From: a virus | Taxonomy: Duplodnaviria > Caudoviricetes | DNA length: 64,000 nucleotides | Virus record (IMG/VR): IMGVR_UViG_3300030330_005258 | Coordinates: 90,578-154,577 of that record | Reading direction: 5' to 3' (one strand) | Shown here: piece after piece, positions 1 to 64,000 of the stretch | Layout: each line of letters starts with the position of its first letter | Position numbering within the stretch: the first letter of the stretch is position 1 | The notes under the pieces: model-generated | Seen by the model: the letters and a program-made list of their open reading frames with translations, nothing else | Database searches by the model: none | Told to the model about the DNA's origin: nothing | Position numbers and translations under genes: made by a program

Positions 1-1
1 A

Positions 2-1354
2 GCTACTCGTGCCACAGGCTCCAATATGGGACTGGCAGATGTTAGTGAGGTTTATTCTATTTATGGCAGACAATCAGCAGCTTCATCAGAATTATCAAGA
101 ATAATTACACAATTTGATGTAGCTTCGATTACTGCTGATAGGAATGCGGGCGATATACCTGCATCTGGGCAAGTAAAATTTTATTTGAAACTTTATAACG
201 CTGAAACTTCTAAAACTGTTCCAAAAGATTTTAAACTAGTTGTAGAGGCGATTTCTCGTGCTTGGACTGAAGGTGACGGCTTGGATCTTGAAAACTACAA
301 AGATCTTGGTGTTTCAAATTGGATTAGCGCCTCCAGTGGTGTAGCCTGGACAACTGCGGGTGGCGACTATCACGCAACTCCAACATATGAGCAGACATTC
401 GAGACTGGTCTTGAAGATTTAGAAATTGATATTTCGACACTCGTAGAACAATGGATAGCAGAATCTAAAGCAAATTATGGTGTTGGTGTGAGATTAACAT
501 CTTCATTGGAGTCGGCTACAGACTCTTACTATACTAAAAGATTTTTTGCAAGAGGCACACAATACTTTTTTAAAAAACCTGTAATTGAAGCTAGATGGGA
601 TTCGTCAATCCAAGACGACAGAGGAGACTTTTATATGTCTTCTTCGTTAGCCCCGGCATCTGATAATTTAAATACTCTATATCTTTACAACTACATTCGC
701 GGACAATTGACAAATATTCCTGCGGTTGGCACCGGAGAAATATATGTTGACCTTTACGAAACACTAGGCGAAACAGCATTGACCCAGGTAATTGCGACTC
801 CCGCAACAGGCGGATATGTCTCAACTGGAATATATTCTTGCTCTGTTTGCTTAACAGGGACTTACTCAACCTTGCGCGACGTTTGGCACACAGGCGGCGT
901 TGAATACTTTACAGGAAGTATTTCTCCTGAATCGTTTGCGGCGACTTCATTTTCGAACGGCAACTACCGATATGTGACAAAAATAAAGAATTTAAGAAAT
1001 AAATATTTCTCGGAGGAAGAGGCTCGCTTCAATGTCTACGTCAGAAACAAAAACTGGTCCCCAACTATTTATACAGTAGCGTCAGCGGAAATAGAAAATA
1101 CCATTATTGCAAGCGCATCATACAGAGTTTATAGAGTTTTGGATGGACTGAATGTTATACCACACGGCACCGGATCAGACTTACATACAATTCTTTCCTA
1201 CGATGTTTCAGGAAACTATTTCAATCTCGATATGTCGCTTCTTGAACCGGGATACGAATATGGCATCAAACTCGCATTCTATGATTCACAGAGGCAATCT
1301 TGGATCGAGCAAGACCAAAAATTCTTATTCCGAGTAGAAGATCATGAGTACTAG
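2..1354 (+). CDS. Virion/baseplate-associated structural protein with DNRLRE-like beta-sandwich domain (5'-truncated by window edge)
   Basis: The frame is open from position 2 (GCT ACT CGT...ATG at 26). Motifs WTEG..., WTTAGGDY, DISTLVEQW, NYGVGV and KPVIEARW resemble DNRLRE/CBM-like domains. Overlaps the start of the next gene. Confidence 0.55.
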   Translation, partial: ATRATGSNMGLADVSEVYSIYGRQSAASSELSRIITQFDVASITADRNAGDIPASGQVKFYLKLYNAETSKTVPKDFKLVVEAISRAWTEGDGLDLENYKDLGVSNWISASSGVAWTTAGGDYHATPTYEQTFETGLEDLEIDISTLVEQWIAESKANYGVGVRLTSSLESATDSYYTKRFFARGTQYFFKKPVIEARWDSSIQDDRGDFYMSSSLAPASDNLNTLYLYNYIRGQLTNIPAVGTGEIYVDLYETLGETALTQVIATPATGGYVSTGIYSCSVCLTGTYSTLRDVWHTGGVEYFTGSISPESFAATSFSNGNYRYVTKIKNLRNKYFSEEEARFNVYVRNKNWSPTIYTVASAEIENTIIASASYRVYRVLDGLNVIPHGTGSDLHTILSYDVSGNYFNLDMSLLEPGYEYGIKLAFYDSQRQSWIEQDQKFLFRVEDHEY

Positions 1355-4300
1355 AGATTTATTTGAACGTTCAAAAAATTATATTTCAGATACCGACCAG
1401 AGGGACGCGTTTTCTGATGCAGAATCATCAAGAAACGTAGATGCAATTTCTGAAAAGCATAAGTCTTTTGAACCACAGGTAGATTATAGCGAGCCGCTAT
1501 CTTTTGCCCGCTTTGGTTCTGCTGAGCTATACTATCAGGGCGCGTTTGATAGGATCAAAGATTTCTATCCGTATGATGGCTCAGATGCTGAATACAACGA
1601 GTTTTATAACAAATCGCTAGATATTGAAAAATACATTTTCAATAACTTATATCCTCGGACCAATGGTTATGTTAACTTTTCAAGTTCGTCAATCTCGCTG
1701 AAAGGCGGACCGCACACAATCAGTTCTAATAAAACAAAGGGTCTTTTTAAGGATCCAGAATCTTCTCAGAGAGAGACAGCAAATGTTTATGATGAAGATA
1801 TCTACACCACCGCCGGACTCCCAACAGATTACGGAGAGGGAACAAGGGAATCAAACTTAAAGTGTGATTTTCAGACTGGTGTAACGATTGAGTTTTGGCT
1901 CAAAAATGATACACTAGATACAAACACAAAACAAGCACTTTTTCACTTAACAAATTCCTCTGGCGGCGATGAGTTTACGTTATATTTATCAGGCACTTCG
2001 GGCTCTCCATTTTTTACGACGCTTAGCTCTTCGCACGTAGCAAGGTTTGGAGATGCTAGAATTGGCTCTACCCCCGACACAAGTTCTATTCAGCAATGGA
2101 ACCATTATGCAATCTCTTTTAAAAACACAGGCAGCGGCACATCAACCAAATTTTATATTAATGGCGTCTTGGATCAGACCATTGTTCTTGGCAGCAGTGG
2201 CTTTAACCCGCTAACCCAAAAAGAGACTGTTGCCCACATCGCATCTGGTTCTCATGATGAAGGTCATCTCTTTTTCTCCGGCTCTATGGATGAGTTTCGT
2301 TTTTGGAAGACCGAGAGAACAGCACAAGATATTGGTAGAAATTGGTTTGGGCAAGTGCGGGGCGGCTCAAATACAGACATTTCTAATACCACCCTTGGTG
2401 TCTATTATAAATTTAACGAGGGTATAACAGGTGTCACAGCAACAGATAGCGTTGTTCTTGACTATTCTGGTCGTATTTCTAACGGAACTTTTAACGGATA
2501 CACAGCTACATCTAGAAATACTGGGTCGGCTATTGTATCTGCTAGTGCTGCCACCACAGAGTACCTTGATCCAATTATCTATGGCACTCACCCATCGGTA
2601 TCTAGTTTAAGAACTACTCTGATCAACAGAGGTATCGATCACGACTCTCGAAACAATGCTGCTTTTGTTACCATGATGCCAAGTTGGATTCTTGAAGAAC
2701 ATGAGGAAATAGGCAATACTAACTTTAAATATTTAAGCCACATAATAGGCTCTTATTTTGATAAGCTGTATCTTCAGATTGAAGCTGTATCGACCCTGAA
2801 GTCGCCAATCTATACCAGTTCGTCGTACAAGCCACTCCCATTTGCTAGTCATATGCCTGCTTCACTTGGGCTTGAAACGCCTGAAATCTTTGTTGATGCA
2901 AATGTTCTTGAAAAATTTATAAACAAAAGTGAAACACAAGCATATGAAAATGATTTAAATGACGTAAAGAACTTGATCTATTTAAATCTTTACAACAACT
3001 TGACTTATCTTTTTAAGTCTAAGGGAACAGAAAAAGCAATAAGAAATGTTTTACGTGCTTTTAATATAGATGACAAACTTGTTAGATTTAACACTTATGC
3101 AAACAACTACACTTTTGAGCTTGAGAATAATCTAAAAAATACAATTGTAAGAAAATCATCTGCAAATTTCAACAAAGCTTCGCACCTTGGTGCCGTTGTT
3201 TACTCCTCCGGCTCGGCTACTAGCAGGCAGCTTGGGTACATCTCAGGCTCAGACGTTGACTCACACGAGTTAAGATATGGTTTAACTCACGAAGTTGATG
3301 TTATATTCCCCAAATTTATTAAAATTATAGATACTTTTAGCAGAGATTTTACAAGAGTATCGCTGTTCGGTTTACATTCTGCTAGCGCAAACAGTCCGTC
3401 TACCACTGTATATGATCCAAGCTTTTATGTATACGCGCAGCGCGATGAAGCATACTCTAAAAATGTCAAGTTTGTATTAAGTTCCTCTTTGCTTTCCAGT
3501 GAAATATCAAGTAGCCTATATCACGGCGTCTACGATGATGAAAACTGGAATCTCTCAGTCAGGATTAAGCCGGATGCCCTAGATCTTACTGGATCTGTTG
3601 ACGGGGTGGCGGCTTCAAATTATACAATTGAGTTTGCTGGATATAATCAAAGGCTGGGTGAGATTAGAAACTTCTTTAAGGTTTCTGCTTCGGCAAATCA
3701 AGCTAACACGCAAAACTTATTAAAATCTCCAAAAAGGTCTTTCGTTGGCGCACACAGAACCAATGTCACCGGCGCTCTGGAATACAAGTCAGACACTTTA
3801 ATAACAGCGACGAGATTTTGGACACAGTATCTTGACGACACTTCGCTACAGCAACACGCCTTTGATTTTGATAATTATGGTGTTGCTGACGCAAATCAAC
3901 ACTTGTCGCCTTTGGATCCTGATAATAGCAAGACTCTGAACAGACACACGTTAGCATTGAACTATGAATTTAGAAACGTAACAGCTTCGGACGGCACTGG
4001 TGCCTTTACAGTAACTGACATTAGTTCTGGCTCTCTGGACGGTCTTGCAGGGCATTACGGCAAACTGGGCGAGATATCATCCTATCTATATCCCGGCGTA
4101 GGTTTTGGCTTCTCAGCAAATTCCTCAGATGTTGTGTTAAAGCAAGAAGTAAATTCGCACCAGTTCATAAATCCCGAACTAGCTATCGGCAGCAACCTCG
4201 TTCAAATAAGAACTGATGATGATAAGTTATTTGATTCTGTTGATACAATTCCAAATTATCACTATATTCTTGAAAAGAGCATGTATAACGCAATTTCCGA

Positions 4301-7300
4301 AGAGATGCTTAATTTCTTTGCCGGCGTAAACGACTTTCATAATCTTATAGGACATCCAGTCCATCAATATAGAATGGAATATAAGGGCTTAAACAAGCTC
4401 AGAGAATCTTTTTTCCGCCGTGTAACGAGTGTTACAGAAGTCGAGAGATTCGTAGATTACTATAAGTGGTTTGACGACACCATGTCCCAAATAATAGGAC
4501 AGCTTATACCTGCGTCGGCTGATTACACGCCAGATATCTTAAACACTATCGAGTCCCATGCTCTGGAGCGCAACAAATACCAACATAAAATTCCCATGAT
4601 GGCTTTCACCTCCTCCACGGAGGGGGTGGCTTTTGGTGCGGAAGAGCTTCGTTATGATTGGCAAAGAAACCATGCTCCTGTCGGCGGACTAGAAAAGCAA
4701 AATTCAAATTGGTGGAAAGAGCGCGCTGAACGACAAGGGACCATTAGTTCAGGTGATGCTAACGTAGACACCGCAAGAAGTCAAATTAGAAGAGTAGCAA
4801 CAAATCAAACTAACGGTAGTGTTGGAAGAAGTTTCACAGATGACGGCACAAGATATACTCGTTCTAATTTCAAATATCGTACTCTATCGAAGGGCTTTGT
4901 TTTCGAGAAGAAAATATCAAGAGAAATCAAAGGTGGAACGAATTTTGAACATAACAAAGATATACACTTTGCTTATACCGCACTACATCCCGCTGGTCCA
5001 GTAACAACTGAAGATAATGTCTTTGTTCCACAAAACGTGCTGCTAGGATTTGTAGACGACTTGGTCGCCCTTCAAGATACAAGCGACCCACCAAAAATAC
5101 CAAATGAAAAGATTAAAAGAAATATTTTGGTTTTGCATGGTCGTGATTACGAAGCTGGTGTCGGCTACAAGAATAGAAAATCTTCCTTCTCCTTCCCATT
5201 CAATATAATATCCTCTTCTGTTACTACTGGGTACAACAAGTCAGTAGTAGAGCTTGTTACCGCTAGCATCGAAGTTACTAACCTACATAACGATGTATAT
5301 GGTCCAGACATGGAGCGCCCCATGCAAGGCATCTTTACAGAGCACGCTGTGGGCGGTCACCAATCGAGACACGTAAAGCTAAACACAGGTGGCGACAATT
5401 ACCTCAACAGACCTGAAGCATGGAAGATTCTGCTCGGCGCCAACTGCAATAGTTTAACTGGAGCGATTGGTATGGTCGGCGCCGATTATCCATGGCCAGA
5501 GGCTAATGATGTTGGCGAAACCCCCTATCCGCTCACAGGCGCACAAAGAGCCACCTTCTTCCGTGATGAGCTAGCGAAGCGACCAGTCAACGTTCGCAAC
5601 ATTAGACATACAACTGGCTCTACAATTCTTGGCAACTATAATGAAAATTACGATATAGTTCATTCTGTTGGTGGCTTTTCAAACCCAAGGGCGTTTATCG
5701 ATGAACAGCCAACAATTCCTACAAAAGCAGTTGGTGCTGACGTGGTTCGAACCATGCTCGATTTTAATAGCAGAGAGCCGACCCGCTTCAAGTTTATTGA
5801 CGACTATAGTGTAGGGTATCTAACAGGCTCTGGCGGATATAGAAACAAAACAATTATTAAAAGCAGGTTCTCCGCTCCTGGCTCACGAGAGTCGCTCTCA
5901 CTAGCATTCAGAGATATACGTTCTGCTGATTTTTCAGTCTACAATGAAACAAATAATAGAAACCTTTCAGTTCGCCGCCCGTTTCAGGGAGTCACTTCCT
6001 CGATTGTTTCTGAGACGACCGGAATAAGGAATTTTGATCATACTGGTAGAGATTTCGGATTTACAAACTTGGCTGCCCGGCACGCAGGAAAGTTCTTCAG
6101 GGACAGCGTGTTTCAAAGTAATCCTGGCGCAGATGATGACGCATTTGATGAATTGCCCTCATTCCACAAGACACATAGAAATAATAAAATTACACCCATT
6201 GATAGAGATACTCCCTCAACTATACAGAAATTTGATAACCTAAACGTCCAGCACCAAATACCAAGGTCAGATAGACAATATTCTTGGTTCTCCTCTTCGA
6301 TTGTCCACACTGATAATACAGACCCAAGATACGCTGGTTTTATGCAAACAGATTCTGCAATCGCTCCGTACTATGAAGCTACTGGAACTCTGGTTCCTTT
6401 TTTCGACTATGTCTCGGGCTCTGCGACTGGGTTTAAAGGTTTTGGAATGAGTAAGAGGCAGGTTAATGTGTTCCAAAACACTACTAGATTGAATCTTTTG
6501 ACTTTAGATAGAACTGGTTCAGAAATAAATACCCTTGGCGATGGAGATATCAGCGCCGACCTCTTCTTGCCGGGCTACCTTGATGAAGAGGCAGCCAGAT
6601 TTAACGCGCTGCTGATTCGCCGTGGCGATTTGTACGGGTGGAACTGGCGCGCATTTAGACAGCAAGACCACCCAATCTTACGCCGAGAGCACCAAGAAAA
6701 TCTATTAACAGCAGTCAAGAGTAGTGAAATAAAAGAATTCAGACTACCTCCTGTTTCTATGAGAGGGCGACCTGTTGTTGCTAATATGAATGTTAACGGC
6801 GAAAACATGTCCCTTAGAACAACTCATAATAATGAGAAAATTTATTTTAATCAACGAGAATTGAATGATCTTACGTTCCCAAGTGACGATATAACTGTAA
6901 CACCACTTGACGAACTATTTGATGTTTCCCTCCAACGCGGAGCAACATTAAACTGGGTTCATTATTCTGAAGCTCTCTTCCCATCATCAAGAAACGAATT
7001 CTCAAGCGGATCACGGGCGAAGCTTGGTTACGATAACCAATTCTGGAGAGATTCAAATTCTGATAGAATTGTCACTGGGTTGAATTCATTTGGGGTTCAA
7101 AACGTAGTGCAAAGCAAATGGGTCATAGATGCTCAGGAAGATTTTCTTACCAGAACAGGCATCGTTACAGCAGATGCGTCTAGTCCTTTTGACAACCTAA
7201 TTGTTGGAGGCAAGGCAGGCGAGCTACAAAATAATTATGTGTCAGTGGCGTCCGGCTCTTCCCATTTGTCAACTTTGAAAAAAAGCTTAAGAGCCGGTGC

Positions 7301-10211
7301 CCTTATGTCTCGCAAGCAAGAACTTACCTCACCTAACTCCGTGGTTGCAAGATCCGGCTTTGCTAAGACTGGCAGCCTCGACAACACATTTGCAGATCAA
7401 GTACCCATCTTTGGTGGCGAGGCGCTTTGGGAAGCAGGCACCCACGCATCCATTAATGTTAGATCTGAAGATACATTTGTAACATCTAATCATCCTTCAG
7501 AACCTTGGTTTGACAAGTATGACGACTTTATCGAAGAGTTACAGCTTGTGGCGAGAGATCACGCAATTGTTCCAGAATTTAGAATATCTGAGCACATTGA
7601 TAGTTATGTTAAAGGGGGTCTATTTAACAAAACTGCATTTGACACATTTGAAATACACCACACGGATATAAGCAGTTCACAACAAAATTTCTACAAAGAT
7701 TACTCTAACTCTGATTTCTTACGAGAGTTTGCAAGCATTAAAGACAAGTCTGGACTAAACGCAAAAGAAATAATGCTTACCTGTAAAGCAGCCGTCCGTT
7801 TTAATCCGTATAAAGGCTTTTATCCAGCACAAAGAACAATCGATTTGGTTTCTCAATTTAATTCTTCATTTTCCGAGGGATTTGCGTCCCTGATTAACGG
7901 GGAGCCAGTAACCGATGGTAATCTTATAGCATCAAACGACAAATCAAGAACGTTGCGACCTATGATACAGCCATTGTTCGCCCCCGGTATTTTGTATAAT
8001 TCGATTAAATCAGGCATTGCCGTTGATTATCCAGTAATAACCACGCCGTTCAAAGTAAATTCTATAAATTATACTGGCTCTGCTTTTGGTGGACTCAAAG
8101 CAGAAAATTACATGCTATCTCCAATAATTAGCACCAACGCGTTTGATCCACTAACGACTAGCCCCACTGCTTCAACAATTTGGGATTATAGAGTCCCATT
8201 TGAGACGATGATAGAGCCCGGCAAGTATATTGACAAAGTTCAATTTTTAGATTTTGAGCCACACGTATCTGCGTCACTAAACGCTACGGCTTCCATGGAT
8301 GCGTCAGTGTCAGATGGCATCTACGAACTTATGGCAAAAAACTTTTTTGGACAAACAGGCGATTTCTTCTTAAAAGATTCGTCCTACACAAAGCTTGAGT
8401 CTGATTTGATACAAGATGGGCTCAAATTTAAAAATGGTGATGTTTTTGCTGCAAGATTAAAAATTAGAAAATCTCACAATGGAAATAGATATTACAATCT
8501 TGAATCAGGATCAACGGGAGACAATGAGAATTTTTCATTCCTTGGTGCCCAAGCCTTTTCTGGCTCCGGCGGTGACGCTGCATTTGAAAAAATAGATGGC
8601 TCTTTTCCAATTCCACAAGACCCCGCCCATAATCCAGATTTTAAAGAAACATTTACAATGTATTCTCGACCAACCGCTTTCGGGCCTTCAATCAGCGGGA
8701 GACAAACTGTTGCAAAAACAATAAAAGCAAACGAATTAGAAGCATTCAATAGTGGTACATTGGATTCTCTTGAAGGCTTCAACTGGGCTTATACGCCGCC
8801 ATATTATCATGGTGAATCTTGGGTAGATTTTATTTTCCGCCCAGATTCTACGAAAACTTACACACTTGAAGACGTTCTTTCTGAAACAGAAGCTGTTTAT
8901 TGGCGCGTAGATCCGGGACAAAAATCGGGCTCGGTGGGACTGGCTCGCAATTTGAATCCAAAACTTATCCATTCTCAAATTGAGCTTGGTACCTCAATTA
9001 GTGTTGGACAAATAGCGCCGATTTATGGTGGCAATGCCATAAATAATAATGCGATGCAACTTAACTCTTGTTTAAACCTGTTTGGTGTTGAAAGAGTTCC
9101 CAAAAAGAGAAAAGACAAGTTTAACAACACGATACTAAACGAAAACGACATAGCAGGTAAGCGTTGGGTTATACAACCCAAGTGGGAAACCCCAATGCTT
9201 AACTTTGCTAATGTCTCGGCAGACAACAACAACATAACTTACCCCACCACATTCTCTGAATCAGTTCCAAGAGGAATTTGGCACCAGTTTGGAGAAATCC
9301 CAACCGACGCCAGCACGGGGGTGTTCTTAGAAATAGGAGACATTCCAAACGATTGGCTAAAATTTCACTATGATGTGATTAGTGAAGACTCCGTATACAA
9401 CAATCATAATGCTTACGACAGCGGCTCTTCAGCCTACCTTGATTATCAGTCTCTAACAGACCTATTTGGTTTCCAGCGCTCGCAGAAAAAGGACAGTGCC
9501 AAAGTTCGTCTTGGTGAAATTGCCGATAAGAGAGAAGTATATGAAGCGGTTGTTGCAATACCTTATATTCTTGAGGCAAACGAAGATTTTGCAAATGTAA
9601 AATCTGATGATGATAAAATTCGTAAGAAGTTTATTAATATTCCTCGTCCACGATTTACTTCTGCATTAAAAAAACGTGAAGGCTCCCAAGACGGTGATTC
9701 TTTGATGGTTGCAGGCGAGAGTATTAGAAAGATGGTTCAAAAGATGAAGCGTTATGTCTTGCCCCCACAATTTGACTTTATTAACTTTGAAGAAATCGAT
9801 CCGATTGTTATGTATTTCTTTGAATTCAAGTATGAGTTTGATAAAGACGACCTGTCTTATATCTGGCAGAATCTCGCCCCGAGAGACTACAAAAAAATTA
9901 CACTTCAAGAAGCCAAAGTATCACACAATCTAATGAATAATGAATTGCTCGATCAGCAGAATTTAATAGATAATCCTAATTTGCGATGGATGGTGTTCAA
10001 AGTTAAACAAAAGGCAAATAAAGATTATTACGATCTTGTCTTACCACAGATCAAATCTGCTAGACCAATTACGACTCTTGACAAACTTGAAACTGATAAG
10101 GACGATGAGTACCTACGGTTCAATTGGCCGTATGATTACCTTTCCTTTGTTGAACTAGTTAAGCTTGAAGCTGATGTTTTGTACAAGGCTGAAGATGAAG
10201 AATCGCAATGA
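1344..10211 (+). CDS. Giant (2955 aa) baseplate/tail-associated protein with LamG/concanavalin A-like domains
   Basis: LamG hallmarks: TIEFWLK, WNHYAISF, KFYINGVL, FSGSMDEFRFWK. The KSKGTEKAIRNVL segment resembles baseplate wedge proteins. Lies in the structural module. Confidence 0.7.
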   Translation: MSTRDLFERSKNYISDTDQRDAFSDAESSRNVDAISEKHKSFEPQVDYSEPLSFARFGSAELYYQGAFDRIKDFYPYDGSDAEYNEFYNKSLDIEKYIFNNLYPRTNGYVNFSSSSISLKGGPHTISSNKTKGLFKDPESSQRETANVYDEDIYTTAGLPTDYGEGTRESNLKCDFQTGVTIEFWLKNDTLDTNTKQALFHLTNSSGGDEFTLYLSGTSGSPFFTTLSSSHVARFGDARIGSTPDTSSIQQWNHYAISFKNTGSGTSTKFYINGVLDQTIVLGSSGFNPLTQKETVAHIASGSHDEGHLFFSGSMDEFRFWKTERTAQDIGRNWFGQVRGGSNTDISNTTLGVYYKFNEGITGVTATDSVVLDYSGRISNGTFNGYTATSRNTGSAIVSASAATTEYLDPIIYGTHPSVSSLRTTLINRGIDHDSRNNAAFVTMMPSWILEEHEEIGNTNFKYLSHIIGSYFDKLYLQIEAVSTLKSPIYTSSSYKPLPFASHMPASLGLETPEIFVDANVLEKFINKSETQAYENDLNDVKNLIYLNLYNNLTYLFKSKGTEKAIRNVLRAFNIDDKLVRFNTYANNYTFELENNLKNTIVRKSSANFNKASHLGAVVYSSGSATSRQLGYISGSDVDSHELRYGLTHEVDVIFPKFIKIIDTFSRDFTRVSLFGLHSASANSPSTTVYDPSFYVYAQRDEAYSKNVKFVLSSSLLSSEISSSLYHGVYDDENWNLSVRIKPDALDLTGSVDGVAASNYTIEFAGYNQRLGEIRNFFKVSASANQANTQNLLKSPKRSFVGAHRTNVTGALEYKSDTLITATRFWTQYLDDTSLQQHAFDFDNYGVADANQHLSPLDPDNSKTLNRHTLALNYEFRNVTASDGTGAFTVTDISSGSLDGLAGHYGKLGEISSYLYPGVGFGFSANSSDVVLKQEVNSHQFINPELAIGSNLVQIRTDDDKLFDSVDTIPNYHYILEKSMYNAISEEMLNFFAGVNDFHNLIGHPVHQYRMEYKGLNKLRESFFRRVTSVTEVERFVDYYKWFDDTMSQIIGQLIPASADYTPDILNTIESHALERNKYQHKIPMMAFTSSTEGVAFGAEELRYDWQRNHAPVGGLEKQNSNWWKERAERQGTISSGDANVDTARSQIRRVATNQTNGSVGRSFTDDGTRYTRSNFKYRTLSKGFVFEKKISREIKGGTNFEHNKDIHFAYTALHPAGPVTTEDNVFVPQNVLLGFVDDLVALQDTSDPPKIPNEKIKRNILVLHGRDYEAGVGYKNRKSSFSFPFNIISSSVTTGYNKSVVELVTASIEVTNLHNDVYGPDMERPMQGIFTEHAVGGHQSRHVKLNTGGDNYLNRPEAWKILLGANCNSLTGAIGMVGADYPWPEANDVGETPYPLTGAQRATFFRDELAKRPVNVRNIRHTTGSTILGNYNENYDIVHSVGGFSNPRAFIDEQPTIPTKAVGADVVRTMLDFNSREPTRFKFIDDYSVGYLTGSGGYRNKTIIKSRFSAPGSRESLSLAFRDIRSADFSVYNETNNRNLSVRRPFQGVTSSIVSETTGIRNFDHTGRDFGFTNLAARHAGKFFRDSVFQSNPGADDDAFDELPSFHKTHRNNKITPIDRDTPSTIQKFDNLNVQHQIPRSDRQYSWFSSSIVHTDNTDPRYAGFMQTDSAIAPYYEATGTLVPFFDYVSGSATGFKGFGMSKRQVNVFQNTTRLNLLTLDRTGSEINTLGDGDISADLFLPGYLDEEAARFNALLIRRGDLYGWNWRAFRQQDHPILRREHQENLLTAVKSSEIKEFRLPPVSMRGRPVVANMNVNGENMSLRTTHNNEKIYFNQRELNDLTFPSDDITVTPLDELFDVSLQRGATLNWVHYSEALFPSSRNEFSSGSRAKLGYDNQFWRDSNSDRIVTGLNSFGVQNVVQSKWVIDAQEDFLTRTGIVTADASSPFDNLIVGGKAGELQNNYVSVASGSSHLSTLKKSLRAGALMSRKQELTSPNSVVARSGFAKTGSLDNTFADQVPIFGGEALWEAGTHASINVRSEDTFVTSNHPSEPWFDKYDDFIEELQLVARDHAIVPEFRISEHIDSYVKGGLFNKTAFDTFEIHHTDISSSQQNFYKDYSNSDFLREFASIKDKSGLNAKEIMLTCKAAVRFNPYKGFYPAQRTIDLVSQFNSSFSEGFASLINGEPVTDGNLIASNDKSRTLRPMIQPLFAPGILYNSIKSGIAVDYPVITTPFKVNSINYTGSAFGGLKAENYMLSPIISTNAFDPLTTSPTASTIWDYRVPFETMIEPGKYIDKVQFLDFEPHVSASLNATASMDASVSDGIYELMAKNFFGQTGDFFLKDSSYTKLESDLIQDGLKFKNGDVFAARLKIRKSHNGNRYYNLESGSTGDNENFSFLGAQAFSGSGGDAAFEKIDGSFPIPQDPAHNPDFKETFTMYSRPTAFGPSISGRQTVAKTIKANELEAFNSGTLDSLEGFNWAYTPPYYHGESWVDFIFRPDSTKTYTLEDVLSETEAVYWRVDPGQKSGSVGLARNLNPKLIHSQIELGTSISVGQIAPIYGGNAINNNAMQLNSCLNLFGVERVPKKRKDKFNNTILNENDIAGKRWVIQPKWETPMLNFANVSADNNNITYPTTFSESVPRGIWHQFGEIPTDASTGVFLEIGDIPNDWLKFHYDVISEDSVYNNHNAYDSGSSAYLDYQSLTDLFGFQRSQKKDSAKVRLGEIADKREVYEAVVAIPYILEANEDFANVKSDDDKIRKKFINIPRPRFTSALKKREGSQDGDSLMVAGESIRKMVQKMKRYVLPPQFDFINFEEIDPIVMYFFEFKYEFDKDDLSYIWQNLAPRDYKKITLQEAKVSHNLMNNELLDQQNLIDNPNLRWMVFKVKQKANKDYYDLVLPQIKSARPITTLDKLETDKDDEYLRFNWPYDYLSFVELVKLEADVLYKAEDEESQ

Positions 10212-11170
10212 AGTTTTTAAATAAAAAAGAGCAGGTTTTTGATATACAACTAACCCCTTACGGGAAGCACAAATTATCTGCTGGCGATTTGAACCCAACA
10301 TATTATGCATTTTTTGATGATAATATCATATATGATATTGAATATGCAGAGGGTTCTGAGATTCAAAACGATACCCATAAGCGTATCAAGCAGGAGACTC
10401 AGTACCTTGAAAGCCAAACTCTCTTTCGTCAAGTTTTAAGTGGTGCCGTGGCTAAAGGCGGGCTGTTGCAAGAAACAATTTACGAGCAAGAACAAAACCT
10501 CCTTACGTCAGATGGATTTATAGGTGATGCTAGGCTTCTTGCCGAATCCTCCAATGTTGCCCCAGCCTGGAAGTTCATTACAATGCAGAATACAATTGGC
10601 TCTACAACACTTGAAGATGCAAAAAATAATTCAAAAGTGCCACAAATAAATTTGACAGCCTCGTATATCTTACGCTCTATAGAGCCTCAAGATTTAAATT
10701 TGAGAGAAGAAAATGTCAGACAAATCAATTCACGTACTTCGACATTCTCGGACGGCAGATTAATCGAACTACAAATGGACGACCCGCTTTTTTACATTGA
10801 AGAACTTAACACTGAATTGTTGATTGAAAATTTTGACATTGAAGTGTTCCAAATGATAAGAGGAGATGTTGAAGACGATTTTAGGCAATTGTTTTTTCAA
10901 TCAAAATTTCCACAAGTTGTAAATGGCATGTTAGTGTCAGAACAACCAATTGTGAGCAACGAAACTCTTACCACGGGGTCAGTTGAGTACTATTTCTCAA
11001 TAGCAACAGATGCGGAGGTAGATCCAAAAGTGGCGTGCAAATATGTTGATCAGTTTAATTCAGAAAACTATTTAATAGACCTAGATTTTGAATGTTCAGA
11101 TGCAGACGGAGAGGATGTGTATTTCGATATTTATGGTAGAGTCACGGAGTCCGAGATATGTCCCGATTAA
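10208..11170 (+). CDS. Baseplate/tail structural protein; N-terminus paralogous to 18152..19159
   Basis: FLNK..FDIQLTPYGKHKL..G....YYAFFDDNIIY aligns with FLDN..LDAVLTDLGRKRM..G....FALGDDEIDY. ATGA overlap with the upstream gene. Confidence 0.6.
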   Translation: MKFLNKKEQVFDIQLTPYGKHKLSAGDLNPTYYAFFDDNIIYDIEYAEGSEIQNDTHKRIKQETQYLESQTLFRQVLSGAVAKGGLLQETIYEQEQNLLTSDGFIGDARLLAESSNVAPAWKFITMQNTIGSTTLEDAKNNSKVPQINLTASYILRSIEPQDLNLREENVRQINSRTSTFSDGRLIELQMDDPLFYIEELNTELLIENFDIEVFQMIRGDVEDDFRQLFFQSKFPQVVNGMLVSEQPIVSNETLTTGSVEYYFSIATDAEVDPKVACKYVDQFNSENYLIDLDFECSDADGEDVYFDIYGRVTESEICPD

Positions 11171-14049
11171 TTTTTGAAGGTGATACCACGGAAAGGTTTG
11201 GTGACATATTTCCAAAACCATTTATTGAAGAGATAAGGGTATTTGATAATTTAATAGAAACAGATGTCGGCTTATACTTTGAGACAGAAGAAGGCAAGGA
11301 CGCCGTAACATTCTTAGAAGAAACAGGTCTTTCAAGCCTAAAAATCAATTTACAGTTTGAGCCCGAAGAGCGATTTAATCAATATCTTGATGGTAATCGT
11401 CCATTGAGTACGCTATTGGGCGAAGCCATATCCTCTAGGACTGGGACGCCCGCGCCAAGTTTTTTTGAACAACCGCCCACGCTAGGTGATGATGGTTTTG
11501 CTGACCATGCCTTTTTCTATAACAGCGAAGGTAAAAAATTTATTAAATTTTACATGACAATCCAGAGTGACTCAGCTACAGAAGGTCAATTAGCTGCTGG
11601 ACCTTTGTATTTAACTTGCATGACATTTTTTGGTTCTGTATCACAAATTATAAATAATCCAGAACAGTATAAAGAACAATATTCGGACATAGCTTACGAA
11701 AAAGTATACAACGCCGATGGGACACTAAACGTAGAACGGCAAGAAGTATATCTTGAAGCCGATGGTAATTATTATAGCAAAATTCCGCTTATGTCCCTTG
11801 ACAGAAATTATAGAAAAACAAATATTATTAATAGCCAGCAGGTCGCTTCTAGAATACAATCTGTTATCCAGCCGTTTGTTGGCAGTATAGAGGACGCTGA
11901 TTTAATATCCTCAACAATACAAGAGCACCAAAATAAACCCAAGTTCTTAGTTGCCCTACAGAGAAGAGTCAATAGGTTTGAAAACAAGACAGCAACAACA
12001 GTTGGGGGCAGCCTGTATGGGCAGCTTGTAGACGAGATATCGGCCATAAATAATATACTTCTTGGTTCAGATATTTTACAAAAAAGATTACAATTTAATA
12101 AAATCAAAGACAGAAGAACCGAAAGAGCCCTTGTTGCAAATGAGTCGGATATAACAGCAGCTAACACTGAAGGATTGGCAATACTCTCCAGTATTGATCA
12201 TCTTTTTTTCCCACTTATTCCTTTAATGTATCGAAATTTAGAAACAAATGTGCCAGCTAAAGATTTTGCTTTTCCCGAGGAAGCATATATAGCAAACAAG
12301 GCTTATCTGTTTTTTGATTATGAAAAAGCCCTAAATTATAAATCAAACATATCTGAAATTTTTAACCCGTACAATATTTTAGAACTTTACGGAAAAAATA
12401 GTTTAAATAAACTTTTTCCAGTCCACACAGCAAGATGTCTTTTGTCCAGCACAAGCGGTCAAACAGAGCTAAGATTTTACGACAATTATTATTACCGAAC
12501 CAATCAGGAAGAATTTGGAAGTTATGAATTTGATCATAGAAGTCTAGATGGCAACGCCGTATACTTGCCCTCCTATTCTTATCTTTTTAACGGAGCAGAT
12601 AGGTATACGTTTCTTGAAAAATTTGTTGAGAGAGCTTTTGACACTGGAGATACATTAGGTGACTATCGTTTAAGATGCTATGAATTGGACTACCTCAAGC
12701 AGTATAGCTATGTAAATGATTTTGAAACGTTAGCTTTAAATATCGATATTAGTGACAAAACGATGTCTTTTTATGAAACAGAGATAAGAGCGCCGTTTCA
12801 AATATTAAATGAACAACTGAGCAGATATCTTAGCTTCGCTGAAGAGTTTTGTAGTTATAACAATCTTGATGGAAGATTTAATGATTTTTTCTTAAGTGCT
12901 CTTGAAAATGAATTTTCTGAACCATATCCCTGGGATCGATCGCCGCTTGTGTATTATTCTGTCTTTGCTTTAATTTATGCTTCTTGGAATTTTGACGGCG
13001 ACACACCGACTACAAGAAGAACTGATGGCACCCCTGTGGATCTAGAAGGTATAAAAGATGCCACTTTGGTAAAGATGAAAGAAATATCGCCCGATGCGGG
13101 AGACCTAGAGTCACTTAGAGGCTTTGTTAATAATTTTAACAACTTGTATGAAAACTTTTTAGGTTACAATGGCTTTCTCAACAACACTCTATCATTGTAC
13201 GACCTGACGGGCGACCCGGCAGTTGTTCCAGAAATTGTAAAATCGAATGATTCAATAACAATAAGTTCTGCTCCGTTCGTTGTTAACACTGTATTAATCG
13301 ATACAGATTTAAGTGTTGTTAATCCGTCAACTGATGATCAAGACTTTTATGAATTGACGGCGTTTCGAGGTCCAAGATTGAACAGGAGCAGTGCGAAAGA
13401 TTACGGCGAGATTGAACAAATGATCAAAAATTTTCCTCTTTTATCTGACTATAAAGTTACATTTAAAGTAAATGAAATCTATAGAGGTGTGACTACAAAC
13501 ATCAGGGATGAACGTGAAAAAAGCTTTGTAGATTTTTATGTAGAAAACATCACAGGAGACCATGTAGGAGACATCGCCCCCGGTCCCGACCAAGTGCAAT
13601 CAATGGCTGACCAACTAGAAGAATTAATCTTTCCGCTGTTTATCGATTTTTATCAAACATTATATGATTTAATTCCTGCTGAACTTAGAGAGTATGATGA
13701 CGGACGCACGCAATCTAACGATAACACCGATACTGATGGAATTACGCCCGAAGAACAATGGGCTGCAATGTGGTCAACTATTGAAAATACGGGTGACACA
13801 ATAGAGAGGGAAATGTGCAACAGAAGACAGTACGATAAAATGGGGCGTCGAACCGATCAAGATGCAGAAAACAACATGAGACCCGTAACAAATCGAATCT
13901 TCTTCAATGTTTTGCCCAAAACACTAAAAGAATATTTTGGCGCATTGCTTTATAATTATTATATTTATTCGTATTACATAGATAGAAGAGGCATAAGCCT
14001 TAAAGATTTTATGAATCTTATTCTACCAAACGAGAACAAGGTTTCGTAA
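11158..14049 (+). CDS. Large hypothetical protein, probably structural
   Basis: 963-aa ORF with GGAG SD, translationally coupled, in the structural cluster. No recognisable motif. Confidence 0.55.
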   Translation: MSRLIFEGDTTERFGDIFPKPFIEEIRVFDNLIETDVGLYFETEEGKDAVTFLEETGLSSLKINLQFEPEERFNQYLDGNRPLSTLLGEAISSRTGTPAPSFFEQPPTLGDDGFADHAFFYNSEGKKFIKFYMTIQSDSATEGQLAAGPLYLTCMTFFGSVSQIINNPEQYKEQYSDIAYEKVYNADGTLNVERQEVYLEADGNYYSKIPLMSLDRNYRKTNIINSQQVASRIQSVIQPFVGSIEDADLISSTIQEHQNKPKFLVALQRRVNRFENKTATTVGGSLYGQLVDEISAINNILLGSDILQKRLQFNKIKDRRTERALVANESDITAANTEGLAILSSIDHLFFPLIPLMYRNLETNVPAKDFAFPEEAYIANKAYLFFDYEKALNYKSNISEIFNPYNILELYGKNSLNKLFPVHTARCLLSSTSGQTELRFYDNYYYRTNQEEFGSYEFDHRSLDGNAVYLPSYSYLFNGADRYTFLEKFVERAFDTGDTLGDYRLRCYELDYLKQYSYVNDFETLALNIDISDKTMSFYETEIRAPFQILNEQLSRYLSFAEEFCSYNNLDGRFNDFFLSALENEFSEPYPWDRSPLVYYSVFALIYASWNFDGDTPTTRRTDGTPVDLEGIKDATLVKMKEISPDAGDLESLRGFVNNFNNLYENFLGYNGFLNNTLSLYDLTGDPAVVPEIVKSNDSITISSAPFVVNTVLIDTDLSVVNPSTDDQDFYELTAFRGPRLNRSSAKDYGEIEQMIKNFPLLSDYKVTFKVNEIYRGVTTNIRDEREKSFVDFYVENITGDHVGDIAPGPDQVQSMADQLEELIFPLFIDFYQTLYDLIPAELREYDDGRTQSNDNTDTDGITPEEQWAAMWSTIENTGDTIEREMCNRRQYDKMGRRTDQDAENNMRPVTNRIFFNVLPKTLKEYFGALLYNYYIYSYYIDRRGISLKDFMNLILPNENKVS

Positions 14050-14057
14050 GGAGTACT

Positions 14058-14459
14058 ATGTCTGGCAAAAAAATAAAAAAAGAAAATTTTAAGGGAATAT
14101 CACAAACAAAGATTCGAATGGAACTTGATTTTTTGGAAAAACAAAATACACAAATATTGGGTGATCTTTCAATCGTAGAAATAGATGTAAGTCGGTCATT
14201 TTCTTTTCGACAAACAGCTTTTGATCCTGACTCAATAGAAAATCCAAACATTGTCGAAACAGAATTTTCAGAATTGAAAAATAATTTGACAAAAGTATCA
14301 GACAAATTTGATGAAATAGAAGATCCATTTTTTGACTTGGACGATGCCCGAGAATCTATTTCAAAAAGAAAAATTATGAAACAGAATAATTTAAAAAACC
14401 TTGCCCGGAGAATCAGCAGCACTGGCAATAAAGCAGGCAAGAGGGGTAACTACAAATGA
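14058..14459 (+). CDS. Hypothetical protein
   Basis: 133-aa ORF with AAGGAG SD; AT-rich. Confidence 0.6.
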   Translation: MSGKKIKKENFKGISQTKIRMELDFLEKQNTQILGDLSIVEIDVSRSFSFRQTAFDPDSIENPNIVETEFSELKNNLTKVSDKFDEIEDPFFDLDDARESISKRKIMKQNNLKNLARRISSTGNKAGKRGNYK

Positions 14460-15076
14460 GTTTTAAATTTAGTATTGAAGCAGGTATCGCGCTTTTATCA
14501 ACCTATAATAAAATTGATGGTCGCTTTGTTAAATTTTTGCGTTCAATACCAAAAAATGAAAATGAAAGATTTTTTGATACCTACCCCCTGTCTAATTTTT
14601 CTATTATATCTGACGAAGATATAGATAGATTGCTTTTTTCAATTACGAAGGTAGACAGTAGAAATCTTGATGGACAATTGATATCGGAATACTATACTTT
14701 TGAGGATGCCGACGTGGAAGGAAATACGATTCAAAATTATAGTCCCAACGAAATTGAATTTTTCAGATCTCGATACGCCCCAGCACAGCCTGAAATTCAG
14801 GTTGACTTAACCCCTCCAGCCGGCAATTTTAATTCATCACAAGCTGTGATTGAAAATAACGGAATGCAATATAATTCTTTATCATCTCTTGGCGAGTTTG
14901 CCCAAGAAGATTTTATAGTTACTGCAACTACAGGTTCGGCGACAGAACTAATTACAACTGCTACAGAGCAAATTTCTGATGTGGGTGGAACAATTTCTAG
15001 AGATAGAACAATAGAAAGCCAGGACGTGCGCGTCGGCGGCAGCACTACCCAAACTGTAACAACTAGCGGATATTAA
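14456..15076 (+). CDS. Hypothetical protein, Thr-rich C-terminus
   Basis: 206-aa ORF with ATGA overlap. Confidence 0.6.
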   Translation: MSFKFSIEAGIALLSTYNKIDGRFVKFLRSIPKNENERFFDTYPLSNFSIISDEDIDRLLFSITKVDSRNLDGQLISEYYTFEDADVEGNTIQNYSPNEIEFFRSRYAPAQPEIQVDLTPPAGNFNSSQAVIENNGMQYNSLSSLGEFAQEDFIVTATTGSATELITTATEQISDVGGTISRDRTIESQDVRVGGSTTQTVTTSGY

Positions 15077-15077
15077 A

Positions 15078-18000
15078 ATGTCATTAAAAGATACAAGAAT
15101 AATAGACTTAAATCTTTTCTCAGGTTCGTCAGAACTAATGAGACAGGCTCTGGGCGGTTATTACTATGATTCTGGCGCGGGAAAGATAGAATTTAAACCA
15201 GTAGGCTTTGATTCTGTGGCACAAATAGAGGAATTCATCCCCTCCGAGCAAAGCATTGCCACTGATTCAATTTTACCAAAAATATCATACGTTTCGAGAA
15301 TTGTATTTAATGAGGCGGATACTGATATAGTTTCCGATGAAAATTGGAAAATATTTATAATAGGCGGCGAGTTCGGAGATAAAACATACCCTGGGATCTA
15401 TAATGAAAATATTTACCCTGACCACTTTAATTCATCTTCGTTGCCCTTGCTACCTAGAGAATTGGTCAATACTAATCAACAACCTTCTCTTACATTAACA
15501 ACAGAATATTTTAATTATTACCCAAGGTATCAAGCCGAAGTAGCTAACCAACAATCGGCACTAATGGCGCCAAACTATTACATGTTGCCCCATGATTTTC
15601 TTAGCAAATCAACCGATACTAATTCGTGTATAGCAGAAACAACATTCCCTCAAATCAGTAATTTTTTGACAAATTCTTATGTTAATTCAACAAAGACTTA
15701 CGATTCGGCGTTAGAAAATATTTTTATTCCTGAACCAACTGGTCTTAGTGACGAGCACAATCTTGACAAAGGGGATGATTTAAAGCCTGAACACATGGAT
15801 TCTGATTTGCAAAAGAAATATTCTTTAATGCCATTCGGCAACAAATTAATAATAGATCCAGATCTCGCTACCACTCAAACAAGCTATAGAGATATAATAG
15901 AGTCAAATAACTATGAAATCAAACTACTAAAGCTTTTAAAAGAAACTTTTCAAGGGGAGTCCTCTTTGCAGACAGCAAACGTCAACTTTGCTGTCAACAC
16001 AAAGGCAGAGATCAGCACGGGCACAGCGACCGGCTTGGTTGAATCCACAGCTACAGTGCCAGTAAAAATAGTCGATGCCCCAACAATGCTCCTATATGCA
16101 GCAAGAAATCCAATTTCTGAAACAAACAACATAACAGTTTATGATTCTAGCTCATATTCATCTACCATGGATTATGTTTTTGATACTACTGGTATCTACA
16201 GATTTGAAAATACTGAAGCAAGCTATGCAGTGTTGAACGATTTTATAAAAGAAATAAAAACAAAATTCCCAGGAGAGCCTGCCACTTATCCAATGGGAAA
16301 CTTTTTAAATCAAGCAAGGCTAGAAAAGTATCACGAAACCCTGGCGTTCAGAATTGAAAAAATAGGTGGTGGACCCACTGGAGATTCTAACACCGAGAAC
16401 ACCATACAAAATATTTGGTTTTATAACGTCAACGGACTTATAACATACCTCGATACCCAAGTAAAATATGATACTGAATATACGTACAAAATTTACAAAT
16501 ACGACATTGTTCAGGGCTACAAGTATCAACTTTCAGATATTGTAACAACTAGACAAATAGCGACAACAACTTCTGGAGAGACCAATGTATATTGTTTAGA
16601 GTTTTACGATCCGTTCACAGGTCAGGCAAGCGAACAGTTGCTTGAAGATAATAGAACCACTGCCGAATTGATAGCGCTATCAAGCTCTTTGGAAAGTGAG
16701 CGGCTGACTATAGATGGGCAACTTGTTTCTATTTTAAACAATCTTCAGTCCGCTAAAAACTCAGCAATACAACTTTACTATGAGCCTACAACAGTCTCCC
16801 CATACGGCATTGGAACTGATTATCTAAAGCCTGACGGATCTCCGGCAGAACCGCGTTTTTATACTAAATTCATAAATTTTTACGAGGGCATCTTTGGACC
16901 AAAAAGTGGCTTTCCCAAGCCGTTATTAGAGCCTGAATTGTCTTCATATTTTGAAAAAATTAAAAATTATGTTGATGATAGGCTAGCCGGCGAGGAGGGC
17001 ACCAAACAGGATATCGAAACAGAAGCTCAATCTTTTGAAGACGTTCTTATTGAAGCCAATAATCAGGGAATTCTGACACAAGTTTTAGATACGATACAGC
17101 TTACTGTGTCTGCTCTCATTGAAACAGTGCTAAGAGATTTTGAAAATTATAACATAAAATTACGAACAGAACTGGTGCCAATTCAAGAACAATTATCCGA
17201 AGTCCAAATTCAATTAGATGTTGGCGTTGGCTCTTTGCGAACCAATGCACAAATAAACTCATCTTACTCACGACTGGCTGATTTCAAAATCTCTATTGAG
17301 CCATCACTTAAAATAATAGAAATTCCCCTTGAAGAGAAGCGTATGCGGATTGTTGATCACCCTCCAAATGATTTTGTTATAACACCACACCACCTTCTTG
17401 ATCAATCAAACAGGCTGGCTTTTTATTGTAAATATGATACGTTTTCAATGTATAGCGCCACATACCCACCCGTAATTACGCCCCGTGACCAACAAAACAA
17501 ATCTGCATACTTGGTTGGTAATGATTTTATTCAAACATCAGAACAAACGCAGGAGTCCGTGTCCCGCCCCAGGTTTATTGAAGTGTATAGGACAATGACT
17601 AAGCCGACTAGCTATAGAAACTTCGCTGGCGCCCTTCGCAAAACAATTGATCTCAGGCAATCAAACGGGGATATACCTACCGATCATCTGTTTGTTGAGC
17701 GAGTCCGTGAGAACACAAAATATTACTATACTTTCCGCGCCCTTAATGAAAACGGGGTTGCTGGTCAATTAAGCCCGGTATTTGAGGCAGAACTCATTAA
17801 CGACGGTGGGTATGTATATGGGGCGTTTGAGCAATTCTCGGAAGAAGATTTAGCTGTGCCACCACCTAAAGAGCCCCTGTTGGGTTTGAAAAAGTTGTTA
17901 AACATTATACCAAATATTCAACACTTGCAACTAGATACTAGCACAGCTACTTTTGCTAGCTCCTCAATAAGCCAAATACCACAAATATCTCTTGGCTCCA

Positions 18001-18107
18001 ATGCCGAAGATACACTTTGGGATGATGATAAGTATTATAAAATAAGATTAACATCAAAGAAGACAGGCAAGAAGATAGATTTGAACATCAGCTTCAAAAA
18101 GGAATAG
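15078..18107 (+). CDS. Large structural protein with FN3-like segments and a central helical/coiled-coil insert
   Basis: YLDTQVKYDTEYTYKIY and NTKYYYTFRALNENG are FN3-like patterns. Heptad-like Leu/Ile-rich stretch at about aa 530-720. Confidence 0.55.
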   Translation: MSLKDTRIIDLNLFSGSSELMRQALGGYYYDSGAGKIEFKPVGFDSVAQIEEFIPSEQSIATDSILPKISYVSRIVFNEADTDIVSDENWKIFIIGGEFGDKTYPGIYNENIYPDHFNSSSLPLLPRELVNTNQQPSLTLTTEYFNYYPRYQAEVANQQSALMAPNYYMLPHDFLSKSTDTNSCIAETTFPQISNFLTNSYVNSTKTYDSALENIFIPEPTGLSDEHNLDKGDDLKPEHMDSDLQKKYSLMPFGNKLIIDPDLATTQTSYRDIIESNNYEIKLLKLLKETFQGESSLQTANVNFAVNTKAEISTGTATGLVESTATVPVKIVDAPTMLLYAARNPISETNNITVYDSSSYSSTMDYVFDTTGIYRFENTEASYAVLNDFIKEIKTKFPGEPATYPMGNFLNQARLEKYHETLAFRIEKIGGGPTGDSNTENTIQNIWFYNVNGLITYLDTQVKYDTEYTYKIYKYDIVQGYKYQLSDIVTTRQIATTTSGETNVYCLEFYDPFTGQASEQLLEDNRTTAELIALSSSLESERLTIDGQLVSILNNLQSAKNSAIQLYYEPTTVSPYGIGTDYLKPDGSPAEPRFYTKFINFYEGIFGPKSGFPKPLLEPELSSYFEKIKNYVDDRLAGEEGTKQDIETEAQSFEDVLIEANNQGILTQVLDTIQLTVSALIETVLRDFENYNIKLRTELVPIQEQLSEVQIQLDVGVGSLRTNAQINSSYSRLADFKISIEPSLKIIEIPLEEKRMRIVDHPPNDFVITPHHLLDQSNRLAFYCKYDTFSMYSATYPPVITPRDQQNKSAYLVGNDFIQTSEQTQESVSRPRFIEVYRTMTKPTSYRNFAGALRKTIDLRQSNGDIPTDHLFVERVRENTKYYYTFRALNENGVAGQLSPVFEAELINDGGYVYGAFEQFSEEDLAVPPPKEPLLGLKKLLNIIPNIQHLQLDTSTATFASSSISQIPQISLGSNAEDTLWDDDKYYKIRLTSKKTGKKIDLNISFKKE

Positions 18108-18125
18108 CGGAAATAAATTTAACTC

Positions 18126-18133
18126 ACTATTTA
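18126..18133 (+). promoter_or_regulatory. Putative late-promoter box ACTATTTA
   Basis: Exact copy of a motif recurring in most intergenic gaps; 26 nt before the ATG at 18152. Confidence 0.65.
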
Positions 18134-18151
18134 TGTGAGAGAGGAAAATAA

Positions 18152-19159
18152 ATGGGATTTTTAGATAACTCTGGCGACATCATACTTGACGCCGTATTGA
18201 CAGATTTGGGAAGAAAAAGAATGGCAGACGGTAATTTTCGGATTACCAAGTTCGCGTTAGGAGACGATGAGATTGATTACTCTCTATATAACGCCAATCA
18301 TCCTTCTGGTTCTGCATATTACGACCTTGAAATTTTGCAATCACCCATTATGGAAGCGCCTACTAGAATTCCGTCCGCAATAAAATATGGTCTCTTAAGT
18401 ATTACAAGAACTGACTTGGTTTACATGCCAGTTCTCAAAGTCAATGAGAAGACCGACTCGTCTCTTGTCAAGACTAATGGTGTATATTATCTAGCCGTTA
18501 ATGCAGCTACTCACGAAAACCTCCTTGCCAACAACGCCAATAGTTCTCAAAAATTCTTGGAACCCAACACGCTAAGCCCCTCCAAGGTATTGTTAATAGA
18601 AACTGGTCTTGATACAGATGAAAGAACTGCAACACTAGAAAACAGAAACGCCGCTATCGTACAAACAGGCTTGCTTGATCTAAACTTCGAAGTTAAATTC
18701 GACAATAGGTTTGTTGCTGGGATTATGTCTCTAGCCGGTGGTAAGTTCGCAAACACCTCTGACAATACCAGCGATTTAAAGTTGGATAATTTTGCTGCTC
18801 GTACCGCTGTATCATCTATAGATTTTATTGAGAATTACTCTACTGCAATGGCTGTCGGGATTGCAAACGAAGTTGCAAAACGTGGCGATCGAGCCGATGG
18901 TAACAATATATCTGCTTTTACCGGTCCTCGTGGCTCTGTTACAGCCATGACATTCATGCCAAGCCTTGAGATTAATGCAGAGGGGGCGACCTCGCCGACT
19001 TATTATACATTATATGGCACAACTGGCGCTTCTGCTTCTTCGTTAAGCCTTGCCGGTTCAGACAATTATGATTTTATTGACACAACAGTTTATGTCAAGG
19101 GCACGGCAAGCGGAACTCAATTACAAATCCCACTAAGACTAATTAGACTACAAGGTTAA
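18152..19159 (+). CDS. Baseplate/tail-collar structural protein (DUF3751 N-half-like)
   Basis: LTDLGRKRMADG..RITKFALGDD resembles the LT..G......G..ITxxAxGD start of tail-collar fibre domains. GAGG SD. Confidence 0.55.
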   Translation: MGFLDNSGDIILDAVLTDLGRKRMADGNFRITKFALGDDEIDYSLYNANHPSGSAYYDLEILQSPIMEAPTRIPSAIKYGLLSITRTDLVYMPVLKVNEKTDSSLVKTNGVYYLAVNAATHENLLANNANSSQKFLEPNTLSPSKVLLIETGLDTDERTATLENRNAAIVQTGLLDLNFEVKFDNRFVAGIMSLAGGKFANTSDNTSDLKLDNFAARTAVSSIDFIENYSTAMAVGIANEVAKRGDRADGNNISAFTGPRGSVTAMTFMPSLEINAEGATSPTYYTLYGTTGASASSLSLAGSDNYDFIDTTVYVKGTASGTQLQIPLRLIRLQG

Positions 19160-19170
19160 CGGAGAAATTA

Positions 19171-20226
19171 ATGCCTATCTATTACGAACCAATTAATGGA
19201 CAAACAGACGTAGCGACCACAAGAACGTTATTGCACGAGGTTATTCCGCTAACAGGAACAATAGTCAGCGGAACCTATGGCACGTTCCCCAATGAAGAAA
19301 ACATTAAGAACTATTCACATGGACAATTTCAGACAGTCTACGATTATCCATTTTTAAGTTCATCTGCCAATCACATCTTTGATTTGTCTGTGGGGTATGA
19401 CGAAAGCTCGGGCTACTCTGGTTCTGCGAGTCGAGTACAACAAAGAAAAAAAATTAATATGTACAACCAAATGTCTCAAGTTCTCTTGGGATATACTGGG
19501 TCCGCTAACACCGTTAGAAAGTTCGAATCTGATTTAACTCTCGACGGCTCAAATGCAATGAACGAAGTCTTCTTCGTGAACTTTTCGCGACTAATATCCA
19601 AGGATCAAGTTAAAAAGGGCTCGGTATCAGTCACGCTTTTGACGGGCGCCTATTCCGCAGGCACAGCCTCTGGCGGGACAATAACTTATTCTGATTCCAA
19701 TGCTTCTGACACTGGCGGCACACTCAATACTGTCGGCGGTGATTATGGTGTTTTGCTAGACAAATCTGTTACACCCGCCTTAACTGGTGGCATCGTGTTT
19801 TACCAAGCAGGCATTATGGTCCTTACGGCATCTGCATTTAGTAGCTCGGTCGGTCTTGCTTCAAACTTTTTTGAGAATGAAAGCGTACCGGCGGTAATCA
19901 CAGGCTCTGCTATTTCTGGCGCTTGTGATGCGCTAAGACAAAGAATACAAAATATCCAGTTCAATAACACAACTGAAATTAACTCAACAGTATATTTCTG
20001 TCGCGCACCGCATAACAAGTTTAACTATTCTAGTAACCCAACTTATCTAAGCTCAAGCTCAATTAGAGTTAAGAATAATGTTCGTGCAAATCCGCCAATA
20101 TCTTATATCACAACCATCGGGCTTTACAATTCACAAAATGAGCTTCTTGCGGTAGCTAAGCTTTCAGAGCCCCTACGCAAAGATCCAACAAACGAGCTAA
20201 CTCTCCGCGTCCGGCTGGACTACTAA
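19171..20226 (+). CDS. Baseplate/tail-collar structural protein (DUF3751 C-half-like)
   Basis: C-terminal YITTIGLYNSQNELLAVAKLSEPLRK...VRLDY; paralogue of the next gene. Confidence 0.6.
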   Translation: MPIYYEPINGQTDVATTRTLLHEVIPLTGTIVSGTYGTFPNEENIKNYSHGQFQTVYDYPFLSSSANHIFDLSVGYDESSGYSGSASRVQQRKKINMYNQMSQVLLGYTGSANTVRKFESDLTLDGSNAMNEVFFVNFSRLISKDQVKKGSVSVTLLTGAYSAGTASGGTITYSDSNASDTGGTLNTVGGDYGVLLDKSVTPALTGGIVFYQAGIMVLTASAFSSSVGLASNFFENESVPAVITGSAISGACDALRQRIQNIQFNNTTEINSTVYFCRAPHNKFNYSSNPTYLSSSSIRVKNNVRANPPISYITTIGLYNSQNELLAVAKLSEPLRKDPTNELTLRVRLDY

Positions 20227-20236
20227 GGAGGGCAAG

Positions 20237-21550
20237 ATGTCCCTCAAGAAGTTTGGACAAAGTGATATAATAAGAAATGGGTTGAGGGCTTATCCTCACA
20301 ACTCATTTTTTATATATTCCTCTTCAGTCTACTATGGTCACAGACCAATAGAAGCAGGGAAGTTCAATAATGACATATTGTCTGCCTCCGGTGGCATTAG
20401 CTTGTTTGAGTATAATGTTGATAGGGCTGGCAACACAACGATAGATAATGATAGCAATATTGGCACCGATGGAGCTAACACTCCCATAATCCCATATACC
20501 GCCGGTCGAGGCAATAGTTCTTTAAGTTACCTAAAAGCTACTCCACGAAGTAGAACATTGACCGAAGGTCCGCATCTTTCTTTTGAAATAACAGCATCGG
20601 GTCCAATGCAAGAGGTCGCAGATGTAATAGTTGTGTCAGAAAACGTCGTATTTACCGGCTCGTCTTATCCTATGTCTGCCTCTATTATCAGAGAATTTAT
20701 GACAACGGCAGGCTCTACTGGTTCATTAACTGATGTCGCAAGACCGGCTAATAGGCACTACTATGGTCTTCGCAATTCTTTAAACTTTTATGGCACGCGG
20801 TCGCCTCATTATTTTGTAGAATTCTCAGCATCTAACATAGGTGCCTGGAACAAAGATGAACAAGATATCAATCTTATATCAATACCAAAAATATTTTATG
20901 GTTCTCGCATAAAGCCGGGCTCTATGTCTCTAAAGTTTTACATCACTGGTACTTTAGTCGGCGAACTTAAAGACGAAAAATACAATGGCGAATTGATACA
21001 AGTAGGACCGGTCGGCTCTACTGGATCCGGTTCTGTGGCTGGTGTTGCGATGTATGAAGAGGGCTTCGCTTTGCTAACAGCAAGCTGGAATCTAACATCA
21101 GAAGCATTTGATTTTGGCGAGTCTGTGAATAAAACTGGGTCGTGGACTTATTTTGCTGCTGGCGCCAAAGATGGCAGAGAGGTCTCAACATCTGCATCCT
21201 TTGATTTATCTTTCAAGGGTCACACCGAGACTCAAATCTTAACCATGTATGCCCACGCCCACAGAGGCGAAGTAAATTATTCTAACAATCCCACGTTTTT
21301 AGAATACGGACAAGATAAAATATTTTTAACATCGTCTAACATTTACATCGAAAATGACAAGCAAACAATTAAAAATACAGTATCTTCAAGTTACGAAGGG
21401 CACAATTCTGCGTTCGAAAGGCAGGTCTATGTCTCGCGTGTTGCAATCTACGATGACAATAAAAAACTTATCGGTGTCGCCACACTCTCAAGCCCAGTGC
21501 TCAAGAAAGAAGCACAAGACTTATCATTCAAACTAAAGTTGGATATATAG
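20237..21550 (+). CDS. Baseplate/tail-collar structural protein, paralogue of 19171..20226
   Basis: Shares NYS.NPT and C-terminal YVSRVAIYDDNKKLIGVATLSSPVLK...LKLDI with the upstream gene. AAGGAGG SD. Confidence 0.6.
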   Translation: MSLKKFGQSDIIRNGLRAYPHNSFFIYSSSVYYGHRPIEAGKFNNDILSASGGISLFEYNVDRAGNTTIDNDSNIGTDGANTPIIPYTAGRGNSSLSYLKATPRSRTLTEGPHLSFEITASGPMQEVADVIVVSENVVFTGSSYPMSASIIREFMTTAGSTGSLTDVARPANRHYYGLRNSLNFYGTRSPHYFVEFSASNIGAWNKDEQDINLISIPKIFYGSRIKPGSMSLKFYITGTLVGELKDEKYNGELIQVGPVGSTGSGSVAGVAMYEEGFALLTASWNLTSEAFDFGESVNKTGSWTYFAAGAKDGREVSTSASFDLSFKGHTETQILTMYAHAHRGEVNYSNNPTFLEYGQDKIFLTSSNIYIENDKQTIKNTVSSSYEGHNSAFERQVYVSRVAIYDDNKKLIGVATLSSPVLKKEAQDLSFKLKLDI

Positions 21551-21891
21551 TGAAACCAATCCTGATTGTATCTCCTTGGTTTACCAAGCTTGTATCTGTT
21601 GTGATAGACGTGTACGCCATCACTTTGTTTCCGTTTATTATTTCGAAAGAACCCATGGGTCCAGAGACCCTCAACCACGAAACCATACACATCAAGCAGC
21701 AGGCAGAATTGTTTGTAATTTTCTTCTATCTGTTGTATGTAGCGTATTACTTTATCGGCTTGGTCAAATATAAAGATAAACAAAAGGCATACTACATGAT
21801 ACCATTTGAGCAAGAAGCTTACGAGTACGACAATCAACTCGATTATCTACAAACACGTAAGCCTTACTCATGGACAAAGTATAAGGTATGA
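21550..21891 (+). CDS. Small HExxH zincin-like membrane-associated protein
   Basis: NHETIHIKQ (HExxH), a hydrophobic helix and a downstream FEQEAY third-ligand-like motif. GTG start overlapping the upstream stop. Confidence 0.6.
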   Translation: MKPILIVSPWFTKLVSVVIDVYAITLFPFIISKEPMGPETLNHETIHIKQQAELFVIFFYLLYVAYYFIGLVKYKDKQKAYYMIPFEQEAYEYDNQLDYLQTRKPYSWTKYKV

Positions 21892-22427
21892 TTTTAGGAA
21901 TTGACGTATCAACTAGCATAACAGGTTTGGCAATAACTGACAAGGAGGGAAAAATAGTACTTTCTGAAGCCTGTGACCTTCGTAGAGACAAGAACTTTTT
22001 TTCTAAGTGTCTCACAATAAGGGCAAAAATTCTGGACATTCTGGAGGCGTATAGCGGCAAAATAGAGCATATTTATATCGAGCAGCCATTCACCTTCTTC
22101 AACTCTGGCGGGTCATCTGGCAAGACTATGGCAGCCCTACAGCGCTTTAACGGCGTGGTGTCGTGGATGGTGTATGAATGCTTTGAGATCCAGCCCGAGT
22201 ATCTGGGTGCAACACAAGCACGAAAGCTTGTGGGCATCAAGGTCCCGCGAGGACAGAAAGCCAAGAAGGTTGTGATGGAGCACCTACTCGCGACTGAACC
22301 AGACTTTACGATTGAATATACCCACCGGGGCAACCCGAAGCCGCAAGAGTATGACAGAGCCGACGCCCTCGTCATCGCGAGAGCAGGACTCCAAGATATC
22401 TGGAATAAAAAGCTTGCAGAAGAGTGA
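21888..22427 (+). CDS. ruvC: RuvC-like Holliday junction resolvase
   Basis: ILGIDVSTSITG, IYIEQP and DRADALVIA give the RuvC acidic tetrad. Confidence 0.85.
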   Translation: MILGIDVSTSITGLAITDKEGKIVLSEACDLRRDKNFFSKCLTIRAKILDILEAYSGKIEHIYIEQPFTFFNSGGSSGKTMAALQRFNGVVSWMVYECFEIQPEYLGATQARKLVGIKVPRGQKAKKVVMEHLLATEPDFTIEYTHRGNPKPQEYDRADALVIARAGLQDIWNKKLAEE

Positions 22428-22442
22428 TCAGTATGTTACTTT
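22414..22442 (+). promoter_or_regulatory. Sigma70-type promoter for primase (leaderless transcript predicted)
   Basis: TTGCAG-N17-TACTTT with TG extended -10. The ATG lies 7 nt after the -10 box and there is no SD. Confidence 0.55.
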
Positions 22443-22448
22443 ACAAGC

Positions 22449-23387
22449 ATGAACAAGACGATCGCCAAGAGCATTCTCCATGAAACGCTTGGAGGATACT
22501 GGGACAAAGGGTCCGAACTTCTTTTCTCGTGCCCTTCGTGTAATCACCACAAACGCAAGTTCTCTGTTAACTTGGACAAAAATGTGTTTAAGTGTTGGAT
22601 TTGTGATTATCATGGCCGTAATATTAGGCGCGTTATTAGACGTTATGGTTCGTTTACACAACTACAGAAATGGGACCAAATTACAGACCGATCAGATATA
22701 TCGAAATTTGATGATCTTTTTAGTGACGAGATCGGTCGAGAGGTCGAAGAGAAACTTGAACTCCCGCAGGAATTTGTAAGCCTCGCAAACAAGGCACTAC
22801 CGCTGTCAGCGAACCGTCCTCTGAGATATCTTGCTGAGAGAGGTATAACAAGAGAAGATATCCAGCGATGGAAGATTGGCTTCTGCTACGACGGCGATTA
22901 CGGTGGCAGAATTATTATACCATCTTTTGGCAAGAGCGGCTACCCCAACTACTTTATTGCGCGCTCTTACGTCGGGCACGGAATGAAATATAAGAATCCA
23001 CGTTCATCAAAGAATGTAGTGTTCAATGATCTATTTACAAACTGGAACGACGACCTTGTAATTGTCGAAGGAGTATTTGATGCAATTAACGCAGGAAACG
23101 CTGTGCCTATCTTGGGGTCTACACTACGAACGGACTCCGACTTACTACGAAAGATTGTTCGAAATGACACCCCCTGCTACATCGCCCTCGATCCTGACGC
23201 GGCTGAAAAAGAGCGCAAGATCATTCAAACGCTTTTGCGTTACGATGTGGAACTCTATAAGATCGATGTAAGCGGATACGAAGATGTAGGCGAGATGCCA
23301 AAAGACACATTCCAGCAACGAAAACAATCTGCAAAATTGATTGACAGGGACAACTATATTCTGTTAGACTTACTGTCGGCAGTATAG
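22449..23387 (+). CDS. dnaG: DNA primase (DnaG/T4 gp61-like)
   Basis: Zn finger CPSC..H...CWIC; RIIIP; KYKNP; TOPRIM VEGVFDA and LDPDA. Confidence 0.9.
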   Translation: MNKTIAKSILHETLGGYWDKGSELLFSCPSCNHHKRKFSVNLDKNVFKCWICDYHGRNIRRVIRRYGSFTQLQKWDQITDRSDISKFDDLFSDEIGREVEEKLELPQEFVSLANKALPLSANRPLRYLAERGITREDIQRWKIGFCYDGDYGGRIIIPSFGKSGYPNYFIARSYVGHGMKYKNPRSSKNVVFNDLFTNWNDDLVIVEGVFDAINAGNAVPILGSTLRTDSDLLRKIVRNDTPCYIALDPDAAEKERKIIQTLLRYDVELYKIDVSGYEDVGEMPKDTFQQRKQSAKLIDRDNYILLDLLSAV

Positions 23388-23395
23388 GAGGTAGC

Positions 23396-23875
23396 ATGAG
23401 CGATGAAGCAAAAGATTATATTAACAATGTTCTTGACGAAAGGCGATCAGAATTTGGCAACAAGGCTGTCTGCCCCTTCGCAGCACCAGAACTTAAAGCC
23501 AACAGGCTGATGATTGCGACCGTAGGTGAACAGGGGCTTACAGATCTTATAGACGAGTTTAAAAAGTCTGATTACGAAAGTGCCTTGTTCATAATCGAAG
23601 AAGACATACCCGCAAAGCAAACAAAAAAGTTTCAATACTTTGTAAACCTGTTGCTTAGTGAACGAGGTATGACCGATTACAAAAACATTTGCTTCAACCC
23701 AAACGACGATGTAGACATCGAAGGGTACAATCCAAGGTCCCTTGCTCCACACTTTATGGTCAATATAGCAAACAAGAAGGTGCTATCAAAAGCCCACCGC
23801 GCCCTTAAGAAAACAAATTATTACGATAAGTTGCCAGATAAGTATCGAAAGTTTCTCAATCTTAAAGATAAGTAA
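23396..23875 (+). CDS. DUF1415-like protein (CPFA motif)
   Basis: N-terminal VCPFA and later FNP...PRSLAP pattern. AGGAGG SD. Confidence 0.5.
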   Translation: MSDEAKDYINNVLDERRSEFGNKAVCPFAAPELKANRLMIATVGEQGLTDLIDEFKKSDYESALFIIEEDIPAKQTKKFQYFVNLLLSERGMTDYKNICFNPNDDVDIEGYNPRSLAPHFMVNIANKKVLSKAHRALKKTNYYDKLPDKYRKFLNLKDK

Positions 23876-23883
23876 ACTATTTA
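23876..23883 (+). promoter_or_regulatory. Putative late-promoter box ACTATTTA
   Basis: Exact motif 35 nt before the ATG at 23911. Confidence 0.6.
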
Positions 23884-23910
23884 TTGCGAGATTGTAAGGA
23901 TATAATACAT

Positions 23911-24870
23911 ATGAAGCACACCTTTACCCGAGAACAAGTAAAAAGAATAATTCTTGAGGAATTAGAAAAGTCAAAAGTTGACGATGCGGCAGAACAAATT
24001 GTCGATGAACTTGAAAGTATGCTTTCTGAAGCTGAAGGAGATTCAGCACTAAAAAGAATCTACGACAAGATCTTTAAAAAAGCTGAAGAAGAGAATATTG
24101 ATGCCGATGAATTAGCAATCAGAGTATACAAACGGGGCAAGCAAAAGAGATTTTTTAGAAAAATTGTTGCAGGTATAACTTTGGCATCCTTTTTAGGTGG
24201 CGTTCAAGCACGAATAGATATGTATTCCCAAATGGGCGCCCAAGCAGATGTAGCCGCACAAACCACCCAACAAGCACTTCAAAGCATAGAGTCCCAAAAA
24301 TCTACTGATGCGATAGAGGAGTTGGGAGGTAAGTTAGAGAGAAGTGTATTATACGCTTGGACACTAGACCCCGGAAAGGGCGACGAAGCCTCTGGCAAGT
24401 TTATCACAGGAATGCAATCAAACTTTCCCCTATTCCTAGATTATGATGCCGGAAGGGTTGAGATATTTTCCCCTGAATATGGTGTAGTTATGAAACTGAA
24501 AAATGACATACAAAAGCAAATAGATCAAGGTGTTACAAACAAAAAAGATCTAAAACCTATGATCTCTGACGTAAGGGCGCCTGATATATCACAACAAGAA
24601 TACGCTCAGATGTATAAGCAACTTTACGATATTCCCGATTTTGAACCTACTAAGGTTGATAAAGAAGACATCGGTGGCAATATTGACAAGGTGAGAAAGA
24701 AAAGTCAAGGCGGCATTAAATTCCTAAAAGCCCGCAAAGGACAAGCCTACGCATACGAAACTTATCAGTTGTCCGATTTCGTAAATGCGGAACTCCCAAA
24801 CAACCCAGGGCTGTCACCGTCACAATTTTATATGAAACTGTTTAATGAGGTCACAGGTCAAAATATCTAG
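23911..24870 (+). CDS. Leader-family (xxxIIxEE) cargo protein with central hydrophobic helix; putative head-internal protein
   Basis: ATG at 23911 with AAGGA SD. MKHTFTREQVKRIILEEL is a variant of the MKITK..IIKEEL leader. IVAGITLASFLGG is hydrophobic. Confidence 0.55.
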   Translation: MKHTFTREQVKRIILEELEKSKVDDAAEQIVDELESMLSEAEGDSALKRIYDKIFKKAEEENIDADELAIRVYKRGKQKRFFRKIVAGITLASFLGGVQARIDMYSQMGAQADVAAQTTQQALQSIESQKSTDAIEELGGKLERSVLYAWTLDPGKGDEASGKFITGMQSNFPLFLDYDAGRVEIFSPEYGVVMKLKNDIQKQIDQGVTNKKDLKPMISDVRAPDISQQEYAQMYKQLYDIPDFEPTKVDKEDIGGNIDKVRKKSQGGIKFLKARKGQAYAYETYQLSDFVNAELPNNPGLSPSQFYMKLFNEVTGQNI

Positions 24871-24879
24871 CCATAACGC

Positions 24880-24908
24880 TTGCACTACCATCAGAACTGT
24901 GTTATATT
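24880..24908 (+). promoter_or_regulatory. Sigma70-type promoter for the small ORF plus Mre11-Rad50 unit
   Basis: TTGCAC-N17-TATATT with TG extended -10, followed by a GGAGGT SD. Confidence 0.65.
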
Positions 24909-24923
24909 ATAGTTGGAGGTAAC

Positions 24924-25034
24924 ATGAACAAGCTCATCAAGAAGGCAGCGTGGATTGCAGGATTCGTAGTGGTTTACCACATCTCCTACGCAGCATTCAC
25001 CATTATGTTTGAAATGACCGGGGCAGCGCATTGA
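24924..25034 (+). CDS. 36-aa small membrane protein (not in ORF track)
   Basis: GGAGGT-aac-ATG; MNKLIKKAAWIAGFVVVYHISYAAFTIMFEMTGAAH*. Its TGA overlaps the TTG start of the next gene (TTGA). Confidence 0.7.
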   Translation: MNKLIKKAAWIAGFVVVYHISYAAFTIMFEMTGAAH

Positions 25035-28000
25035 AGATCGCCCATATTGCTGATACTCACATCAAAAACCTAAAGTATCACGAAGACTACCGTGTCTGCT
25101 TTGAACAAATGTATCAGACCTTGCGAGAGCAAGAAGTAGACTACATTGTTCATTGTGGCGACATCGCACATACAAAGACGCAAATCTCTCCAGAGTTTGT
25201 AGAGATGGCATCTAACTTTTTTTCTACGCTCTCGGACATTGCCCCGACATTTGTAATTCTTGGTAACCACGACGGCAACTTAAAGAACAGCAGCCGACAG
25301 GATGCTATCACACCAATCGTGCAAGCACTCGATTGTGATGATTTGGTGCTGTTGAAGGACGCGGGCGAGACAGAGATACGCTCTGGCGTAACACTAAATG
25401 TTCTGTCTGTTTTCGACCGAGACAACTGGACAGATCCTAGTGACCCTGACAGTATCAACATCGCCCTCTATCACGGTGCTATCTCTAACTGCCAAACAGA
25501 TGCAGGTTGGACGATGGAGCACGGCGAGGACAATCTTTCTATCTTTGAAGAGTTTGACTTTGCGATGCTTGGCGATATCCACAAGCGGCAGTTCCTTGAC
25601 GATGAAGGTCGCGTGTACTATGCTGGCTCTACTATCCAGCAGAATCACGGAGAGGAAGACGATAAGGGTTTCTCTATCTGGACAATCAACTCCAAGGACG
25701 ACTGGGATGTCGAGCACTTTACTCTACAGAACCCACGCCCGTTTGTCACCGTCGAACTTACACGCACGGGCAAGATCCCACGCAGGGCTTCTGTGCCAGC
25801 AAACGCGCGCCTACGCATTGTAAGCGACAACAACCTGTCTCTTGACGTGATGCGCAAGGCAGTAGATGTTGCGCGCCACAAGTTCAAGCCAGAGTCTATC
25901 TCGTTCCTAAACAGGTCTGCTGGTAAGCGCGGCAGCGTTGAGGAGATTGCTGATGGGCTTGGTATGCAGAACCTCCGAGACCCAGAAGTACAACAAGAGT
26001 TGATCTCAGAGTATCTTAAGGACTATCAGGTCAAGCCCGATGTAATGTCTATAATCTACGAGTTGAACTCTAAGTACAACCAGCAGGTCGAGTCAAAAGA
26101 AGACATCAGCCGCAACGTGAATTGGGAACTTGTGACCTTTGACTGGTCAAACCTGTTCAACTATGGCGAAGGCAACTCTGTTGACTTTCGCAACATTAAT
26201 GGCATTACAGGTATCTTTGGCAAGAACTTCTCAGGCAAGTCATCTATCATCGATGCTATCTTGTTCACGATCTTTAACACAACCAGCAAGAACGAACGCA
26301 AGAACGTTAACGTCGTAAATCAGAATTGCGATTGGGGCGAAGGCAAGGTTGTGATTAACATTGGTAAGAAGGTATACACGATCCACCGTAAGGTCGAGAA
26401 GTACGAGAAGAAGTCAAAGGGCGAGACTACAATCGAAGCCAAGACACATCTTGACTTTTCTGTCTTCGACCCTGTGACCGACGAGACAACATCACTGAAC
26501 GGTATCACCCGTAACCAAACCGATGCTAACATTCGTAAGCATTTTGGTACGATCGATGACTTTCTTATTTCCTCTATGTCCTCGCAGCATGGTGCCCTTG
26601 CTTTCATCAACGAGGGCTCAACCAAGCGCAAGGAGATCATAGCCAAGTTTCTCGACCTTCAGTTCTTCGACAAGAAGTTCAAGCTGGGCAAAGAGGGTGC
26701 TCTTGACTCCAAGGTTTTGATGAAAAAGTTAGAGGGGCGAGACTACGATAAAGAAATTCAAGACGCCCAAGAAGCTCTTGAGGGCTACAAAGCAGACGTA
26801 TTGAAGGTTGAGACTGATAAGTTGAAGCTGGAATCAACCCTACAGTTTGCCAACAACAATGTGCTCGAACTATCTCAGAAGATTGCCAACATCCCGACAG
26901 AGGTTATTGACATCCATGAGGTTCAGTCCGAGATCAAAAAGACAAAAAATAAAATAATTTCTTTGTCTGATTCCATCGTTGACGACGGCAACGCACTACA
27001 TAGAGAAAGAGAACGACTTACAAAGATCAACGATCTTCTACAAACGCTTGACTATCATAGTCTTGCGAGTTCTCTTGTAAGCATTGAAGAATCTGAAAAC
27101 GAACTACAATCTTACACACAACGGCTAGAGGTTGCAACCGAGAAAAAGAAATTACTAGAAGACATACCTTGCGGCACTGCATATCCTGCTTGCAAGTTTA
27201 TTCGCGATGCTCATGTGGCTACAGCAGTCATTCCAGAAACGGAAAGCAAAATCGAAGAACTAGAGAAGCTGCTCTCCGATCTTAATCCCAAGATTGTGAG
27301 AGACCATCTCGACAAGTATCGGAAGCTTGAAAAAAAGCAAATCGAAACTGAGAGTCTAATCAAGGACTTGCAGTTGGGAATAGAACGCAGGCGCTCGGCT
27401 CTTGATAGGCACAATGCCTTGATAGAAGAACTTGCACAAAAGCAGTCTTCTTATAATGACAACAAGGAAGCAATCGAAAACTTAGAAAAATTACTAAAGG
27501 AGAAAAAGTTATATGCCCGCGAATCGCAATCCATTGAGAAGCAAATTGAATCAAATAGCCAGAAGAAGATTGATCTTTATAAATCTCTCGGCTCAGAAGA
27601 ACAACGAATCGAAGACCTCAAACAAAGACAACTAGAGTTCCAGTCAATCCAGTCGGAGTATTCATCGTATGATTTGTTCTTGCGATGTATGCACCCGAAC
27701 GGAATTGCTTACGACATCATCAAGCAGAAGCTACCAGTAATCAACGAAGAGATTGCAAAGATTCTATCAAACGTCGTAGACTTTGAGATTTTCTTTGAGA
27801 CATCTGGCAACAAGTTTGATATTTTTATCAAGCACCCCAAGCACGAGGCTCGACCTATTGAGATGGCGTCGGGTGCCGAGAAGACGATGGCTGCTATGGC
27901 TATTCGTCTTGCTCTGCTGTCTGTGTCTTCTCTGCCCAAGAGCGACCTGTTCATCTTGGACGAGCCCGGAACTGCTTTGGACGAAGAGAATATGGCAGGA

Positions 28001-28138
28001 TTTATTCGGATCTTGGAACTAATTAAGGTGTATTTCAAGAACGTCTTGTTGATTTCTCACCTTGATTCTCTCAAAGATTGTGTGGATATGCAGATTGTAA
28101 TTGAGAAAGAAGCAGGTTTCGCAAAGGTAAATCAGTAA
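25031..28138 (+). CDS. Fused Mre11/SbcD nuclease - Rad50/SbcC ATPase (T4 gp47+gp46-like)
   Basis: Phosphoesterase motifs ADTH, CGD, GNHD, YHG, LGDIH. Walker A GKNFSGKS, coiled coil, signature ASGAE, Walker B ILDEP and H-loop ISH, all in one ORF. Confidence 0.92.
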   Translation: MKIAHIADTHIKNLKYHEDYRVCFEQMYQTLREQEVDYIVHCGDIAHTKTQISPEFVEMASNFFSTLSDIAPTFVILGNHDGNLKNSSRQDAITPIVQALDCDDLVLLKDAGETEIRSGVTLNVLSVFDRDNWTDPSDPDSINIALYHGAISNCQTDAGWTMEHGEDNLSIFEEFDFAMLGDIHKRQFLDDEGRVYYAGSTIQQNHGEEDDKGFSIWTINSKDDWDVEHFTLQNPRPFVTVELTRTGKIPRRASVPANARLRIVSDNNLSLDVMRKAVDVARHKFKPESISFLNRSAGKRGSVEEIADGLGMQNLRDPEVQQELISEYLKDYQVKPDVMSIIYELNSKYNQQVESKEDISRNVNWELVTFDWSNLFNYGEGNSVDFRNINGITGIFGKNFSGKSSIIDAILFTIFNTTSKNERKNVNVVNQNCDWGEGKVVINIGKKVYTIHRKVEKYEKKSKGETTIEAKTHLDFSVFDPVTDETTSLNGITRNQTDANIRKHFGTIDDFLISSMSSQHGALAFINEGSTKRKEIIAKFLDLQFFDKKFKLGKEGALDSKVLMKKLEGRDYDKEIQDAQEALEGYKADVLKVETDKLKLESTLQFANNNVLELSQKIANIPTEVIDIHEVQSEIKKTKNKIISLSDSIVDDGNALHRERERLTKINDLLQTLDYHSLASSLVSIEESENELQSYTQRLEVATEKKKLLEDIPCGTAYPACKFIRDAHVATAVIPETESKIEELEKLLSDLNPKIVRDHLDKYRKLEKKQIETESLIKDLQLGIERRRSALDRHNALIEELAQKQSSYNDNKEAIENLEKLLKEKKLYARESQSIEKQIESNSQKKIDLYKSLGSEEQRIEDLKQRQLEFQSIQSEYSSYDLFLRCMHPNGIAYDIIKQKLPVINEEIAKILSNVVDFEIFFETSGNKFDIFIKHPKHEARPIEMASGAEKTMAAMAIRLALLSVSSLPKSDLFILDEPGTALDEENMAGFIRILELIKVYFKNVLLISHLDSLKDCVDMQIVIEKEAGFAKVNQ

Positions 28139-28572
28139 TGAAAATTACAAAGACCAGACTAAAACAAATCATCAAAGAAGAACTTGAGACAACTATGAGC
28201 GAGGGATTCTTTGACGAATTTATTAATAAGCTAAAGATTGACATAAATCCAGCCGAAGATCAAAAAGCAAAAAAGATGATGTTGAGGATGGCGATGCGTT
28301 CGAAGGAAAAGCAACTAGGATTAGAGTCTGGCTATCTTGTTGATACGCTCTATGATATGTCAAGCAAAGAACGAGATGTCTTGTCCTTGACAGAAGAGTT
28401 CAATAATCTACTAGAAGTTCTTTACACTGCTGCCCACCGCACCGCACCAGAGGACCAGAAGTCTGACAAAGAATTGGGACAGATGATAAAGAGATTTTTA
28501 GACAATGATCCAGAAACTGTGCAACTAATGTATCCACAGGTAAACAGATTAAGAAAAAAACTGAGACTTTAA
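28138..28572 (+). CDS. MKITK-leader cargo protein (putative head-internal protein)
   Basis: N-terminus MKITKTRLKQIIKEELETTMSE; remainder unrecognised. Confidence 0.6.
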   Translation: MKITKTRLKQIIKEELETTMSEGFFDEFINKLKIDINPAEDQKAKKMMLRMAMRSKEKQLGLESGYLVDTLYDMSSKERDVLSLTEEFNNLLEVLYTAAHRTAPEDQKSDKELGQMIKRFLDNDPETVQLMYPQVNRLRKKLRL

Positions 28573-28587
28573 CAATAAGGATAACTA

Positions 28588-29718
28588 ATGAGTAACGAGT
28601 TTGACTTTCTGCCACCAGCAGAAGCACCCCCATCATTCAACCAAGAAAAGGACCACTTTCACGAAGAAGTAGAAGCGGAAGACTTTGGTATGGTTGAGGA
28701 CTTCGGATTACAGATGGAATACTCTGACGAAGATATGTTACCCGAGAACACAGCACCATCATCCATAAACGTGGGCTTTGTTGGTGTTGGCGGTGGCGGC
28801 AACAAGATGGCGAACGCTATGATTGAGTTGGGCTTCAACAAGACCCTGCTTGTCAATAGCACAGGCAAAGACATTCCAAAGAATGTAGAAGAGGAGCACG
28901 TCGTTCTTATTCCCGATTCTGACGGCATCGGTAAGAACATCGCCTACGGCAAGGAAGTCCTAACACAGAACGGCGCTATTGTAGAAGACGCCCTACGCAT
29001 CAAGTTTGGCAAGGTTGATTGGCTGTTCGTGATGGCAGGCGGCGGCGGTGGCACTGGTTCGTCCGTGGTTGCCCTACAGCCTGTGTTTGAACGCTACCTA
29101 CAATCTGTTCAGGCAAGCGGTAAAGTTGTCTATATCGTCTCTTGGCCAACAGCACAAGAGAATCTAAACCCCACAATCGCCCGCAACGCCTTGTCTTTGA
29201 TAAATGATGTCACGCCATACCCACACATCGTTGTAGATAACGAGCGCTCTACGCGCCTCCTACGCGGTCGTATCGGTATGCTTGGAATGTATCCAGTAGC
29301 CAATACCCAGTTTTCAAAGATCTTCGCACAGATACTCAAACTATCCACCGAAGACTCACCTATACAATCTTTTGACTCCAGAGACTTGGAGACCTGCTTT
29401 GGTAAGGACGGTCGTGCCTTCATCGGCTCTACTATGATCAAAGATCCGAACACTGGCAAGCTCGGAACAACAATTATGCACAACTGTATGAACCGCTCTG
29501 CTTGCCCTCCACCCAAGGGTAAGGCGGCAGCAGGGTCACTTATTCTCGTAGCAAGTGAAGAGATGGTTGCAGACCCTCGCGTGTCCAAGCACCTTGAGTC
29601 TGCGATTGCTTATGTCGGTGGTCGCTGCGAGACACTTTTCTCTGGTGTTTATGTCAGAAAGAATGTCCCCGGACTGATTGCGATACTAAGTATGAATGGT
29701 ATCGAGAAAGGAAAATAA
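28588..29718 (+). CDS. Tubulin/FtsZ-family GTPase with acidic N-terminal extension
   Basis: T1 GVGGGGN, T2 LVNST, T3 GIGKN, T4 signature GGGGTGS, P..E, VDNE and T7-like FDSRD. No C-terminal FtsZ tail. Confidence 0.9.
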   Translation: MSNEFDFLPPAEAPPSFNQEKDHFHEEVEAEDFGMVEDFGLQMEYSDEDMLPENTAPSSINVGFVGVGGGGNKMANAMIELGFNKTLLVNSTGKDIPKNVEEEHVVLIPDSDGIGKNIAYGKEVLTQNGAIVEDALRIKFGKVDWLFVMAGGGGGTGSSVVALQPVFERYLQSVQASGKVVYIVSWPTAQENLNPTIARNALSLINDVTPYPHIVVDNERSTRLLRGRIGMLGMYPVANTQFSKIFAQILKLSTEDSPIQSFDSRDLETCFGKDGRAFIGSTMIKDPNTGKLGTTIMHNCMNRSACPPPKGKAAAGSLILVASEEMVADPRVSKHLESAIAYVGGRCETLFSGVYVRKNVPGLIAILSMNGIEKGK

Positions 29719-29719
29719 A

Positions 29720-30202
29720 ATGAATTTTTTAAAGACACTATGGAGTTGGTTATTAAAACTAATGCGATGCTCCCCAAGAATGCCTGTTAGCATTTCAGAC
29801 TTAGAAAAAGAACCACTTGAAGCGGACTGCTGTGAAGAGGTATGCGAGATCGAAGAAGAGTGTTGCGATCACGAAGATTGTGAACCCGCACCAGATCCCA
29901 TCATAGAAGTTCACGTAAAGGAAGAGCCCACTCCAGTCGTAGTAGAGGAAGTGGAAGAGCCAGAACCCGTTGAGATTATTGAAGAGGTATCCGCTGCACC
30001 CGCTCCTGTGGGCGAGTTGCTTAGACAAATCTTACTAGCAGAAGGCATCAGCGAAGGTGTTATCGGGAAGTATCAGATCATTGAAACATTTGAGGACTGG
30101 TACGACGGACCTATAGACGACGCCTCTGTCCGCGCAAGTATTCAAGATTTCAAGTCTGCCCAAGGTGGGGTGATTAAAGCTAAATTGAGTAGAGTACAAT
30201 GA
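29720..30202 (+). CDS. Protein with N-terminal amphipathic helix, Cys/acidic patch and Glu/Pro linker (putative membrane tether)
   Basis: ATG at 29720 after AAGGA. MNFLKTLWSWLLKLMR, then DCCEEVCEIEEECCDHEDC, an EEP/PVVV linker and a C-terminal domain of about 60 aa. Confidence 0.55.
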   Translation: MNFLKTLWSWLLKLMRCSPRMPVSISDLEKEPLEADCCEEVCEIEEECCDHEDCEPAPDPIIEVHVKEEPTPVVVEEVEEPEPVEIIEEVSAAPAPVGELLRQILLAEGISEGVIGKYQIIETFEDWYDGPIDDASVRASIQDFKSAQGGVIKAKLSRVQ

Positions 30203-30711
30203 AGATTACAAAAGCTAAATTAAAGCAAATTATTAAAGAAGAACTCGAAGTAGTCCTCACAAACGAAGAGGTCGAAGAGATGTTTGGTGAAGAAGTCCGC
30301 GCCCAAGTAGAAGCGTTAGAAAGCGAAAAGATTACCAAAGAAGCAATAATGGAAGAGATTCAATCTGATCCTGCTCTTCTAGATGCGATTGTCAAATTAA
30401 CCGATTCGATTGATGGACTTGATGTTAGCATAGACTTCCTATCCGCCGCCTTCACGGGTGAGTCGGGCGTGTCCATCGGTGCCGCCCAACGACAACTTGG
30501 TCGTGCTTACAGACCCAAGGTCCGAGCAGCCCCCGCACCTATGGACGAAGAGCTAGACGAAAGAAAATTGTCCAAAGGCGAAGAAAAGGAAAAAGAGAAG
30601 ATAGTTAAGGGTATGAAGAAATCAAAGAGTGATTTCAAGAAGCGCTATGGCGGTGACGCCGAAAGCGTAATGTACGCAACGGCGACAAAGATCGCAAAGG
30701 ATAAAAAATGA
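30199..30711 (+). CDS. MKITK-leader protein with basic C-terminal 'IVKGMKK..DFKKRYG...VMYATATK' domain
   Basis: Leader MKITKAKLKQIIKEEL, acidic middle, LDE-delimited basic C-terminal module. I recall this module from T4-like head-associated hypothetical proteins. Confidence 0.6.
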   Translation: MKITKAKLKQIIKEELEVVLTNEEVEEMFGEEVRAQVEALESEKITKEAIMEEIQSDPALLDAIVKLTDSIDGLDVSIDFLSAAFTGESGVSIGAAQRQLGRAYRPKVRAAPAPMDEELDERKLSKGEEKEKEKIVKGMKKSKSDFKKRYGGDAESVMYATATKIAKDKK

Positions 30712-31226
30712 AAATCAAAAAGTCAGAGCTACTCGCTCTAATCAAAGAAGAAATTATGAAAGAAGCGCCCTTCGGTCGTGGTATGACAATGATGGACGAC
30801 CCGTATGACGAAATTGAACCAGAGCCAGCCTCCATGCAGAGCGGTGGGGCAATGGATCAGGCTTTCCAGTATATCTTGACCGATGTTGAAAAAAGCCTAG
30901 ACTTCCCAGCCGGTGCTCTTGTTAACTACCTTGTCACACAAAACCCGGAGGCAAGCCCCGAAGCTGTCGGACAAATGGCAGTACAAACCTTAGAAGTTCT
31001 CGGAATGAATTTTCCAACTGAGCGCGCTGTTGAAGAACACATCAACAGAGAGATGGACGACAGAGAAGCCGACATGATGCAAGAAGGCATGGAAGGTATC
31101 AACCCCGAGAACATGCAACTTGTAGCGGACGCCCTACAGAAGATGGCACCGCTAATTGGTGTTATGTCGTTGCCAGTTCTTATTGGACTTATCTATGAGC
31201 AACTTCGCGGCATGGGCGCCAAATGA
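30708..31226 (+). CDS. Leader-family cargo protein with C-terminal hydrophobic helix
   Basis: MKIKKSELLALIKEEIMKE; C-terminal APLIGVMSLPVLIGLIY. Confidence 0.55.
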   Translation: MKIKKSELLALIKEEIMKEAPFGRGMTMMDDPYDEIEPEPASMQSGGAMDQAFQYILTDVEKSLDFPAGALVNYLVTQNPEASPEAVGQMAVQTLEVLGMNFPTERAVEEHINREMDDREADMMQEGMEGINPENMQLVADALQKMAPLIGVMSLPVLIGLIYEQLRGMGAK

Positions 31227-31426
31227 TGAGTAAAGAACAAAAGCAAGCACTACTCGACAGAGGCATACAAAAACTAACTTCCCGCAAACTACTTGTGTGG
31301 CTTACTGCCACAGGTCTTATGATGTGGGGCGGACTAGAATCAGCAGACTGGGTTATCATATCTGGTCTTTATCTCGGTGGTCAATCCGTAATTGATGCTA
31401 TTGTAAAATTAAAAGGACTAGAATAA
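31223..31426 (+). CDS. Putative holin
   Basis: 67 aa, Met-Met start, TSRKL followed by two hydrophobic helices and a charged C-terminus. Confidence 0.5.
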   Translation: MMSKEQKQALLDRGIQKLTSRKLLVWLTATGLMMWGGLESADWVIISGLYLGGQSVIDAIVKLKGLE

Positions 31427-31442
31427 GTTGAAAGACCAAACA

Positions 31443-31949
31443 ATGAAGATTACAAAGACTAGATTAAAAAAAATTATCAAAGAAGAACTTGATATAGTTT
31501 TAAAGGAATACCTAACTATGGAAGATGCCCCACGCTATTTTGCTGGGAAAGCCATAGGCGCCCTTAAAGCAGCACGAGAAATGTCCAATCGTTTCGCAAC
31601 AGCAAAAGGTTATGCAGCAAAAGGTCAGTCAATCCGTAAATCAGAACTTGGAAAACTTGAAAAGGAAGTTGGCGGCACTGCCAGAGATTACTGCCGCGAG
31701 GTCGGCAAAGAATTCTATAGAATAGCAGACCAGATGTCTTCAGCAATGGCTTACAAGTCAGGTGCTGACTTTGCTGATTTTGAACCTAGACTAAAAGAAA
31801 TAGGAAAAAAATTAATTTCAGCCTCAAATGCAATGATAACCGCCCCCGAAGGTGGCGCCAAAGAATTTAAAAAAGCAGTAGATCAATTATCTCCCGAATT
31901 TGATGACCTTATTAAGATTGGTTATGAAATTATTGAAGCCAACTCTTGA
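31443..31949 (+). CDS. MKITK-leader cargo protein (helical)
   Basis: ATG at 31443: MKITKTRLKKIIKEELDIVLKE. Confidence 0.6.
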   Translation: MKITKTRLKKIIKEELDIVLKEYLTMEDAPRYFAGKAIGALKAAREMSNRFATAKGYAAKGQSIRKSELGKLEKEVGGTARDYCREVGKEFYRIADQMSSAMAYKSGADFADFEPRLKEIGKKLISASNAMITAPEGGAKEFKKAVDQLSPEFDDLIKIGYEIIEANS

Positions 31950-31952
31950 AGT

Positions 31953-32339
31953 ATGAATCTGAAACAAAAAATACTATCTTTTTGTCTAAAACACTGGAAG
32001 GAGATCGGGCTTGTCCTGCTCCTTCTTGTTGTATTTGGCAAGTCGCAGTATGATGTACGCAACATTATCAAAGCACACGAGATTGCCGAGCAGTCCTTGA
32101 AGGATCAGATAAGCACCTTACAATCCCTCCACACCGAAGAGTTGCGCTTACGCGATGAAGCCCTTGAACAATATCGCATAGAGATAGAAGAGTTAGAGTT
32201 GGAATACGAAGCACGACAAGCCGAGATAAAGGACTTAACGAGAGCAGAAAAAGAAGTTATAATAAAAGAGTTCAAACAAGACAAGGCTCTGATTATACAG
32301 CGCTTTGAAGAGACCTACGGATTAAGATATGTTGAATAG
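31953..32339 (+). CDS. i-spanin-like protein (N-terminal TM plus coiled coil)
   Basis: EIGLVLLLLVVF TM segment followed by a long helical charged region; near the holin-like gene. Confidence 0.45.
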   Translation: MNLKQKILSFCLKHWKEIGLVLLLLVVFGKSQYDVRNIIKAHEIAEQSLKDQISTLQSLHTEELRLRDEALEQYRIEIEELELEYEARQAEIKDLTRAEKEVIIKEFKQDKALIIQRFEETYGLRYVE

Positions 32340-32739
32340 CCTAATGTTGCTTGCTTTACTCTCGACCGCAAGCGCCGAGGACTTTACAGTCCTCGCAGAA
32401 GACCAGCCCGCCCCATTTGAGGGCGTTCTGCTTAGCGTGCCTGCTGCCGCAGAGATATTGACAAAGCACGAGGAAGCAAAGCTGAAGTGCGATCTTGAAG
32501 TAGAGTTTCAACTTGACAAGGCAGCCTCTCAATGCAAACTTGATAAGGAACTTCTTGAAGCACGCATAGTCACACTTGACCAACAACACGCCGAGATTGT
32601 GGCGTCAAAAGATCTTGTGATCGAAAAGCAGCAAGCGATTATTAAGAAGCAAGCACCACATCGTAAGTGGCTTTGGTTCGCAGGTGGCGTTGTGCTTGGC
32701 GGCGCTACTTACTACGGCATTCAGCAGGCGGCTAAATGA
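32329..32739 (+). CDS. Exported coiled-coil protein with C-terminal hydrophobic anchor (spanin partner-like)
   Basis: Signal peptide MLNSLMLLALLSTASA, coiled coil, C-terminal WLWFAGGVVLGGATYYGI. Overlaps the previous gene. Confidence 0.45.
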   Translation: MLNSLMLLALLSTASAEDFTVLAEDQPAPFEGVLLSVPAAAEILTKHEEAKLKCDLEVEFQLDKAASQCKLDKELLEARIVTLDQQHAEIVASKDLVIEKQQAIIKKQAPHRKWLWFAGGVVLGGATYYGIQQAAK

Positions 32740-33116
32740 GCAAAGACCCAGATTACATTGTTAGAGTAGAGCAAGCCATCGCCAAGAAGTATGGTGAAGA
32801 AGCAATCCAGAATCCCAAAGCAGAATGGGACGAGAATAAAGAGAAAGTTTATCTGGAACAGATGCGAGAACTCTACAAGAAGCAAAAGAAAAACGACGAA
32901 GCCAACGATAAAGTAGAAGTAAATGGTATAAAGGTTTCAAGAAAACTACTTAATAGAGAATCCAAGACAGGGTGTCCTGTTTGTGGTGCCTTCTCACATT
33001 CCGCCCGTGATGACGTATCGCTCGTAAAGTTTGGCTGCTGCTACAAGTGTTATATCAAGTGGGTTGAAGGAAGGGAAGAAAGATGGCAAAAAGGATGGAG
33101 ACCAAATGAAGGCTGA
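32736..33116 (+). CDS. Zn-finger hypothetical protein
   Basis: CPVC...CYKC; C-terminal VEGREERW..GWRP. Confidence 0.6.
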   Translation: MSKDPDYIVRVEQAIAKKYGEEAIQNPKAEWDENKEKVYLEQMRELYKKQKKNDEANDKVEVNGIKVSRKLLNRESKTGCPVCGAFSHSARDDVSLVKFGCCYKCYIKWVEGREERWQKGWRPNEG

Positions 33117-33417
33117 CGAATTAAGAGAACTAATCAGAGAAGTTTTGAAAGAACAAGAAAAAGAAGAAACTCCGACTGACGATAAGAAGGCAACCAAACT
33201 TAAGACTGGTTCGATGTCTGGCTCTCAACGACTAAAAAAGTCAAGAGAAAGAATCACCGACACATCAAACGAATTCACTCCACAAGAACAAAAGATTGTA
33301 GATCAGCTTGAAAAGTTTATTTCCGATCTCGCAGCCAAAGAAGGAATAGATCTCCTACAACATAGAGCTTTCTTAGAGAAAGCTATGAAATTAATTCAAC
33401 AAAGAATTGTAAAATAA
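33106..33417 (+). CDS. Leader-family small protein
   Basis: ATG at 33106 after GGAG. MKADELRELIREVLKE is a leader variant. Confidence 0.55.
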   Translation: MKADELRELIREVLKEQEKEETPTDDKKATKLKTGSMSGSQRLKKSRERITDTSNEFTPQEQKIVDQLEKFISDLAAKEGIDLLQHRAFLEKAMKLIQQRIVK

Positions 33418-33423
33418 AAACCA

Positions 33424-33431
33424 ACTATTTA
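33424..33431 (+). promoter_or_regulatory. Putative late-promoter box ACTATTTA
   Basis: Exact motif 26 nt before 33450, heading the terminase-portal unit. Confidence 0.65.
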
Positions 33432-33449
33432 TTTCAAAGGAATACCACA

Positions 33450-33998
33450 ATGGCAACAGTTTACGAAATCGTCCAGGCGCTATCACAAGCCGCAGCAAAC
33501 GCCTATGACGGAGCACATGATGCGGACGGCAAGCCAATCCAAGCAGGTCTACAGCGGGAAGAAGGCGAGCCACTCATTGACAAGCGCGTCATGGACGGCT
33601 TCAATGTTAGATTCCACGGTAACATCATGCGTCTATCCTACATGTCCGAAGTTCACCTAAAAGAAGTATATGCTAACGGCTTTGAGTCTGATATAGAACA
33701 GCGCATGGCTGACATTGTAAAGTTTCTGAAGAAAGAAGCCCGAAAGGCTGGCGGCGGATCTATCTCACTCGCTAAAGAGGGAGAGATTGATATCCGTGTT
33801 GAAAATTCTTCAAGAGTCCGTTCTTGGGTAACAGCCGTTATGGATTACAAGATTGGCGGCATGGAAGCGGCATCTGTCGTTGGCGAAGCAACTGAAGATA
33901 AGCTCGCCGCAGGTTGGGAAAAGTTCATGTCACAGGGCGGACTTGGTACCCGTCCTCCAAATGACAAGAGACCAGCAAACTCTGGCAAGAAAGAATAA
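33450..33998 (+). CDS. Hypothetical protein upstream of terminase
   Basis: 182-aa ORF with AAGGA SD. Confidence 0.65.
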   Translation: MATVYEIVQALSQAAANAYDGAHDADGKPIQAGLQREEGEPLIDKRVMDGFNVRFHGNIMRLSYMSEVHLKEVYANGFESDIEQRMADIVKFLKKEARKAGGGSISLAKEGEIDIRVENSSRVRSWVTAVMDYKIGGMEAASVVGEATEDKLAAGWEKFMSQGGLGTRPPNDKRPANSGKKE

Positions 33999-34008
33999 AG
34001 AAAGATGA

Positions 34009-35589
34009 ATGCCAAGATTAACGAAACAACAAATACTCAAAGAAGTTGTTAAGTGCGGTAAAGATCCTTCCTACTTCCTGAAAAACTATGCCCGCATCTC
34101 TCACCCGATGCACGGGCTTATGTTGTTTAAGACATACGATTATCAGGATAAGCTACTAGACGACTTTAACGACTATCGATTTAACATCATTAACAAGGGT
34201 CGCCAGCTAGGCATCTCAACAATTACGGCTGGCTACATTGTTTGGATGATGCTGTTTCATCGCGACAAGGCTATTCTTGTTATGGCAACCAAGTTTGATA
34301 CCGCAGGTAACTTGGTTCGTAAAGTCAAGAATATCATGAAGAACCTTCCTGACTGGATCAGGATCGCAAACATTACAACTGACAACCGCACGTCCTTTGA
34401 GTTGTCCAACGGCTCCACCATCAAGGCTGCTTCTACCTCTGGCGATGCTGGTCGTTCAGAGGCTCTATCGCTTCTTGTTCTTGACGAGGCTGCCCACATT
34501 GAAGGCTTGGACGAACTTTGGACTGGTCTATACCCAACGCTATCAACTGGTGGTCGCTGTATTGCTATCTCAACTCCAAATGGTGTTGGTAACTGGTTTC
34601 ACAAAACTTGTACAGGTGCCGAGAGTAATGAAAATAATTTTAACCTCACTACCCTTATGTGGGATGTACACCCAGATAGAGACGAAGAATGGTTCAAAAA
34701 AGAAACCAAGAATATGTCCAAACGCCAGATTGCACAGGAGTTGGAGTGTAACTTCAACACGTCTGGTGAAACTGTCATAGATCCGTCAGGTATTGACTGG
34801 ATGATGTCGTTGGTGCGAGAACCAAAGCACAGAACTGGATTCGACAGAAACTTTTGGATTTGGGAAGAGTACGATCCAACTTGCAACTATCTTCTTGCAG
34901 CCGATGTGGCAAGAGGCGACGGTGCAGATAGCTCTACGTTTCACATTCTAAAACTTGAAACGATGGAGATTATTGGAGAATACCAGGGTAAACCAACACC
35001 CGACCTGTATGCCAATATGCTAAACCAAGTTGGTAGAGAGTTTGGCAATGCGATGATGGTTGTAGAAAACAATTCTATTGGTTATACAGTGATCGATAAA
35101 CTTATAGAGTATGGCTATCCTAATCTTTATTATTCAATCAAATCTACACACGAGTATATAGACCAGCACTTGGGCGAACACAGAAGCGGAGCGATTGCCG
35201 GATTCTCCACTACAACCAAGACTAGACCCCTGATTGTAGCCAAGTTGGAAGAGTTTATAAGAAACAAACTAATTAAGACGTATTCCTCACGTTTGGCAAA
35301 TGAATTTAGAACATTTATTTGGAACAACGGGAAACCACAAGCAATGCGAGGGTATAACGATGATTTGGTAATGGCTCTTGCGATTTGTTGTTGGGTCCGA
35401 GACACAGCAATACAATCAAACTCCCGAGACCTAAATTACCAAAAAGCTTTTGTTGATGCTATTATGACTTCTAGAACAACGTTGAACACCCAGATAAAGG
35501 GACAAATTGGCTACACAGGAGAAGACACAACTAGTAAAATGAACGAAGCAAAAAATCTATACTCCCAATATATGTGGATAATTAAGTGA
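34009..35589 (+). CDS. terL: Terminase large subunit (T4 gp17-like)
   Basis: Walker A KGRQLGIST, Walker B LLVLDEAAH, motif III ISTPNG, nuclease ADVARGDGAD, VENN and NDDLVMA. Confidence 0.95.
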   Translation: MPRLTKQQILKEVVKCGKDPSYFLKNYARISHPMHGLMLFKTYDYQDKLLDDFNDYRFNIINKGRQLGISTITAGYIVWMMLFHRDKAILVMATKFDTAGNLVRKVKNIMKNLPDWIRIANITTDNRTSFELSNGSTIKAASTSGDAGRSEALSLLVLDEAAHIEGLDELWTGLYPTLSTGGRCIAISTPNGVGNWFHKTCTGAESNENNFNLTTLMWDVHPDRDEEWFKKETKNMSKRQIAQELECNFNTSGETVIDPSGIDWMMSLVREPKHRTGFDRNFWIWEEYDPTCNYLLAADVARGDGADSSTFHILKLETMEIIGEYQGKPTPDLYANMLNQVGREFGNAMMVVENNSIGYTVIDKLIEYGYPNLYYSIKSTHEYIDQHLGEHRSGAIAGFSTTTKTRPLIVAKLEEFIRNKLIKTYSSRLANEFRTFIWNNGKPQAMRGYNDDLVMALAICCWVRDTAIQSNSRDLNYQKAFVDAIMTSRTTLNTQIKGQIGYTGEDTTSKMNEAKNLYSQYMWIIK

Positions 35590-35597
35590 GAAACTAA

Positions 35598-37598
35598 ATG
35601 GCACCTAAAAACCCAAAGCAAGGCAAGAACCCTGCAAACAGAGATTCGCAATTATTCAGATCTCTTACTCGACTGTTCTCTGGACCTATTATCAGCTATC
35701 GCTCCGAGTCTGGTCGAAAGATACGCAGACAACATCTTGATAAATATTCTACAAGATTTAAATCTGCGTCAGGGCAGCAATTTAAAAAACAGTCCTATAA
35801 CCCACTAGACACAATTGCGGCAAATGCAATCGCAAACCAACGCAGGTCCGAGCGTTATATTGACTTTGACCAGATGGAGTATATGCCCGAGCTAGCTTCT
35901 GCCCTTGACATCTACGCAGACGAGATGACAACATTCTCTTCTCTTTCTCCGATGCTCAACATCAGATGCCGCAACGATGAAATCAAGGCTGTTCTAGATA
36001 TTCTCTACCATAACGTGATGAACATTGAACACAACCTCTTTGGTTGGTGCCGCACAATGTGCAAGTACGGAGACTTCATTCTATATCTTGATATTGATGA
36101 CGAGATAGGTGTTCAGTCTACAATTGCCATACCACTGCAAGAGATTGAGAGATTAGAAGGTCTTGACGCCACAAATCCGAATTACATCCAGTATCAGTGG
36201 AATTCTGCTGGCATGACGTTTGAGAACTGGCAGATTGCTCACTTCCGCATTCTTGGTAACGACAAGTATTCTCCATACGGCACTTCTGTTCTTGAGCCTG
36301 CGCGTCGTATCTGGCGACAGCTTACCCTAATGGAAGACGCAATGATGGCTTATCGTATTGTTCGTTCATCCGAGCGTAAAGTATTCAAGATTGATGTTGG
36401 CGCCATTCCACCACAAGAAGTCGAACAATACATGCAGAAGATTGTTACCCAGTTGAAGCGTCACACAATTGTAGACAAGGACACTGGGCGCATCGACCTG
36501 CGCTACAACCCGCTCTCTATTGAAGAGGACTACTATATTCCTGTTCGTGCTGGCTCTGTGACTGATATTCAGAACCTCGGAGCAGGACAGAACACAACCG
36601 CGATTGACGACATCAAGTATCTTCGCGACAAGTTGTTCTCAGCTATCAAGATTCCACAAACCTACTTGACCATGGGCGAAGGCGCACAGGAAGATAAAAC
36701 TACCCTTGCTACTAAGGACATACGATTCGCTCGCACAATTCAGCGCCTACAGCGTTCAGTCCTACACGAGCTAGAAAAGATTGGAATTATTCATCTTTAT
36801 ACTCTCGGCTACAGAGGCGAAGATCTACTAAACTTCAAGCTGTCTCTCAACAACCCAAGTAAGATTGCTGAGTTGCAAGAGCTTGAACACTGGAAGACCA
36901 AGTTCGATATTGCTGCATCTGCAACTGAAGGCTATTTCTCACGTCGCTGGGTTGCTGACAATATCTTTGGCATGTCCCACGAAGAGTTCCTACGCAACCA
37001 GCGTGAGATGTTCTACGACCGCAAGCACGACACCGCACTTGAGGGTGTTGCTGAAGCTGCTGCCGCAGGCGGCGGCGAAGCTGGTGGTGGTGGACTTGAC
37101 CTCGGTGGCGACGAAGGTGGTGGCGGTCTTGATCTTGGTGGCGGTGACGAAGGTGGTGGAGAACTTGACCTCGGTGGAGACGAAGGCGGCGATGAAGGTG
37201 GTGGCGAAGACACCGCGCTTCTAGCAGCCCCTCCAGGCTCCCGTGACTCACCACGATTGGCACCATCACTCGGCAAGCGCGCGAGATCAGGTAAGAAATA
37301 TGTGACTAAGGGCTCTAAAGGCAAAGTTTATCAAAAGGTCGCAACAGACAAGAGACCATCCGGGGCAAGAACTCGCAACTACGCAAGTATCCCAACCCCC
37401 GAAATGAACACCTATCGGTCAAACAACCACGGTGCGTCAGAACTAAGATCACTCGCTAGGGGCATTTATGAAGAGCAAGACCCTAATTACTTGCGAGACC
37501 AAGAGGAAGAGCAATCTCTCCTTGAAGTTAACAGTTCAGTAAAGATGCTTATTGAGAGCCTAGAAACAAAGACTACGGAGAATGATAATGAAAAATAG
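35598..37598 (+). CDS. Portal protein (T4 gp20-like) with Gly/Asp-rich C-terminal extension
   Basis: LMEDAMMAYRIVRSSERKVFKIDVG, EDYYIPVR, DDIKYLRDKLFSAIKIP and DIRFARTIQRLQ are gp20 motifs. Confidence 0.93.
   Translation: MAPKNPKQGKNPANRDSQLFRSLTRLFSGPIISYRSESGRKIRRQHLDKYSTRFKSASGQQFKKQSYNPLDTIAANAIANQRRSERYIDFDQMEYMPELASALDIYADEMTTFSSLSPMLNIRCRNDEIKAVLDILYHNVMNIEHNLFGWCRTMCKYGDFILYLDIDDEIGVQSTIAIPLQEIERLEGLDATNPNYIQYQWNSAGMTFENWQIAHFRILGNDKYSPYGTSVLEPARRIWRQLTLMEDAMMAYRIVRSSERKVFKIDVGAIPPQEVEQYMQKIVTQLKRHTIVDKDTGRIDLRYNPLSIEEDYYIPVRAGSVTDIQNLGAGQNTTAIDDIKYLRDKLFSAIKIPQTYLTMGEGAQEDKTTLATKDIRFARTIQRLQRSVLHELEKIGIIHLYTLGYRGEDLLNFKLSLNNPSKIAELQELEHWKTKFDIAASATEGYFSRRWVADNIFGMSHEEFLRNQREMFYDRKHDTALEGVAEAAAAGGGEAGGGGLDLGGDEGGGGLDLGGGDEGGGELDLGGDEGGDEGGGEDTALLAAPPGSRDSPRLAPSLGKRARSGKKYVTKGSKGKVYQKVATDKRPSGARTRNYASIPTPEMNTYRSNNHGASELRSLARGIYEEQDPNYLRDQEEEQSLLEVNSSVKMLIESLETKTTENDNEK
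37068..37207 (+). repeat. Gly-rich tandem repeat (GGGG-LDL-GGDE) x3 in the portal C-terminus
   Basis: Three imperfect copies of GGTGGTGG(A/C)..CTTGA(C/T)CT(C/T)GGTGG..GACGAA. Confidence 0.85.
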
Positions 37599-38418
37599 AC
37601 ACAACAAGAAGCGTAACACAGCTTTTGTTTTCGAGGCTCTATCTCGTGAAGCGACTGTTGCGATCATCAAGGGCGACCACGAGAGAAAAGAAAAAGTAGT
37701 CTCCATTGTTCGCAAGCATTTTACAGGAGACTCTTTACTTAAGAAAGACCTAGAATGCTACCGCTCTTTGTATGAAAATCAGAACCTAGACGAAACCACT
37801 AGCAAAAAAATTGTAGAGGCTGTGCTGGCTGCTAAGCGCCTTATTGACCCCGATGGATTGTTCAAGCAACAAACTGAAGTCATCAATGATATCAACAAGG
37901 AACTCAGCCCTGCAACATTCAACAACTTTGTGCCAAACTACAAGTCATTGGCTACTATTGCAAAGATGTTTAATACTAGCTCTCCAAAGCAAAAGGTAAT
38001 GCTTGAAGGCAAAATTCTTGAAGCAATGGCAAGTGCCGTAGACGCAACTCCGCTTGAGCCAATGGACAGCATAACTTTCAGAACTTTTACTAAGAAGTTT
38101 AACGCCAAGTATGGCGACTCTCTTCTACAAGAGCAAAGAGAACTTCTGAACCACTACATTTCATCTTTCTCACACGACGATCTTGAAACCAAGATATATC
38201 TCAACAGAGAGCTTGGTAGATTAAAGCAATCACTATCTGAGGCAGTCGATACCGAAGACATCGCAAACGACCCCGAGATGGTTCGCAAGACAAACGCTGT
38301 GAGAGAAAGGCTTGAGAGTCTTTCAAAAGAAACCAGTTTGAACGAATCCACCCTGTTGACCATTATGAGAACACAGGAGTTAGTAAAGGAAATCTACAAC
38401 GATGCCAGTAACAGTTAG
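37588..38418 (+). CDS. Conserved head-morphogenesis-region protein
   Basis: GGAG 7 nt before the ATG at 37588. HNKKRNT..FE.L N-terminus; directly follows the portal. Confidence 0.6.
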   Translation: MKNRHNKKRNTAFVFEALSREATVAIIKGDHERKEKVVSIVRKHFTGDSLLKKDLECYRSLYENQNLDETTSKKIVEAVLAAKRLIDPDGLFKQQTEVINDINKELSPATFNNFVPNYKSLATIAKMFNTSSPKQKVMLEGKILEAMASAVDATPLEPMDSITFRTFTKKFNAKYGDSLLQEQRELLNHYISSFSHDDLETKIYLNRELGRLKQSLSEAVDTEDIANDPEMVRKTNAVRERLESLSKETSLNESTLLTIMRTQELVKEIYNDASNS

Positions 38419-38974
38419 AATTGTTCCGGTCCCAGAGCCAGTAAAAGTAACAATAAAGCCGAAAACCCCTCCTCCTACTGTAACCCTAGAGCTTGACATT
38501 CGTAAGTCACTAAGTGGCGATCTAATGATTTTTGACCACGGCGATATTGATATTGTTCTTTCCGGCAAGGACAAGAAGATTACTGCTTTTCCAAAGCAAA
38601 CAATGACTGACTTTACATATGGCGCACAGAATAGATTATTTGCTCATCTTGCTCGTAAAGGTATTATTATGCCTGAGTCAATCCAGGGTGCCTCTTACTA
38701 TGGCGCTATGGAAGCGCAGCTACAAGAAGCAGCGGACGGCAAGTTAAACGCTGCCAAGTTTGCGCTTGTAAGTATTGAAAAGTTCATCACAGAAGAAAGA
38801 CCATACTTTGAAAAGGTCGAGGCTGATATTGCTGGATTTGAAGACGAATACACCAACCCCGACAAGACCGACTCTACAGAGCTTGGAGAAGTTCCACAGA
38901 GGGACGAACAAGGTTCTATCCGTAAGGGCTACATCAGAGATCCCTACACATTCTCTTACATGTACACAATCTAG
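38402..38974 (+). CDS. Hypothetical protein
   Basis: 190-aa coupled ORF; C-terminal DSTELGEVP...GS motif. Confidence 0.6.
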   Translation: MPVTVRIVPVPEPVKVTIKPKTPPPTVTLELDIRKSLSGDLMIFDHGDIDIVLSGKDKKITAFPKQTMTDFTYGAQNRLFAHLARKGIIMPESIQGASYYGAMEAQLQEAADGKLNAAKFALVSIEKFITEERPYFEKVEADIAGFEDEYTNPDKTDSTELGEVPQRDEQGSIRKGYIRDPYTFSYMYTI

Positions 38975-38983
38975 GAGCCCACT

Positions 38984-39574
38984 ATGACAAAGAAAATGAA
39001 AGTTATAATGGAAAACTGGGACAGGTTTATATTGCAAGAAGAGTTTGAAGCTTGTGATACTCCATTTAAAGTTGGAGATATGTTAATTGGAGTTGATCTT
39101 GTAAAATACTTAGACGATGAAGCCTTATATCAGGATAGACAAGAGATAATAAATCGATCAGAATATAGACAGTATCTTAAAAAAGGAATACAAATAGGCA
39201 AAGCTATAAAGCCTTTTGCTAGTTTAGTGCTCGCATTGGATGGAGGGGCGACGGCTGCTACACTAGGAGCAGCCGATGCAGCCGGCGGATTTCTTGGTCA
39301 AATGTTTGCCCTTGGCTCTAAAAATGAAGGCGACAACAGATACACTGAATTTTTATCAACCTTTTGTGTTGATAATGAGACACTAGACTTAATTGAAGAT
39401 AAATTTCAACAACAATATGTAACACAGACAGATATTGTAGATAAACTACAAGATTACTTTAAAAATGCAAATCCCGAGTCTCCGCTTCCCGATATCACAG
39501 AACATCTAGTGGAATGGCTAAACACAAAATCTGCTTATGCAGGAAGTGAAGAAACAAAAATGGTGACAAAATGA
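38984..39574 (+). CDS. Cargo-type protein with MKVIMENW..F..QE leader and Gly/Ala hydrophobic hairpin
   Basis: AGGAG SD. Leader ends in LQE. LVLALDGGATAATLGAADAAGGFLG segment; AT-rich. Confidence 0.55.
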   Translation: MTKKMKVIMENWDRFILQEEFEACDTPFKVGDMLIGVDLVKYLDDEALYQDRQEIINRSEYRQYLKKGIQIGKAIKPFASLVLALDGGATAATLGAADAAGGFLGQMFALGSKNEGDNRYTEFLSTFCVDNETLDLIEDKFQQQYVTQTDIVDKLQDYFKNANPESPLPDITEHLVEWLNTKSAYAGSEETKMVTK

Positions 39575-39918
39575 TGGAATTATTATTATTTATACTTATA
39601 GCCTACGGGCTCACACAGATTTTGGTATACAGCGATATGCCAATAATCAAAAGACTGCGACCAGACAAAGAATCTTATAGAGGATACGGCAAAGTTTTCC
39701 ATTGCCCTATGTGTATGGGCTTCCACGTTGGTTGGTTTTTAGTCCTACTTTCTCCTTGGACTGAACTATTTACGTTTGACCCAACTTTTGTTAATGCCTT
39801 TATACTTGGTTGTCTTTCATCTGCGACTTCATATGTTCTCAATATGGTGTTCTCAGATGAAGGAATAATGATAAAGCATAATTACAAAAACGATAATTTT
39901 TTTATAGAGGAAGAATAA
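39571..39918 (+). CDS. DUF1360-like membrane protein (CxxC), C-terminus apparently displaced by an insertion
   Basis: Three hydrophobic helices; FHCPMCMGFHVG. Confidence 0.6.
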   Translation: MMELLLFILIAYGLTQILVYSDMPIIKRLRPDKESYRGYGKVFHCPMCMGFHVGWFLVLLSPWTELFTFDPTFVNAFILGCLSSATSYVLNMVFSDEGIMIKHNYKNDNFFIEEE

Positions 39919-40152
39919 ATGAAGATTACCAAAGCAAGACTAAAAGAAATCATTAAAGAAGAAATTGAAGCCGTTAAGGAAGGACCCCAACGCGCGTTCT
40001 GCATTGGCTACGAAAAAGATGGTGAAACAAAGCACCAGACTGTTCATGCTGACGCTCCCGGAATCGCCGAGAGAAAGATCAAGAGAGAGCACGATGTTCG
40101 TGATAGCGCAATCAAGAGCACAAAAGAAGGGAAGTGTAAAGGTCATGCATAA
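39919..40152 (+). CDS. MKITK-leader mini cargo protein flanked by 9-bp direct repeats
   Basis: GAGG SD; MKITKARLKEIIKEEIEAVKE. GCATAATTA at 39876-39884 and at 40147-40155. Confidence 0.65.
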   Translation: MKITKARLKEIIKEEIEAVKEGPQRAFCIGYEKDGETKHQTVHADAPGIAERKIKREHDVRDSAIKSTKEGKCKGHA

Positions 40153-40210
40153 TTATCTTATTGGAAAATGGGGACTACAACCAGTCCGCCGATGCTGCAA
40201 AGGCTCTTAG
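40145..40210 (+). pseudogene. Orphaned 3' end of the DUF1360-like gene (HNYLIGKWGLQPVRRCCKGS), or a 21-aa peptide
   Basis: Removing the DNA between the two GCATAATTA repeats fuses ...GIMIKHN in frame to YLIGKWGLQPVRRCCKGS*. Confidence 0.45.
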
Positions 40211-40243
40211 CTCGCGCGGGTAGCGCCCGCATAAGGAATACAA

Positions 40244-40501
40244 ATGAAACTTACCAGAACAAAACTAAAACAGATTATCAAAGAAGAACTAGACAGGGCT
40301 TCTGAAATTAAAGCTGAAAGAGTTGTTAACTTTATCAAAGATCACGGTGACACACACGCAGAACTTGTGCATCAAGATGATGGTTCTATGAAGATCAAGG
40401 TTGTAACAAAGATATATGATACCAACACTCGCAAGATGAGTTCAGAAGTTAATTATATTGAACCCACTATGCAAGCAGCAAGAGGAATATTGGAATACTA
40501 A
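40244..40501 (+). CDS. MKITK-leader mini cargo protein
   Basis: MKLTRTKLKQIIKEEL. Its RBS/start region is duplicated at the protease start. Confidence 0.65.
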   Translation: MKLTRTKLKQIIKEELDRASEIKAERVVNFIKDHGDTHAELVHQDDGSMKIKVVTKIYDTNTRKMSSEVNYIEPTMQAARGILEY

Positions 40502-40502
40502 A

Positions 40503-41102
40503 ATGAAACTACTAAGAGAATACTACGAACTATGTGAAGGTGGCGTATGCCAAGACCTTCTTACTGAAGACGAGAAACGTTTTGTCGCCGGCGGGGGCAT
40601 GATACTTTCTGGCAAGCTACAAGAAGCAGATGTCCAGAATGGTAATGGTCGTGTCTATCCTCACAAGGTTTTAATGAGAGAAGTCGAGAACTACAAGAAG
40701 CTTGTAAAAGAAAACAGAGCACTTGGTGAACTAGATCACCCCGACGATTCAGTTATCAACTTAAAGAACGCGTCACATATGGTTACGGCTATCTGGATGG
40801 AAGACAAAGCCGTTATGGGTAAGGTTAAAGTCCTCAACACTCCATCTGGACAAGTTCTCAAGTCTCTCGTAGAGTCAGGCGTCAAGCTTGGCATCTCTTC
40901 CCGAGGTATGGGATCTGTGTCGGAGGGCGGTGGCAATGTCGTTGTTCAAGAAGACTTTCAACTCATCTGCTTTGACTTTGTATCTGAGCCTTCAACTCCA
41001 AACGCTTTTATGATGAAAGAGGCAAAACAGTATAACAACAAAGTATTTACAAAAGCTGACCGAATTAACAGGCTACTAAATGAGGTATTAAAAGATGAGT
41101 GA
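40503..41102 (+). CDS. Prohead protease (T4 gp21-like)
   Basis: NGNGRVYP, GELDHP, TPSG, LGISSRG and FDFVSEPS. The ATG at 40503 has an RBS. Confidence 0.93.
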   Translation: MKLLREYYELCEGGVCQDLLTEDEKRFVAGGGMILSGKLQEADVQNGNGRVYPHKVLMREVENYKKLVKENRALGELDHPDDSVINLKNASHMVTAIWMEDKAVMGKVKVLNTPSGQVLKSLVESGVKLGISSRGMGSVSEGGGNVVVQEDFQLICFDFVSEPSTPNAFMMKEAKQYNNKVFTKADRINRLLNEVLKDE

Positions 41103-41517
41103 AGAACAGGAAAAATTAGATGAAGTTGGTGCTCCTGGGCTTTCTGTTGTATTGACAAATTTGGACAATTTGGTAAAAATATTAATAACTGTAAACAAGA
41201 CTGCTAAATCAGAAAAGCTGGAAAAGTCTATTGAAGCAATCAATTTTGTATATAATGGTTTTGAAAAAATGAAAAAAAACTATCCCAAAACATATAAGAT
41301 GGTTTTAGGAGGAGCAGCAATATTAGACCCTGTGGGAGCTATAAAGGCTGGCGCCGCAAGAAAAGTAATCACTGCTTTTGTTAATTCTTTTGGTCTTAAT
41401 CCTCCCCCCGAGCCACCACAAATAGATACCACAAATGCGCCACCCCCACCAGAAAAATTAGAAGAATCTTTAGATAGAATGCAAATCCTTGCAGGAATTG
41501 ACAAGAAGGAAAAATGA
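41095..41517 (+). CDS. Cargo-type protein with C-terminal RMxxLAGI motif shared with the scaffold
   Basis: Ends LEESLDRMQILAGID, while the scaffold ends ARMRKLAGIN. Pro-rich linker; AT-rich. Confidence 0.55.
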   Translation: MSEEQEKLDEVGAPGLSVVLTNLDNLVKILITVNKTAKSEKLEKSIEAINFVYNGFEKMKKNYPKTYKMVLGGAAILDPVGAIKAGAARKVITAFVNSFGLNPPPEPPQIDTTNAPPPPEKLEESLDRMQILAGIDKKEK

Positions 41518-41945
41518 ACAAATCACAACTTAAAAAGTTAATCAAGCCAGTCGTAAAAGAGTGCATCCAAGAAGTTTTGATAGAAGAAGGACTTCTTACA
41601 GAGGTCGTCGCTCAAGTTGCTTCTGGAATGTCTCGACAGCCAATTGTTGAAAACAAGCCAAATAAAAGAAATGATAAGCTATTTAATGAAGACTTGCAAA
41701 TGCAGCGTAAGTCCCGAGAGGCGAACAAAAAGCTACAAGAGCATCGTAAGAAACTTCTAGATTCTATTGGTGGAGACGCTTACAACGGAGTTGATTTATT
41801 TGAAGGTACAACACCTTTAAACAATGCAGGCACCGCAGGCGAAAGCCACAAAACAAATGTACTAGGTGACGATCCAAATGATGCAGGTGTAGATATAAGT
41901 TCAATTATGGGCAACTCAAGCAAGATTTGGCAAGCGATTAAATAG
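41514..41945 (+). CDS. Prohead core-like protein
   Basis: MNKSQLKKLIKPVVKECIQEVLIEE leader-like N-terminus and several x-x-E sites; lies between protease and scaffold. Confidence 0.5.
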   Translation: MNKSQLKKLIKPVVKECIQEVLIEEGLLTEVVAQVASGMSRQPIVENKPNKRNDKLFNEDLQMQRKSREANKKLQEHRKKLLDSIGGDAYNGVDLFEGTTPLNNAGTAGESHKTNVLGDDPNDAGVDISSIMGNSSKIWQAIK

Positions 41946-41953
41946 GATTAATA

Positions 41954-42202
41954 ATGAGTAGACGCAAGGGTGCGAATGTTGTGGTTACCGCAAGACAATG
42001 TAGAGGTAACCACGAGAAGATGATCCGCAAGTTCATCAAGAAATGTAAGAAAGAAAAAATTATTGAACAGATAAGAGAAAGAAGATATTACAAGAAGCCT
42101 TCCGATGTTAAACGTCATAAAAAGCAGGCTGCCATACGCCGACAGCGCCGAGACGTAGAAAAGCAAAAGAGACTGCAAGCCAAGCGTGAAAGAAATAGTT
42201 GA
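41954..42202 (+). CDS. rpsU: Phage-encoded 30S ribosomal protein bS21
   Basis: EKMIRKFIKKCKKE.II...RERRYYKKPS..KRHKK.AA.RR matches the bS21 pattern (ALRRFKR.C......E.R.R.FYEKP). Confidence 0.85.
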   Translation: MSRRKGANVVVTARQCRGNHEKMIRKFIKKCKKEKIIEQIRERRYYKKPSDVKRHKKQAAIRRQRRDVEKQKRLQAKRERNS

Positions 42203-42203
42203 T

Positions 42204-42211
42204 ACTATTTA
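42204..42211 (+). promoter_or_regulatory. Putative late-promoter box ACTATTTA
   Basis: Exact motif 38 nt before 42242. Confidence 0.65.
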
Positions 42212-42241
42212 TTTACGACTATGTAAATACGGAGGATTCTT

Positions 42242-42673
42242 ATGTCAGTTTTGAAAGCAACAAGCTGGGGTCGCACTAGAAGACCAAAACATCTAGTCGA
42301 GCACCTTCCAACAACCAAGCAAACAGCAACTACAGTAGCAATAACTGCTGAAGCAGATCTCAACAGCGATCTAAACGACGGCACAGCAGGACAAAATGGA
42401 TATTCAACAGAAAATCAGAGATTTTTGCATGTTTTTGTAAAAACCAATACTGGCAAATCTGTTGTAATTTATGGATACAATTATGCTTTTGGTGAGTGGG
42501 CGCCGTTGTATTTACCATTAGGAAATGGAACGCACGCCGAGGCTACTGCAACAACTGGTGGAAGTGGTACGGGAGCGAGACATTATATTTTTGATATAGC
42601 AGGTGTTGATAGAGTAGCGTTTGTTTCAGGCGACCCACCCGCTACCGTCAGGGCTGCTTGCAGCACATTCTAA
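42242..42673 (+). CDS. Small beta-rich putative virion protein
   Basis: GGAGG SD; first gene of the fibre/decoration cluster. Confidence 0.55.
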   Translation: MSVLKATSWGRTRRPKHLVEHLPTTKQTATTVAITAEADLNSDLNDGTAGQNGYSTENQRFLHVFVKTNTGKSVVIYGYNYAFGEWAPLYLPLGNGTHAEATATTGGSGTGARHYIFDIAGVDRVAFVSGDPPATVRAACSTF

Positions 42674-42685
42674 AGGAGTTTTATA

Positions 42686-43342
42686 ATGGCTCAATTTAGA
42701 TGGGCATATGTTAATTGTACTGAAGAAGACAGCATTACTATTGCCGGACCTACTGGTTCACTTCAATTTTTATCCACTTCAAGTGGGTTAAGCGGCTCTA
42801 GCAATTTAATATTCAATACTTCTAGCAATACCTTATACATTACTGGAACATTACTAGTTTCTGGAACTATTAGTGCTAGTTCTTTTGTTGTCAATCAGAC
42901 AGATACAGTTTCTGGATCTACCGTATTTGGCAATAGCAGTAACGACACTCATCAATTTACTGGCAGTTTATTTGTCGGAAAAGCCTCTGAGCTACCAACA
43001 TTCCAAGTAGATCCAGCACAAAGCCAATCAATAACTCTAGGGATGAGACACACATATAGGACTGTCTCAACTTCAGGGCTTACATCTTCGACCGGAGACT
43101 ACATTATCGGTTTTGGAGGCTCTGGAGATTTAGAATTTAGACTGCATTCAGCGTCTGCGTACAATTCTGGAGCCATATTAGTCCTAAAGGATGAATCATC
43201 AACTAGAGCCGCAGGTACTGGCAAAATAACAGTCTCTGCTTCATCTCCAAACACCATAGACAATAATGGCGCCTATGTTCTCACTGGCTCAAACCCAGCT
43301 ATTTCACTATATTCTAACGGTGCCAACTGGTTTGTATTCTAA
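42686..43342 (+). CDS. Fibre/decoration protein paralogue 1
   Basis: GPTGSLQF..SGS, GNS..DTH.FTGS and the shared C-terminal KD...ID...Y.NG..W domain. Confidence 0.6.
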   Translation: MAQFRWAYVNCTEEDSITIAGPTGSLQFLSTSSGLSGSSNLIFNTSSNTLYITGTLLVSGTISASSFVVNQTDTVSGSTVFGNSSNDTHQFTGSLFVGKASELPTFQVDPAQSQSITLGMRHTYRTVSTSGLTSSTGDYIIGFGGSGDLEFRLHSASAYNSGAILVLKDESSTRAAGTGKITVSASSPNTIDNNGAYVLTGSNPAISLYSNGANWFVF

Positions 43343-43357
43343 CGAGGAGGTTACCTA

Positions 43358-44353
43358 ATGGCTTATAACCTTCTCTCCGGTACAGTTCTTGCTAACGAAT
43401 CAGTTGTTTTCGAGCCGTCTACAAATGGTGGTGAATTTAATAACGTAATTATTGGTGAGTTTCGAGGAGACGGACAACAATTACAAAACGTTGCTAGAGT
43501 TGTCGCCAATGGCACAACTGATTATATGCTCACGGTTGGAGCAAATGCAGATAGTTTAGTTGGGGAGCCCAACTTACAATTTAATGGGGCGCGCCTATTT
43601 GTAAATGGTAATATAACGGCGTCGTCTTTACATTTATCTTCCTTGGCGGCAGGACAGGCGGCTACATCTTCCTTCCTTGCTCTTGACTCTAACAATAATG
43701 TGGTCCTTACGTCTTCGGCAGGTGGTCCTGATTTTGCCACCGCACAGGGACCAATAAACTCTTTACAGTTTCATTCCAGCCCTGGCGATATAAGTGGTTC
43801 GGATAATTTTACTCTTGTTGGAAGTACTCTGTTTGTGACCGGAAACATAGTTGTGTCTGGAAATGTAGAAGCACACGCTTTTGATCTTATCCAGACAACC
43901 TTGTTTGAAATAAACCAATCGGGATCAAGTGCTCTGGGGAATTCAAACGATGATACCCACCACTTCACAGGATCCATTTCTGTATTCTCGTCCAGTACCG
44001 ATCTGTTTGCGGTTGATGTCGAGAACAAAAACACAAAAATAAAAACTGGTCTTGTGTTTAACAGGACGGCTGTTGCCACAAACTATTCTGTCTTGGCGTC
44101 AGACTATTATGTAGGCATTGACACCGCAACCCAAAGCTCAGCAATTACTGCAAGCCTCCCAGCAGCCGAGTCTTTGCAGTCAGGACAAACCTTCGTTTTT
44201 AAAGACGAAGGCGGAAGTGCCCACCAGTACAGCATTGTCATAAAACCATCTGGTTCTCAAAAAATCGATAATCAAAATCAAGTAATTTTGGAATCACCCC
44301 ATGCATCTTTGACCATTTATACGGACGGCGCGTCAAAGTTCTTTATTACTTGA
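43358..44353 (+). CDS. Fibre/decoration protein paralogue 2
   Basis: GPINSLQF..SGS, GNS.DDTHHFTGS, C-terminal LPAA...GQTFVFKDEGG...IDN domain. Confidence 0.6.
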   Translation: MAYNLLSGTVLANESVVFEPSTNGGEFNNVIIGEFRGDGQQLQNVARVVANGTTDYMLTVGANADSLVGEPNLQFNGARLFVNGNITASSLHLSSLAAGQAATSSFLALDSNNNVVLTSSAGGPDFATAQGPINSLQFHSSPGDISGSDNFTLVGSTLFVTGNIVVSGNVEAHAFDLIQTTLFEINQSGSSALGNSNDDTHHFTGSISVFSSSTDLFAVDVENKNTKIKTGLVFNRTAVATNYSVLASDYYVGIDTATQSSAITASLPAAESLQSGQTFVFKDEGGSAHQYSIVIKPSGSQKIDNQNQVILESPHASLTIYTDGASKFFIT

Positions 44354-44363
44354 TTTGATTTAT

Positions 44364-44371
44364 ACTATTTA
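44364..44371 (+). promoter_or_regulatory. Putative late-promoter box ACTATTTA followed by a 5'-UTR hairpin
   Basis: Exact motif; downstream TAATG..GGTGC-TTTT-GCATC..CATTA stem; AGGAGG SD. Confidence 0.65.
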
Positions 44372-44440
44372 AGAGCGTAATGTCGCTGGTGCTTTTGCAT
44401 CTGTGCATTATCCATTTTATCTTTAGGAGGATTTTTATAA

Positions 44441-46552
44441 ATGGCTTACAAATTTCAATTAGGTTCCGCTATTCTTAGTGGTTCCACCAAGTTCGAGGAA
44501 GAGGTTGACGCCGCTGGCGGTCTTAAGCTCTCTGGTGTTGATGACACCGCACTCGACGTTTCTGCTGATAGCTTCTTGTTCCGCGATGCTGACGGAACCA
44601 TGAAGCGCGACACCATGGCTGACTACGCTACCGCAATTGCTGGTGACGGTCTTGCCGCTTCATCCGGTGTTCTTGCTGTTGGTGTTGATGATTCTACTGT
44701 TGAACTCGACTCCGATGCTCTTCGCATCAAGGATAGTGGTGTTGGCACTGCAAAGATTGCTGACAACGCTGTCACTCTTGCTAAAATGGCTGGCATTACC
44801 CGTGGCTCACTAATCGTTGGTGATTCTTCTGGTGACCCATCATATCTTGCAAAGGGTACTGCTGCTCAGTTCCTTCAGTCTGACGGAACTGATCCATCAT
44901 ACGTCACAATCTCTGGTGATGCTACTATCGCTGCCGGTGGTGCTCTTACCATCGCTAACGATGCTGTTGAAAGCGGTATGCTCAACGACAACGTTATCTC
45001 CGGTCAGACCGAATTGGCTTCCGATGGTCTTGCTGCTGCTGACGAACTTATGATCAGCGACGGCGGCACTTTGAAGAAGATTGGCGTTGACAATCTTTTC
45101 AAGGATGGTCCCGGACTTCTCGGTGCTGCTTCCGTTGATGTTTCAGCAGACCACTTCATGTTCCTTGATGGCGGCGCTACTGGCGATGCTAAAACTGAAT
45201 CAGTCGCCGACCTTATGACTGCAATTGCTGGCTCTGGTCTTAAGGCCGATGCTGGTGTTCTTGAAGTTCGCGTCTCTGGCTCAATTGTTCGCAACTCTGA
45301 CAAGCTTGGTATCAGTGGCTCAATCGCTGGTGATGGTCTTAAGTTCCTCGGTGGTGCAAACGCAATTTCTACCCTTGAGGTTGATCTTAACGAGCTTCCC
45401 GCTGCTGCTGTTGCAGTCGCCAACGATAGCATCGCCATCATCGATTCTGATGACAACGGCACCAAGAAGGAAAGCATTGCTGACCTTATGACTGCTGTTG
45501 CTGGTAACGGTCTCGCTGCCGCTTCTGGTGTCCTTTCGCTTGATGCTTCTGAAGTCGCTTCTGCTGCTATAGCTTCCGGCGACCACTTCGTCTTCCACGA
45601 TGTCACTGACGACAGCACCAAGAAGGAAACTGTTGACGATCTCGCTAGCTTCATGGCTGGTGTTGGTCTCGCTGCTGCTTCCGGTGTTCTTACGCTTGAC
45701 ATTGACGAGCTTGGTGCTCTTGGTGGCGCTTCCGTCGATCAGGGTGACAACTTCTTGCTCTCTGACGGTGGTACCGAGAAGAAAGTTACCTTCTCTAACC
45801 TTGAGGACAGCATTTTTGGCAACGTCTCTGGCGATGTTCTTATTGCCGCAGGTGGTGCTGCTACCATTCAGGCTAACGCTGTTGAAGACTCCATGGTCAA
45901 CGACAACGTTGCAACTGGTCTTGCTGGCGTAGGTCTCTCCGCCGCTTCCGGTGTTCTTGCACTTGACGCTTCTGAGCTTTCTGACGCCGCTGTTGCTTCT
46001 GGCGACAAGTTTGTCTTCCAAGACGCGACTGATGATAGCACCAAGAAAGAAAGCATCGATGACATTGCTACCTTCATGGCTGGCAACGGTCTTGCTGCTT
46101 CATCCGGTGTTCTCGCTGTCGATGCCTCGGAGCTTTCTGACGCCGCTGTTGCTTCCGGTGACAAGTTTGTCTTCCAAGACGCAACCGACGATAGCACCAA
46201 GAAAGAAAGCATTGATGATATTGCCACCTTCATGGCTGGTAGTGGACTCTCTGCTGCTTCCGGTGTCCTCAGCGCTAGACATGATGTCGCTGCTAAGGCT
46301 GATGGTGATACTCTTGCAGTTGGCGTAAACTACTTCGCTGACCTTAGCTCTGATGCCACTGTCGCTCTTCCTGCTTCACCTTCAGTTGGTGATACTGTCG
46401 TCGCTAAGGCTAAAGGTCTTTCAAGCGCAACTATCATTATCAACAGGGCTGGCTCACAGACTATCGATGGCGAAACTTCTGTTACCATCGAATCACCTTT
46501 CGGTGCTGTTACCATGGTCTACGTTGCTAACGACGATTGGAGACTTATCTGA
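44441..46552 (+). CDS. Highly expressed repeat-containing fibre protein (head or tail fibre), paralogue 3
   Basis: Repeats of about 52 aa (GL.A.SGVL..D..EL......GD.F...D..D..TKK), MCP-like codon bias, the shared C-terminal domain, and its own promoter and terminator. Confidence 0.7.
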   Translation: MAYKFQLGSAILSGSTKFEEEVDAAGGLKLSGVDDTALDVSADSFLFRDADGTMKRDTMADYATAIAGDGLAASSGVLAVGVDDSTVELDSDALRIKDSGVGTAKIADNAVTLAKMAGITRGSLIVGDSSGDPSYLAKGTAAQFLQSDGTDPSYVTISGDATIAAGGALTIANDAVESGMLNDNVISGQTELASDGLAAADELMISDGGTLKKIGVDNLFKDGPGLLGAASVDVSADHFMFLDGGATGDAKTESVADLMTAIAGSGLKADAGVLEVRVSGSIVRNSDKLGISGSIAGDGLKFLGGANAISTLEVDLNELPAAAVAVANDSIAIIDSDDNGTKKESIADLMTAVAGNGLAAASGVLSLDASEVASAAIASGDHFVFHDVTDDSTKKETVDDLASFMAGVGLAAASGVLTLDIDELGALGGASVDQGDNFLLSDGGTEKKVTFSNLEDSIFGNVSGDVLIAAGGAATIQANAVEDSMVNDNVATGLAGVGLSAASGVLALDASELSDAAVASGDKFVFQDATDDSTKKESIDDIATFMAGNGLAASSGVLAVDASELSDAAVASGDKFVFQDATDDSTKKESIDDIATFMAGSGLSAASGVLSARHDVAAKADGDTLAVGVNYFADLSSDATVALPASPSVGDTVVAKAKGLSSATIIINRAGSQTIDGETSVTIESPFGAVTMVYVANDDWRLI
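45938..46270 (+). repeat. Tandem 156-bp (52-aa) near-identical coding repeat
   Basis: TCCGGTGT recurs at 45947, 46103 and 46259 (period 156). Protein copies are nearly identical, with mostly synonymous differences. Confidence 0.9.
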
Positions 46553-46584
46553 TATAACCTTCTGGTTTTAATCAGATTTCTTCT

Positions 46585-46616
46585 GGGTGCCCTCCTTCGT
46601 GGGGGCATCCTTTTTT
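46585..46616 (+). terminator. Rho-independent terminator
   Basis: GGGTGCCCTC-CTTCGT-GGGGGCATCC followed by TTTTTT. Confidence 0.85.
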
Positions 46617-46622
46617 CTTGCG

Positions 46623-46630
46623 ACTATTTA
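46623..46630 (+). promoter_or_regulatory. Putative late-promoter box ACTATTTA
   Basis: Exact motif directly after the terminator, 40 nt before 46663. Confidence 0.65.
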
Positions 46631-46662
46631 TTGAGAACATCAAATAAAAAGGATTTTTTTAT

Positions 46663-47850
46663 ATGGCATATAATGTCCTAAAAGGTAACGTACAATTTAT
46701 TAACTCTGATAGTGGCTCTATCGAGAGCATGGTTGATGATTATAGCAATCAGACTATCGCAGGAATAAAGACATTTTCACAAGCTGTCACTGCATCATCA
46801 GGCTTAAGCTCTTCAGCAGGGATACAAGCAGAATCTTTTATTGGTGCAGGCACGGGAATTACCGGCGTAACTGCCGCCGGTGCGACAATTTCTGATGACG
46901 GCAACAACCGTGTTTTAACAGCTAAGGGAGACACGACTTTACAAGCTGAACAAAACCTTAAATTTAACGGCTCAGAACTTCAGATCCTTGGCAATATTTC
47001 CGCTTCAGTAAATATTTCAGGTTCAGAGTTTTATGGAAAGGCGGATGGTCTAACTAATATTCCAACTAACCAATTTGTTGGTAGCATTTCTGCCGCAAGT
47101 CTTAATCTTGGAGACACGTTAGATAATGATGGCGGCGAGTTGATCGTTGACCTATCAAGTTCTGGAGGACTTGAAAGCACCGCAACAGGTTTAAAAGTAA
47201 ATCCTTCTGTTGCTGTTCAAAAAACTTCTCCAGTAAATGCAGATAAGTTTGTTATAGCAGATTCAGCAGCGTCAAATACTACAAAATATATAACTTATGA
47301 ACACCTATCAACTGGGATTGCTAGTGGAATCACAACATTCCCACCAAACGGAAGTGATGGCAACGTACAAATAAAAAATGGTTCCGCTTTTCAAGGACCA
47401 AGTGAATTAACTTTTAACACGACTTCGAACATTTTAACTGTTACAGGCAAAATTACTGCCTCTGTTCACGTTTCGTCTTCGCAGATTTTTGCAACTAGCT
47501 ATTTTGGCGATGGGTCAGGTTTAACAGGATTGAGTACAAATGCTTACGGCTTTTTTACAGCCAACTTTACTGTTGCTTCTGATAGTGATTTAATTGGGAT
47601 TGTGACTACCGGATCAGTAATTACTGCCTCCTTGCAGGCAGCGAATCAATACGAACCGGGACAGAGATTTACTTTTAAAGATGTAAGTGGAAGCTGCTCA
47701 GGATCAAATCACATTGTAATCAGTGCAAGTAACTATTCTTCTGGCGACCGAATTGATGGACAAGGTATTGTAAAAATACAAGCAGGATTTGGCGCCGTTA
47801 CAATTGCATCCGACGGTGTTGGAAGTTTCTACATAGTGAGCACAAGCTAA
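46663..47850 (+). CDS. Fibre/decoration protein paralogue 4
   Basis: MAYN start, F.G.G.GLT repeats, C-terminal GQRFTFKD...IDGQ...FGAVT domain. Confidence 0.6.
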   Translation: MAYNVLKGNVQFINSDSGSIESMVDDYSNQTIAGIKTFSQAVTASSGLSSSAGIQAESFIGAGTGITGVTAAGATISDDGNNRVLTAKGDTTLQAEQNLKFNGSELQILGNISASVNISGSEFYGKADGLTNIPTNQFVGSISAASLNLGDTLDNDGGELIVDLSSSGGLESTATGLKVNPSVAVQKTSPVNADKFVIADSAASNTTKYITYEHLSTGIASGITTFPPNGSDGNVQIKNGSAFQGPSELTFNTTSNILTVTGKITASVHVSSSQIFATSYFGDGSGLTGLSTNAYGFFTANFTVASDSDLIGIVTTGSVITASLQAANQYEPGQRFTFKDVSGSCSGSNHIVISASNYSSGDRIDGQGIVKIQAGFGAVTIASDGVGSFYIVSTS

Positions 47851-48617
47851 TGCCTGATTTAATTAATGAAAATGGAACGTGGGTCCTTCAAGAAGACGCC
47901 AATTTTTCTGATTTAAAAATAAACACCATTGATTTAACAGATGGTACTTGGACTAATGTGGATATTAATTCAAATATTAATACCTTATCCTTTGCTAATG
48001 ATGCAAATAAGATTGTTACAAATGCTGTGTCGGCTGGAAATATAAATCTATTAAACAAATCTGATTACAATGCAGCAAGATGGTATAAAACTCTAACTTA
48101 TGAAGATGGTACGCAAGTTCTTACAACGGATCAGTTTATTTTTATATCAACTTTGCAAGGTCTCTCTTCATCTAATCCCTCTCCTTTTGGCTTTGCTTGC
48201 GGCTTATCACTGCATCCGTTGGCTACTGGTTCAAATTCGCAAACAAATCAAGCTTTTAATGGTCACTCATTGTTTAACGAAACTTCTAATAGCACCACCG
48301 GGTTTAAACACGAATATTCTTCTGCCACTCAAGCCGGCGGCGGCTCTATAATTTTAAATGTGCTAACTTCAAGTTTATGTACTTGTGTAATCAACTGGGG
48401 GGCACCCACTGGGACTCAAAAAGGTAATATATCAGTGACAAGAAACAATAGAAATGTAGTAACACAAAGAAGCACCATGACAATGTCTTCTTCTGCTGAT
48501 CTACCACTTTATCTTCAGGTTTGCTTTGCGACAAGATATAACACCAACGAGTGTCTAGCTGGTGCCGAACACAAGCAGATAATGAAATACAAAGTAATAA
48601 GGATACTACCAGAATGA
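47850..48617 (+). CDS. Putative fibre tip / receptor-binding beta-sandwich protein
   Basis: AT-rich, Asn/Thr/Ser-rich, coupled to the fibre gene (TAATG). Confidence 0.4.
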   Translation: MPDLINENGTWVLQEDANFSDLKINTIDLTDGTWTNVDINSNINTLSFANDANKIVTNAVSAGNINLLNKSDYNAARWYKTLTYEDGTQVLTTDQFIFISTLQGLSSSNPSPFGFACGLSLHPLATGSNSQTNQAFNGHSLFNETSNSTTGFKHEYSSATQAGGGSIILNVLTSSLCTCVINWGAPTGTQKGNISVTRNNRNVVTQRSTMTMSSSADLPLYLQVCFATRYNTNECLAGAEHKQIMKYKVIRILPE

Positions 48618-48820
48618 AGACAGTAGATCAAGTTAACCAAGAGCATATGATATTTGAAAATTTTGAAATAAATGGCAAAAAAATAACAATTTATATCTCT
48701 CATGACGAAATTAACGCTTTGTTGTCCTCATATGACTCAAGTGATTTCAACTCTCCTGACATCGTAACCTGTAGGGCGCTAGCACGATTAATACTAGACG
48801 CCCTAAAGTCAGCACAATAA
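48614..48820 (+). CDS. Small hypothetical protein (possible fibre chaperone)
   Basis: ATGA overlap at 48614 with AAGGA upstream; 68 aa. Confidence 0.5.
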   Translation: MKTVDQVNQEHMIFENFEINGKKITIYISHDEINALLSSYDSSDFNSPDIVTCRALARLILDALKSAQ

Positions 48821-48845
48821 ACATTTGCTTTTACTTCATTTACGC

Positions 48846-48853
48846 ACTATTTA
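48846..48853 (+). promoter_or_regulatory. Putative late-promoter box ACTATTTA (scaffold-MCP unit)
   Basis: Exact motif 42 nt before 48888. Confidence 0.65.
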
Positions 48854-48887
48854 AAATGAAAAACTATTTCTATAGGAGTTTTTGTTT

Positions 48888-50021
48888 ATGTCCTCATTAT
48901 TAGAGCAAGCAATCGTAGACGCAAAGGCGTTGAAGGAAGCCGCAATGAAAAATGCGGAGGCCACAATTATCGACAAGTATTCGGAAGAAGTCAAGTCCAC
49001 CCTCAACCAGTTACTGGAGCAGGACGAACTTGAGGCTCTTCTTGGCGGGGGAGAAGAAACCCCAACTGCTGGTGCTGAAGCAGCAATAGACGAAGAAGTC
49101 GAAGCCGACGAGATTGCCGAAGGCGTCCCTGATGCATTCACCGAGGACAGCACTGCTCTTGGCGGCGTAAACGAAGGCGAAGCAGCAGAGGTCACAATTG
49201 ATTTTAAAGAACTTGCCGAGGCACTTAGCCAGCTTCGTGAAGGTATCGAAGAAGAGGAAACTCTTGAAGAGGCTGAAAAGGAAGAAGCTGAAGAGAAAAA
49301 AGACGAAGAAACCATGGACGAAGAAATGGAACTAGATGAAGATTCCATCATGGAAATGGTAGCCTCAATGCTTTCTGAAGAAGATGAAGAAACTCTTGAG
49401 GAAGCCGAAGAAGAAGTTATGGAAGAGGGCGAAGAAGATGGAGAACTTTACGAAGAACTCTCTGATGCCCTCTTAGAAGCAATTATGGAAAAACTTACCG
49501 TAGACATGGGTGCTACGCTCTCTGGCTGGGCTGGTCGTTCTGAAGAATCAGTCAAGCACCAGATGGAGCTAGAGATGGCTCATCGTCGCAGCACCGAAGT
49601 CGCAGAAGAACTCGAAGCACTTAAGAAGGCTCAAGAAGAGCTAGTATTCGAGAACAAGAAATTAAAACAAAATCTTTCCAACTACCAAGAAGTAGTTGAA
49701 TCTCTTAAGGAGAATGTGCAGGATGTAAATCTTAGTAATGCACGACTCCTTTACACCAACCGCACGCTGAGAAATACCTCCCTGAATGAGCGACAAAAAG
49801 AAAGAATTGTCGAAGCGATTTCTAAGGCTGGTTCGGTTGAGGAAGCAAAGACAATCCACGAGACACTTCAAAGCACAGTGGCGTCCACTCCCAAGAGAGG
49901 ACCAAAATCACTAAGCGAAGCTATCACCCGTCCAACTTCCGTTATCCGTGCTTCTCGCAAGGAAGAACCCAAAGTGGATCCCTTTACTGCGAGAATGCGT
50001 AAACTAGCAGGTATCAATTAA
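48888..50021 (+). CDS. Prohead scaffold/core protein (T4 gp22 position)
   Basis: Very acidic, repeated LEE sites, coiled coil, NARLLYTN, C-terminal RMRKLAGI; directly upstream of the MCP. Confidence 0.8.
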   Translation: MSSLLEQAIVDAKALKEAAMKNAEATIIDKYSEEVKSTLNQLLEQDELEALLGGGEETPTAGAEAAIDEEVEADEIAEGVPDAFTEDSTALGGVNEGEAAEVTIDFKELAEALSQLREGIEEEETLEEAEKEEAEEKKDEETMDEEMELDEDSIMEMVASMLSEEDEETLEEAEEEVMEEGEEDGELYEELSDALLEAIMEKLTVDMGATLSGWAGRSEESVKHQMELEMAHRRSTEVAEELEALKKAQEELVFENKKLKQNLSNYQEVVESLKENVQDVNLSNARLLYTNRTLRNTSLNERQKERIVEAISKAGSVEEAKTIHETLQSTVASTPKRGPKSLSEAITRPTSVIRASRKEEPKVDPFTARMRKLAGIN

Positions 50022-50047
50022 ATCAAATTTAAGGAGGATTTATAATT

Positions 50048-51808
50048 ATGTCTAGTATTGTAAACAGATTGACCGAAGGCGTTGTCAATCGTGATATGCG
50101 TGCTGAGTCCCACGCACTTCTTTCCAAGTGGAAGAAGACCGGACTTCTAGAGGGTCTTGAGGATGAGCGCAAGCAAAACACCATGGCCCGCCTACTTGAA
50201 AACCAAGCCAAGGAACTTCTTCGTGAGCAGACCTCAATGGGTGCTGGCGATGTAGAAGGTTTCGCTGCTGTTGCGTTCCCAATTGTTCGCCGCGTGTTCG
50301 CTGGTCTTATCGCCAACGATCTCGTTAGCGTTCAGCCAATGAGCCTTCCCAGTGGTCTTATCTTCTTCCTCGACTTTGTTTACTCCGCAAACATTGGCGC
50401 GAGCGGAACCATGGTTGATCGGTTTGGCAACACTGCTGATAAGTCAATCTACGGTACTGATCGTGTCGGTTCACAGATCACCGGTGGTGTTGGTCTTGTT
50501 GGCAGCCTTGCAGAAAACCTTTCCGGTCCCCGCGACATGGTTGGTTACGCTTACGGCTCACCTGAAACTCTTCAACTTGTGACTGCTTCTGCTACCAACT
50601 TCACCGTTGGCGAACGTGTTGCAATTTCTGCAATCACCGAAGCACAGAAGAAGCTTATCAAGTACGACCCTGACGTTCTTGCTGAGACTAGCAACAACCT
50701 ATTCCAGCTTAAGTTCCCAGAGTCAGGATTGACCAGACCAGATCTCGATAACCTTTCTGCTTTCGATATCTCTGGTTCATCAGTTGGTAGATTTGGTGAC
50801 ACAGCCAACCTCACCGACACGAACACCAAGCTAATTCGTCGTCTAACTTCCACTGACGGCACCGATATTAGCTTCTTCTTCGTGTCAAGTCACGGAGATG
50901 CTCTAACACTAGCAGTTAGCACCAGAGACGGTGACTACGCTCACATTGAGCATCCCACCAAGGATGGTGTTGAGTCTTCAACTAACGCAGCCGCAGGTGC
51001 CATTGACACTTACAGTATGCTTCTAGAAGCTAACGCTGAAATCCCTGAGATTGACATCAAGGTTGATTCCATTGCTGTCACCGCTCAGACCAAGAAGCTC
51101 AAGGCCAAGTGGACCCCAGAGCTTGGTCAGGACCTCAACGCATACCACAACTTGGATGCAGAGGTTGAGCTTACCTCAATTCTCTCCGAGCAGATTGCTC
51201 TTGAGATTGACCGTGAGATCCTTGCTGACCTCGTGAACGGTGCTACCGCAGCTACCCGCTACTGGTCTCGTGCCCCTGGTCTCTTTGTTGATTCCAATGG
51301 TAACGAGCTAGGCGCAACTTCTGCTGCTCCTGACTTCACCGGTACCGTCTCCGAGTGGTACGAGACCCTCGTTGAAACCATCAACGATGTCTCCGCACAG
51401 ATTCACCGCAAGACTCTTCGTGGTGGTGCTAACTTCGTGGTTTGTTCACCCGAAGTTGCCAACATCCTTGAGTTCACCGCTGGCTTCCGTGCAAGCGTCA
51501 CTCACGACGACGAGAAGGGCTCCATTGGCGCTCTCCGCGTTGGTTCACTAAGCAAGAAGTTTGATGTCATTGTTGACCCCTACTTCCTCCGCAACGTGGT
51601 CCTCGTTGGTCGTCGCGGTGCTTCTTTCCTTGAAAGCGGCTATGTCTACGCACCTTACGTGCCACTACAGACTACTCCCACAATCTTCGGACCTGAAGAC
51701 TTCGTGCCACGTAAGGGTGTTATGACCCGTTACGCGAAGAAGATGGTTCGTCCAGATATGTACGGTCTAGTCGTCGTTCGTGGTCTACTTGGTGAGTCCG
51801 GCTCCTGA
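50048..51808 (+). CDS. Major capsid protein (T4 gp23-like)
   Basis: LLENQ, PIVRR, SVQPMSLPSGLIF, KLKAKWTPE..QDL.A.H.LDAE.EL..IL...IALEIDREI, YAPYVPL and GVMTRY. Confidence 0.96.
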   Translation: MSSIVNRLTEGVVNRDMRAESHALLSKWKKTGLLEGLEDERKQNTMARLLENQAKELLREQTSMGAGDVEGFAAVAFPIVRRVFAGLIANDLVSVQPMSLPSGLIFFLDFVYSANIGASGTMVDRFGNTADKSIYGTDRVGSQITGGVGLVGSLAENLSGPRDMVGYAYGSPETLQLVTASATNFTVGERVAISAITEAQKKLIKYDPDVLAETSNNLFQLKFPESGLTRPDLDNLSAFDISGSSVGRFGDTANLTDTNTKLIRRLTSTDGTDISFFFVSSHGDALTLAVSTRDGDYAHIEHPTKDGVESSTNAAAGAIDTYSMLLEANAEIPEIDIKVDSIAVTAQTKKLKAKWTPELGQDLNAYHNLDAEVELTSILSEQIALEIDREILADLVNGATAATRYWSRAPGLFVDSNGNELGATSAAPDFTGTVSEWYETLVETINDVSAQIHRKTLRGGANFVVCSPEVANILEFTAGFRASVTHDDEKGSIGALRVGSLSKKFDVIVDPYFLRNVVLVGRRGASFLESGYVYAPYVPLQTTPTIFGPEDFVPRKGVMTRYAKKMVRPDMYGLVVVRGLLGESGS

Positions 51809-51828
51809 TAGCTAACTAACCTAAAACT

Positions 51829-51860
51829 AAGCCCCTCGTCGCAAGGCGGGGGGTTTTTTT
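51829..51860 (+). terminator. Rho-independent terminator after MCP
   Basis: GCCCCTCGTC-GCAA-GGCGGGGGGT followed by a T-run. Confidence 0.85.
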
Positions 51861-51889
51861 ATTGTGCGAGGCTTTTAATAAAATACCAT

Positions 51890-51897
51890 ACTATTTA
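51890..51897 (+). promoter_or_regulatory. Putative late-promoter box ACTATTTA
   Basis: Exact motif followed by a CGATGT-TAT-ACATCG hairpin and an AAGGAG SD. Confidence 0.65.
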
Positions 51898-51955
51898 ATA
51901 TGAATTCGCGATGTTATACATCGAGTATTAAAGCATATTTAAAGGAGATTATAAT

Positions 51956-52402
51956 ATGGCTAAAGTAGCAAGAGCGGCAAGAGTAGCAAGCCGTCAAAGA
52001 CCAGAGAGTATTTCTGGCAGCAAAACTATTGAAAGTGCAGAGACCGGAGAACTTTATTTGGTAAGTGCAGCAGCATCAGTTACCTTACCAGCAGTTCAAG
52101 ATGGGGCATACTTCAAGTTTATTTTAACCGCTGATATCACTTCAGCTACTGCGTTGGTTATCACCGCTGCTGGCTCTGCAAAGATCGCTGGTTTAGTAAT
52201 CGCAACACAAGGCGCTAACATACGTGAATCAGTTCAAGCAGCCACTGGTGGCGGTAACACAATATTAACAATTGGTTCTACTGGTAACAAGGTTTTGGCT
52301 GGCTCATCCGTAGAGTGTTATTGCGATGGAACAAACTGGCATGTTACTGGGACTGTTGCAGGTGATAACTCTGATATCACAGCATGTGCATTCTCATCAT
52401 AG
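51956..52402 (+). CDS. Putative capsid decoration protein; stand-alone relative of the fibre C-terminal domain
   Basis: VTLPA...G..F.F and C-terminal CDGTNWHV resemble the shared domain of the 42.7-47.8 kb paralogues. Follows the MCP. Confidence 0.55.
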   Translation: MAKVARAARVASRQRPESISGSKTIESAETGELYLVSAAASVTLPAVQDGAYFKFILTADITSATALVITAAGSAKIAGLVIATQGANIRESVQAATGGGNTILTIGSTGNKVLAGSSVECYCDGTNWHVTGTVAGDNSDITACAFSS

Positions 52403-52410
52403 GATAAATA

Positions 52411-52689
52411 ATGGGTCGTAGAAAGAAAAGAGCGAGACTTCTCGCACGTCGGGCAGCGCTTTTGGGAACTCCAGAAGCCGCCCCTGTGGTTGAGCAGGCA
52501 CCAGTTGTAGTTGAAGCTGCACCTGTTGTCGAGGAGCCAGTAGTAGTAGCTGCTCCAGTTGTTGAAGAGCCAGTTGTCGTAGAGGCACCAAAGGTTGCAA
52601 AGCCTGTTGCCAAGAAGACAACGAGAGCAAGAAAGACAACCACCGCACGCAAGAGAACCACAGCAAAGAAGACTACAGCTAAAAAATAA
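52411..52689 (+). CDS. Low-complexity protein with (E/A)PVV repeats and a histone H1-like basic tail
   Basis: AGGA SD; APVVE/EPVVV repeats, then KKTT/RKTT/KRTT repeats. Confidence 0.65.
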   Translation: MGRRKKRARLLARRAALLGTPEAAPVVEQAPVVVEAAPVVEEPVVVAAPVVEEPVVVEAPKVAKPVAKKTTRARKTTTARKRTTAKKTTAKK

Positions 52690-52708
52690 TATTGTCTCCT
52701 TCAATGTT

Positions 52709-52740
52709 GCCCCCTCATCTATTAAGGTGAGGGGGTTTTT
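52709..52740 (+). terminator. Rho-independent terminator
   Basis: GCCCCCTCATCT-ATTA-AGGTGAGGGGGT followed by TTTT. Confidence 0.85.
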
Positions 52741-52752
52741 GTTTGTGCTTTC

Positions 52753-52760
52753 ACTATTTA
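52753..52760 (+). promoter_or_regulatory. Putative late-promoter box ACTATTTA
   Basis: Exact motif 30 nt before the neck gene. Confidence 0.65.
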
Positions 52761-52782
52761 CTACGAACAGGAGGCTCCATGA

Positions 52783-54060
52783 ATGCCCACGAACTTACAA
52801 CCACTTTCAGAAACTAGCGCAATTATTCTTTCTTCTACGGGCTCTACAGATGATGTAGCTTCCGCAGTTCCTTTTGGCATGTATACCGGCTCTGTCGAAT
52901 TTATAACTGGAGCCGCAAGACAAGTAAACTATGTATTCAAAAAACTTGGCGGTGATGTTGTAGATATCGAGCTTACTAATGATAATGTATACGCTGCTTA
53001 TGAAGAGGCAGTTTTAGAATATTCTTACATTGTCAATATGCATCAAGGCAAGAATGTCCTTTCTGATACTCTTGGTAAACTGACTGGCACCTTCGATCAC
53101 AAAGGTGAGATTGTTAGTGGTCCTGCTAGCGCAAGTTTGCAATACCCAAGAGTAACACTCTCTTACGCCAACAAGATTGGTGATGGCGTTTCCACCATGG
53201 CGGGTGTAGGTGGGACTACTCGGATCTATTCTGCCTCTTTTACTACAGTAAAAAATCAGCAAGACTACGATCTTCAATCCATTGTGTCAGCAGCTTCAGA
53301 CACAGGCTTAGACGATGACGGCAACGCTGTCCCTTATGCTGGAAAAGTTGGAGACTCTAGGGTAATCATAGATAAAGTTTTTTATCGCTCTCCAATCGCC
53401 ATGTGGCGCTTCTATGGCTACTATGGTGGTATAGGAGTTGTGGGTAATTATTCGACGTATGGTCAATACGCTGATGATTCAACTTTTGAAATTGTACCAA
53501 GTTGGCAAAATAAACTACAAGCTATAATGTATGAAGATTCTTTGTATACTAGAGTTTCACATTATTCTTATGAGATCTTGAACAACAGGCTGCGCTTGTA
53601 TCCAACACCACGCGGAAGTGATAACTTTTCGGGATTTTTAGATAGGGTCTGGTTCCGTTTCAGAATAGCTGATAATTCTTGGGGCGAAGGCGATGAAACA
53701 AACACCGGCGTTCTTGGTGTCAACAACATCAACACGCTTCCATTTGACAATATTCCATACGAGAATATAAACTCAATGGGCAAGCAATGGATTCGCAATT
53801 ATGCTCTTGCACTTTGTAAGGAAATGCTTGGTCAGATTCGCGGTAAGTTCCAAACTGTTCCAATTCCTGGCGAATCTGTCACCTTGAATTACTCTTCCCT
53901 TCTTTCGGAGGCACAAAAAGAAAAAGATGATCTTCGTCAAGGTCTAACAGATATGCTGAAAGAGATTGAATACCCAGAATTGGCAAAGAAAGAACAAGAG
54001 AAGGTCACGGCAGCAGAAGAAACTCTTCGTCGCTCTCCGCTACCAATCTTTGTAGGATAA
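52783..54060 (+). CDS. Neck/head-completion protein (T4 gp13-like)
   Basis: LGGDVVDIELT, LRLYPTP, WIRNYALALCKEMLG..RGKF..P.PG..VTLN. Confidence 0.82.
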   Translation: MPTNLQPLSETSAIILSSTGSTDDVASAVPFGMYTGSVEFITGAARQVNYVFKKLGGDVVDIELTNDNVYAAYEEAVLEYSYIVNMHQGKNVLSDTLGKLTGTFDHKGEIVSGPASASLQYPRVTLSYANKIGDGVSTMAGVGGTTRIYSASFTTVKNQQDYDLQSIVSAASDTGLDDDGNAVPYAGKVGDSRVIIDKVFYRSPIAMWRFYGYYGGIGVVGNYSTYGQYADDSTFEIVPSWQNKLQAIMYEDSLYTRVSHYSYEILNNRLRLYPTPRGSDNFSGFLDRVWFRFRIADNSWGEGDETNTGVLGVNNINTLPFDNIPYENINSMGKQWIRNYALALCKEMLGQIRGKFQTVPIPGESVTLNYSSLLSEAQKEKDDLRQGLTDMLKEIEYPELAKKEQEKVTAAEETLRRSPLPIFVG

Positions 54061-54064
54061 TTAA

Positions 54065-54556
54065 ATGTCAGATAACGAATGGTCCAGACCAGCATCGCCG
54101 CCGCCCCCACTCTTTCTTGGAAAGAAAGAGCGCGATCTTGTTAAGCAAGTCAATGATGAACTTGTAGAAAAGGTTATTGGGCAGCAGATACTATATTATC
54201 CTATTGATATGGAGACAACAAATTTTCATGACCTATACGGTGAGGCAATAGAAAAAACTTTCCTACCTCCTGTCAGGGTGTATGCCCTTGTTAAATTTGA
54301 TGATGAAGGCACATCATACCTTGATTCTGTTGGAATAGACGGCAGTTCACAAATTACCGTACACTTTCATAAGCGCAGGCTCACAGAGGACCAAGACCTT
54401 TTTGTTCGCGAGGGCGACTTTGTCCTTTACGGCGAGAGATATTACGAGATTTTAAAACTTTCTTCTTCAAGAAAGTTGTTTGGACAAGTAAACCAAACAT
54501 TCGAAACCTCTGCTATTTGTAAGAGGGCACGCAAGGGACTATTCGATGCTACCTAA
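54065..54556 (+). CDS. Neck/head-closure protein (T4 gp14-like)
   Basis: ILYYP....LYGE....F, REGDFV.YG..YYEI; follows the gp13-like gene. Confidence 0.7.
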   Translation: MSDNEWSRPASPPPPLFLGKKERDLVKQVNDELVEKVIGQQILYYPIDMETTNFHDLYGEAIEKTFLPPVRVYALVKFDDEGTSYLDSVGIDGSSQITVHFHKRRLTEDQDLFVREGDFVLYGERYYEILKLSSSRKLFGQVNQTFETSAICKRARKGLFDAT

Positions 54557-55433
54557 TAATTTTGATTTTGCACAGCTACCAGATGATAGACAAGACTTTT
54601 CTCTCAAAGAGATAGGGATATTAGCTTCACGTATCGAAGATATAGATTATGCGATCACATCCTGGCTTAAAGAAGATCTAGATCTCTCGACCATCACCAA
54701 TGAGGGATATAAAAGAGTTCCTGTGCTTTGGCAAACACCTGAACGTGCGTTTCAAATTAAAAATAATCATGATCTTAGACACCCTGTAGACGATGGTGGT
54801 GGCGTTATAACACTACCTGTTATCTCAATTGAAAGAACAGCAATCACAAAAGATCCAACACAAAAAGGCTCCTTCCAAGCGCATCTATATTCTGATAAGA
54901 GAAACGGAAGAACTGGTCGTATGACTATAGCAAAACGTATCAAGCAAGACAAAACTAGAAACTTCGCAGTTGTTGGAAACACTCGTACCAATACTGATGG
55001 TACAAGACAAAAGTATTTTCCAAGAGTAAACAAAAAGGTAGTTATTGAAACTCTTTCAATTCCAATCCCTGTTTATGTTAATCTCGATTATAAAATTGTT
55101 GTCAAAACCGAGTATCAACAGCAAATGAACGACTTGACACAACCCTTCATGACGAGAACAGGGCAAATAAATTCCTTTGTTATGCGCAGAAATGGACATC
55201 TTTACGAAGCGTTTATTGATCAGGGCTTTAATCAAAATAATAATGTAGCTAATCTAGGAGAAGATGAGAGGCAGTTTACCAGTGAGATAACCATCAAGGT
55301 GCTAGGCTATCTCATAGGCGAAGGCAATAGCGATGATAGACCTATCGTCACAAGAGAAGAAAGCATAGTAGAGATAGCATTCCCTAGAGAGACTGTTGTT
55401 CCAGCCGGAAACGACAACTTTTTTATGGACTGA
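54546..55433 (+). CDS. Tail terminator/sheath stabiliser (T4 gp15-like)
   Basis: VPVL...PER, LPVISIER, PVYVNLDY; lies before the sheath gene. Confidence 0.7.
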   Translation: MLPNNFDFAQLPDDRQDFSLKEIGILASRIEDIDYAITSWLKEDLDLSTITNEGYKRVPVLWQTPERAFQIKNNHDLRHPVDDGGGVITLPVISIERTAITKDPTQKGSFQAHLYSDKRNGRTGRMTIAKRIKQDKTRNFAVVGNTRTNTDGTRQKYFPRVNKKVVIETLSIPIPVYVNLDYKIVVKTEYQQQMNDLTQPFMTRTGQINSFVMRRNGHLYEAFIDQGFNQNNNVANLGEDERQFTSEITIKVLGYLIGEGNSDDRPIVTREESIVEIAFPRETVVPAGNDNFFMD

Positions 55434-55465
55434 AGACTTCCTGAAGTCTCTTTGGTTTAAGTGCT

Positions 55466-55501
55466 ACTATTTACATTGTGATTGAACATGCTATATAGCA
55501 T
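55466..55501 (+). promoter_or_regulatory. ACTATTTA box plus 14-bp palindrome ATGCTATATAGCAT upstream of the sheath gene
   Basis: Motif at 55466-55473 and perfect palindrome at 55488-55501. Preceded by an AGACTT-CCTG-AAGTCT hairpin. Confidence 0.6.
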
Positions 55502-55526
55502 TATCTTATAAAGTGAGGATTAACTA

Positions 55527-58430
55527 ATGCCCGTAAAAAGTTTCAAATTTGTATCACCCGGAGTGTTTATCAACGAAATTGATAACTCATTCCGCCCACG
55601 TAGACCCGACACAATCGGACCGGTAATCATCGGTCGCGCTACTCGCGGTCTAGCAATGCAGCCCGTCAAAGTAGAATCATATTCTGACTTTGTTACGATG
55701 TATGGAGATACTGTTCCCGGTTTTGCTGGAGGCGATGTATACCGCGATGGCAACTACCAGTCACCAATGTATGGCACTTATGCTGCAAAGGCGTTCCTAA
55801 ATGCCTCAGTTGCGCCTGTGACCTATGTTCGCCTTCTTGGTGTTGAAAACCAAAATAAATCAAGCGGCGGTGAAGCGGGTTGGAAAACTACCAAAACAGT
55901 TGCCCAGACCGGCAACGCATCCCTATCAGAAAATGGTGGCGCATACGGATTGTGGGTATTTAAATCAAGCTCCGTAAATAGCGGCGGCGGTGCCGACGGT
56001 GCCTCCGATATGGGCACCGGTGCTCTTGCAGCCGTTTGGTATGTTGACAAGGAGGCTTCTATTCAGCTTTCAGGGAACCTCGCCGGCTCGACTGATCAAG
56101 CACAGGGCGTCGGAATGGTTATAGAGAGCGACGGTAATGGATTGTTCACAGTATTTGTTGACGGCTCAAAGGGCTCTTCGGGCGTTGATGAAAAACTTTC
56201 CTTTAACTTTGTCGATTCTGATCAGAGGTTCATTAGAAAAGTATTCAATACTAATCCACAATTGGTTCAAGCAAGCGGTCAGTTTTATGATACAACACTT
56301 GAGCGCAACTACTGGCTAGGTGAAACTTTTGAACAAGAATTGCGTGATGGCGCTGCTGGATTTATAACAGGAAGTGGCGATGACATTACAGCAGGACCAA
56401 TGTTTGGTGTCATTCTACCAATAGGTAATGGCAGCAACTCTCCCGCAACTATGCAAACTAGCACCCGCGAAGCGCAATCAGGATATGTCATTGGACAAGA
56501 CCTCGGCGCCGCAGCGAGCTATATCCCAGAGCAAGCAGCAAAACTATTCCGGTTCAAAGGTCGCGGACATGGCGAGTGGCTTAACAAGAATGTTAAAATC
56601 TCAATTGAAAAGATTCGCTACTCAAACACCCAAGCTAGTGATTACGGCACTTTCTCTGTTGTTCTTCGCTCCTTGACCGACTCTGATAACAACAAAGTTG
56701 TTCTTGAGAGATTTGATAACCTGTCTCTCGACCCCACCTCTACAAATTACATCGCAAGAGCAATTGGCGATCAATACTACGAGTGGAGCGAGTCAGAAAG
56801 AAGACTAAGACTTTATGGCGAATATCCAAACCAATCAAAGTTCATTTACCTAAGCGATATCAATGAAGGTATTATTCAGGGTAACAAAAACTTGGTACCA
56901 TTTGGCTATGAAGGTCCACCCCGCTTTGAAAATGCTACCAACTGGAGTGGTTCGGCAGCAGCCGCCGGCGATCCAGCAGTTGCAGACACATATTTCTTCA
57001 CTGGTGTGACTTTTGCAACTAGTTCCAGAGCAGATGCAAACTTTATGTCTAGCTCTACAGGAAGAATGACCGGCTCACTCACATGGCCCGTCGCAAGACT
57101 TCGCCATTCAGCATCAGACGGCGGTATTTCTAACCAAACCGATGCTTACTTTGGATTCCAGACTACCAGAACTTTCGACAGCACCCGTGGAGACATGTCT
57201 ATGAAAGACTACCACAGATTGTGGGTTCCCGGCTTGTGGACAGGAACAGATGGTACTGGTATTAAGGGCAAGTCTTACATTTTCACAATGGATGACATTC
57301 AGATGACTGCTGTTTCGGGTGCTTTCTACTCAAGTGGCTCAAGAGCAGCCGGCACAAGCAAGACTGCCACTGGTGATTACCAAGATCTTATCGATGCTGG
57401 ATTTGACAAGTTCACAATGCCGCTCTGGGGTGGCTTTGATGGATTCGACATCACAAAACCAGATCCATTATACAACGAGGGCATGAGTTCAACGGCTACA
57501 GACAGAACAAGCTACGCCTTTAACACATACAAACGCGCAATTGACACTGTTGCCGATCCCGAGTTTGTTGACATGAACCTTTTGGTCACCCCTGGTCTAA
57601 CTAAGGAGGGTCTAACAACTCAAATGATTAACGTCTGTGAAGACCGTGCCGATGCAATGGCTCTAATTGACCTACCCGGCGTATACTTGCCACAGCACGA
57701 AAGAGACTATAGCTCTGTCGATCAAAGGCAGACCAAGAACCCCTCGCAAGCAGCCAATGATTTGCGTCAGCGCCAAATTGATTCTTCATACGGTGCGACA
57801 TTCTACCCATGGGTTCAAACCACCGACGAAGGTACCGGGCAGGCACTTTGGATTCCCCCCACTGTTGCTATGATGGGCGTCCTTGCAAGCTCCGAAAGAG
57901 CTTCACAAATCTGGTTTGCACCAGCAGGATTCAACCGTGGTGGTCTCTCGGACGGCGCTGCCGGTATACCTATCACTGGTGTCTCTCGCAGACTTACTTC
58001 TAAAGAGCGCGATGTCCTTTACGAAGCACGTATCAACCCAATCGCTAGTTTCCCAAGCACTGGTATCGTTGTCTTTGGACAGAAGACCCTACAAGAGCGC
58101 CCATCTGCTCTAGATCGCATAAATGTGCGTCGTCTAGTAATCTTCCTCAAGAAGCAGATTTCGATACTTTCCACTCAAATTCTCTTTGAGCAGAACGTAC
58201 AGGCAACTTGGAACCGCTTCAAGGGACTTATTGAGCCATTCCTTGCTAACGTCAAGACTCAGTTCGGTATTACTGACTACCGCCTCATTCTAGACGAGAG
58301 CACCACAACACCTGATCTTGTTGACCAGAATGTTGTTTACGCCAAGATTATGATTAAGCCCGCAAGAGCAATCGAATACATCGCTATCGACTTCATCGTT
58401 GCTTCCACCGGCGCATCATTTGACGACTGA
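55527..58430 (+). CDS. Contractile tail sheath protein (T4 gp18-like)
   Basis: SPGVFINEID, YPW, WFAPAGFNRG, INPI, GQKTLQ...SALDRINVRRL and KPARAIEYI. Confidence 0.95.
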   Translation: MPVKSFKFVSPGVFINEIDNSFRPRRPDTIGPVIIGRATRGLAMQPVKVESYSDFVTMYGDTVPGFAGGDVYRDGNYQSPMYGTYAAKAFLNASVAPVTYVRLLGVENQNKSSGGEAGWKTTKTVAQTGNASLSENGGAYGLWVFKSSSVNSGGGADGASDMGTGALAAVWYVDKEASIQLSGNLAGSTDQAQGVGMVIESDGNGLFTVFVDGSKGSSGVDEKLSFNFVDSDQRFIRKVFNTNPQLVQASGQFYDTTLERNYWLGETFEQELRDGAAGFITGSGDDITAGPMFGVILPIGNGSNSPATMQTSTREAQSGYVIGQDLGAAASYIPEQAAKLFRFKGRGHGEWLNKNVKISIEKIRYSNTQASDYGTFSVVLRSLTDSDNNKVVLERFDNLSLDPTSTNYIARAIGDQYYEWSESERRLRLYGEYPNQSKFIYLSDINEGIIQGNKNLVPFGYEGPPRFENATNWSGSAAAAGDPAVADTYFFTGVTFATSSRADANFMSSSTGRMTGSLTWPVARLRHSASDGGISNQTDAYFGFQTTRTFDSTRGDMSMKDYHRLWVPGLWTGTDGTGIKGKSYIFTMDDIQMTAVSGAFYSSGSRAAGTSKTATGDYQDLIDAGFDKFTMPLWGGFDGFDITKPDPLYNEGMSSTATDRTSYAFNTYKRAIDTVADPEFVDMNLLVTPGLTKEGLTTQMINVCEDRADAMALIDLPGVYLPQHERDYSSVDQRQTKNPSQAANDLRQRQIDSSYGATFYPWVQTTDEGTGQALWIPPTVAMMGVLASSERASQIWFAPAGFNRGGLSDGAAGIPITGVSRRLTSKERDVLYEARINPIASFPSTGIVVFGQKTLQERPSALDRINVRRLVIFLKKQISILSTQILFEQNVQATWNRFKGLIEPFLANVKTQFGITDYRLILDESTTTPDLVDQNVVYAKIMIKPARAIEYIAIDFIVASTGASFDD

Positions 58431-58435
58431 TAACC

Positions 58436-58463
58436 GGGGGCTTTTGCCCCCACCTACTACTTA
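58436..58463 (+). promoter_or_regulatory. Hairpin GGGGGC-TTTT-GCCCCC plus variant late box ACTACTTA before the tube gene
   Basis: Inverted repeat at 58436-58451 without a U-tract; variant motif at 58456-58463. Confidence 0.5.
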
Positions 58464-58490
58464 TTACTGAAACACAGGAGAACCCAACAA

Positions 58491-59081
58491 ATGCCATTTT
58501 GGTCAGAAAACTTTGGACAGGATCGTACCAAGAAAGATCCAAAACGTAATTTTAGATTTATTATAGAGTTTGGCGGCATTAACGCCACACCCGGCGGTGC
58601 CGTAGCTTGGTACGCGAAGACTGCGCAGAAGCCATCTTTTGCTATTGCTAATGCAGAGCACAAGTATCTTAACCACACCTTCTATTACCCAGGTGGCGTC
58701 ACTTGGAACCCAGTTACAGTGACTATGGTAGACCCTGTTGACCCAGATATGGCAGCTACTTTCTCTGATATTATCGTTCAGGGTGGCTACGCTCCTCCAA
58801 CTGACACTACAACTCTTGGCACTATGTCAAAAGCAAAAGCTGCTTCTGCTCTTGGTGCTGTTACCATCACCCAAATTGATTCAGATGGCAACCCACTAGA
58901 GACTTGGACCCTTTGGAACCCATTCATCGAGGATATTAAGTACGGCGATTCGCTTGACTACAGTAATGCTGACCTCACCGAAGTCTCTGTTACCCTTCGT
59001 TATGACTGGGCACGAGTTGAGACAGCTAACGAGTCAAAGGCAACCAACGGCAGCAATGGTCGAGAGTTCTTCAACGTATAA
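58491..59081 (+). CDS. Tail tube protein (T4 gp19-like)
   Basis: DPKRNFRF, KP, YPG.VTWNPVTVT..D, ETWTL, LDY......V.VTLRYD. Confidence 0.9.
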   Translation: MPFWSENFGQDRTKKDPKRNFRFIIEFGGINATPGGAVAWYAKTAQKPSFAIANAEHKYLNHTFYYPGGVTWNPVTVTMVDPVDPDMAATFSDIIVQGGYAPPTDTTTLGTMSKAKAASALGAVTITQIDSDGNPLETWTLWNPFIEDIKYGDSLDYSNADLTEVSVTLRYDWARVETANESKATNGSNGREFFNV

Positions 59082-59110
59082 TTTAGACAATATAAAACGC
59101 GAGGTGTAAA

Positions 59111-59935
59111 TTGTCAAGAAATAAGGATCGCTTAGGCGGCGTCCAACAGCCTGATACGAATCCCCCACCCCAACAGGGCGGCGGGGGGTTCTCGTTTGTA
59201 GTCCCAACTGAGTTTGTGGACCTCCCATCACAGGGAAGATATTACCCAGAAGGTCATCCTCTTCATAATAAAGAAAGTATCGAAATTAAGCAGATGACTG
59301 CCAAAGAAGAAGACATTCTTACGTCAAGAACTCTTCTGAAAAAAGGTGTAGCTTTAGAAAGACTCTTACAAAGCTTGATTGTAGACAGATCGATCGACCC
59401 TTCAACATTGTTAATAGGGGATCGTAACGCAGTGATTGTCGCCGCTCGTGTATCGGGATATGGTAGTGATTACTCTGTATCTATTGACTGCCCTGCCTGT
59501 GGTACAAAACAAGACTATGGTTTTAATCTGAATAGTTTGCAGATTACCCATGGCGAAGTGGATCATGCCATGGACGCCACAGATAACCTAGATGGCACAA
59601 TTACCTGCGTCCTCCCAAAAACCGAAGTTACGGTAGTGGCGAGATTGCTTACAGGAAAAGAAGAAAAAACCATCACCAATATTATGGGCGGAAATAACTT
59701 AATTTCTAAACAGCTTGAATCTTTAATCGTCAGCGTCAATGGAGATACATCTAGAGAAGCAATTCGATATGTTGCCAACAACATGCCTTCGCTCGATTCC
59801 CGCCATCTTCGATTGGTGATCAAAGAAGCTACCCCCAACATTGATTTAACCCAAGAATTTTCTTGCACCGAATGTGGTCATACGCAAGAAATGGAGGTGC
59901 CGCTTACGGCGAACTTTTTTTGGCCTGACCGATGA
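59111..59935 (+). CDS. Tail assembly chaperone / gp26-like baseplate hub assembly protein
   Basis: LPS.G..Y, MTAKEEDIL, GDR.A....R, two CxxC pairs, C-terminal VP....FFWP. TTG start with GAGGTG SD. Confidence 0.8.
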   Translation: MSRNKDRLGGVQQPDTNPPPQQGGGGFSFVVPTEFVDLPSQGRYYPEGHPLHNKESIEIKQMTAKEEDILTSRTLLKKGVALERLLQSLIVDRSIDPSTLLIGDRNAVIVAARVSGYGSDYSVSIDCPACGTKQDYGFNLNSLQITHGEVDHAMDATDNLDGTITCVLPKTEVTVVARLLTGKEEKTITNIMGGNNLISKQLESLIVSVNGDTSREAIRYVANNMPSLDSRHLRLVIKEATPNIDLTQEFSCTECGHTQEMEVPLTANFFWPDR

Positions 59936-60161
59936 ATACAACGAGGGAGTTTATGAACAAATTTTCTTCCTCAAGTATACTGGTGGGTGGAGTTTTTCTG
60001 AAATTTACAACCTTCCCATAGGGCTTAGAAACTGGTTTGTCAAGCGCACTATGAAACAATTAGAAGATGAAGCGCAAGCGATTAAAGAGGCGTCAAATGG
60101 TGGCGGTAACTCACAGACACTGACAGTCCACAATCAGCCAACAATGCCCAAAACCTTCTAA
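59913..60161 (+). CDS. Frameshift extension of the tail chaperone (G-T type)
   Basis: The +1 frame is open across the T7 run (59915-59921): FFGLTDEY...YEQIFFLKY.GGWSFSEIYNLPIGLRNWF. No good start codon of its own. Confidence 0.65.
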   Translation, partial: TFFGLTDEYNEGVYEQIFFLKYTGGWSFSEIYNLPIGLRNWFVKRTMKQLEDEAQAIKEASNGGGNSQTLTVHNQPTMPKTF

Positions 60162-60164
60162 CTT

Positions 60165-60193
60165 AGGCACCCACTGGGTGCCTTTGCTTTTTT
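60165..60193 (+). terminator. Rho-independent terminator
   Basis: AGGCACCC-ACT-GGGTGCCT followed by TTGCTTTTTT; variant box CCTATTTAT follows at 60202. Confidence 0.75.
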
Positions 60194-60228
60194 GTAGGAA
60201 GCCTATTTATAGGGAGAGGTAATTTTGT

Positions 60229-62673
60229 ATGGCAAGAAGAGAGAATCGCGCCGCGACACAATTTAGCAAATTGCGCCAAGAAATGGAGGCGCTTAGCGCT
60301 GCAATTCAAGAATTAATCGCAAACCAACGCCAAGCAAATGCAGAGGCTCGCGCAGAATATGAAAGAAAAGAAAGAGCAGAAGCTGCTGCCGAGACCCGGC
60401 GCACCGAAGCGGACCGGCGCCAATCGGAAGCCGCACAAAAAAGACTGGAAGCCGAGCGACGGTCGCGTGCGGCAGCAGAAAAAGAATTAGAACAAGCAGA
60501 AAAAAGAGTTGGTTTGCTCAAAGATGAATTTAACGCTGCATCCGGTAAGCAAAAAAAATTAGAAAAATTATTAGAAATACAAGAAGAGCAACTCGATTTA
60601 GAACAAAAGACGCTCAAGACACTGGAAGAGGGGTCTAACGAGTATGCCGATCAGCTTGAGAAGATTGAAGAGATTAAAAAGGGTATAAAAACCACCCAAA
60701 AGACAACAGAAAAGCTCGGGAAAAATTTAGAAGAGAATAAGCAAAGCATGGAAATGCTGGCTGATTTTGCAAAAGACTTTTCTTCTAGCCTCGGTAGTCT
60801 GGCTAAAGGAGATTTTGTTAATGGATTCAAGAAGCTTGGTGGTACGTTAGTTGCGCCCCTCAAGAAGCTTGCAGGCAGAGGACTTAAAAAACGCACTGAC
60901 AAGTTACTTGAAGGTATTTCAGGGCTCGGCACAAAATTACCAGACCTCGCAGCCGGCGGACAAGCCGCCGCCGGAGCAACAACTGGTATGAGTACATCCA
61001 TGGCCGCGGCTGGTGTGGCCGCTGTGGGACTTGGTGTTGCTTTAGCAGCGCTTATTGCCGTCCTTGTAATAGTAGCAGTGGCTATTGGCGCAGCCATGAT
61101 ACTAGCGAAGTTTACTTTGGAGATTGAAAATTCTTCACGAGAACTTACAAAGATTACAGGTCTGTCAAAAAGTTTTGCCCATTCAATGCATGAGAATGCT
61201 ATGGAACTGCGCACCGCAGGTGTCTCAGCAGAAGACTTAAACGGCGCGTTAACTTCACTAAACGCAACATTTACTGACTTCAGTATGCTCTCGGTATCAA
61301 CTGCAAAGAAAGTTGCTGATACAACAGCGATGCTCACAAAACTAGGCATGTCTACTGACGATGCATCCAGGGGCTTCCAAGTTCTAACCAAGGGCATGGC
61401 ACAAACACCTGAACAGGCAGCCGATACAATGATCGCAATGGATGCTCTTGCCAGAGACTTGAATGTTAGTACATCTAAGATTGGTGCGGATTTTGCAGGT
61501 GCCGCTAGTCATCTACAAAAACTTACAGGACCAGAAGCTTTGCGATCATTTAAGCAGCTTTCGGTTATTTCCAAGGCAACAGGCATTGAGGTATCCAGGC
61601 TCCTCGCAATAACTGAAAAGTTTGATACTTTTGAAGGTGCTGCTACTCAAGCTGGTAAGTTAAATGCTGCCCTTGGTGGTAACTTTGTAAACGCTATGGA
61701 GCTTATGACAGCCACAAACCCTGCTGAGCGTTTTGAGATGATACGTGATTCTATTCTTGATTCAGGACTAGCTTTTGATCAGATGTCATACTATCAGAAG
61801 AAATTCTTTGCGGACGCTGCTGGCTTGGCTGACGTTGGCGAACTTGCTCTCGCAATGAGCGGCGACTTCGGTGCAGTTAATTCTGAAATTGGTAAAACAC
61901 AAGCAGATTACGAAGCAGCCGCCGAAAGAGCTAAGAGCTTCCAATCAGTCCAAGAACAATTAAAGAACTCTTTTTACCAACTATTGCCAGTCATCACACC
62001 CCTTGTAGAAAAAATTGATGAATTTACCTCTCAATTTACAGAATTTGTAAAAGAAAACAAAGAGCCCATGCACGATATGTTTAGCTCTCTTGGTGAGGTA
62101 ATGATTTCGCTGGCGGATACTTTTATAACATTAACACCAATAATAACGCCATTGTTAAAGCTTTTTATATATCTTGTGGAAATTTTTATTAAGTATGGCA
62201 ATGCGCTTGGAGTAATCGCCCAGGCAAACATAGCCCTCAAAAAAACAATGACGGTGAGGCAGTCACCGTCGCTATTAGATGCTGTTGCTATGTTAGGCGA
62301 AGGATTCTCAAATATTGGAAAAGGAATAGATACTGTCTTTTCTCCAGTACAAAAGCTTGTCACACAAATGAGAAAGCTAAAGCAGTTCTTTGGCGATGAT
62401 GTTACAGCAAATGTAGTGATGAAAGCCGCAGGGGTGACAGGTGTAGGTGACGGCTCAGCTAACGCTGCCGCCACAATGCGTGCAACTGCCCCCACAATTG
62501 CAAACAATACTGCGATTAGAAACTCAGCAAGTAGCACAACAATCAATAACAGCAGTCAAGGCGGCTCAGACACAGGAATTAGCATCAAGTTCGATAACAA
62601 GAAGTTTGCCGATCTATTCGATGTTCAAGTCGAGAAGTCAATTGGCAGAGCAGCAAGAAAGGCGGTAATCTAA
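60229..62673 (+). CDS. Tape measure protein
   Basis: Ala-rich helical protein with N-terminal coiled coil and a TM-like segment, FDTFEGAA..AG.LNA.LGG; follows the tube and chaperone genes. Confidence 0.85.
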   Translation: MARRENRAATQFSKLRQEMEALSAAIQELIANQRQANAEARAEYERKERAEAAAETRRTEADRRQSEAAQKRLEAERRSRAAAEKELEQAEKRVGLLKDEFNAASGKQKKLEKLLEIQEEQLDLEQKTLKTLEEGSNEYADQLEKIEEIKKGIKTTQKTTEKLGKNLEENKQSMEMLADFAKDFSSSLGSLAKGDFVNGFKKLGGTLVAPLKKLAGRGLKKRTDKLLEGISGLGTKLPDLAAGGQAAAGATTGMSTSMAAAGVAAVGLGVALAALIAVLVIVAVAIGAAMILAKFTLEIENSSRELTKITGLSKSFAHSMHENAMELRTAGVSAEDLNGALTSLNATFTDFSMLSVSTAKKVADTTAMLTKLGMSTDDASRGFQVLTKGMAQTPEQAADTMIAMDALARDLNVSTSKIGADFAGAASHLQKLTGPEALRSFKQLSVISKATGIEVSRLLAITEKFDTFEGAATQAGKLNAALGGNFVNAMELMTATNPAERFEMIRDSILDSGLAFDQMSYYQKKFFADAAGLADVGELALAMSGDFGAVNSEIGKTQADYEAAAERAKSFQSVQEQLKNSFYQLLPVITPLVEKIDEFTSQFTEFVKENKEPMHDMFSSLGEVMISLADTFITLTPIITPLLKLFIYLVEIFIKYGNALGVIAQANIALKKTMTVRQSPSLLDAVAMLGEGFSNIGKGIDTVFSPVQKLVTQMRKLKQFFGDDVTANVVMKAAGVTGVGDGSANAAATMRATAPTIANNTAIRNSASSTTINNSSQGGSDTGISIKFDNKKFADLFDVQVEKSIGRAARKAVI

Positions 62674-62674
62674 G

Positions 62675-63778
62675 ATGCCTGATGACCCATTAAGATTTAA
62701 TAGAAACTTTTATAATGCAGATAAAATTTCTGGATATTCAGATTTAGTAGAAGCAAAAGACAAAGATGGCAAACTTATAAAAGATGCAGCCGGACGACAA
62801 ATTTTTGAAACAAAAATATCGACTCCAAGCTGGCCAGATGGCTCAGACGCTTATGCAAATCTTCAGAAAACAGTTTTATCATTCCAAAACATCAGAAATA
62901 AAGACGAAGTATTCTTTAAGGCTTTTATAACTGCGTTTAATGAAAGCTTTACTCCTAATTTCAATGCAACAGAGGTTTTTGGTAGAACTGACCCAATAAT
63001 GCAATATAAAAATACCACTAGGAGTATAACTCTCGCATGGAAAATGCCCGCAGCATCAGAAGGCGAAGCTTACGAGAATTTAGGAAAAGTTCAAAAATTA
63101 ATAACTATGTTATACCCAACGTATACTGATGTAGGTGACTCTTTAAGTTTATCAGAAGCCCCACTTGTTCGTTTAAAACTAATGAACTTGCTTCAAAAAG
63201 TTCAAGAGCCTGGAAGCACAACAGATAAAGGTGCTAATGATATTTTTACTGAATATCAATCCCTCGGTGAAGGTGCCGGAAATGGAATTTTGGGCGTCGT
63301 TACTTCTTGTACAGTAAACCACAATTTAGAGGGCACAGATGGCGTTTTTCAAAAGCTTGGTGCTACTAATACAGTATTGCCAAAGCTTATAGATGTTAAT
63401 ATAAGCTTTACTCCTCTTCATGAAAAAACCTTAACAGGTAACCAAAATGTCTCACTCTATGGTGTCAACCTTTCAGGTAAAGATAAGGCAACAAACGATC
63501 AGTTAGTAGACAGCGGCAAGTCACTCACAGAGTTAAGAACCATAAAGAGAACGCTTGAAGAAAAGCGTCGAGGACAAGCAGCCGCGCAACAAAGAGCAGA
63601 TAAAGCAGCAGCCAAATATGAAAGAACGCTTAGAAAAGTGGAACGCAAAGGCGGTCTGGAAAATACATCAGAAAGGTTTCAGAGAAAAGCAGCGGAACGT
63701 CAAGTTGAAAACGCAATTGCTACCGGCAGAAGTAATGATCTTAATGAAGAAATTGAATCTTTAGAGGAACTAATCTAG
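62675..63778 (+). CDS. Baseplate tube-initiator/cap protein (gp48/gp54-like)
   Basis: FKAFIT.F.ESF......VFGRTDP...Y..T.R.I...W, LYP.Y, P.VRL, LPK.IDV.ISF.PLH. Confidence 0.7.
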   Translation: MPDDPLRFNRNFYNADKISGYSDLVEAKDKDGKLIKDAAGRQIFETKISTPSWPDGSDAYANLQKTVLSFQNIRNKDEVFFKAFITAFNESFTPNFNATEVFGRTDPIMQYKNTTRSITLAWKMPAASEGEAYENLGKVQKLITMLYPTYTDVGDSLSLSEAPLVRLKLMNLLQKVQEPGSTTDKGANDIFTEYQSLGEGAGNGILGVVTSCTVNHNLEGTDGVFQKLGATNTVLPKLIDVNISFTPLHEKTLTGNQNVSLYGVNLSGKDKATNDQLVDSGKSLTELRTIKRTLEEKRRGQAAAQQRADKAAAKYERTLRKVERKGGLENTSERFQRKAAERQVENAIATGRSNDLNEEIESLEELI

Positions 63779-63788
63779 GATAACACAA

Positions 63789-64000
63789 ATGGCAAACACA
63801 AGAAACAGAAAACAAAGCGTAATCGAAAACGATTCAGAACACTACAAAGAACTCTATGAACGCAGAGGTTTAAAGAGGATCTCCCACTATCCTACGGCTC
63901 GACTAAAGCACCCTACCGTGTCTCAGAGAGCAAGTATAAACACAGTAGGTCATGTGTGGGCATATGGTGACAGGTTCTATAAATTAGCAGATCAGTATTA
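63789..64000 (+). CDS. LysM-type baseplate wedge protein (gp53/gpX-like), 3'-truncated
   Basis: AGGA SD and ATG at 63789; translates to ...GHVWAYGDRFYKLADQY at the window end. Not in the ORF track. Confidence 0.65.
   Translation, partial: MANTRNRKQSVIENDSEHYKELYERRGLKRISHYPTARLKHPTVSQRASINTVGHVWAYGDRFYKLADQY

Follow-up and report, generated by a model that had tools for sequence, protein, structure and literature searches.

Why should a set of otherwise unrelated proteins in one phage genome begin with the same peptide? The question is raised by an uncultured, T4-like ocean phage (IMG/VR record IMGVR_UViG_3300030330_005258), in which at least seven unrelated small proteins open with one common peptide of 14 to 22 residues. 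Positions below are those of the window, the 64,000-nt stretch that was analyzed (90,578 to 154,577 of the record), unless they are marked as genome positions. The answer that we favor, with somewhat more belief than doubt, is that this leader is a lineage-specific capsid-targeting propeptide cut after its Glu14, and the tag is probably a much-enlarged version of the signal by which T4 packs proteins into its capsid. The initial annotation of this DNA had also interpreted the leader as a packaging signal, a proposal that at the level of sequence is supported in part.

A common leader on unrelated proteins

Five strict MKITKxxLKxIIKEE starts had been reported at 28138, 30199, 31443, 39919, and 40244, and all five coordinates are correct, each copy opening an ORF on the + strand. 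When a leader profile (alignment A1, built from 145 leaders) was run on the six-frame translation of the whole 154,577-bp genome, these copies scored 37.6 to 47.0 bits, and two further strong copies appeared outside the window at genome positions 35882 (49.6 bits) and 31937 (33.2 bits). Reversed-sequence decoys peak at 6.3 bits, compared with 33 to 50 bits for the seven strong copies, and in this genome a degenerate DNA pattern of the leader matched 7 times forward and 0 times in reverse or in the control. All seven strict copies lie on the coding strand at ORF starts and are followed by unrelated bodies. Four looser copies had been proposed as well, and these fared unequally. The copy at 30708 belongs to the family in diverged form, and the one at 41514 is the tag-like N-terminus of a head-module gene that is itself conserved. 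That at 23911 is a marginal case, and 33106, absent from the leader-profile matches, is not a member. The tagged and tag-like genes of the window are the following.

23911..24870, + strand: possible very diverged member (weak), 319 aa; REQVKRIILEEL; 7.0 bits, near the decoy maximum
28138..28572, + strand: type-1 tagged gene, 144 aa; starts MKITKTRLKQIIKEEL, with TMSE at residues 19-22; profile 47.0 bits; cargo unique
30199..30711, + strand: type-1 tagged gene, 170 aa; profile 43.6 bits; mosaic cargo of widespread modules
30708..31226, + strand: diverged type-1 member, 172 aa; MKIKKSELLALIKEEI; leader profile only 7.6 bits
31443..31949, + strand: type-1 tagged gene, 168 aa; profile 40.6 bits; unique cargo
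38996..39574 (ORF open from 38984), + strand: type-2 tagged gene of the head module, 192 aa; MKVIMENWDRFILQEE; regular-expression and family match
39919..40152, + strand: type-1 tagged gene, 77 aa; profile 44.8 bits; inserted just upstream of the protease
40244..40501, + strand: type-1 tagged gene, 85 aa; profile 37.6 bits; directly before the protease
41514..41945, + strand: conserved head-module gene, 143 aa; tag-like N-terminus MNKSQLKKLIKP; 9.6 bits, E 0.097

The diverged gene at 30708 joins the type-1 family at 9 or more identities in 16 residues when N-termini are clustered without bias, and its cargo matches gene 6778 of the relative G006, whose leader is the same. In 4 of 6 relatives the protease is followed downstream by a homologue of 41514, with 53-75% identity and the N-terminus MKKSELKKVIKP; judging from these, 41514 is a conserved core gene and not variable cargo. 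Among the same six relatives, no homologue was found for 23911, for 38996, or for the cargo of 28138. Many tagged genes are located outside the head module, amid replication and accessory genes, and the number of tag copies per genome ranges from at least 7 here up to about 26 in a 289-kb relative.

Conservation of the leader as a peptide

The first 48 nt of the strict copies are identical pairwise at 37-43 of 48 positions, while the 48 nt upstream (6-21/48) and the following 48 nt (12-21/48) are at the random level. The initial annotation had suggested that this shared DNA prefix might let cargo be shuffled by recombination. The similarity is real, but the synonymous sites are near saturation, which weakens both the shuffling role and the idea of DNA repeats driving recombination. 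Codon pairs for the same residue differ in 44% of cases, where independent draws would give 55%. The likeness of the DNA is a by-product of the conserved peptide, and it is on the leader peptide, not on the DNA, that selection acts.

Homology breakpoints relative to other genomes fall at the edges of the cassettes. For 28138, DNA homology to G006 ends at 28198, the end of the leader, and for 31443 it spans the leader and ends at 31487; breakpoints at the leader end are to be expected anyway because the leader peptide is conserved. The 39919 gene is absent from G006, where its flanks adjoin each other, and 9-bp repeats are present at the cassette. Because in G006 these flanks sit side by side, one closing a gene and the other opening a small ORF, the cassette is, by this comparison, an insertion between genes and not a split gene.

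At the peptide level, 16 residues of the leader are strongly conserved, and Lys residues form a stripe on what is an amphipathic segment. An AlphaFold2 (AF2) model of the 28138 protein places a helix at residues 5-19, with a break after it where the TMSE site lies. Sixteen near-invariant residues exceed what a cut site needs, which implies a conserved binding partner.

Spread of the tag and turnover of the cargos

The initial annotation had predicted tens of matches with unrelated C-termini, and this was far surpassed: in a metagenomic set of 1.84 billion proteins, the leader profile matched 15,292 representative clusters at E<=0.001. As it had also expected, the scan found the leader to be lineage specific and the cargos to be non-homologous and patchily distributed, with no homology beyond about residue 22. 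From IMG/VR viral contigs, 217 cargos fell into 171 BLAST clusters, of which 153 were singletons at E 1e-3, a result that speaks against an ordinary paralogue family with homology along its full length. The tagged cargos of this genome belong to different BLAST clusters, and their predicted folds differ, with 40244 modeled as alpha/beta and 28138 as all-alpha. Turnover is also apparent between close relatives, much as it is at the loci of the T4 internal proteins: in six genomes whose backbone proteins are 50-96% identical to those examined here, none of the 5 strict-copy cargos is shared, and 2-8 other tagged genes occupy the equivalent stretch. Some single ORFs carry 2-4 leader-cargo units or internal leader remnants, an arrangement of concatenated units that would make sense if an endoprotease separates them.

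What the cargos do is rarely indicated by known domains. Pfam and PHROGs searches of the cargos gave nothing above the curated Pfam cut-off and no named function, and five type-2 tagged proteins had no domain match. Among ten long tagged proteins, EF-hand matches were confined to P0136 (EF-hand_6 at 25.6 bits, cut-off 25, with EF-hand_1 below its cut-off), and some cargos carry J-domain or LRR modules, which point to host targets. The cargo of 30199 is one of 23 in a single-linkage cluster whose modules are shuffled, and it has 771 metagenomic homologues, all without names; its residues 130-169 match phrog_12788 (E 5.7e-08, function unknown), the sole strong PHROG match among the cargos. The AF2 model of 40244 (pLDDT 78) consists of a helix at residues 5-34, three strands, and one helix, and a Foldseek search against PDB and BFVD returned no match at E<=0.001. 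The only resemblance seen in this model is a weak one, to the alpha-beta3-alpha topology of a dsRBD. Most cargos are acidic (median pI 5.0, with 67% below 6 and 21% above 8), unlike the T4 internal proteins, small basic proteins of pI 8.9-9.5 that travel with the DNA.

The strict tag was not found in the cultured phages T4, HTVC008M, RM378, immuto, and Mel-JY01. A tblastn search of GenBank phages with the 22-residue leader and the whole 30199 protein gave no match, which, with a short query and the low-complexity filter on, says little either way. Three genes of Flavobacterium phage vB_FspM_immuto, which encodes a gp21-type protease, have the weakly related leader MKKSQLRQIIKEAL (15.1, 8.9, and 6.4 bits), and the huge phage LR756508 has two tag-like genes. 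We found no paper that describes this tag and no virion proteome for tag-bearing phages.

A candidate cut site in three leader families

If the leader is a propeptide, then where would it be cut? The initial annotation had placed its end at a hydrophobic-x-Glu site, and among 220 viral-contig leaders a site of this kind does end at residue 21 or 22 in 129, compared with about 6 at each later position, but this amounts to only 59%. It had overlooked one such site within the leader itself, the invariant I12-K13-E14. Unbiased clustering of N-termini in the genomes G000, G001, and G003 yields three unrelated leader families, MKITKxQLKxIIKEE (type 1), MKLLIENWRxFLxE (type 2), and MKxLRQYIRQxLLE (type 3). 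A hydrophobic residue at position 12 with Glu at position 14 occurs in 37/40, 8/9, and 12/14 of their members, respectively, compared with 2.9% of all Met-starts. The window copy of the type-2 leader is the one at 38996, which by regular expression and clustering groups with five genes at genome positions 33745-47853, with 0 decoy matches. Because two other unrelated leader families have it too, and the site at 21-22 is present in only 59%, the invariant Glu14 is the best candidate cut site.

This register can be compared with that of T4, in which gp21 cleaves IPII and IPIII after I-A-E10 and IPI after I-T-E19, and in which Asp at the cut position stops processing and leaves targeting unaffected (PMC9026906). 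The (I/L)-x-Glu ending of a T4-type propeptide has its counterpart here at the level of sequence.

The head module and its protease

An enzyme that would suit such a site is encoded in the window, together with a scaffold and a capsid protein.

40458..41102 (ATG at 40503), + strand: prohead protease, T4 gp21 family; Pfam Peptidase_S77, E 2.5e-29, 102.6 bits (cut-off 27)
48888..50021, + strand: acidic gp22-like scaffold, directly upstream of the major capsid protein (MCP) gene
50048..51808, + strand: gp23-like MCP with an N-terminal propeptide region; phrog_138, E 2.9e-74

The gp21-like protease previously proposed at 40503 is confirmed by the Peptidase_S77 match and by 30% identity to T4 gp21 over 186 aa, in which the ELxHP (His) and SSRG (Ser) motifs align; we take the His and Ser of these motifs to be the catalytic residues. 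Peptidase_S77 is present in 17/25 large tag-bearing records, and the other 8 also lack the MCP and so lack a head module, which means that 17/17 tag-bearing records with a head module encode the protease. This co-occurrence is in part a clade effect, since all T4-like phages have the protease. The tagged genes 38996, 39919, and 40244 are situated between portal and protease, where T4, with the gene order 20-67-68-21-22-23, has its core genes 67 and 68.

The scaffold is a candidate docking partner of the leader. Homologues occur in 16/25 tag-bearing records, and their first ~45 residues are strongly conserved. A complex prediction of scaffold (A2) and leader (A1) returned a score of 0.00, "no answer", which counts neither for nor against binding. 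The MCP has an LLRE site in its N-terminus ahead of the conserved core. Run against seven T4 head-module proteins (gp20-gp24, gp67, and gp68), the leader profile gave at most 0.3 bits, that is, no similarity. The T4 late-promoter motif TATAAATA was not enriched (6 matches against 2.7 expected in the scan), with 0 + strand matches within 10 kb upstream of any tagged gene.

If the leader is a capsid-targeting propeptide, then its amphipathic, Lys-striped helix (residues 1-13) would let the protein dock on the prohead's acidic core or scaffold during head assembly. The gp21-family protease would then cut after Glu14, and in many members again after hydrophobic-x-Glu at 21-22, releasing the cargo within the head. 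From there the cargo could exit with the DNA at infection, or it may be a disposable component of the core.

Comparison with known systems

The closest precedent is in T4, where the prohead protease gp21 cleaves a capsid targeting sequence (CTS) off IPI, IPII, IPIII, and Alt (Mullaney and Black 1996; reviews: PMC9026906, PMC3012670, and PMC5694885). Both the CTS and the leader are short N-terminal peptides starting MK on otherwise unrelated proteins and ending in (I/L)-x-Glu, with a gp21-family protease in the same genome and with non-conserved cargos in variable loci. In both, the tag also resembles the N-terminus of a conserved head protein (QLIAE in T4 gp22 and EFIAE in the CTS; here, the tag-like 41514). 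There is, however, no sequence homology between the leader and the CTS (MKTYQEFIAE), and the T4 genome has 0 pattern matches, so the resemblance would be one of functional analogy and not homology. The systems also differ in that the tag has 14-22 residues here and 10-19 in T4, with at least 7 copies per genome here and 3-4 there, and in that here several leader types occur in one genome, cargos are mostly acidic, and units are concatenated in one ORF.

In the giant phages phiKZ, 201phi2-1, and SPN3US, head and ejection propeptides are cut after Glu by gp21-like proteases (PMC5694885, PMC9026906). There, too, many of the head proteins mature by cleavage on the C-terminal side of a Glu that follows a short motif, propeptides have several redundant cut sites, and the first 15 residues of the paralogues gp53 and gp54 are the same. 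Their propeptides, however, are mostly 100 or more residues long and belong to conserved proteins, whereas here a short, portable, near-identical leader is found on thousands of unrelated small proteins. The swapping of cargo genes amid conserved backbone genes in close relatives recalls the modular shuffling in variable ("hyperplastic") regions of T4-type genomes (PMC2839356), and T-even relatives have non-conserved CTS-bearing proteins (PMC9026906). In hyperplastic regions, however, exchange is ascribed to conserved regulatory DNA cassettes (PMC2839356), whereas here the segment is conserved as a peptide. By analogy only, the leader also resembles encapsulin cargo-loading peptides, short portable peptides that steer diverse cargo into an HK97-fold shell. 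These peptides mostly sit at the C-terminus and attach to the shell protein itself, and no maturation protease cuts them off.

Competing explanations

The tag might load proteins into the prohead core without their ever being injected, the cargos being expendable core or scaffold accessories that are degraded and expelled like T4 gp67, gp68, and gp22. Cargos that are mostly small and acidic, as T4 core proteins are and basic internal proteins are not, would fit this well, as would two tagged genes exactly at the gp67/68 position and the conserved head gene 41514 with its tag-like N-terminus. Core parts should be conserved, yet these cargos are replaced between relatives with up to 96% identical backbone, they comprise more than 15,000 families, and the J-domain and LRR modules in some of them point to host targets, so we judge this outcome unlikely. 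We think it similarly unlikely that the leader is an uncleaved interaction helix without any link to the capsid, acting in the cytoplasm in generic oligomerisation or by binding one phage or host hub protein. Strong conservation over 16 residues, the amphipathic Lys-striped character, the leaders inside multi-unit ORFs, and the many tagged genes outside the head module all agree with such a helix, which nevertheless leaves unexplained why hydrophobic12-x-Glu14 recurs in the same register of three unrelated leaders and why hydrophobic-x-Glu is enriched a second time at residues 21-22. One candidate hub, a tubulin/FtsZ homologue adjoining tagged genes, was rejected, being present in only 10/25 tag-bearing records and 0/2 complete ones.

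Another lineage-specific factor could instead recognize the tag, the candidate being a pair made up of a MoxR-type AAA+ ATPase and a DUF2201 putative metallopeptidase/VWA protein (genome 21369-24301). This pair is among only 12 G000 genes that occur in both distant tag-bearing genomes G001 and G003 and are absent from immuto and Mel-JY01, which lack the strict tag; both complete tag-bearing records have it, T4, HTVC008M, and RM378 lack it, and in G000, G002, and G003 it lies at a distance of 3-13 kb from clusters of tagged genes. The huge phage LR756508, however, has its two tag-like genes without DUF2201, LR756511 has a weak DUF2201 match and no tag, and ten other genes, sugar enzymes included, share the same profile, so the pair may merely mark the clade. 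We know of no such tag-recognition role for it and consider this reading improbable. Least credible of all, to the point that we give it hardly any weight, is that the copies are not a peptide signal but paralogues of the ordinary kind, or else an element that works as nucleic acid, for instance a box for recombination or for starting translation. About 47 nt are common to the copies, and A-rich codons after the ATG could aid initiation, but homology stops at about residue 22, predicted folds differ, synonymous sites are close to saturation, and there is no common upstream sequence.

Implications for phage biology

If the leader is a head-loading signal, then one short profile would pick thousands of candidate virion-delivered proteins from marine viromes, almost all of them without a known domain, and what phages inject besides DNA would become a searchable, testable set. 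The hydrophobic12-x-Glu14 register would be a predicted substrate code for gp21-family proteases beyond the model phages, and the leader, as a portable tag, would offer a way to bring foreign proteins into the capsids of phages other than coliphages. A bolder extension, which we offer tentatively and would not ourselves expect to hold, is a "Glu14 code" general to ocean T4-like phages, in which the several unrelated 14-residue leaders of a genome feed one protease-gated route into the capsid, used by more than 15,000 mostly orphan and rapidly exchanged families (some of them polyproteins) and delivering them to the host before the phage expresses its genes. Were this so, no larger reservoir of virion-delivered effectors would be known, and the tag would be a ready sequence handle for them. 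If the tag binds another conserved partner instead, it would still be among the most widespread undescribed peptide modules of phage proteins.

A conserved leader peptide in the window

The tag MKITKxxLKxIIKEE (type-1 leader) is a widespread and real feature. All five strict copies proposed in the initial annotation are present in the window, at 28138, 30199, 31443, 39919 and 40244. When the whole genome, translated in six frames, was searched with a 30-column profile built from 145 leaders, seven matches scored 33-50 bits; each opens a plus-strand ORF, and five lie in the window and two at genome positions 31937 and 35882. The top reversed-decoy score was 6.3 bits. The looser copies that had been suggested fared unevenly: 30708 belongs to the family in diverged form; the gene at 41514, conserved and located downstream of the protease, has a tag-like N-terminus; 23911 scores at the level of the decoys; and no support was obtained for 33106. 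The reported DNA-level likeness of the leader starts is also borne out, with 37-43 of the first 48 nt identical and flanks at random level. Same-residue codon pairs in the leaders use different codons in 44% of cases versus 55% expected for independent draws from genome codon usage, and therefore the conserved unit is the peptide and not the DNA.

Setting of the tagged genes

The window is the final 64 kb of a single-contig virus record of 154,577 bp (64% complete by CheckV). The source phage is a distant T4-like myovirus, with a large terminase 43-44% identical to its counterparts in Microcystis phage Mel-JY01 and Flavobacterium phage immuto and a protease 30% identical to T4 gp21, in which the ELxHP and SSRG motifs align. 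Its head module comprises:

34009, large terminase
35598, portal, followed by several orphan genes before the protease
40458-41102, prohead protease (Pfam Peptidase_S77, E 2.5e-29)
41954-42202, plus strand, ribosomal protein S21 gene, after the protease (Pfam Ribosomal_S21, E 1.8e-10)
between the S21 gene and the scaffold, tail-fibre-like insert
48888-50021, acidic gp22-like scaffold, before the MCP
50048, MCP (phrog_138, 2.9e-74)

The rpsU gene of Mel-JY01 occupies the same place as the S21 gene. Elsewhere in the window, an ORF of 2,955 aa (1344-10211, plus strand) has homologues in the distant tag-bearing genomes G001 and G003 and none in immuto or Mel-JY01.

Leader-bearing genes 38996, 39919 and 40244 are located in the interval from portal to protease, which in T4 is the place of core genes 67 and 68. 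The leader is predicted by AF2 to be a helix, followed in the 28138 model by a break at TMSE; in the model of 40244 (40244-40501) it continues into a small alpha-beta3-alpha domain (pLDDT 78), for which weak, non-significant Foldseek matches include dsRNA-binding domains (probability ~0.6, TM ~0.37). The ORF after the protease (41095-41517, 140 aa), which has a homologue in none of the six relatives, ends in ...DRMQILAGIDKKEK, and the scaffold in ...ARMRKLAGIN (scaffold family consensus DRMxxLAGIK); this shared C-terminal end may be a second head-loading motif.

Spread and turnover of the cargos

In IMG/VR contigs the degenerate DNA pattern of the leader matches at least 119 stretches, and a single locus has up to 5 copies among the matches listed. 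The loci listed hold 236 leader ORFs, 219 of them complete (median length 108 aa). After removal of residues 1-22, 217 cargos from these matches fell into 171 BLAST clusters, 153 of them singletons; in the sole large cluster, members are chained together through shuffled modules, between which some of the proteins retain the remains of a leader. The initial annotation had predicted that an HMM scan would return tens of matches with unrelated C-termini, and among 1.84 billion proteins it returned 15,292 representative clusters at E<=0.001. The top profile matches are concatenated. The concatenated ORFs, in which each internal leader begins with Met, are:

P0001, P0004, P0007, P0011, P0026 and P0139 (metagenomic tagged proteins) and L122:95-1270 (a DNA locus), multi-unit ORFs of 2-4 complete leader-cargo units each

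P0001 is a genuine open frame under table 11. Such ORFs might encode polyproteins or have arisen by recent fusion of genes. A clear Pfam domain occurs in only 3 of 149 tagged proteins (one J-domain, one LRR, one FliG_C), and the 120 listed homologues of 30199 are all unnamed or "hypothetical protein" except one with an automatic JGI label.

Backbone proteins of six relatives (primase, SbcCD, tubulin, terminase, portal, protease) are 50-96% identical. One partial match to 30199 excepted, none of the six has a homologue of the five strict window cargos, and the corresponding stretch of each holds 2-8 other tagged genes. DNA homology to the closest relative, G006, extends through the leader and ends with it at 28198 and 31487, and the 77-aa tagged gene 39919 is an insertion relative to G006. 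This gene is flanked by two GCATAATTA copies (39876-40155); the flanking segments are adjacent in G006, which lacks it, the end of the 39571 homologue being followed by a small ORF, MNNYLISKWG...

A shared candidate cut-site register and its alternatives

A second leader, MK[LV][LI][IM]E[NS][WF]..[FY][LI].[EQ] (type 2), opens five upstream genes and, within the head module, 38996. When every Met-start 16-mer of this genome, G003 and G001 was put through an unbiased clustering, types 1 and 2 were recovered in this genome and G003; in the 289-kb G001, type 1 accounts for 26 genes and there is a third family:

G001:31916-45264, minus strand, 14 clustered genes with leader MKxLRQYIRQxLLE

The three families are unrelated to each other in sequence, and hydrophobic12-x-Glu14 is found in 37/40, 8/9 and 12/14 of their members versus 2.9% of all Met-starts. 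In sequence, this register matches the T4 gp21 rule; T4 internal proteins IPII and IPIII start MKTYQEFIAE, and the IPI propeptide ends in ITE. For T4 packaging the first ten residues are enough, with targeting dependent on residues 4 and 7 and processing on 8 and 10 (PMC9026906). In 129 of 220 leaders another hydrophobic-x-Glu site has its Glu at residue 21/22, versus about 6 per position further on, and propeptides with redundant cut sites are known from giant phages (PMC5694885). Peptidase_S77 is encoded in 17 of 25 tag-bearing records of at least 65 kb; in the other eight the MCP is missing too, so the head module is simply absent from the fragment.

If the leader were instead an uncleaved interaction helix, the shared Glu14 register would be left unexplained, and we consider this improbable. 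When gene content was compared between two distant tag-bearing genomes and two relatives without the strict tag, 12 genes had the presence/absence pattern of the tag, including the pair:

G000:21369-24301 (locus L198, this genome), MoxR-type AAA_5 (AAA+) ATPase near a DUF2201_N/DUF2201 putative metallopeptidase-VWA protein

This pair is a minor alternative as the factor tied to the tag: it tracks the tag in more complete records and is absent from T4, HTVC008M, RM378, immuto and Mel-JY01, but there are two exceptions among huge phages. A tubulin/FtsZ partner was rejected, being present in only 10 of 25 tag-bearing records (61-96% identity) and neither of the two complete ones:

28588-29718, plus strand, tubulin/FtsZ-family GTPase among the tagged genes (Pfam Tubulin, E 2.7e-8)

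A proposed route into the head

We lean slightly towards a mechanism in which the leader helix would dock onto the prohead core, the protease would cut after Glu14, and often a second time at 21-22, and the cargo would remain in the head, later either to enter the host as an injected effector or to be expelled in the manner of the T4 core peptides. Cargo median pI is 5.0 versus 8.9-9.5 for the T4 internal proteins, and the acidity of most cargos argues against a simple internal-protein-like, DNA-bound role. Host-directed functions are favoured by the extreme cargo turnover and by the cargos with J-domain and LRR modules. By this sequence logic the system would work like the T4 capsid-targeting sequence without being homologous to it; the differences lie in its scale, the coexistence of several leader types in one genome, cargo chemistry and concatenated units. 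The concept of such a tag is already known; the full-text literature search found no paper on the leader motif, and the literature searched describes neither this leader family and its size nor the shared register. Three genes of immuto (MW353177; 102250, 102836 and 113144) start MKKS[EQ]L..[IL]I[KR].[EA]L, scoring 15.1, 8.9 and 6.4 bits. Their leader is a weak relative of the tag, and this cultured phage could offer an experimental handle on it.

What the first reader, a model, noticed from the sequence alone, without database searches (positions are those of the whole stretch)
28588..29718. Tubulin/FtsZ-family GTPase in a T4-like phage, with an N-terminal instead of C-terminal disordered tail
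Seen: complete GTPase motifs (GVGGGG, GGGGTGS at about 29038-29061, DNE, T7-like DSRD). An acidic N-terminal extension of about 58 aa carries EFDFL and a repeated EDFG, and the protein ends right after the C-terminal domain. Known: phage tubulins include PhuZ of nucleus-forming phiKZ-like phages and TubZ of c-st; FtsZ, TubZ and PhuZ all use C-terminal tails. Inference: a distinct phage cytoskeletal family that could position replication/assembly sites, traffic capsids or poison host division. No chimallin-like or TubR-like gene is recognisable in this window.
Basis: partly seen in the sequence, partly recalled or inferred. Interest (0 to 1): 0.8.

Follow-up and report, generated by a model that had tools for sequence, protein, structure and literature searches.

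The report
Tail-first tubulin of marine T4-like phages
An uncultured marine T4-like phage encodes an intact but very divergent tubulin/FtsZ relative with a flexible acidic tail at the front instead of the back; it belongs to a widespread, virus-only, uncharacterised family that stays near the head-assembly genes.

Summary
ORF 28588-29718 (+) encodes a 376-aa tubulin/FtsZ-superfamily GTPase with intact T1, T4 and T7 loops. It has a disordered acidic N-terminal tail of about 58 aa and no C-terminal tail.

It belongs to a tight family:
- 932 proteins in the word-indexed search and 322 IMG/VR contigs; absent from isolate genomes.
- A fully supported clade on a long stem, apart from FtsZ and PhuZ.

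The truly conserved tail element is a 10-residue acidic-aromatic motif, always 34 residues before the T1 loop. The tail is under purifying selection as strong as the core.

The gene has moved between at least four positions, yet 102 of 113 loci keep it within 10 kb of the T4-type head/packaging genes. In one clade it heads a probable late operon with the prohead protease.

Best reading: a GTP-driven filament acting late in infection, with the tail as a docking handle. Polymerisation and role are inferred. The scan met this family before on other DNA (e1-3420088).

The parts
28588..29718 (+). Gene for the 376-aa tubulin/FtsZ-superfamily GTPase (P0001), stop codon included
28577..28581 (+). AAGGA ribosome-binding site, 6 nt before the ATG
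   Evidence: read directly from the sequence
28588..28761 (+). N-terminal tail, residues 1-58: acidic (net charge -16) and predicted disordered up to about residue 46; under purifying selection
   Evidence: (pLDDT about 40-56)
28678..28707 (+). Conserved acidic-aromatic motif E31-DFGMVEDFG-40 (family pattern [DE]F[GD][FLMI]x[EDSN][DH][FY]G), always 34 residues before T1
   Evidence: D32, F33 and G40 invariant or at least 90% conserved
28738..28749 (+). L51-P-E-N54: invariant L and N where the tail joins the ordered fold
   Evidence: pLDDT above 90 from about residue 51
28783..28806 (+). T1 glycine loop G66-VGGGGN-K73 (nucleotide binding)
29038..29064 (+). T4 tubulin signature G151-GGGGTGSS-159; the last Gly of the canonical GGGTG(S/T)G is Ser or Ala in this family
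29236..29244 (+). D217-N-E219, invariant; aligns with FtsZ's N-D of IPND(R/K)L
29368..29388 (+). T7 synergy loop S261-FDSRDL-267; D263 and D266 are invariant and align with the catalytic D210/D213 of S. aureus FtsZ
23876..23883 (+). Nearest upstream copy of the late-promoter-like element ACTATTTA; may start a unit that runs through SbcDC and the tubulin gene (inferred)

Best explanation
The gene encodes a phage-specific, highly divergent member of the tubulin/FtsZ superfamily. It most likely assembles head-to-tail into GTP-dependent filaments. The nucleotide-binding loops of one subunit would be completed by the T7 aspartates (D263, D266) of the next, as in FtsZ and TubZ. Unlike FtsZ, TubZ and PhuZ, it has no C-terminal tail. 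Its adaptor is an acidic, disordered N-terminal tail carrying a conserved 10-residue acidic-aromatic motif at a fixed 34-residue distance from the GTPase core. I infer that this motif docks in trans, either on a neighbouring subunit or on a cargo or anchor protein. The gene stays in or beside the T4-type head-assembly and packaging module even though its exact position has changed several times. In one clade it is the first gene of a probable late operon with the prohead protease. The filament therefore most likely acts late in infection, organising or positioning head assembly, DNA packaging or virion maturation in these large phages, without a phage nucleus. Shown here: family membership, intact motifs, fold, tail architecture and its constraint, virus-only distribution, separate clade, synteny. 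Inferred: polymerisation, GTP hydrolysis, the tail's binding role, late timing in this particular genome, and the cellular role.
Against: No polymerisation, GTPase or localisation data exist, and no cultured representative was found. In this window the nearest late-type element is 4.7 kb upstream, and the gene directly follows the recombination nuclease SbcDC. Its timing here is therefore open and could be early or middle. The loci are related, so the synteny rests on about four to six independent arrangements, not 113. About eight loci show no head marker within 10 kb. The last glycine of the T4 signature is Ser or Ala, and its effect on nucleotide handling is unknown. Being near head genes shows co-location, not a physical or functional link.
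Confidence: 0.55

Rival explanations
1. Host-division modulator. The phage protein co-assembles with or caps the host's FtsZ. Lacking the C-terminal membrane-tethering peptide, it would block cytokinesis during infection.
For: It has the FtsZ-like minimal two-domain core ending right after the last strand, without the TubZ or CetZ C-terminal helices. It lacks the C-terminal peptide that FtsZ uses to reach the membrane. From established knowledge, other phages do inhibit FtsZ through unrelated small proteins.
Against: Identity to any FtsZ is only 17-20%. BLASTP against E. coli FtsZ is not significant, and the score on the FtsZ equivalog model is 47 bits against a cut-off of 295. The FtsZ proteins of the Flavobacteriales MAGs that carry such contigs form a separate, distant clade. 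Conserved longitudinal interfaces with a host FtsZ are therefore unlikely. A mere capper would not need an intact T7 loop together with a constrained N-terminal motif.
Confidence: 0.12
2. Head-associated component. The protein is recruited to or packaged into the prohead, for example as an internal polymer, with the acidic tail as the targeting or processed part.
For: The gene sits in the same variable slots as the MKITK-leader genes that look like head-targeted cargo. In the 59-62% clade it lies directly before the gp21-type prohead protease. The tail contains L-x-E/D just before the fold; from my own knowledge this resembles T4 gp21 cleavage sites.
Against: It lacks the MKITK leader itself. 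The L51-P-E-N54 segment is ordered in the models (pLDDT above 90), and position 53 is Asp in several members. An intact GTPase and T7 loop is not expected for a passive packaged protein. No virion proteome is available.
Confidence: 0.12
3. TubZ-like genome segregation. The filaments partition a non-integrated phage genome during a carrier or pseudolysogenic state.
Against: No conserved small DNA-binding neighbour or centromere-like repeats travel with the gene; the neighbours are interchangeable. There is no C-terminal tail, which is the part of TubZ that binds TubR. The phage is T4-like, a lytic type, and the gene sits among late genes.
Confidence: 0.07
4. PhuZ-like spindle that centres a replication compartment (phage nucleus).
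For: It is a tubulin homologue in a large phage. Only 64% of the genome is on the contig, so a shell gene could lie elsewhere.
Against: There is no sequence match to PhuZ, and PhuZ forms a separate clade. Neither chimallin nor a phiKZ-type RNA polymerase subunit is found on the 154.6 kb contig. The virion and replication genes are T4-type, not chimallivirus-type.
Confidence: 0.04
5. A GTPase that no longer polymerises and serves as a regulatory or enzymatic switch.
For: The family sits on a very long branch (stem 2.07). The T4 signature deviates at its last glycine.
Against: The T7 aspartates act only across a subunit interface, and they are invariant in all 76 aligned members.
Confidence: 0.06

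Closest known systems
FtsZ (bacterial/archaeal cell-division GTPase; NCBIfam TIGR00065)
   Same: Two-domain tubulin/FtsZ fold of the minimal FtsZ type, ending after the last beta-strand. T1 and T4 loops and the T7 DxxD are present. It has a disordered tail with a short conserved peptide.
   Different: Identity is only 17-20%, and the score is 47 bits against the 295-bit cut-off. The tail is N-terminal and acidic, with a fixed 34-residue spacing, whereas FtsZ has a variable C-terminal linker plus a conserved C-terminal peptide. The family is virus-only and sits among head genes, not in a division cluster.
TubZ (plasmid pBtoxis/pXO1 and Clostridium phage c-st partition GTPase)
   Different: It lacks the long C-terminal helix and tail. 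It has no TubR/tubC partner cassette. The sequence match covers only the N-terminal domain (31 bits).
CetZ (archaeal cell-shape tubulin/FtsZ homologue)
   Different: Identity is 20-22%. This family is viral, not archaeal, and has no C-terminal helix. CetZ was not included in the tree.
PhuZ (tubulin of nucleus-forming phiKZ-like phages)
   Same: A phage-encoded tubulin homologue in a large phage that may handle capsids. An acidic tail is important in both.
   Different: There is no detectable sequence match, and PhuZ forms a separate clade. PhuZ's acidic tail is C-terminal. No chimallin or multisubunit RNAP is present here, and the phage is T4-type.
Bacillus phage G gp138 (annotated FtsZ/tubulin-like GTPase)
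   Same: The only hit among 50,697 deposited phage genomes; a tubulin-family gene in a very large myovirus.
   Different: Identity is 24% over half the protein. It has no N-terminal tail: the protein starts directly at the T1 strand. It is a long isolated branch in the tree.

Membership tests
Tubulin/FtsZ superfamily (Pfam PF00091) | Score above Pfam's gathering threshold on the GTPase domain | tested here: met
   34.8 bits against cut-off 33, residues 63-219. This is borderline, and several family members fall below the cut-off.
Tubulin/FtsZ superfamily (Pfam PF00091) | Two-domain fold (Rossmann-like GTPase domain, helix H7, C-terminal domain) | tested here: met
Tubulin/FtsZ superfamily (Pfam PF00091) | Glycine-rich T1 and T4 loops and a T7 loop with acidic catalytic residues | tested here: met
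   G66-K73, G151-S159, D263 and D266 are invariant. The last Gly of the T4 signature is Ser or Ala.
Tubulin/FtsZ superfamily (Pfam PF00091) | GTP-dependent head-to-tail polymerisation | not testable with these tools
   Needs biochemistry.
FtsZ proper (NCBIfam TIGR00065 equivalog) | Score above the equivalog cut-off | tested here: not met
   47.2 bits against cut-off 295.2; the E. coli FtsZ control scores 471.7.
FtsZ proper (NCBIfam TIGR00065 equivalog) | C-terminal linker plus conserved C-terminal peptide | tested here: not met
   All members end 6-10 residues after the last strand.
FtsZ proper (NCBIfam TIGR00065 equivalog) | Groups with cellular FtsZ in a tree | tested here: not met
   The FtsZ clade (99% support) and this family (100% support) are separate, each on a stem longer than 2.
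PhuZ | Sequence or profile similarity to PhuZ | tested here: not met
   No PhuZ chain appears in the profile search of PDB at E up to 10. PhuZ forms a separate clade. BFVD PhuZ matches have TM about 0.5 and 11-13% identity.
PhuZ | Acidic C-terminal tail that inserts into the next subunit | tested here: not met
   No C-terminal tail.
PhuZ | Co-occurrence with chimallin and phiKZ-type multisubunit RNAP | tested here: inconclusive
   No match on the 154.6 kb contig. The contig is about 64% complete, and only a single-sequence search was run.
TubZ | Adjacent TubR-like DNA-binding adaptor and centromere repeats | tested here: not met
   The neighbours have no DNA-binding domain and are not conserved with the gene.
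TubZ | Long C-terminal helix H11 and flexible C-terminal tail | tested here: not met
   The model ends at strand 363-372. P0001 has no PF22453 or PF21493 match.
CetZ | Archaeal distribution and grouping with CetZ | tested here: inconclusive
   CetZ is the best profile match, but at only 43 bits and 20-22% identity. The family is viral. No CetZ sequence was available for the tree.

The most novel reading that the evidence does not exclude
A tubulin-superfamily filament has been recruited into the T4-type head-morphogenesis programme. It is expressed with the prohead protease and uses an N-terminal acidic-aromatic handle to grip a head, portal or packaging component. It would then organise where and how the very large capsids of these marine phages are assembled or filled, or it could form a polymer inside the prohead. 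This would be a third, independent way for phages to use tubulin, after PhuZ spindles and TubZ partition, and the first with the adaptor tail on the N-terminal face of the filament.
Probability: 0.2. Interest if true: 0.85.

Novelty: new variant of a known kind. Interest (0 to 1): 0.66.

Why it matters
Phage tubulins are so far known from nucleus-forming phiKZ-like phages (PhuZ) and from partition systems (TubZ). This family shows that an abundant group of ocean T4-like phages, which have no phage nucleus, also carries its own tubulin-type protein. Its adaptor tail is on the opposite end of the molecule, and the gene is consistently tied to the head-assembly genes. If it forms filaments, it gives a tractable new system for three questions: how tail position dictates filament polarity and cargo coupling in the tubulin/FtsZ superfamily, how large capsids are organised in small marine cells, and how often viruses have re-invented cytoskeletons. 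It also corrects automatic annotation: several sources name these proteins 'cell division GTPase FtsZ', which they are not.

Tried and rejected
1. Homodimer prediction with GTP gave no verdict. It says nothing for or against self-assembly.
3. The T4 late promoter TATAAATA is not enriched (6 matches against 2.7 expected, mostly on the minus strand). The phage uses ACTATTTA instead.
4. The sigma-70 and terminator scan around the gene was not above background.
5. A deeper 76-sequence AlphaFold run did not dock the tail motif onto the core. The tail stayed at pLDDT 44-56, so cis-docking is not supported.
6. PHROGs gave only a weak match to an unannotated family (phrog_17961, E 0.0015).
7. The phage genome collection gave only phage G gp138. 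Records very near the window may be hidden there.
8. Literature searches found no description of a tubulin in T4-like or marine non-chimallin phages. The library does not hold most subscription-journal papers.
9. 'Recent capture of host FtsZ' is rejected.
10. Reading L51-P-E as a prohead-protease site is not adopted. The segment is ordered in the models, and position 53 is often Asp.
11. PhuZ is not among the top 50 structural rows. That absence excludes nothing.

Full report
OBSERVATION. The ORF at 28588..29718 (+) is real: 376 aa, ATG start, AAGGA six bases upstream. It matches Pfam PF00091 (Tubulin/FtsZ GTPase) at 34.8 bits, just over the 33-bit cut-off. Its best matches among solved structures are S. 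aureus FtsZ (E 7e-8) and a CetZ (E 1e-7). The last aligns with the catalytic D210/D213 of S. aureus FtsZ. Two AlphaFold models (19- and 76-sequence alignments; pLDDT 83 and 87.5; pTM 0.80 and 0.83) give a complete two-domain fold from about residue 58 to 373. The N-terminal 46 residues have low confidence, and nothing follows the last strand.

THE PHAGE. The window is the last 64 kb of a 154.6 kb IMG/VR contig estimated at 64% complete. All genes are on one strand. In this window Portal_T4 scores 255 bits, Gp23 254 bits, Peptidase_S77 (gp21-type prohead protease) 103 bits and Terminase_6N 48 bits. There is also a contractile sheath and a weak gp19 tube match. Upstream lie a primase, a RuvC-like resolvase and a fused SbcD-SbcC nuclease. 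'T4-like' is therefore justified. The contig holds a single tubulin-family gene. It shows no match to phiKZ chimallin or to a phiKZ RNA polymerase beta subunit. That negative evidence is weak, because the contig is incomplete and only single-sequence searches were run.

THE FAMILY. A word-indexed search of 5.8 billion proteins found 932 relatives. The best 120 are all at least 58% identical, mostly from marine metagenomes including Tara, and some are auto-named 'cell division GTPase FtsZ'. An exhaustive profile search of 1.84 billion representatives found only 1006 proteins at E <= 1e-3. Canonical FtsZ alone would supply far more, so the profile does not absorb ordinary FtsZ. Full-length core-family representatives score 378-537 bits and the next full-length proteins at most 136 bits. 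That second tier is a heterogeneous set of viral-context proteins with weak TubZ-like_C and Tubulin_2 matches. IMG/VR holds 322 contigs with a relative. Among one genome for each of 185,579 prokaryote species there are only six hits, all on short MAG contigs: four Flavobacteriales or Flavobacteriaceae, one Legionellales and one Hyphomonadaceae. These are most simply binned phage fragments, and at best a weak host hint. The nearest ESM Atlas clusters are 87-100% viral. Among 50,697 deposited phage genomes only Bacillus phage G gp138 matches, at 24% identity over half the protein.

PLACEMENT.
- NCBI's FtsZ equivalog model gives 47 bits against a 295-bit cut-off; the E. coli control scores 472.
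- BLASTP against E. coli FtsZ is not significant.
- The family profile scores CetZ 3zid at 43 bits, S. aureus FtsZ at about 40 bits and c-st TubZ at 31 bits (N-terminal domain only). It does not match PhuZ or eukaryotic or bacterial tubulins.
- The nearest viral predicted structures share only 16-19% identity.
- A 65-sequence IQ-TREE (LG+C20, quick search) recovers the core family as a 100%-supported clade on a stem of 2.07 substitutions per site. It is separate from a 99%-supported bacterial FtsZ clade, which includes the FtsZ of the MAGs that carry such contigs, and from PhuZ. The backbone is unresolved.

Limits: no CetZ, archaeal FtsZ or tubulin sequences were available for the tree, and several references sit on long branches.

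THE TAIL. Across 120 members the segment before T1 is 36-96 residues long (median 68), 28% acidic and 2.7% basic. In P0001 the tail has net charge -16 and the core +4. The extreme N-terminus, including EFDF, varies and is absent in several clades. The conserved part is [DE]F[GD][FLMI]x[EDSN][DH][FY]G. It is present in 108 of 120 members and always starts exactly 34 residues before T1. It is followed by an invariant L51 and N54, where the chain joins the ordered fold. Every member ends 6-10 residues after the last strand. Among nine ungapped relatives at 86-92% nucleotide identity, pN/pS is 0.01 for residues 1-30, 0.04 for 31-58 and 0.02 for the core. The tail is therefore translated and as constrained as the enzyme. 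Even with 76 sequences AlphaFold does not dock the motif on the core (pLDDT 44-56). That fits a short linear motif that binds in trans, although this is an inference. The fixed spacing differs from FtsZ's variable C-terminal linker.

CONTEXT AND TIMING. I located marker genes in 113 distinct viral loci.
- In the window's clade (84-99% identity) and a 67% clade the order is RuvC, primase, SbcDC, TUBULIN, about 5 kb of small genes, TerL, portal, protease.
- In a 59-62% clade it is TerL, portal, two or three conserved genes, TUBULIN, prohead protease (0.8 kb downstream), and on to MCP.
- In 54-58% clades it is either protease, TUBULIN, MCP, or MCP, TUBULIN, sheath.
- Eight loci show no marker within 10 kb; one such type sits between sugar-modification genes and a giant protein.

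In all, 102 of 113 loci have a head or packaging marker within 10 kb. These loci are related, so this amounts to roughly four to six independent arrangements. No neighbour is constant. The genes flanking the tubulin in this window occur in only 5-38 of the 98 tabulated loci of its own clade (that run did not de-duplicate overlapping loci). The conserved block at 31223-33998 stays with TerL, not with the tubulin. None of these genes has a recognisable DNA-binding or other domain. There is thus no TubRC-like cassette.

The element ACTATTTA occurs 13 times in the window, all on the + strand, against 2.7 expected; none of 100 shuffles reached 13. It sits 20-60 nt upstream of most structural genes, so I read it as this phage group's late-type promoter core. 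In the window the nearest copy upstream of the tubulin gene is at 23876, and timing here is open. In 13 of 16 loci of the 59-62% clade a copy lies 220-250 nt upstream of the tubulin gene. In the two loci examined in detail no further copy occurs until after the S21 gene. The tubulin, the prohead protease and the next genes therefore look like one late operon there.

MECHANISM (best reading, confidence about 0.55 overall). It is a GTP-dependent, head-to-tail self-assembling filament protein. The case for this rests on the invariance of the T7 aspartates, which act only across a subunit interface. It is made late, at least in some clades. Its N-terminal acidic-aromatic motif couples the filament to a partner or to the next subunit, and the filament serves head assembly, packaging or virion positioning in a large T4-type phage without a phage nucleus. 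Rivals: interference with host FtsZ (0.12), a head-associated or packaged component (0.12), TubZ-like partition (0.07), a non-polymerising GTPase (0.06) and a PhuZ-like spindle (0.04).

NOVELTY AND PRIOR WORK. I found no paper describing this family. Reviews of jumbo phages and of marine jumbo phages mention only PhuZ- or TubZ-type tubulins, tied to phiKZ-like phages (PMC7824862, PMC9123017, PMC13282480). The phage G protein is mentioned as an FtsZ/tubulin-like GTPase (PMC12484599). The scan itself has met the family on other DNA. Note e1-3420088 and its follow-up reached a similar reading, and several first-reader notes describe the same tail. I rate it a new variant of a known kind: a distinct viral subfamily of the tubulin/FtsZ superfamily with inverted tail topology and a head-module association.

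Noticed in passing
window 28138-28572, 30199-30711, 30708-31226, 31428-31949, 39919-40457: Small genes around the tubulin gene share an N-terminal leader MKITKxxLKQIIKEELE followed by unrelated sequence. Their bodies are interchangeable between close relatives (present in 5-38 of 98 loci). From my own knowledge the leader resembles the T4 capsid-targeting sequence, with an I-x-E prohead-protease site. The tubulin gene occupies the same variable slots but lacks the leader.
   Followed up: partly
window 1064, 11067, 18126, 23876, 33424, 39765, 42204, 44364, 46623, 48846, 51890, 52753, 55466 (+ strand): ACTATTTA occurs 13 times, all on the coding strand (2.7 expected), typically 20-60 nt before structural genes. 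It is a likely late-promoter core that differs from T4's TATAAATA. It is also present upstream of structural genes in relatives (L002, L007).
   Followed up: partly
window 25031-28138: SbcD (Mre11-like phosphoesterase) and SbcC (Rad50-like ATPase) are fused in one 1035-aa ORF with a TTG start. The T4 gp47 and gp46 equivalents are separate genes. A 160-nt gap lies upstream.
   Followed up: no
L002 9145-9351; L007 9239-9451: Relatives of this phage carry a ribosomal protein S21 gene (PF01165) inside the head-morphogenesis module, between the protease and the major capsid protein.
   Followed up: no
window 29696-30202: The 168-aa ORF that overlaps the tubulin stop codon is very acidic and carries a Cys-rich cluster (CCEEVCEIEEECCDHEDCE). 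It has no family match and occurs in only 12 of 98 loci of the window's own clade.
   Followed up: partly
window 1344-10211 and 10208-21550: A 2955-aa ORF and nine further large ORFs upstream of the replication genes have no PHROG match at E <= 1e-5. They are presumably tail-fibre or baseplate proteins of a poorly sampled type.
   Followed up: no
L002 about 5950-5990; L007 about 5960-5990: A conserved GC-rich hairpin (GTGCGGG-TTAC/TTGC-GCCCGCAC) sits just upstream of the tubulin start codon in the 59-62% clade, inside the long leader downstream of the ACTATTTA element.
   Followed up: no
L020-L025 (MAG contigs PAAD01000063, PBLX01000051, DQKQ01000040/192, CAJQPF010000044, CAYSED010000179): Short contigs carrying this phage tubulin are binned into bacterial MAGs, four of them Flavobacteriales. 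These are probably phage fragments in the bins, and at best a weak host hint.
   Followed up: partly

Follow-up and report, generated by a model that had tools for sequence, protein, structure and literature searches.

Does the small gene at 39919–40152 mark a place where a mobile cassette landed inside a resident phage gene and split it? The question arises from a nine-base-pair direct repeat. GCATAATTA occurs exactly at 39876–39884 and 40147–40155, with no third copy on either strand of the window (the whole 64,000-nucleotide stretch of viral DNA that was analyzed), and the two copies bracket a 77-aa ORF. When the 271 bp between the repeats are taken out, the frame of the upstream gene, here called p115, runs on into ...HNYLIGKWGLQPVRRCCKGS and a stop codon. 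These observations, made in an earlier note, were reproduced; the note had read them as the target-site-duplication-like footprint of cassettes that insert as promoter-bearing units.

The locus belongs to the head-gene operon of a marine T4-like myophage that has not been cultured. Its gene order is fixed: portal, three unknown genes, p115, a micro-gene of 16–38 codons, a hairpin (in this clade) and a gp21-type prohead protease, which forms the fixed right border of the variable region. The protease reaches at best 42% identity to any sequenced phage, and the virus has no cultured relative; Flavobacterium phage immuto, the nearest cultured phage, has the same portal-to-protease order and neither p115 nor the micro-gene. 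Two slots interrupt this order, slot A from p115 to the micro-gene and slot B from the hairpin to the protease, each holding zero to two small genes. The features are as follows:

39571–39918, + strand: p115, an intact small membrane-protein gene, distant relative of DUF1360, with invariant C45 and C48 (CPMC)
39876–39884, + strand: left copy of GCATAATTA, the K-H-N-Y codons within p115; the real cassette junction lies 35 nt downstream
39919–40152, + strand: p77, accessory leader-cargo gene in slot A; MKITKARLKEIIKEEIE leader helix, then a small beta-beta-alpha-beta domain
40145–40210, + strand: micro-gene of 21 codons, MHNYLIGKWGLQPVRRCCKGS and stop, unannotated; the first 8 nt, from the ATG on, are shared with the end of p77
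40147–40155, + strand: right copy of GCATAATTA, the p77 end (GCA TAA) overlapping micro-gene codons 1–4 (ATG CAT AAT TAT)
40216–40230, + strand: GC-rich hairpin (GCGGGU / GCCCGC), directly 3' of the micro-gene; a T-run comes next in many relatives
40244–40501, + strand: p85, occupant of slot B (hairpin to protease) and the second leader-cargo gene
40503–41102, + strand: T4 gp21-type prohead core serine protease (PF03420 Peptidase_S77, E 2.3e-29; phrog_207, E 3.3e-54)

Taken as a whole, the comparison with related contigs makes it quite probable that p115 is intact, that the micro-gene is independent, that p77 sits in slot A of two slots whose content turns over by recombination, and that the leader of the slot genes is a propeptide.

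A conserved micro-gene downstream of p77

The peptide KWGLQPVRRCCKGS, which the earlier note had assigned to the severed end of p115, is indeed a conserved coding sequence, but it belongs to a separate micro-gene. In empty sites, this gene starts at an ATG of its own, preceded at 7 nt by a GGAG site; in the arrangement of ancestral type, found in nearly all distant clades, the ATG overlaps the p115 stop (TGATG). Across 45 distinct alleles, third codon positions vary at 13 of the 14 core sites. Pairwise codon differences in the micro-gene frame are 6188 synonymous versus 738 non-synonymous, a ratio that is inverted in the other two frames (315/6049 and 838/5459). The same frame, start and stop recur in 69 + 80 loci, about 150, and the order p115–micro-gene–protease recurs in 75 of 75 further contigs among the matches listed. 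The encoded length ranges from 16 to 38 codons across relatives. The core [KR]WxLQPVRxCCKG[SK] persists where identity has dropped to 36% in p115 and 48% in the protease, and in at least 120 viral contigs the micro-gene surpasses the adjoining protease in conservation. One divergent clade carries C-K-[KS]-G-C where the others have CC, so that two cysteines are always present. Codon comparison shows an independent protein-coding gene under strong purifying selection, and this conservation suggests that it is translated.

The peptide is absent from a collection of 15 billion proteins by exact look-up, being too short to be called as a gene. A tblastn search of GenBank phages returned no match, and no mention of the motif was found in the literature.

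The downstream hairpin has six pairs conserved in 12 loci, with compensatory changes at two of them; its fold of −14.1 kcal/mol (z −0.7) is unexceptional alone. Together the micro-gene and the hairpin form an island present in a single copy in the 154.6-kb genome, with up to 3 mismatches allowed.

Where the lineage is compact, the Shine-Dalgarno (SD) site of the protease is made up of the micro-gene's K-G codons (AAAGG/AAGGG), so part of the conservation could be regulatory; in most of these lineages the micro-gene stops 2–11 nt before the protease start. The 21-codon ORF might then be translated as a regulatory leader peptide or coupling ORF rather than as a free micro-protein, with translation, possibly paused at W...P...RR, setting ribosome flow to the protease or hairpin formation. 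The overlap of its start with the upstream stop and the hairpin that directly follows it in the window's clade would fit, and arrest peptides typically contain conserved W and P. We nevertheless consider this unlikely. The peptide is equally conserved where one or two whole slot B genes separate it from the protease, its two cysteines survive a change of spacing (CC versus CxxxC), which points to peptide chemistry, and its rare fusion to p115 suggests a protein partner.

Much less credible is that 40145–40230 has no coding function and serves as an RNA or DNA element, for instance a terminator, a recombination site or a processing site, with an incidental frame. The compensatory changes in the adjoining hairpin and the absence of the peptide from protein databases speak for it. 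Against it stand the third-position variation and the frame, start and stop retained across the loci given above, together with codon-family switches at Ser (TCN/AGY), Arg (CGN/AGA) and Leu, where two or three bases change and the amino acid stays. A search of Rfam with 39500–40600 gave no match, and no significant fold of its own was found in the coding part. An independent micro-gene is the reading we retain.

The 77-codon gene as an accessory insert

That the 77-aa gene is an inserted element, as the earlier note held, is borne out by its distribution: it occupies slot A in only 6 of 81 loci, and the empty state is found in all clades. The reverse history, p77 being ancestral in slot A and repeatedly lost, would account for real losses, since losses do occur and one empty site (L028) resembles a deletion product; it is still highly improbable. 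The TGATG stop/start overlap is the state in nearly all distant clades, and only 25 homologue clusters are known for p77 against more than 1055 for p115 (length about 113–115 aa). On the tree, p77 is confined to a few tips near the window, and the family is found in three different genomic contexts: slot A (window, L236), slot B (L238) and a distal array by a dCMP deaminase gene (L084, L233). The alignments and the tree show p77 to be a derived, inserted accessory gene.

Both p77 and p85 belong to a larger set in which a short shared N-terminal leader, either MKITKxRLKQIIKEELE (type 1) or MKLLIENWxKF (type 2), precedes unrelated cargos. The genome carries eight leader genes of type 1 and three of type 2. 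Leaders are 77–90% identical in pairs over 48 nt, with mostly synonymous differences; those of p85 and p77 share 79% over 52 nt. The cargo domain of p77 has two invariant cysteines and a C-terminal end KCKGHA. Its structure model reaches a pLDDT of about 90 over residues 25–70, with the leader modelled as a separate N-terminal helix. No PDB entry matched it in Foldseek at E up to 0.001; the top-ranking matches, small ribosomal proteins at E 0.19, were taken as chance for a 50-residue fold. Residues 8–14 of p77 contain L-K-E and I-K-E, instances of an (L/I)-x-E motif by presence of the motif only. On the model of the T4 internal proteins, the leader may be a capsid-targeting propeptide, cut by the protease at such an (I/L)-x-E site, and the cargos may be packaged and injected as accessory proteins.

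The repeat and the end of p115

Under the original reading, a cassette would have integrated into p115 at its 3' end, duplicating a 9-bp target and cutting off a C-terminus ending ...YLIGKWGLQPVRRCCKGS, and the present end of p115 (KNDNFFIEEE) would be translated cassette 5' untranslated sequence. The tail itself argues otherwise. The ending HNYK.DNFF.EE(E) plus stop is kept in 80 of 80 related phage contigs, including 27 loci with both slots empty and a gap of 30–110 bp, so the tail is p115's own and is conserved in relatives that lack any cassette. This short tail, without a KW.LQPVR extension, is found in all 80 related loci and in 267 of 270 protein-cluster representatives; the uninterrupted KWxLQPVRxCCxG C-terminus that the insertion predicts is absent from them. 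The last p115 codons, GAG GAA GAA, are also the ribosome-binding site of the next gene, and the last three or four codons, which bear this Shine-Dalgarno site, co-vary with slot A occupancy.

The two copies of the nine-mer have separate origins in coding sequence. The left one is seen in 30 of 81 loci whether or not p77 is present, most such loci being without it, and is replaced in other loci by synonymous variants such as GCACAACTA. The right one is limited to the six p77-bearing loci, where the last p77 codons, CAT GCA TAA (H-A-stop), run into the first codons of the micro-gene; in other loci that gene begins ATG AAC AAC TAY. The GCATAA ending of the p77 family is also found in its slot B member (L238). 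Exact direct 9-mer pairs at 50–400 bp spacing number 334 in the window, versus 115 in block-wise shuffles, and the same geometry, with a 9-mer on both sides, arises around 2.4% of randomly placed 234-nt intervals. About 1.4 genes flanked in this way are expected among 59, and two were observed (p77 and p85, the latter with AAATGAAACT at 40242 and 40501). Judged from these alignments and base rates, the nine-mer pair is a coincidence, a by-product of H-N-Y codons at both places. An old duplication of the p115 tail was also considered as the source of the shared H-N-Y and was dropped, the two sequences being unlike in more distant clades.

Nor do the repeats abut both ends of the insert. When empty sites are aligned, the left cassette junction falls on the p115 stop at 39918 or no more than about 12 nt upstream of it, and the left nine-mer ends at 39884. 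The empty sites have not been reduced to one repeat position: the K-H-N-Y codons and the M-N-N-Y start, which correspond to the two, are both still there. Because cassette-free sites retain both repeat positions and the 34 nt that the earlier note had counted as part of the cassette, there is neither a target-site duplication nor a split gene. The insertion scenario, despite the exact nine-mer at both places, the real in-frame join after the 271-bp deletion and the p115–micro-gene fusions in one frame in 3 of 270 distant cluster representatives, is the least plausible of all, with a conserved "new" tail, a left nine-mer that exists without p77, a repeat at its chance rate, empty sites made of p115 plus stop and then an ATG-initiated micro-gene in another frame, and fusions that join elsewhere (after SYVL), keep the internal Met of the micro-gene and in one case are known from a single contig. 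At the level of sequence, p115 is shown to be intact.

Other signs of mobility are likewise lacking at the locus. No transposase was found near p77, in agreement with the earlier note, nor was a recombinase, and the insert is a single 77-codon ORF. It has no terminal inverted repeats; the best candidates are 74–91% complementary over 11–19 nt and lie off the junctions. Of the proposed promoter/RBS+ORF unit, the RBS-plus-ORF part appears to hold, and the promoter part does not, as no box or promoter is present at the junctions. The "late box" ACTATTTA does exist, with 13 copies versus 2.7 expected and every copy on the + strand, but none lies at either p77 junction, so recombination at promoter boxes finds no support here; TATAAATA showed no enrichment. 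Sigma-70-like promoter matches (6 versus 5.2 expected) include none at the junctions, and terminator-like sites are at chance level.

Turnover of the two slots

Among the 65 loci with the protease end on the contig, the states of slots A and B are (0,0) in 27, (1,1) in 19, (0,1) in 15, (1,0) in two, and (0,2) and (2,1) in one each; p85 is absent from 29 of them. Occupancy is patchy among near-identical flanks: L056–58 are empty and L060 has three cassettes, L028 is empty yet sister to the filled L015 and L026, and the window's own clade mixes slot A states A77, A0 and A237. Dozens of different cargos fill the slots across loci. In-frame chimeras join the leader and an X domain to the p77 cargo (L002) or the p85 cargo (L013), and in L023 the X domain carries the other leader type, the leader being swapped on the same cargo. 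These comparisons show both slots to be hyperplastic.

The true p77 junctions have nothing in common beyond ATG(AA). They coincide with the neighboring stop and start codons, which preserves translational coupling. Candidate footprints of recombination include the L028 empty site, which equals L008 minus its cassette, cut between two GGAATAA copies; the AAATGAAACT copies around p85; the in-frame chimeras; an insertion flanked by EELEN in P0141; and the co-variation of the last p115 codons with slot A. Repeats of SD and ATGAA type at junctions are expected from function alone and hence are weak evidence of mechanism. Homologous recombination through the leaders, which are 77–90% identical, would need short identical stretches.

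Gain and loss of cassettes most likely proceed by recombination, not transposition. Cassettes would be gained, lost and exchanged through phage recombination by two routes. In the first, homologous exchange would use the conserved sequence on either side of the slots, namely p115, the ~100-bp island of micro-gene and hairpin, and the protease; in the second, short stretches of homology would recombine where translation starts (SD, stop, ATGAA) and inside the coding sequence of the leader.

A possible partnership of the micro-protein with p115

Matches to PF07098 (DUF1360) were obtained for 26 of 42 diverse members of the p115 family at E up to 1 (best 3.1e-5). The window p115 had no Pfam match at E up to 0.1, and nothing was found for it in PHROGs, in PDB sequences with the family profile, or in GenBank phages by tblastn.

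Our best guess is that the micro-protein acts with p115 in membrane-associated prohead initiation or protease control. The guess of a partnership comes from the two conserved cysteines that each would contribute, and the three rare fusions argue for a joint function. A complex prediction for a p115 homologue, the natural 38-aa micro-gene variant (L163) and zinc scored 0.02, which is not evidence either way.

More tentatively, and with rather low confidence, we hypothesize that the core [KR]WxLQPVRxCCKG[SK] peptide (16–38 residues) is a previously unrecognized, near-universal head-assembly factor in a large clade of abundant, uncultured T4-like phages of the sea, and a p115 partner. Together the two would initiate prohead assembly at the membrane or act as a gate on the prohead protease, and a metal or disulfide site on the cytoplasmic side of the membrane might be shared by the cysteine pairs of p115 and the micro-peptide. 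The island would be a fixed anchor between two slots, and the slots that flank it would load the capsid with interchangeable leader-tagged proteins.

Comparison with known phage systems

The position of these genes recalls T4, in which the small prohead-core genes 67 and 68 lie between portal gene 20 and protease gene 21. The small genes described here lie at the same portal–protease position; they show no sequence similarity to that pair, and Pfam and PHROGs have nothing for p115, the micro-gene, p77 or p85. We know of no described T4 counterpart of a Cys-Cys peptide of 16–38 aa. T4 heads nucleate on the inner membrane (PMC5694885), and such a membrane-bound prohead start would suit a membrane protein like p115 in a head operon.

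The leader-cargo genes resemble the T4 internal proteins (IPI, IPII, IPIII, Alt), which are highly diverse and have only the capsid-targeting sequence conserved (PMC3012670); in T4, gp21 cleaves off N-terminal propeptides after Glu (PMC5694885). Here too, a short conserved N-terminal leader with (I/L)-x-E sites stands on unrelated small cargos, a gp21-type (S77) prohead protease is encoded alongside, and, as at the polymorphic internal-protein loci of T-even phages, the gene set varies between close relatives. Unlike its T4 counterpart, the leader is longer (about 17 aa), differs in sequence and comes in two types; the cassettes lie in the head operon beside the protease, translationally coupled, and in distal arrays; and no sequence similarity links the two systems.

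The presence or absence of ORFans at fixed "acceptable" sites is also a feature of the shuffling of modules by promoter-early stem-loops (PeSLs) in the hyperplastic regions of T4-type phages (Arbiol et al. 2010, PMC2839356; Comeau et al. 2014, PMC4122927), in which short conserved sequences beside ORFs are the proposed recombination substrates. Short conserved sequences adjoin the ORFs here as well, and a stem-loop borders one slot. The PeSL is, however, a promoter–terminator motif of about 100 bp that joins a strong sigma-70-like early promoter to a stem-loop terminator and is repeated many times in those regions, whereas the island consists of a coding micro-gene and one hairpin in a single copy, with the hairpin on one side only and sigma-70-like matches not above chance. 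The present cassettes are promoterless and translationally coupled, and the candidate repeated substrate would be the leader coding sequence with the SD/start region.

The locus resembles insertion sequences and transposons with target-site duplications in that short, exact direct repeats flank a gene missing from relatives. It differs from them in that the left repeat lies 35 nt inside the resident gene and exists without the insert, terminal inverted repeats and a transposase are missing, and the junctions are stop and start codons.

Implications for T4-like phages of the ocean

A transposon-like, gene-splitting footprint would have meant a new mobile-element mechanism in phages; this does not hold. 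What the sequence comparison points to instead is a micro-protein, encoded in the core head module of an abundant group of ocean phages, that had been overlooked. The two-slot layout is a natural experiment in which T4-like phages swap small genes that carry a leader and do so with neither promoters nor transposases nor repeated regulatory motifs, and it extends the pictures drawn from the T4 internal proteins and PeSLs to uncultured marine lineages. If the leader is a capsid-targeting signal, the cargos would form a catalogue of candidate injected proteins, with counter-defence as one example of their function.

Gene order upstream of the prohead protease

The 64-kb window forms the right-hand part of a 154.6-kb phage genome and carries nearly all of its genes on the + strand. 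Gene order runs terminase, portal, three unknown genes, p115 (a small membrane-protein gene), p77 (a leader-cargo gene of 77 aa), a 91-nt gap without any gene in the gene listing, p85 (a second leader-cargo gene) and the prohead protease. Leader denotes the shared N-terminal segment of such proteins (MKITK or MKLLIENW type) and cargo the remainder; slot A extends from p115 to a 21-codon micro-gene, and slot B from a hairpin to the protease.

Features of the region
35598-37598, +, portal, T4 gp20-type (PF07230, E 1.9e-75)
39571-39918, +, p115, by sequence a distant DUF1360 relative
39919-40152, +, p77, slot A leader-cargo gene
40145-40210, +, micro-gene, MHNYLIGKWGLQPVRRCCKGS-stop
40216-40230, +, GC hairpin, directly 3' of the micro-gene
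40244-40501, +, p85, slot B leader-cargo gene
40503-41102, +, prohead protease, T4 gp21-type (PF03420, E 2.3e-29; phrog_207)

A homologue of ribosomal protein bS21 (PF01165) lies three genes 3' of the protease, a position conserved in the phage clade (window 41954-42202; related contigs L238:2201-2449 and L239:2227-2475). By protease, the closest sequenced phage is Flavobacterium phage immuto (42% identity), in which neither p115 nor the micro-gene is present; the clade of the window phage has no cultured members.

p115 is intact and is followed by a micro-gene

The earlier note proposed that the p77 cassette splits the p115 C-terminus, leaving KNDNFFIEEE as translated cassette 5' UTR. An IMG/VR scan with p115 identified 296 relatives, and 80 of these loci were retrieved. 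The p115 tail HNYK.DNFF.EE(E)-stop is kept in 80/80, among them 27 loci with only 30-110 nt between p115 and the protease; since empty loci have it as well, KNDNFFIEEE is resident p115 sequence. Homologues form more than 1055 clusters and match p115 in length, at about 113-115 aa. The check set beforehand thus went against splitting. PF07098 is matched by 26/42 family members, consistent with assignment of p115 as a distant DUF1360 relative; a CxxC is invariant.

The supposed restored tail is, judged by its pattern of codon changes, a separate protein-coding gene. At empty sites it reads ATG AAC AAC TAC CTA ATC AGT AAG TGG GGC TTG CAG CCC GTC CGT CGT TGC TGT AAA GGC TCC TAA, with the p115 stop overlapping its ATG (TGATG) and a GGAG site 7 nt upstream. 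Across 45 distinct alleles, third codon positions vary at 13/14 core codons, and pairwise codon differences are 6188 synonymous vs 738 non-synonymous, a ratio reversed in the other two frames (315/6049 and 838/5459); codon-family switches occur at Ser (TCN/AGY) and Arg (CGN/AGA). A search with a degenerate pattern of the core DNA revealed at least 120 further viral contigs, of which 80 were retrieved; p115 lies upstream and the protease downstream in 75/75 with enough flank, an order that holds down to 36% p115 identity and 48% protease identity. Micro-peptides range from 16 to 38 aa and are built on the core [KR]WxLQPVRxCCKG[SK]; a single divergent clade shows C-K-[KS]-G-C instead, so that every micro-peptide contains two Cys. 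The gene is single-copy in the 154.6-kb genome. The hairpin behind it is likewise conserved, shows two compensatory pairs and, in many relatives, precedes a T-run. The peptide was not found in a 15-billion-protein collection, nor the gene among GenBank phages, and none of the papers in the collection searched contains the motif. A gene caller could pick the mechanically listed 81-codon ORF at 39965-40210 over the 21-codon micro-gene; this ORF is an artefact, the micro-gene frame being open upstream through p77.

Rare single-frame fusions of truncated p115 and the micro-gene (L239:202-573, cluster representative P0146; P0168; P0244) keep the micro-gene's internal Met, and the L239 frame continues across the hairpin. 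These may represent genuine gene fusions or else variants introduced by assembly; P0146 comes from a single contig. A joint function of p115 and the micro-protein is suggested by these three fusions, by translational coupling and by the two Cys in each partner.

The 9-base repeat

To the letter, the repeat had been described correctly: GCATAATTA occurs at 39876-39884 and 40147-40155, with no third copy in the window, and excising the 271 bp between the copies fuses p115 in frame with a stretch ending HNYLIGKWGLQPVRRCCKGS-stop. The repeat is nonetheless no more than chance. The window holds 334 exact 9-mer direct pairs 50-400 bp apart vs 115 expected from block shuffles. Flanking geometry, with one copy ≤60 nt upstream of the start and the other ≤20 nt from the stop, is seen in 2.4% of random 234-nt intervals; among 59 genes about 1.4 cases were predicted and two observed (p77 and p85).

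The left copy represents the K-H-N-Y codons of p115 and is found in 30/81 loci, with p77 or not, other loci having synonymous variants. The micro-gene starts ATG CAT AAT TAT, not ATG AAC AAC TAY, in 6/6 loci with p77 cargo in slot A (the window, L001, L003, L004, L013, and L002, which has the cargo within a fusion), because the p77 family ends in K-C-K-G-H-A-stop and its last codons in slot A, CAT GCA TAA, contain and overlap the micro-gene ATG. In slot B of L238, the p77-family gene ends in CAC GCA TAA, directly adjoining the protease ATG. Given separate coding causes for each copy, the common H-N-Y spelling is coincidental, and the in-frame "restoration" is automatic because both copies read in the same phase. 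Insertion with target-site duplication is refuted, every transposon-with-duplication test having failed; no terminal inverted repeat was found in the p77 region.

Slot occupancy varies among close relatives

The comparison of related loci identifies p77 as a real, derived insertion and confirms the cassette polymorphism. Slot states (A,B) were counted as (0,0) 27, (1,1) 19, (0,1) 15, (1,0) 2, (0,2) 1 and (2,1) 1. In a tree built from p115 and protease DNA, these states are patchy among loci with near-identical flanks. Both slots are empty in L056-L058 vs three cassettes in L060 (161- and 81-aa genes in slot A, an 83-aa gene in slot B); their p115/protease flanks hardly differ (branch lengths 0-0.04), and turnover must therefore be very recent. 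Empty L028 is sister to filled L015 and L026, and A77, A0 and A237 all occur within the clade of the window itself (support 98/98). The p115-stop/micro-start overlap is ancestral, as it is found in distant clades. The p77 family comprises 25 clusters vs more than 1055 for p115, and occurs in slot A (window, L236), slot B (L238) and a distal leader-gene array adjoining a dCMP deaminase gene (L084, L233).

Leaders and cargos are shuffled

In its structure model, p77 begins with a helix at residues 5-19, placed with low confidence, and then folds into a compact beta-beta-alpha-beta domain (pLDDT about 90). Two Cys of the domain are invariant, and the model gave no significant structural match. 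Leaders share 77-90% identity across 48 nt, with mostly synonymous differences, and no direct repeat in the region is longer than the p77/p85 leader pair (52 nt at 79%). Domain X, about 155 aa in length, lies in frame between leader and p77 cargo in L002 (4349-5062), between leader and p85 cargo in L013 (4675-5403), and behind the other leader type in L023 (4349-4804). With slot A of L019/L025 included, X shows four arrangements (leader-X-p77 cargo, leader-X-p85 cargo, alone after MKITK, alone after MKTLIENW), the breakpoints falling at the leader's acidic end. In P0141, a p77-family protein of 124 aa, about 47 residues are inserted in frame between leader and cargo, with a copy of EELEN on either side; this is a recombination footprint inside the end of the leader.

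The second leader type, MK(L/V)(L/I)(I/M)ENWxxF, is carried by a further set of unrelated proteins, p196 of the head operon (window 38984-39574) among them, with others at C1:33745 and C1:35335 of the genome and at L084:709-2514; these genes lie in tandem arrays with MKITK-type genes. The protease N-terminus, MKLLREYYE, is similar to it.

How the cassettes may move

The view of a cassette without transposase held, as none was found for p77; its promoter component did not, no cassette-borne promoter being found. Recombination at promoter boxes is likewise unsupported here: ACTATTTA is enriched (13 window copies vs 2.7 expected, 13/13 on the + strand), yet 0 of 13 copies lie at either junction. 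Since the majority of copies precede a gene start by 8-80 nt, it is a candidate late-promoter box; Sigma-70-like sites occur no more often than chance predicts. The ACTATTTA sites span 1064-55473 (e.g., 18126, 23876, 33424, 42204, 44364, 46623, 48846, 51890, 52753 and 55466), and one copy lies inside p115 (39765-39772, codons of the conserved WTELFTF), about 150 nt upstream of p77.

Cassette junctions fall on stop/start codons, with spacers of at most about 10 nt. Several footprints point to recombination, among them the X chimeras and the P0141 insertion. L028 equals L008 minus a cassette between two GGAATAA copies, and p85 is bordered on both sides by AAATGAAACT. The last, SD-bearing codons of p115 differ according to whether slot A is occupied: p115 ends G-E-E(-E)-stop in 26/29 distinct junctions when the slot is empty, and (T/I)-E-E(-E)-stop in 12/16 when it is filled, including one I-K-E-E. 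Slot B p85 is paired with differing slot A genes, and vice versa, which implies exchange within the micro-gene-plus-hairpin island of about 100 bp or independent gains. The best-supported mechanism would combine cassette exchange by homologous recombination across conserved flanks with events at short homologies in initiation regions and leaders. This falls short of proof, since function alone predicts SD and ATGAA repeats.

In the way it works, the system resembles the hyperplastic regions and internal-protein loci of T4-type phages; unlike PeSLs, it has no defining repeated promoter-stem-loop motif. Diverse T4 internal proteins have only a targeting sequence in common (PMC3012670), and gp21 cuts after Glu (PMC5694885). 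Here, likewise, a common leader sits on unrelated cargos, with (I/L)-x-E sites and a position beside an S77 protease; by analogy, the leader would match the T4 internal-protein/capsid-targeting scheme. The unexpected outcome is a conserved, unannotated micro-gene adjoining the prohead protease.
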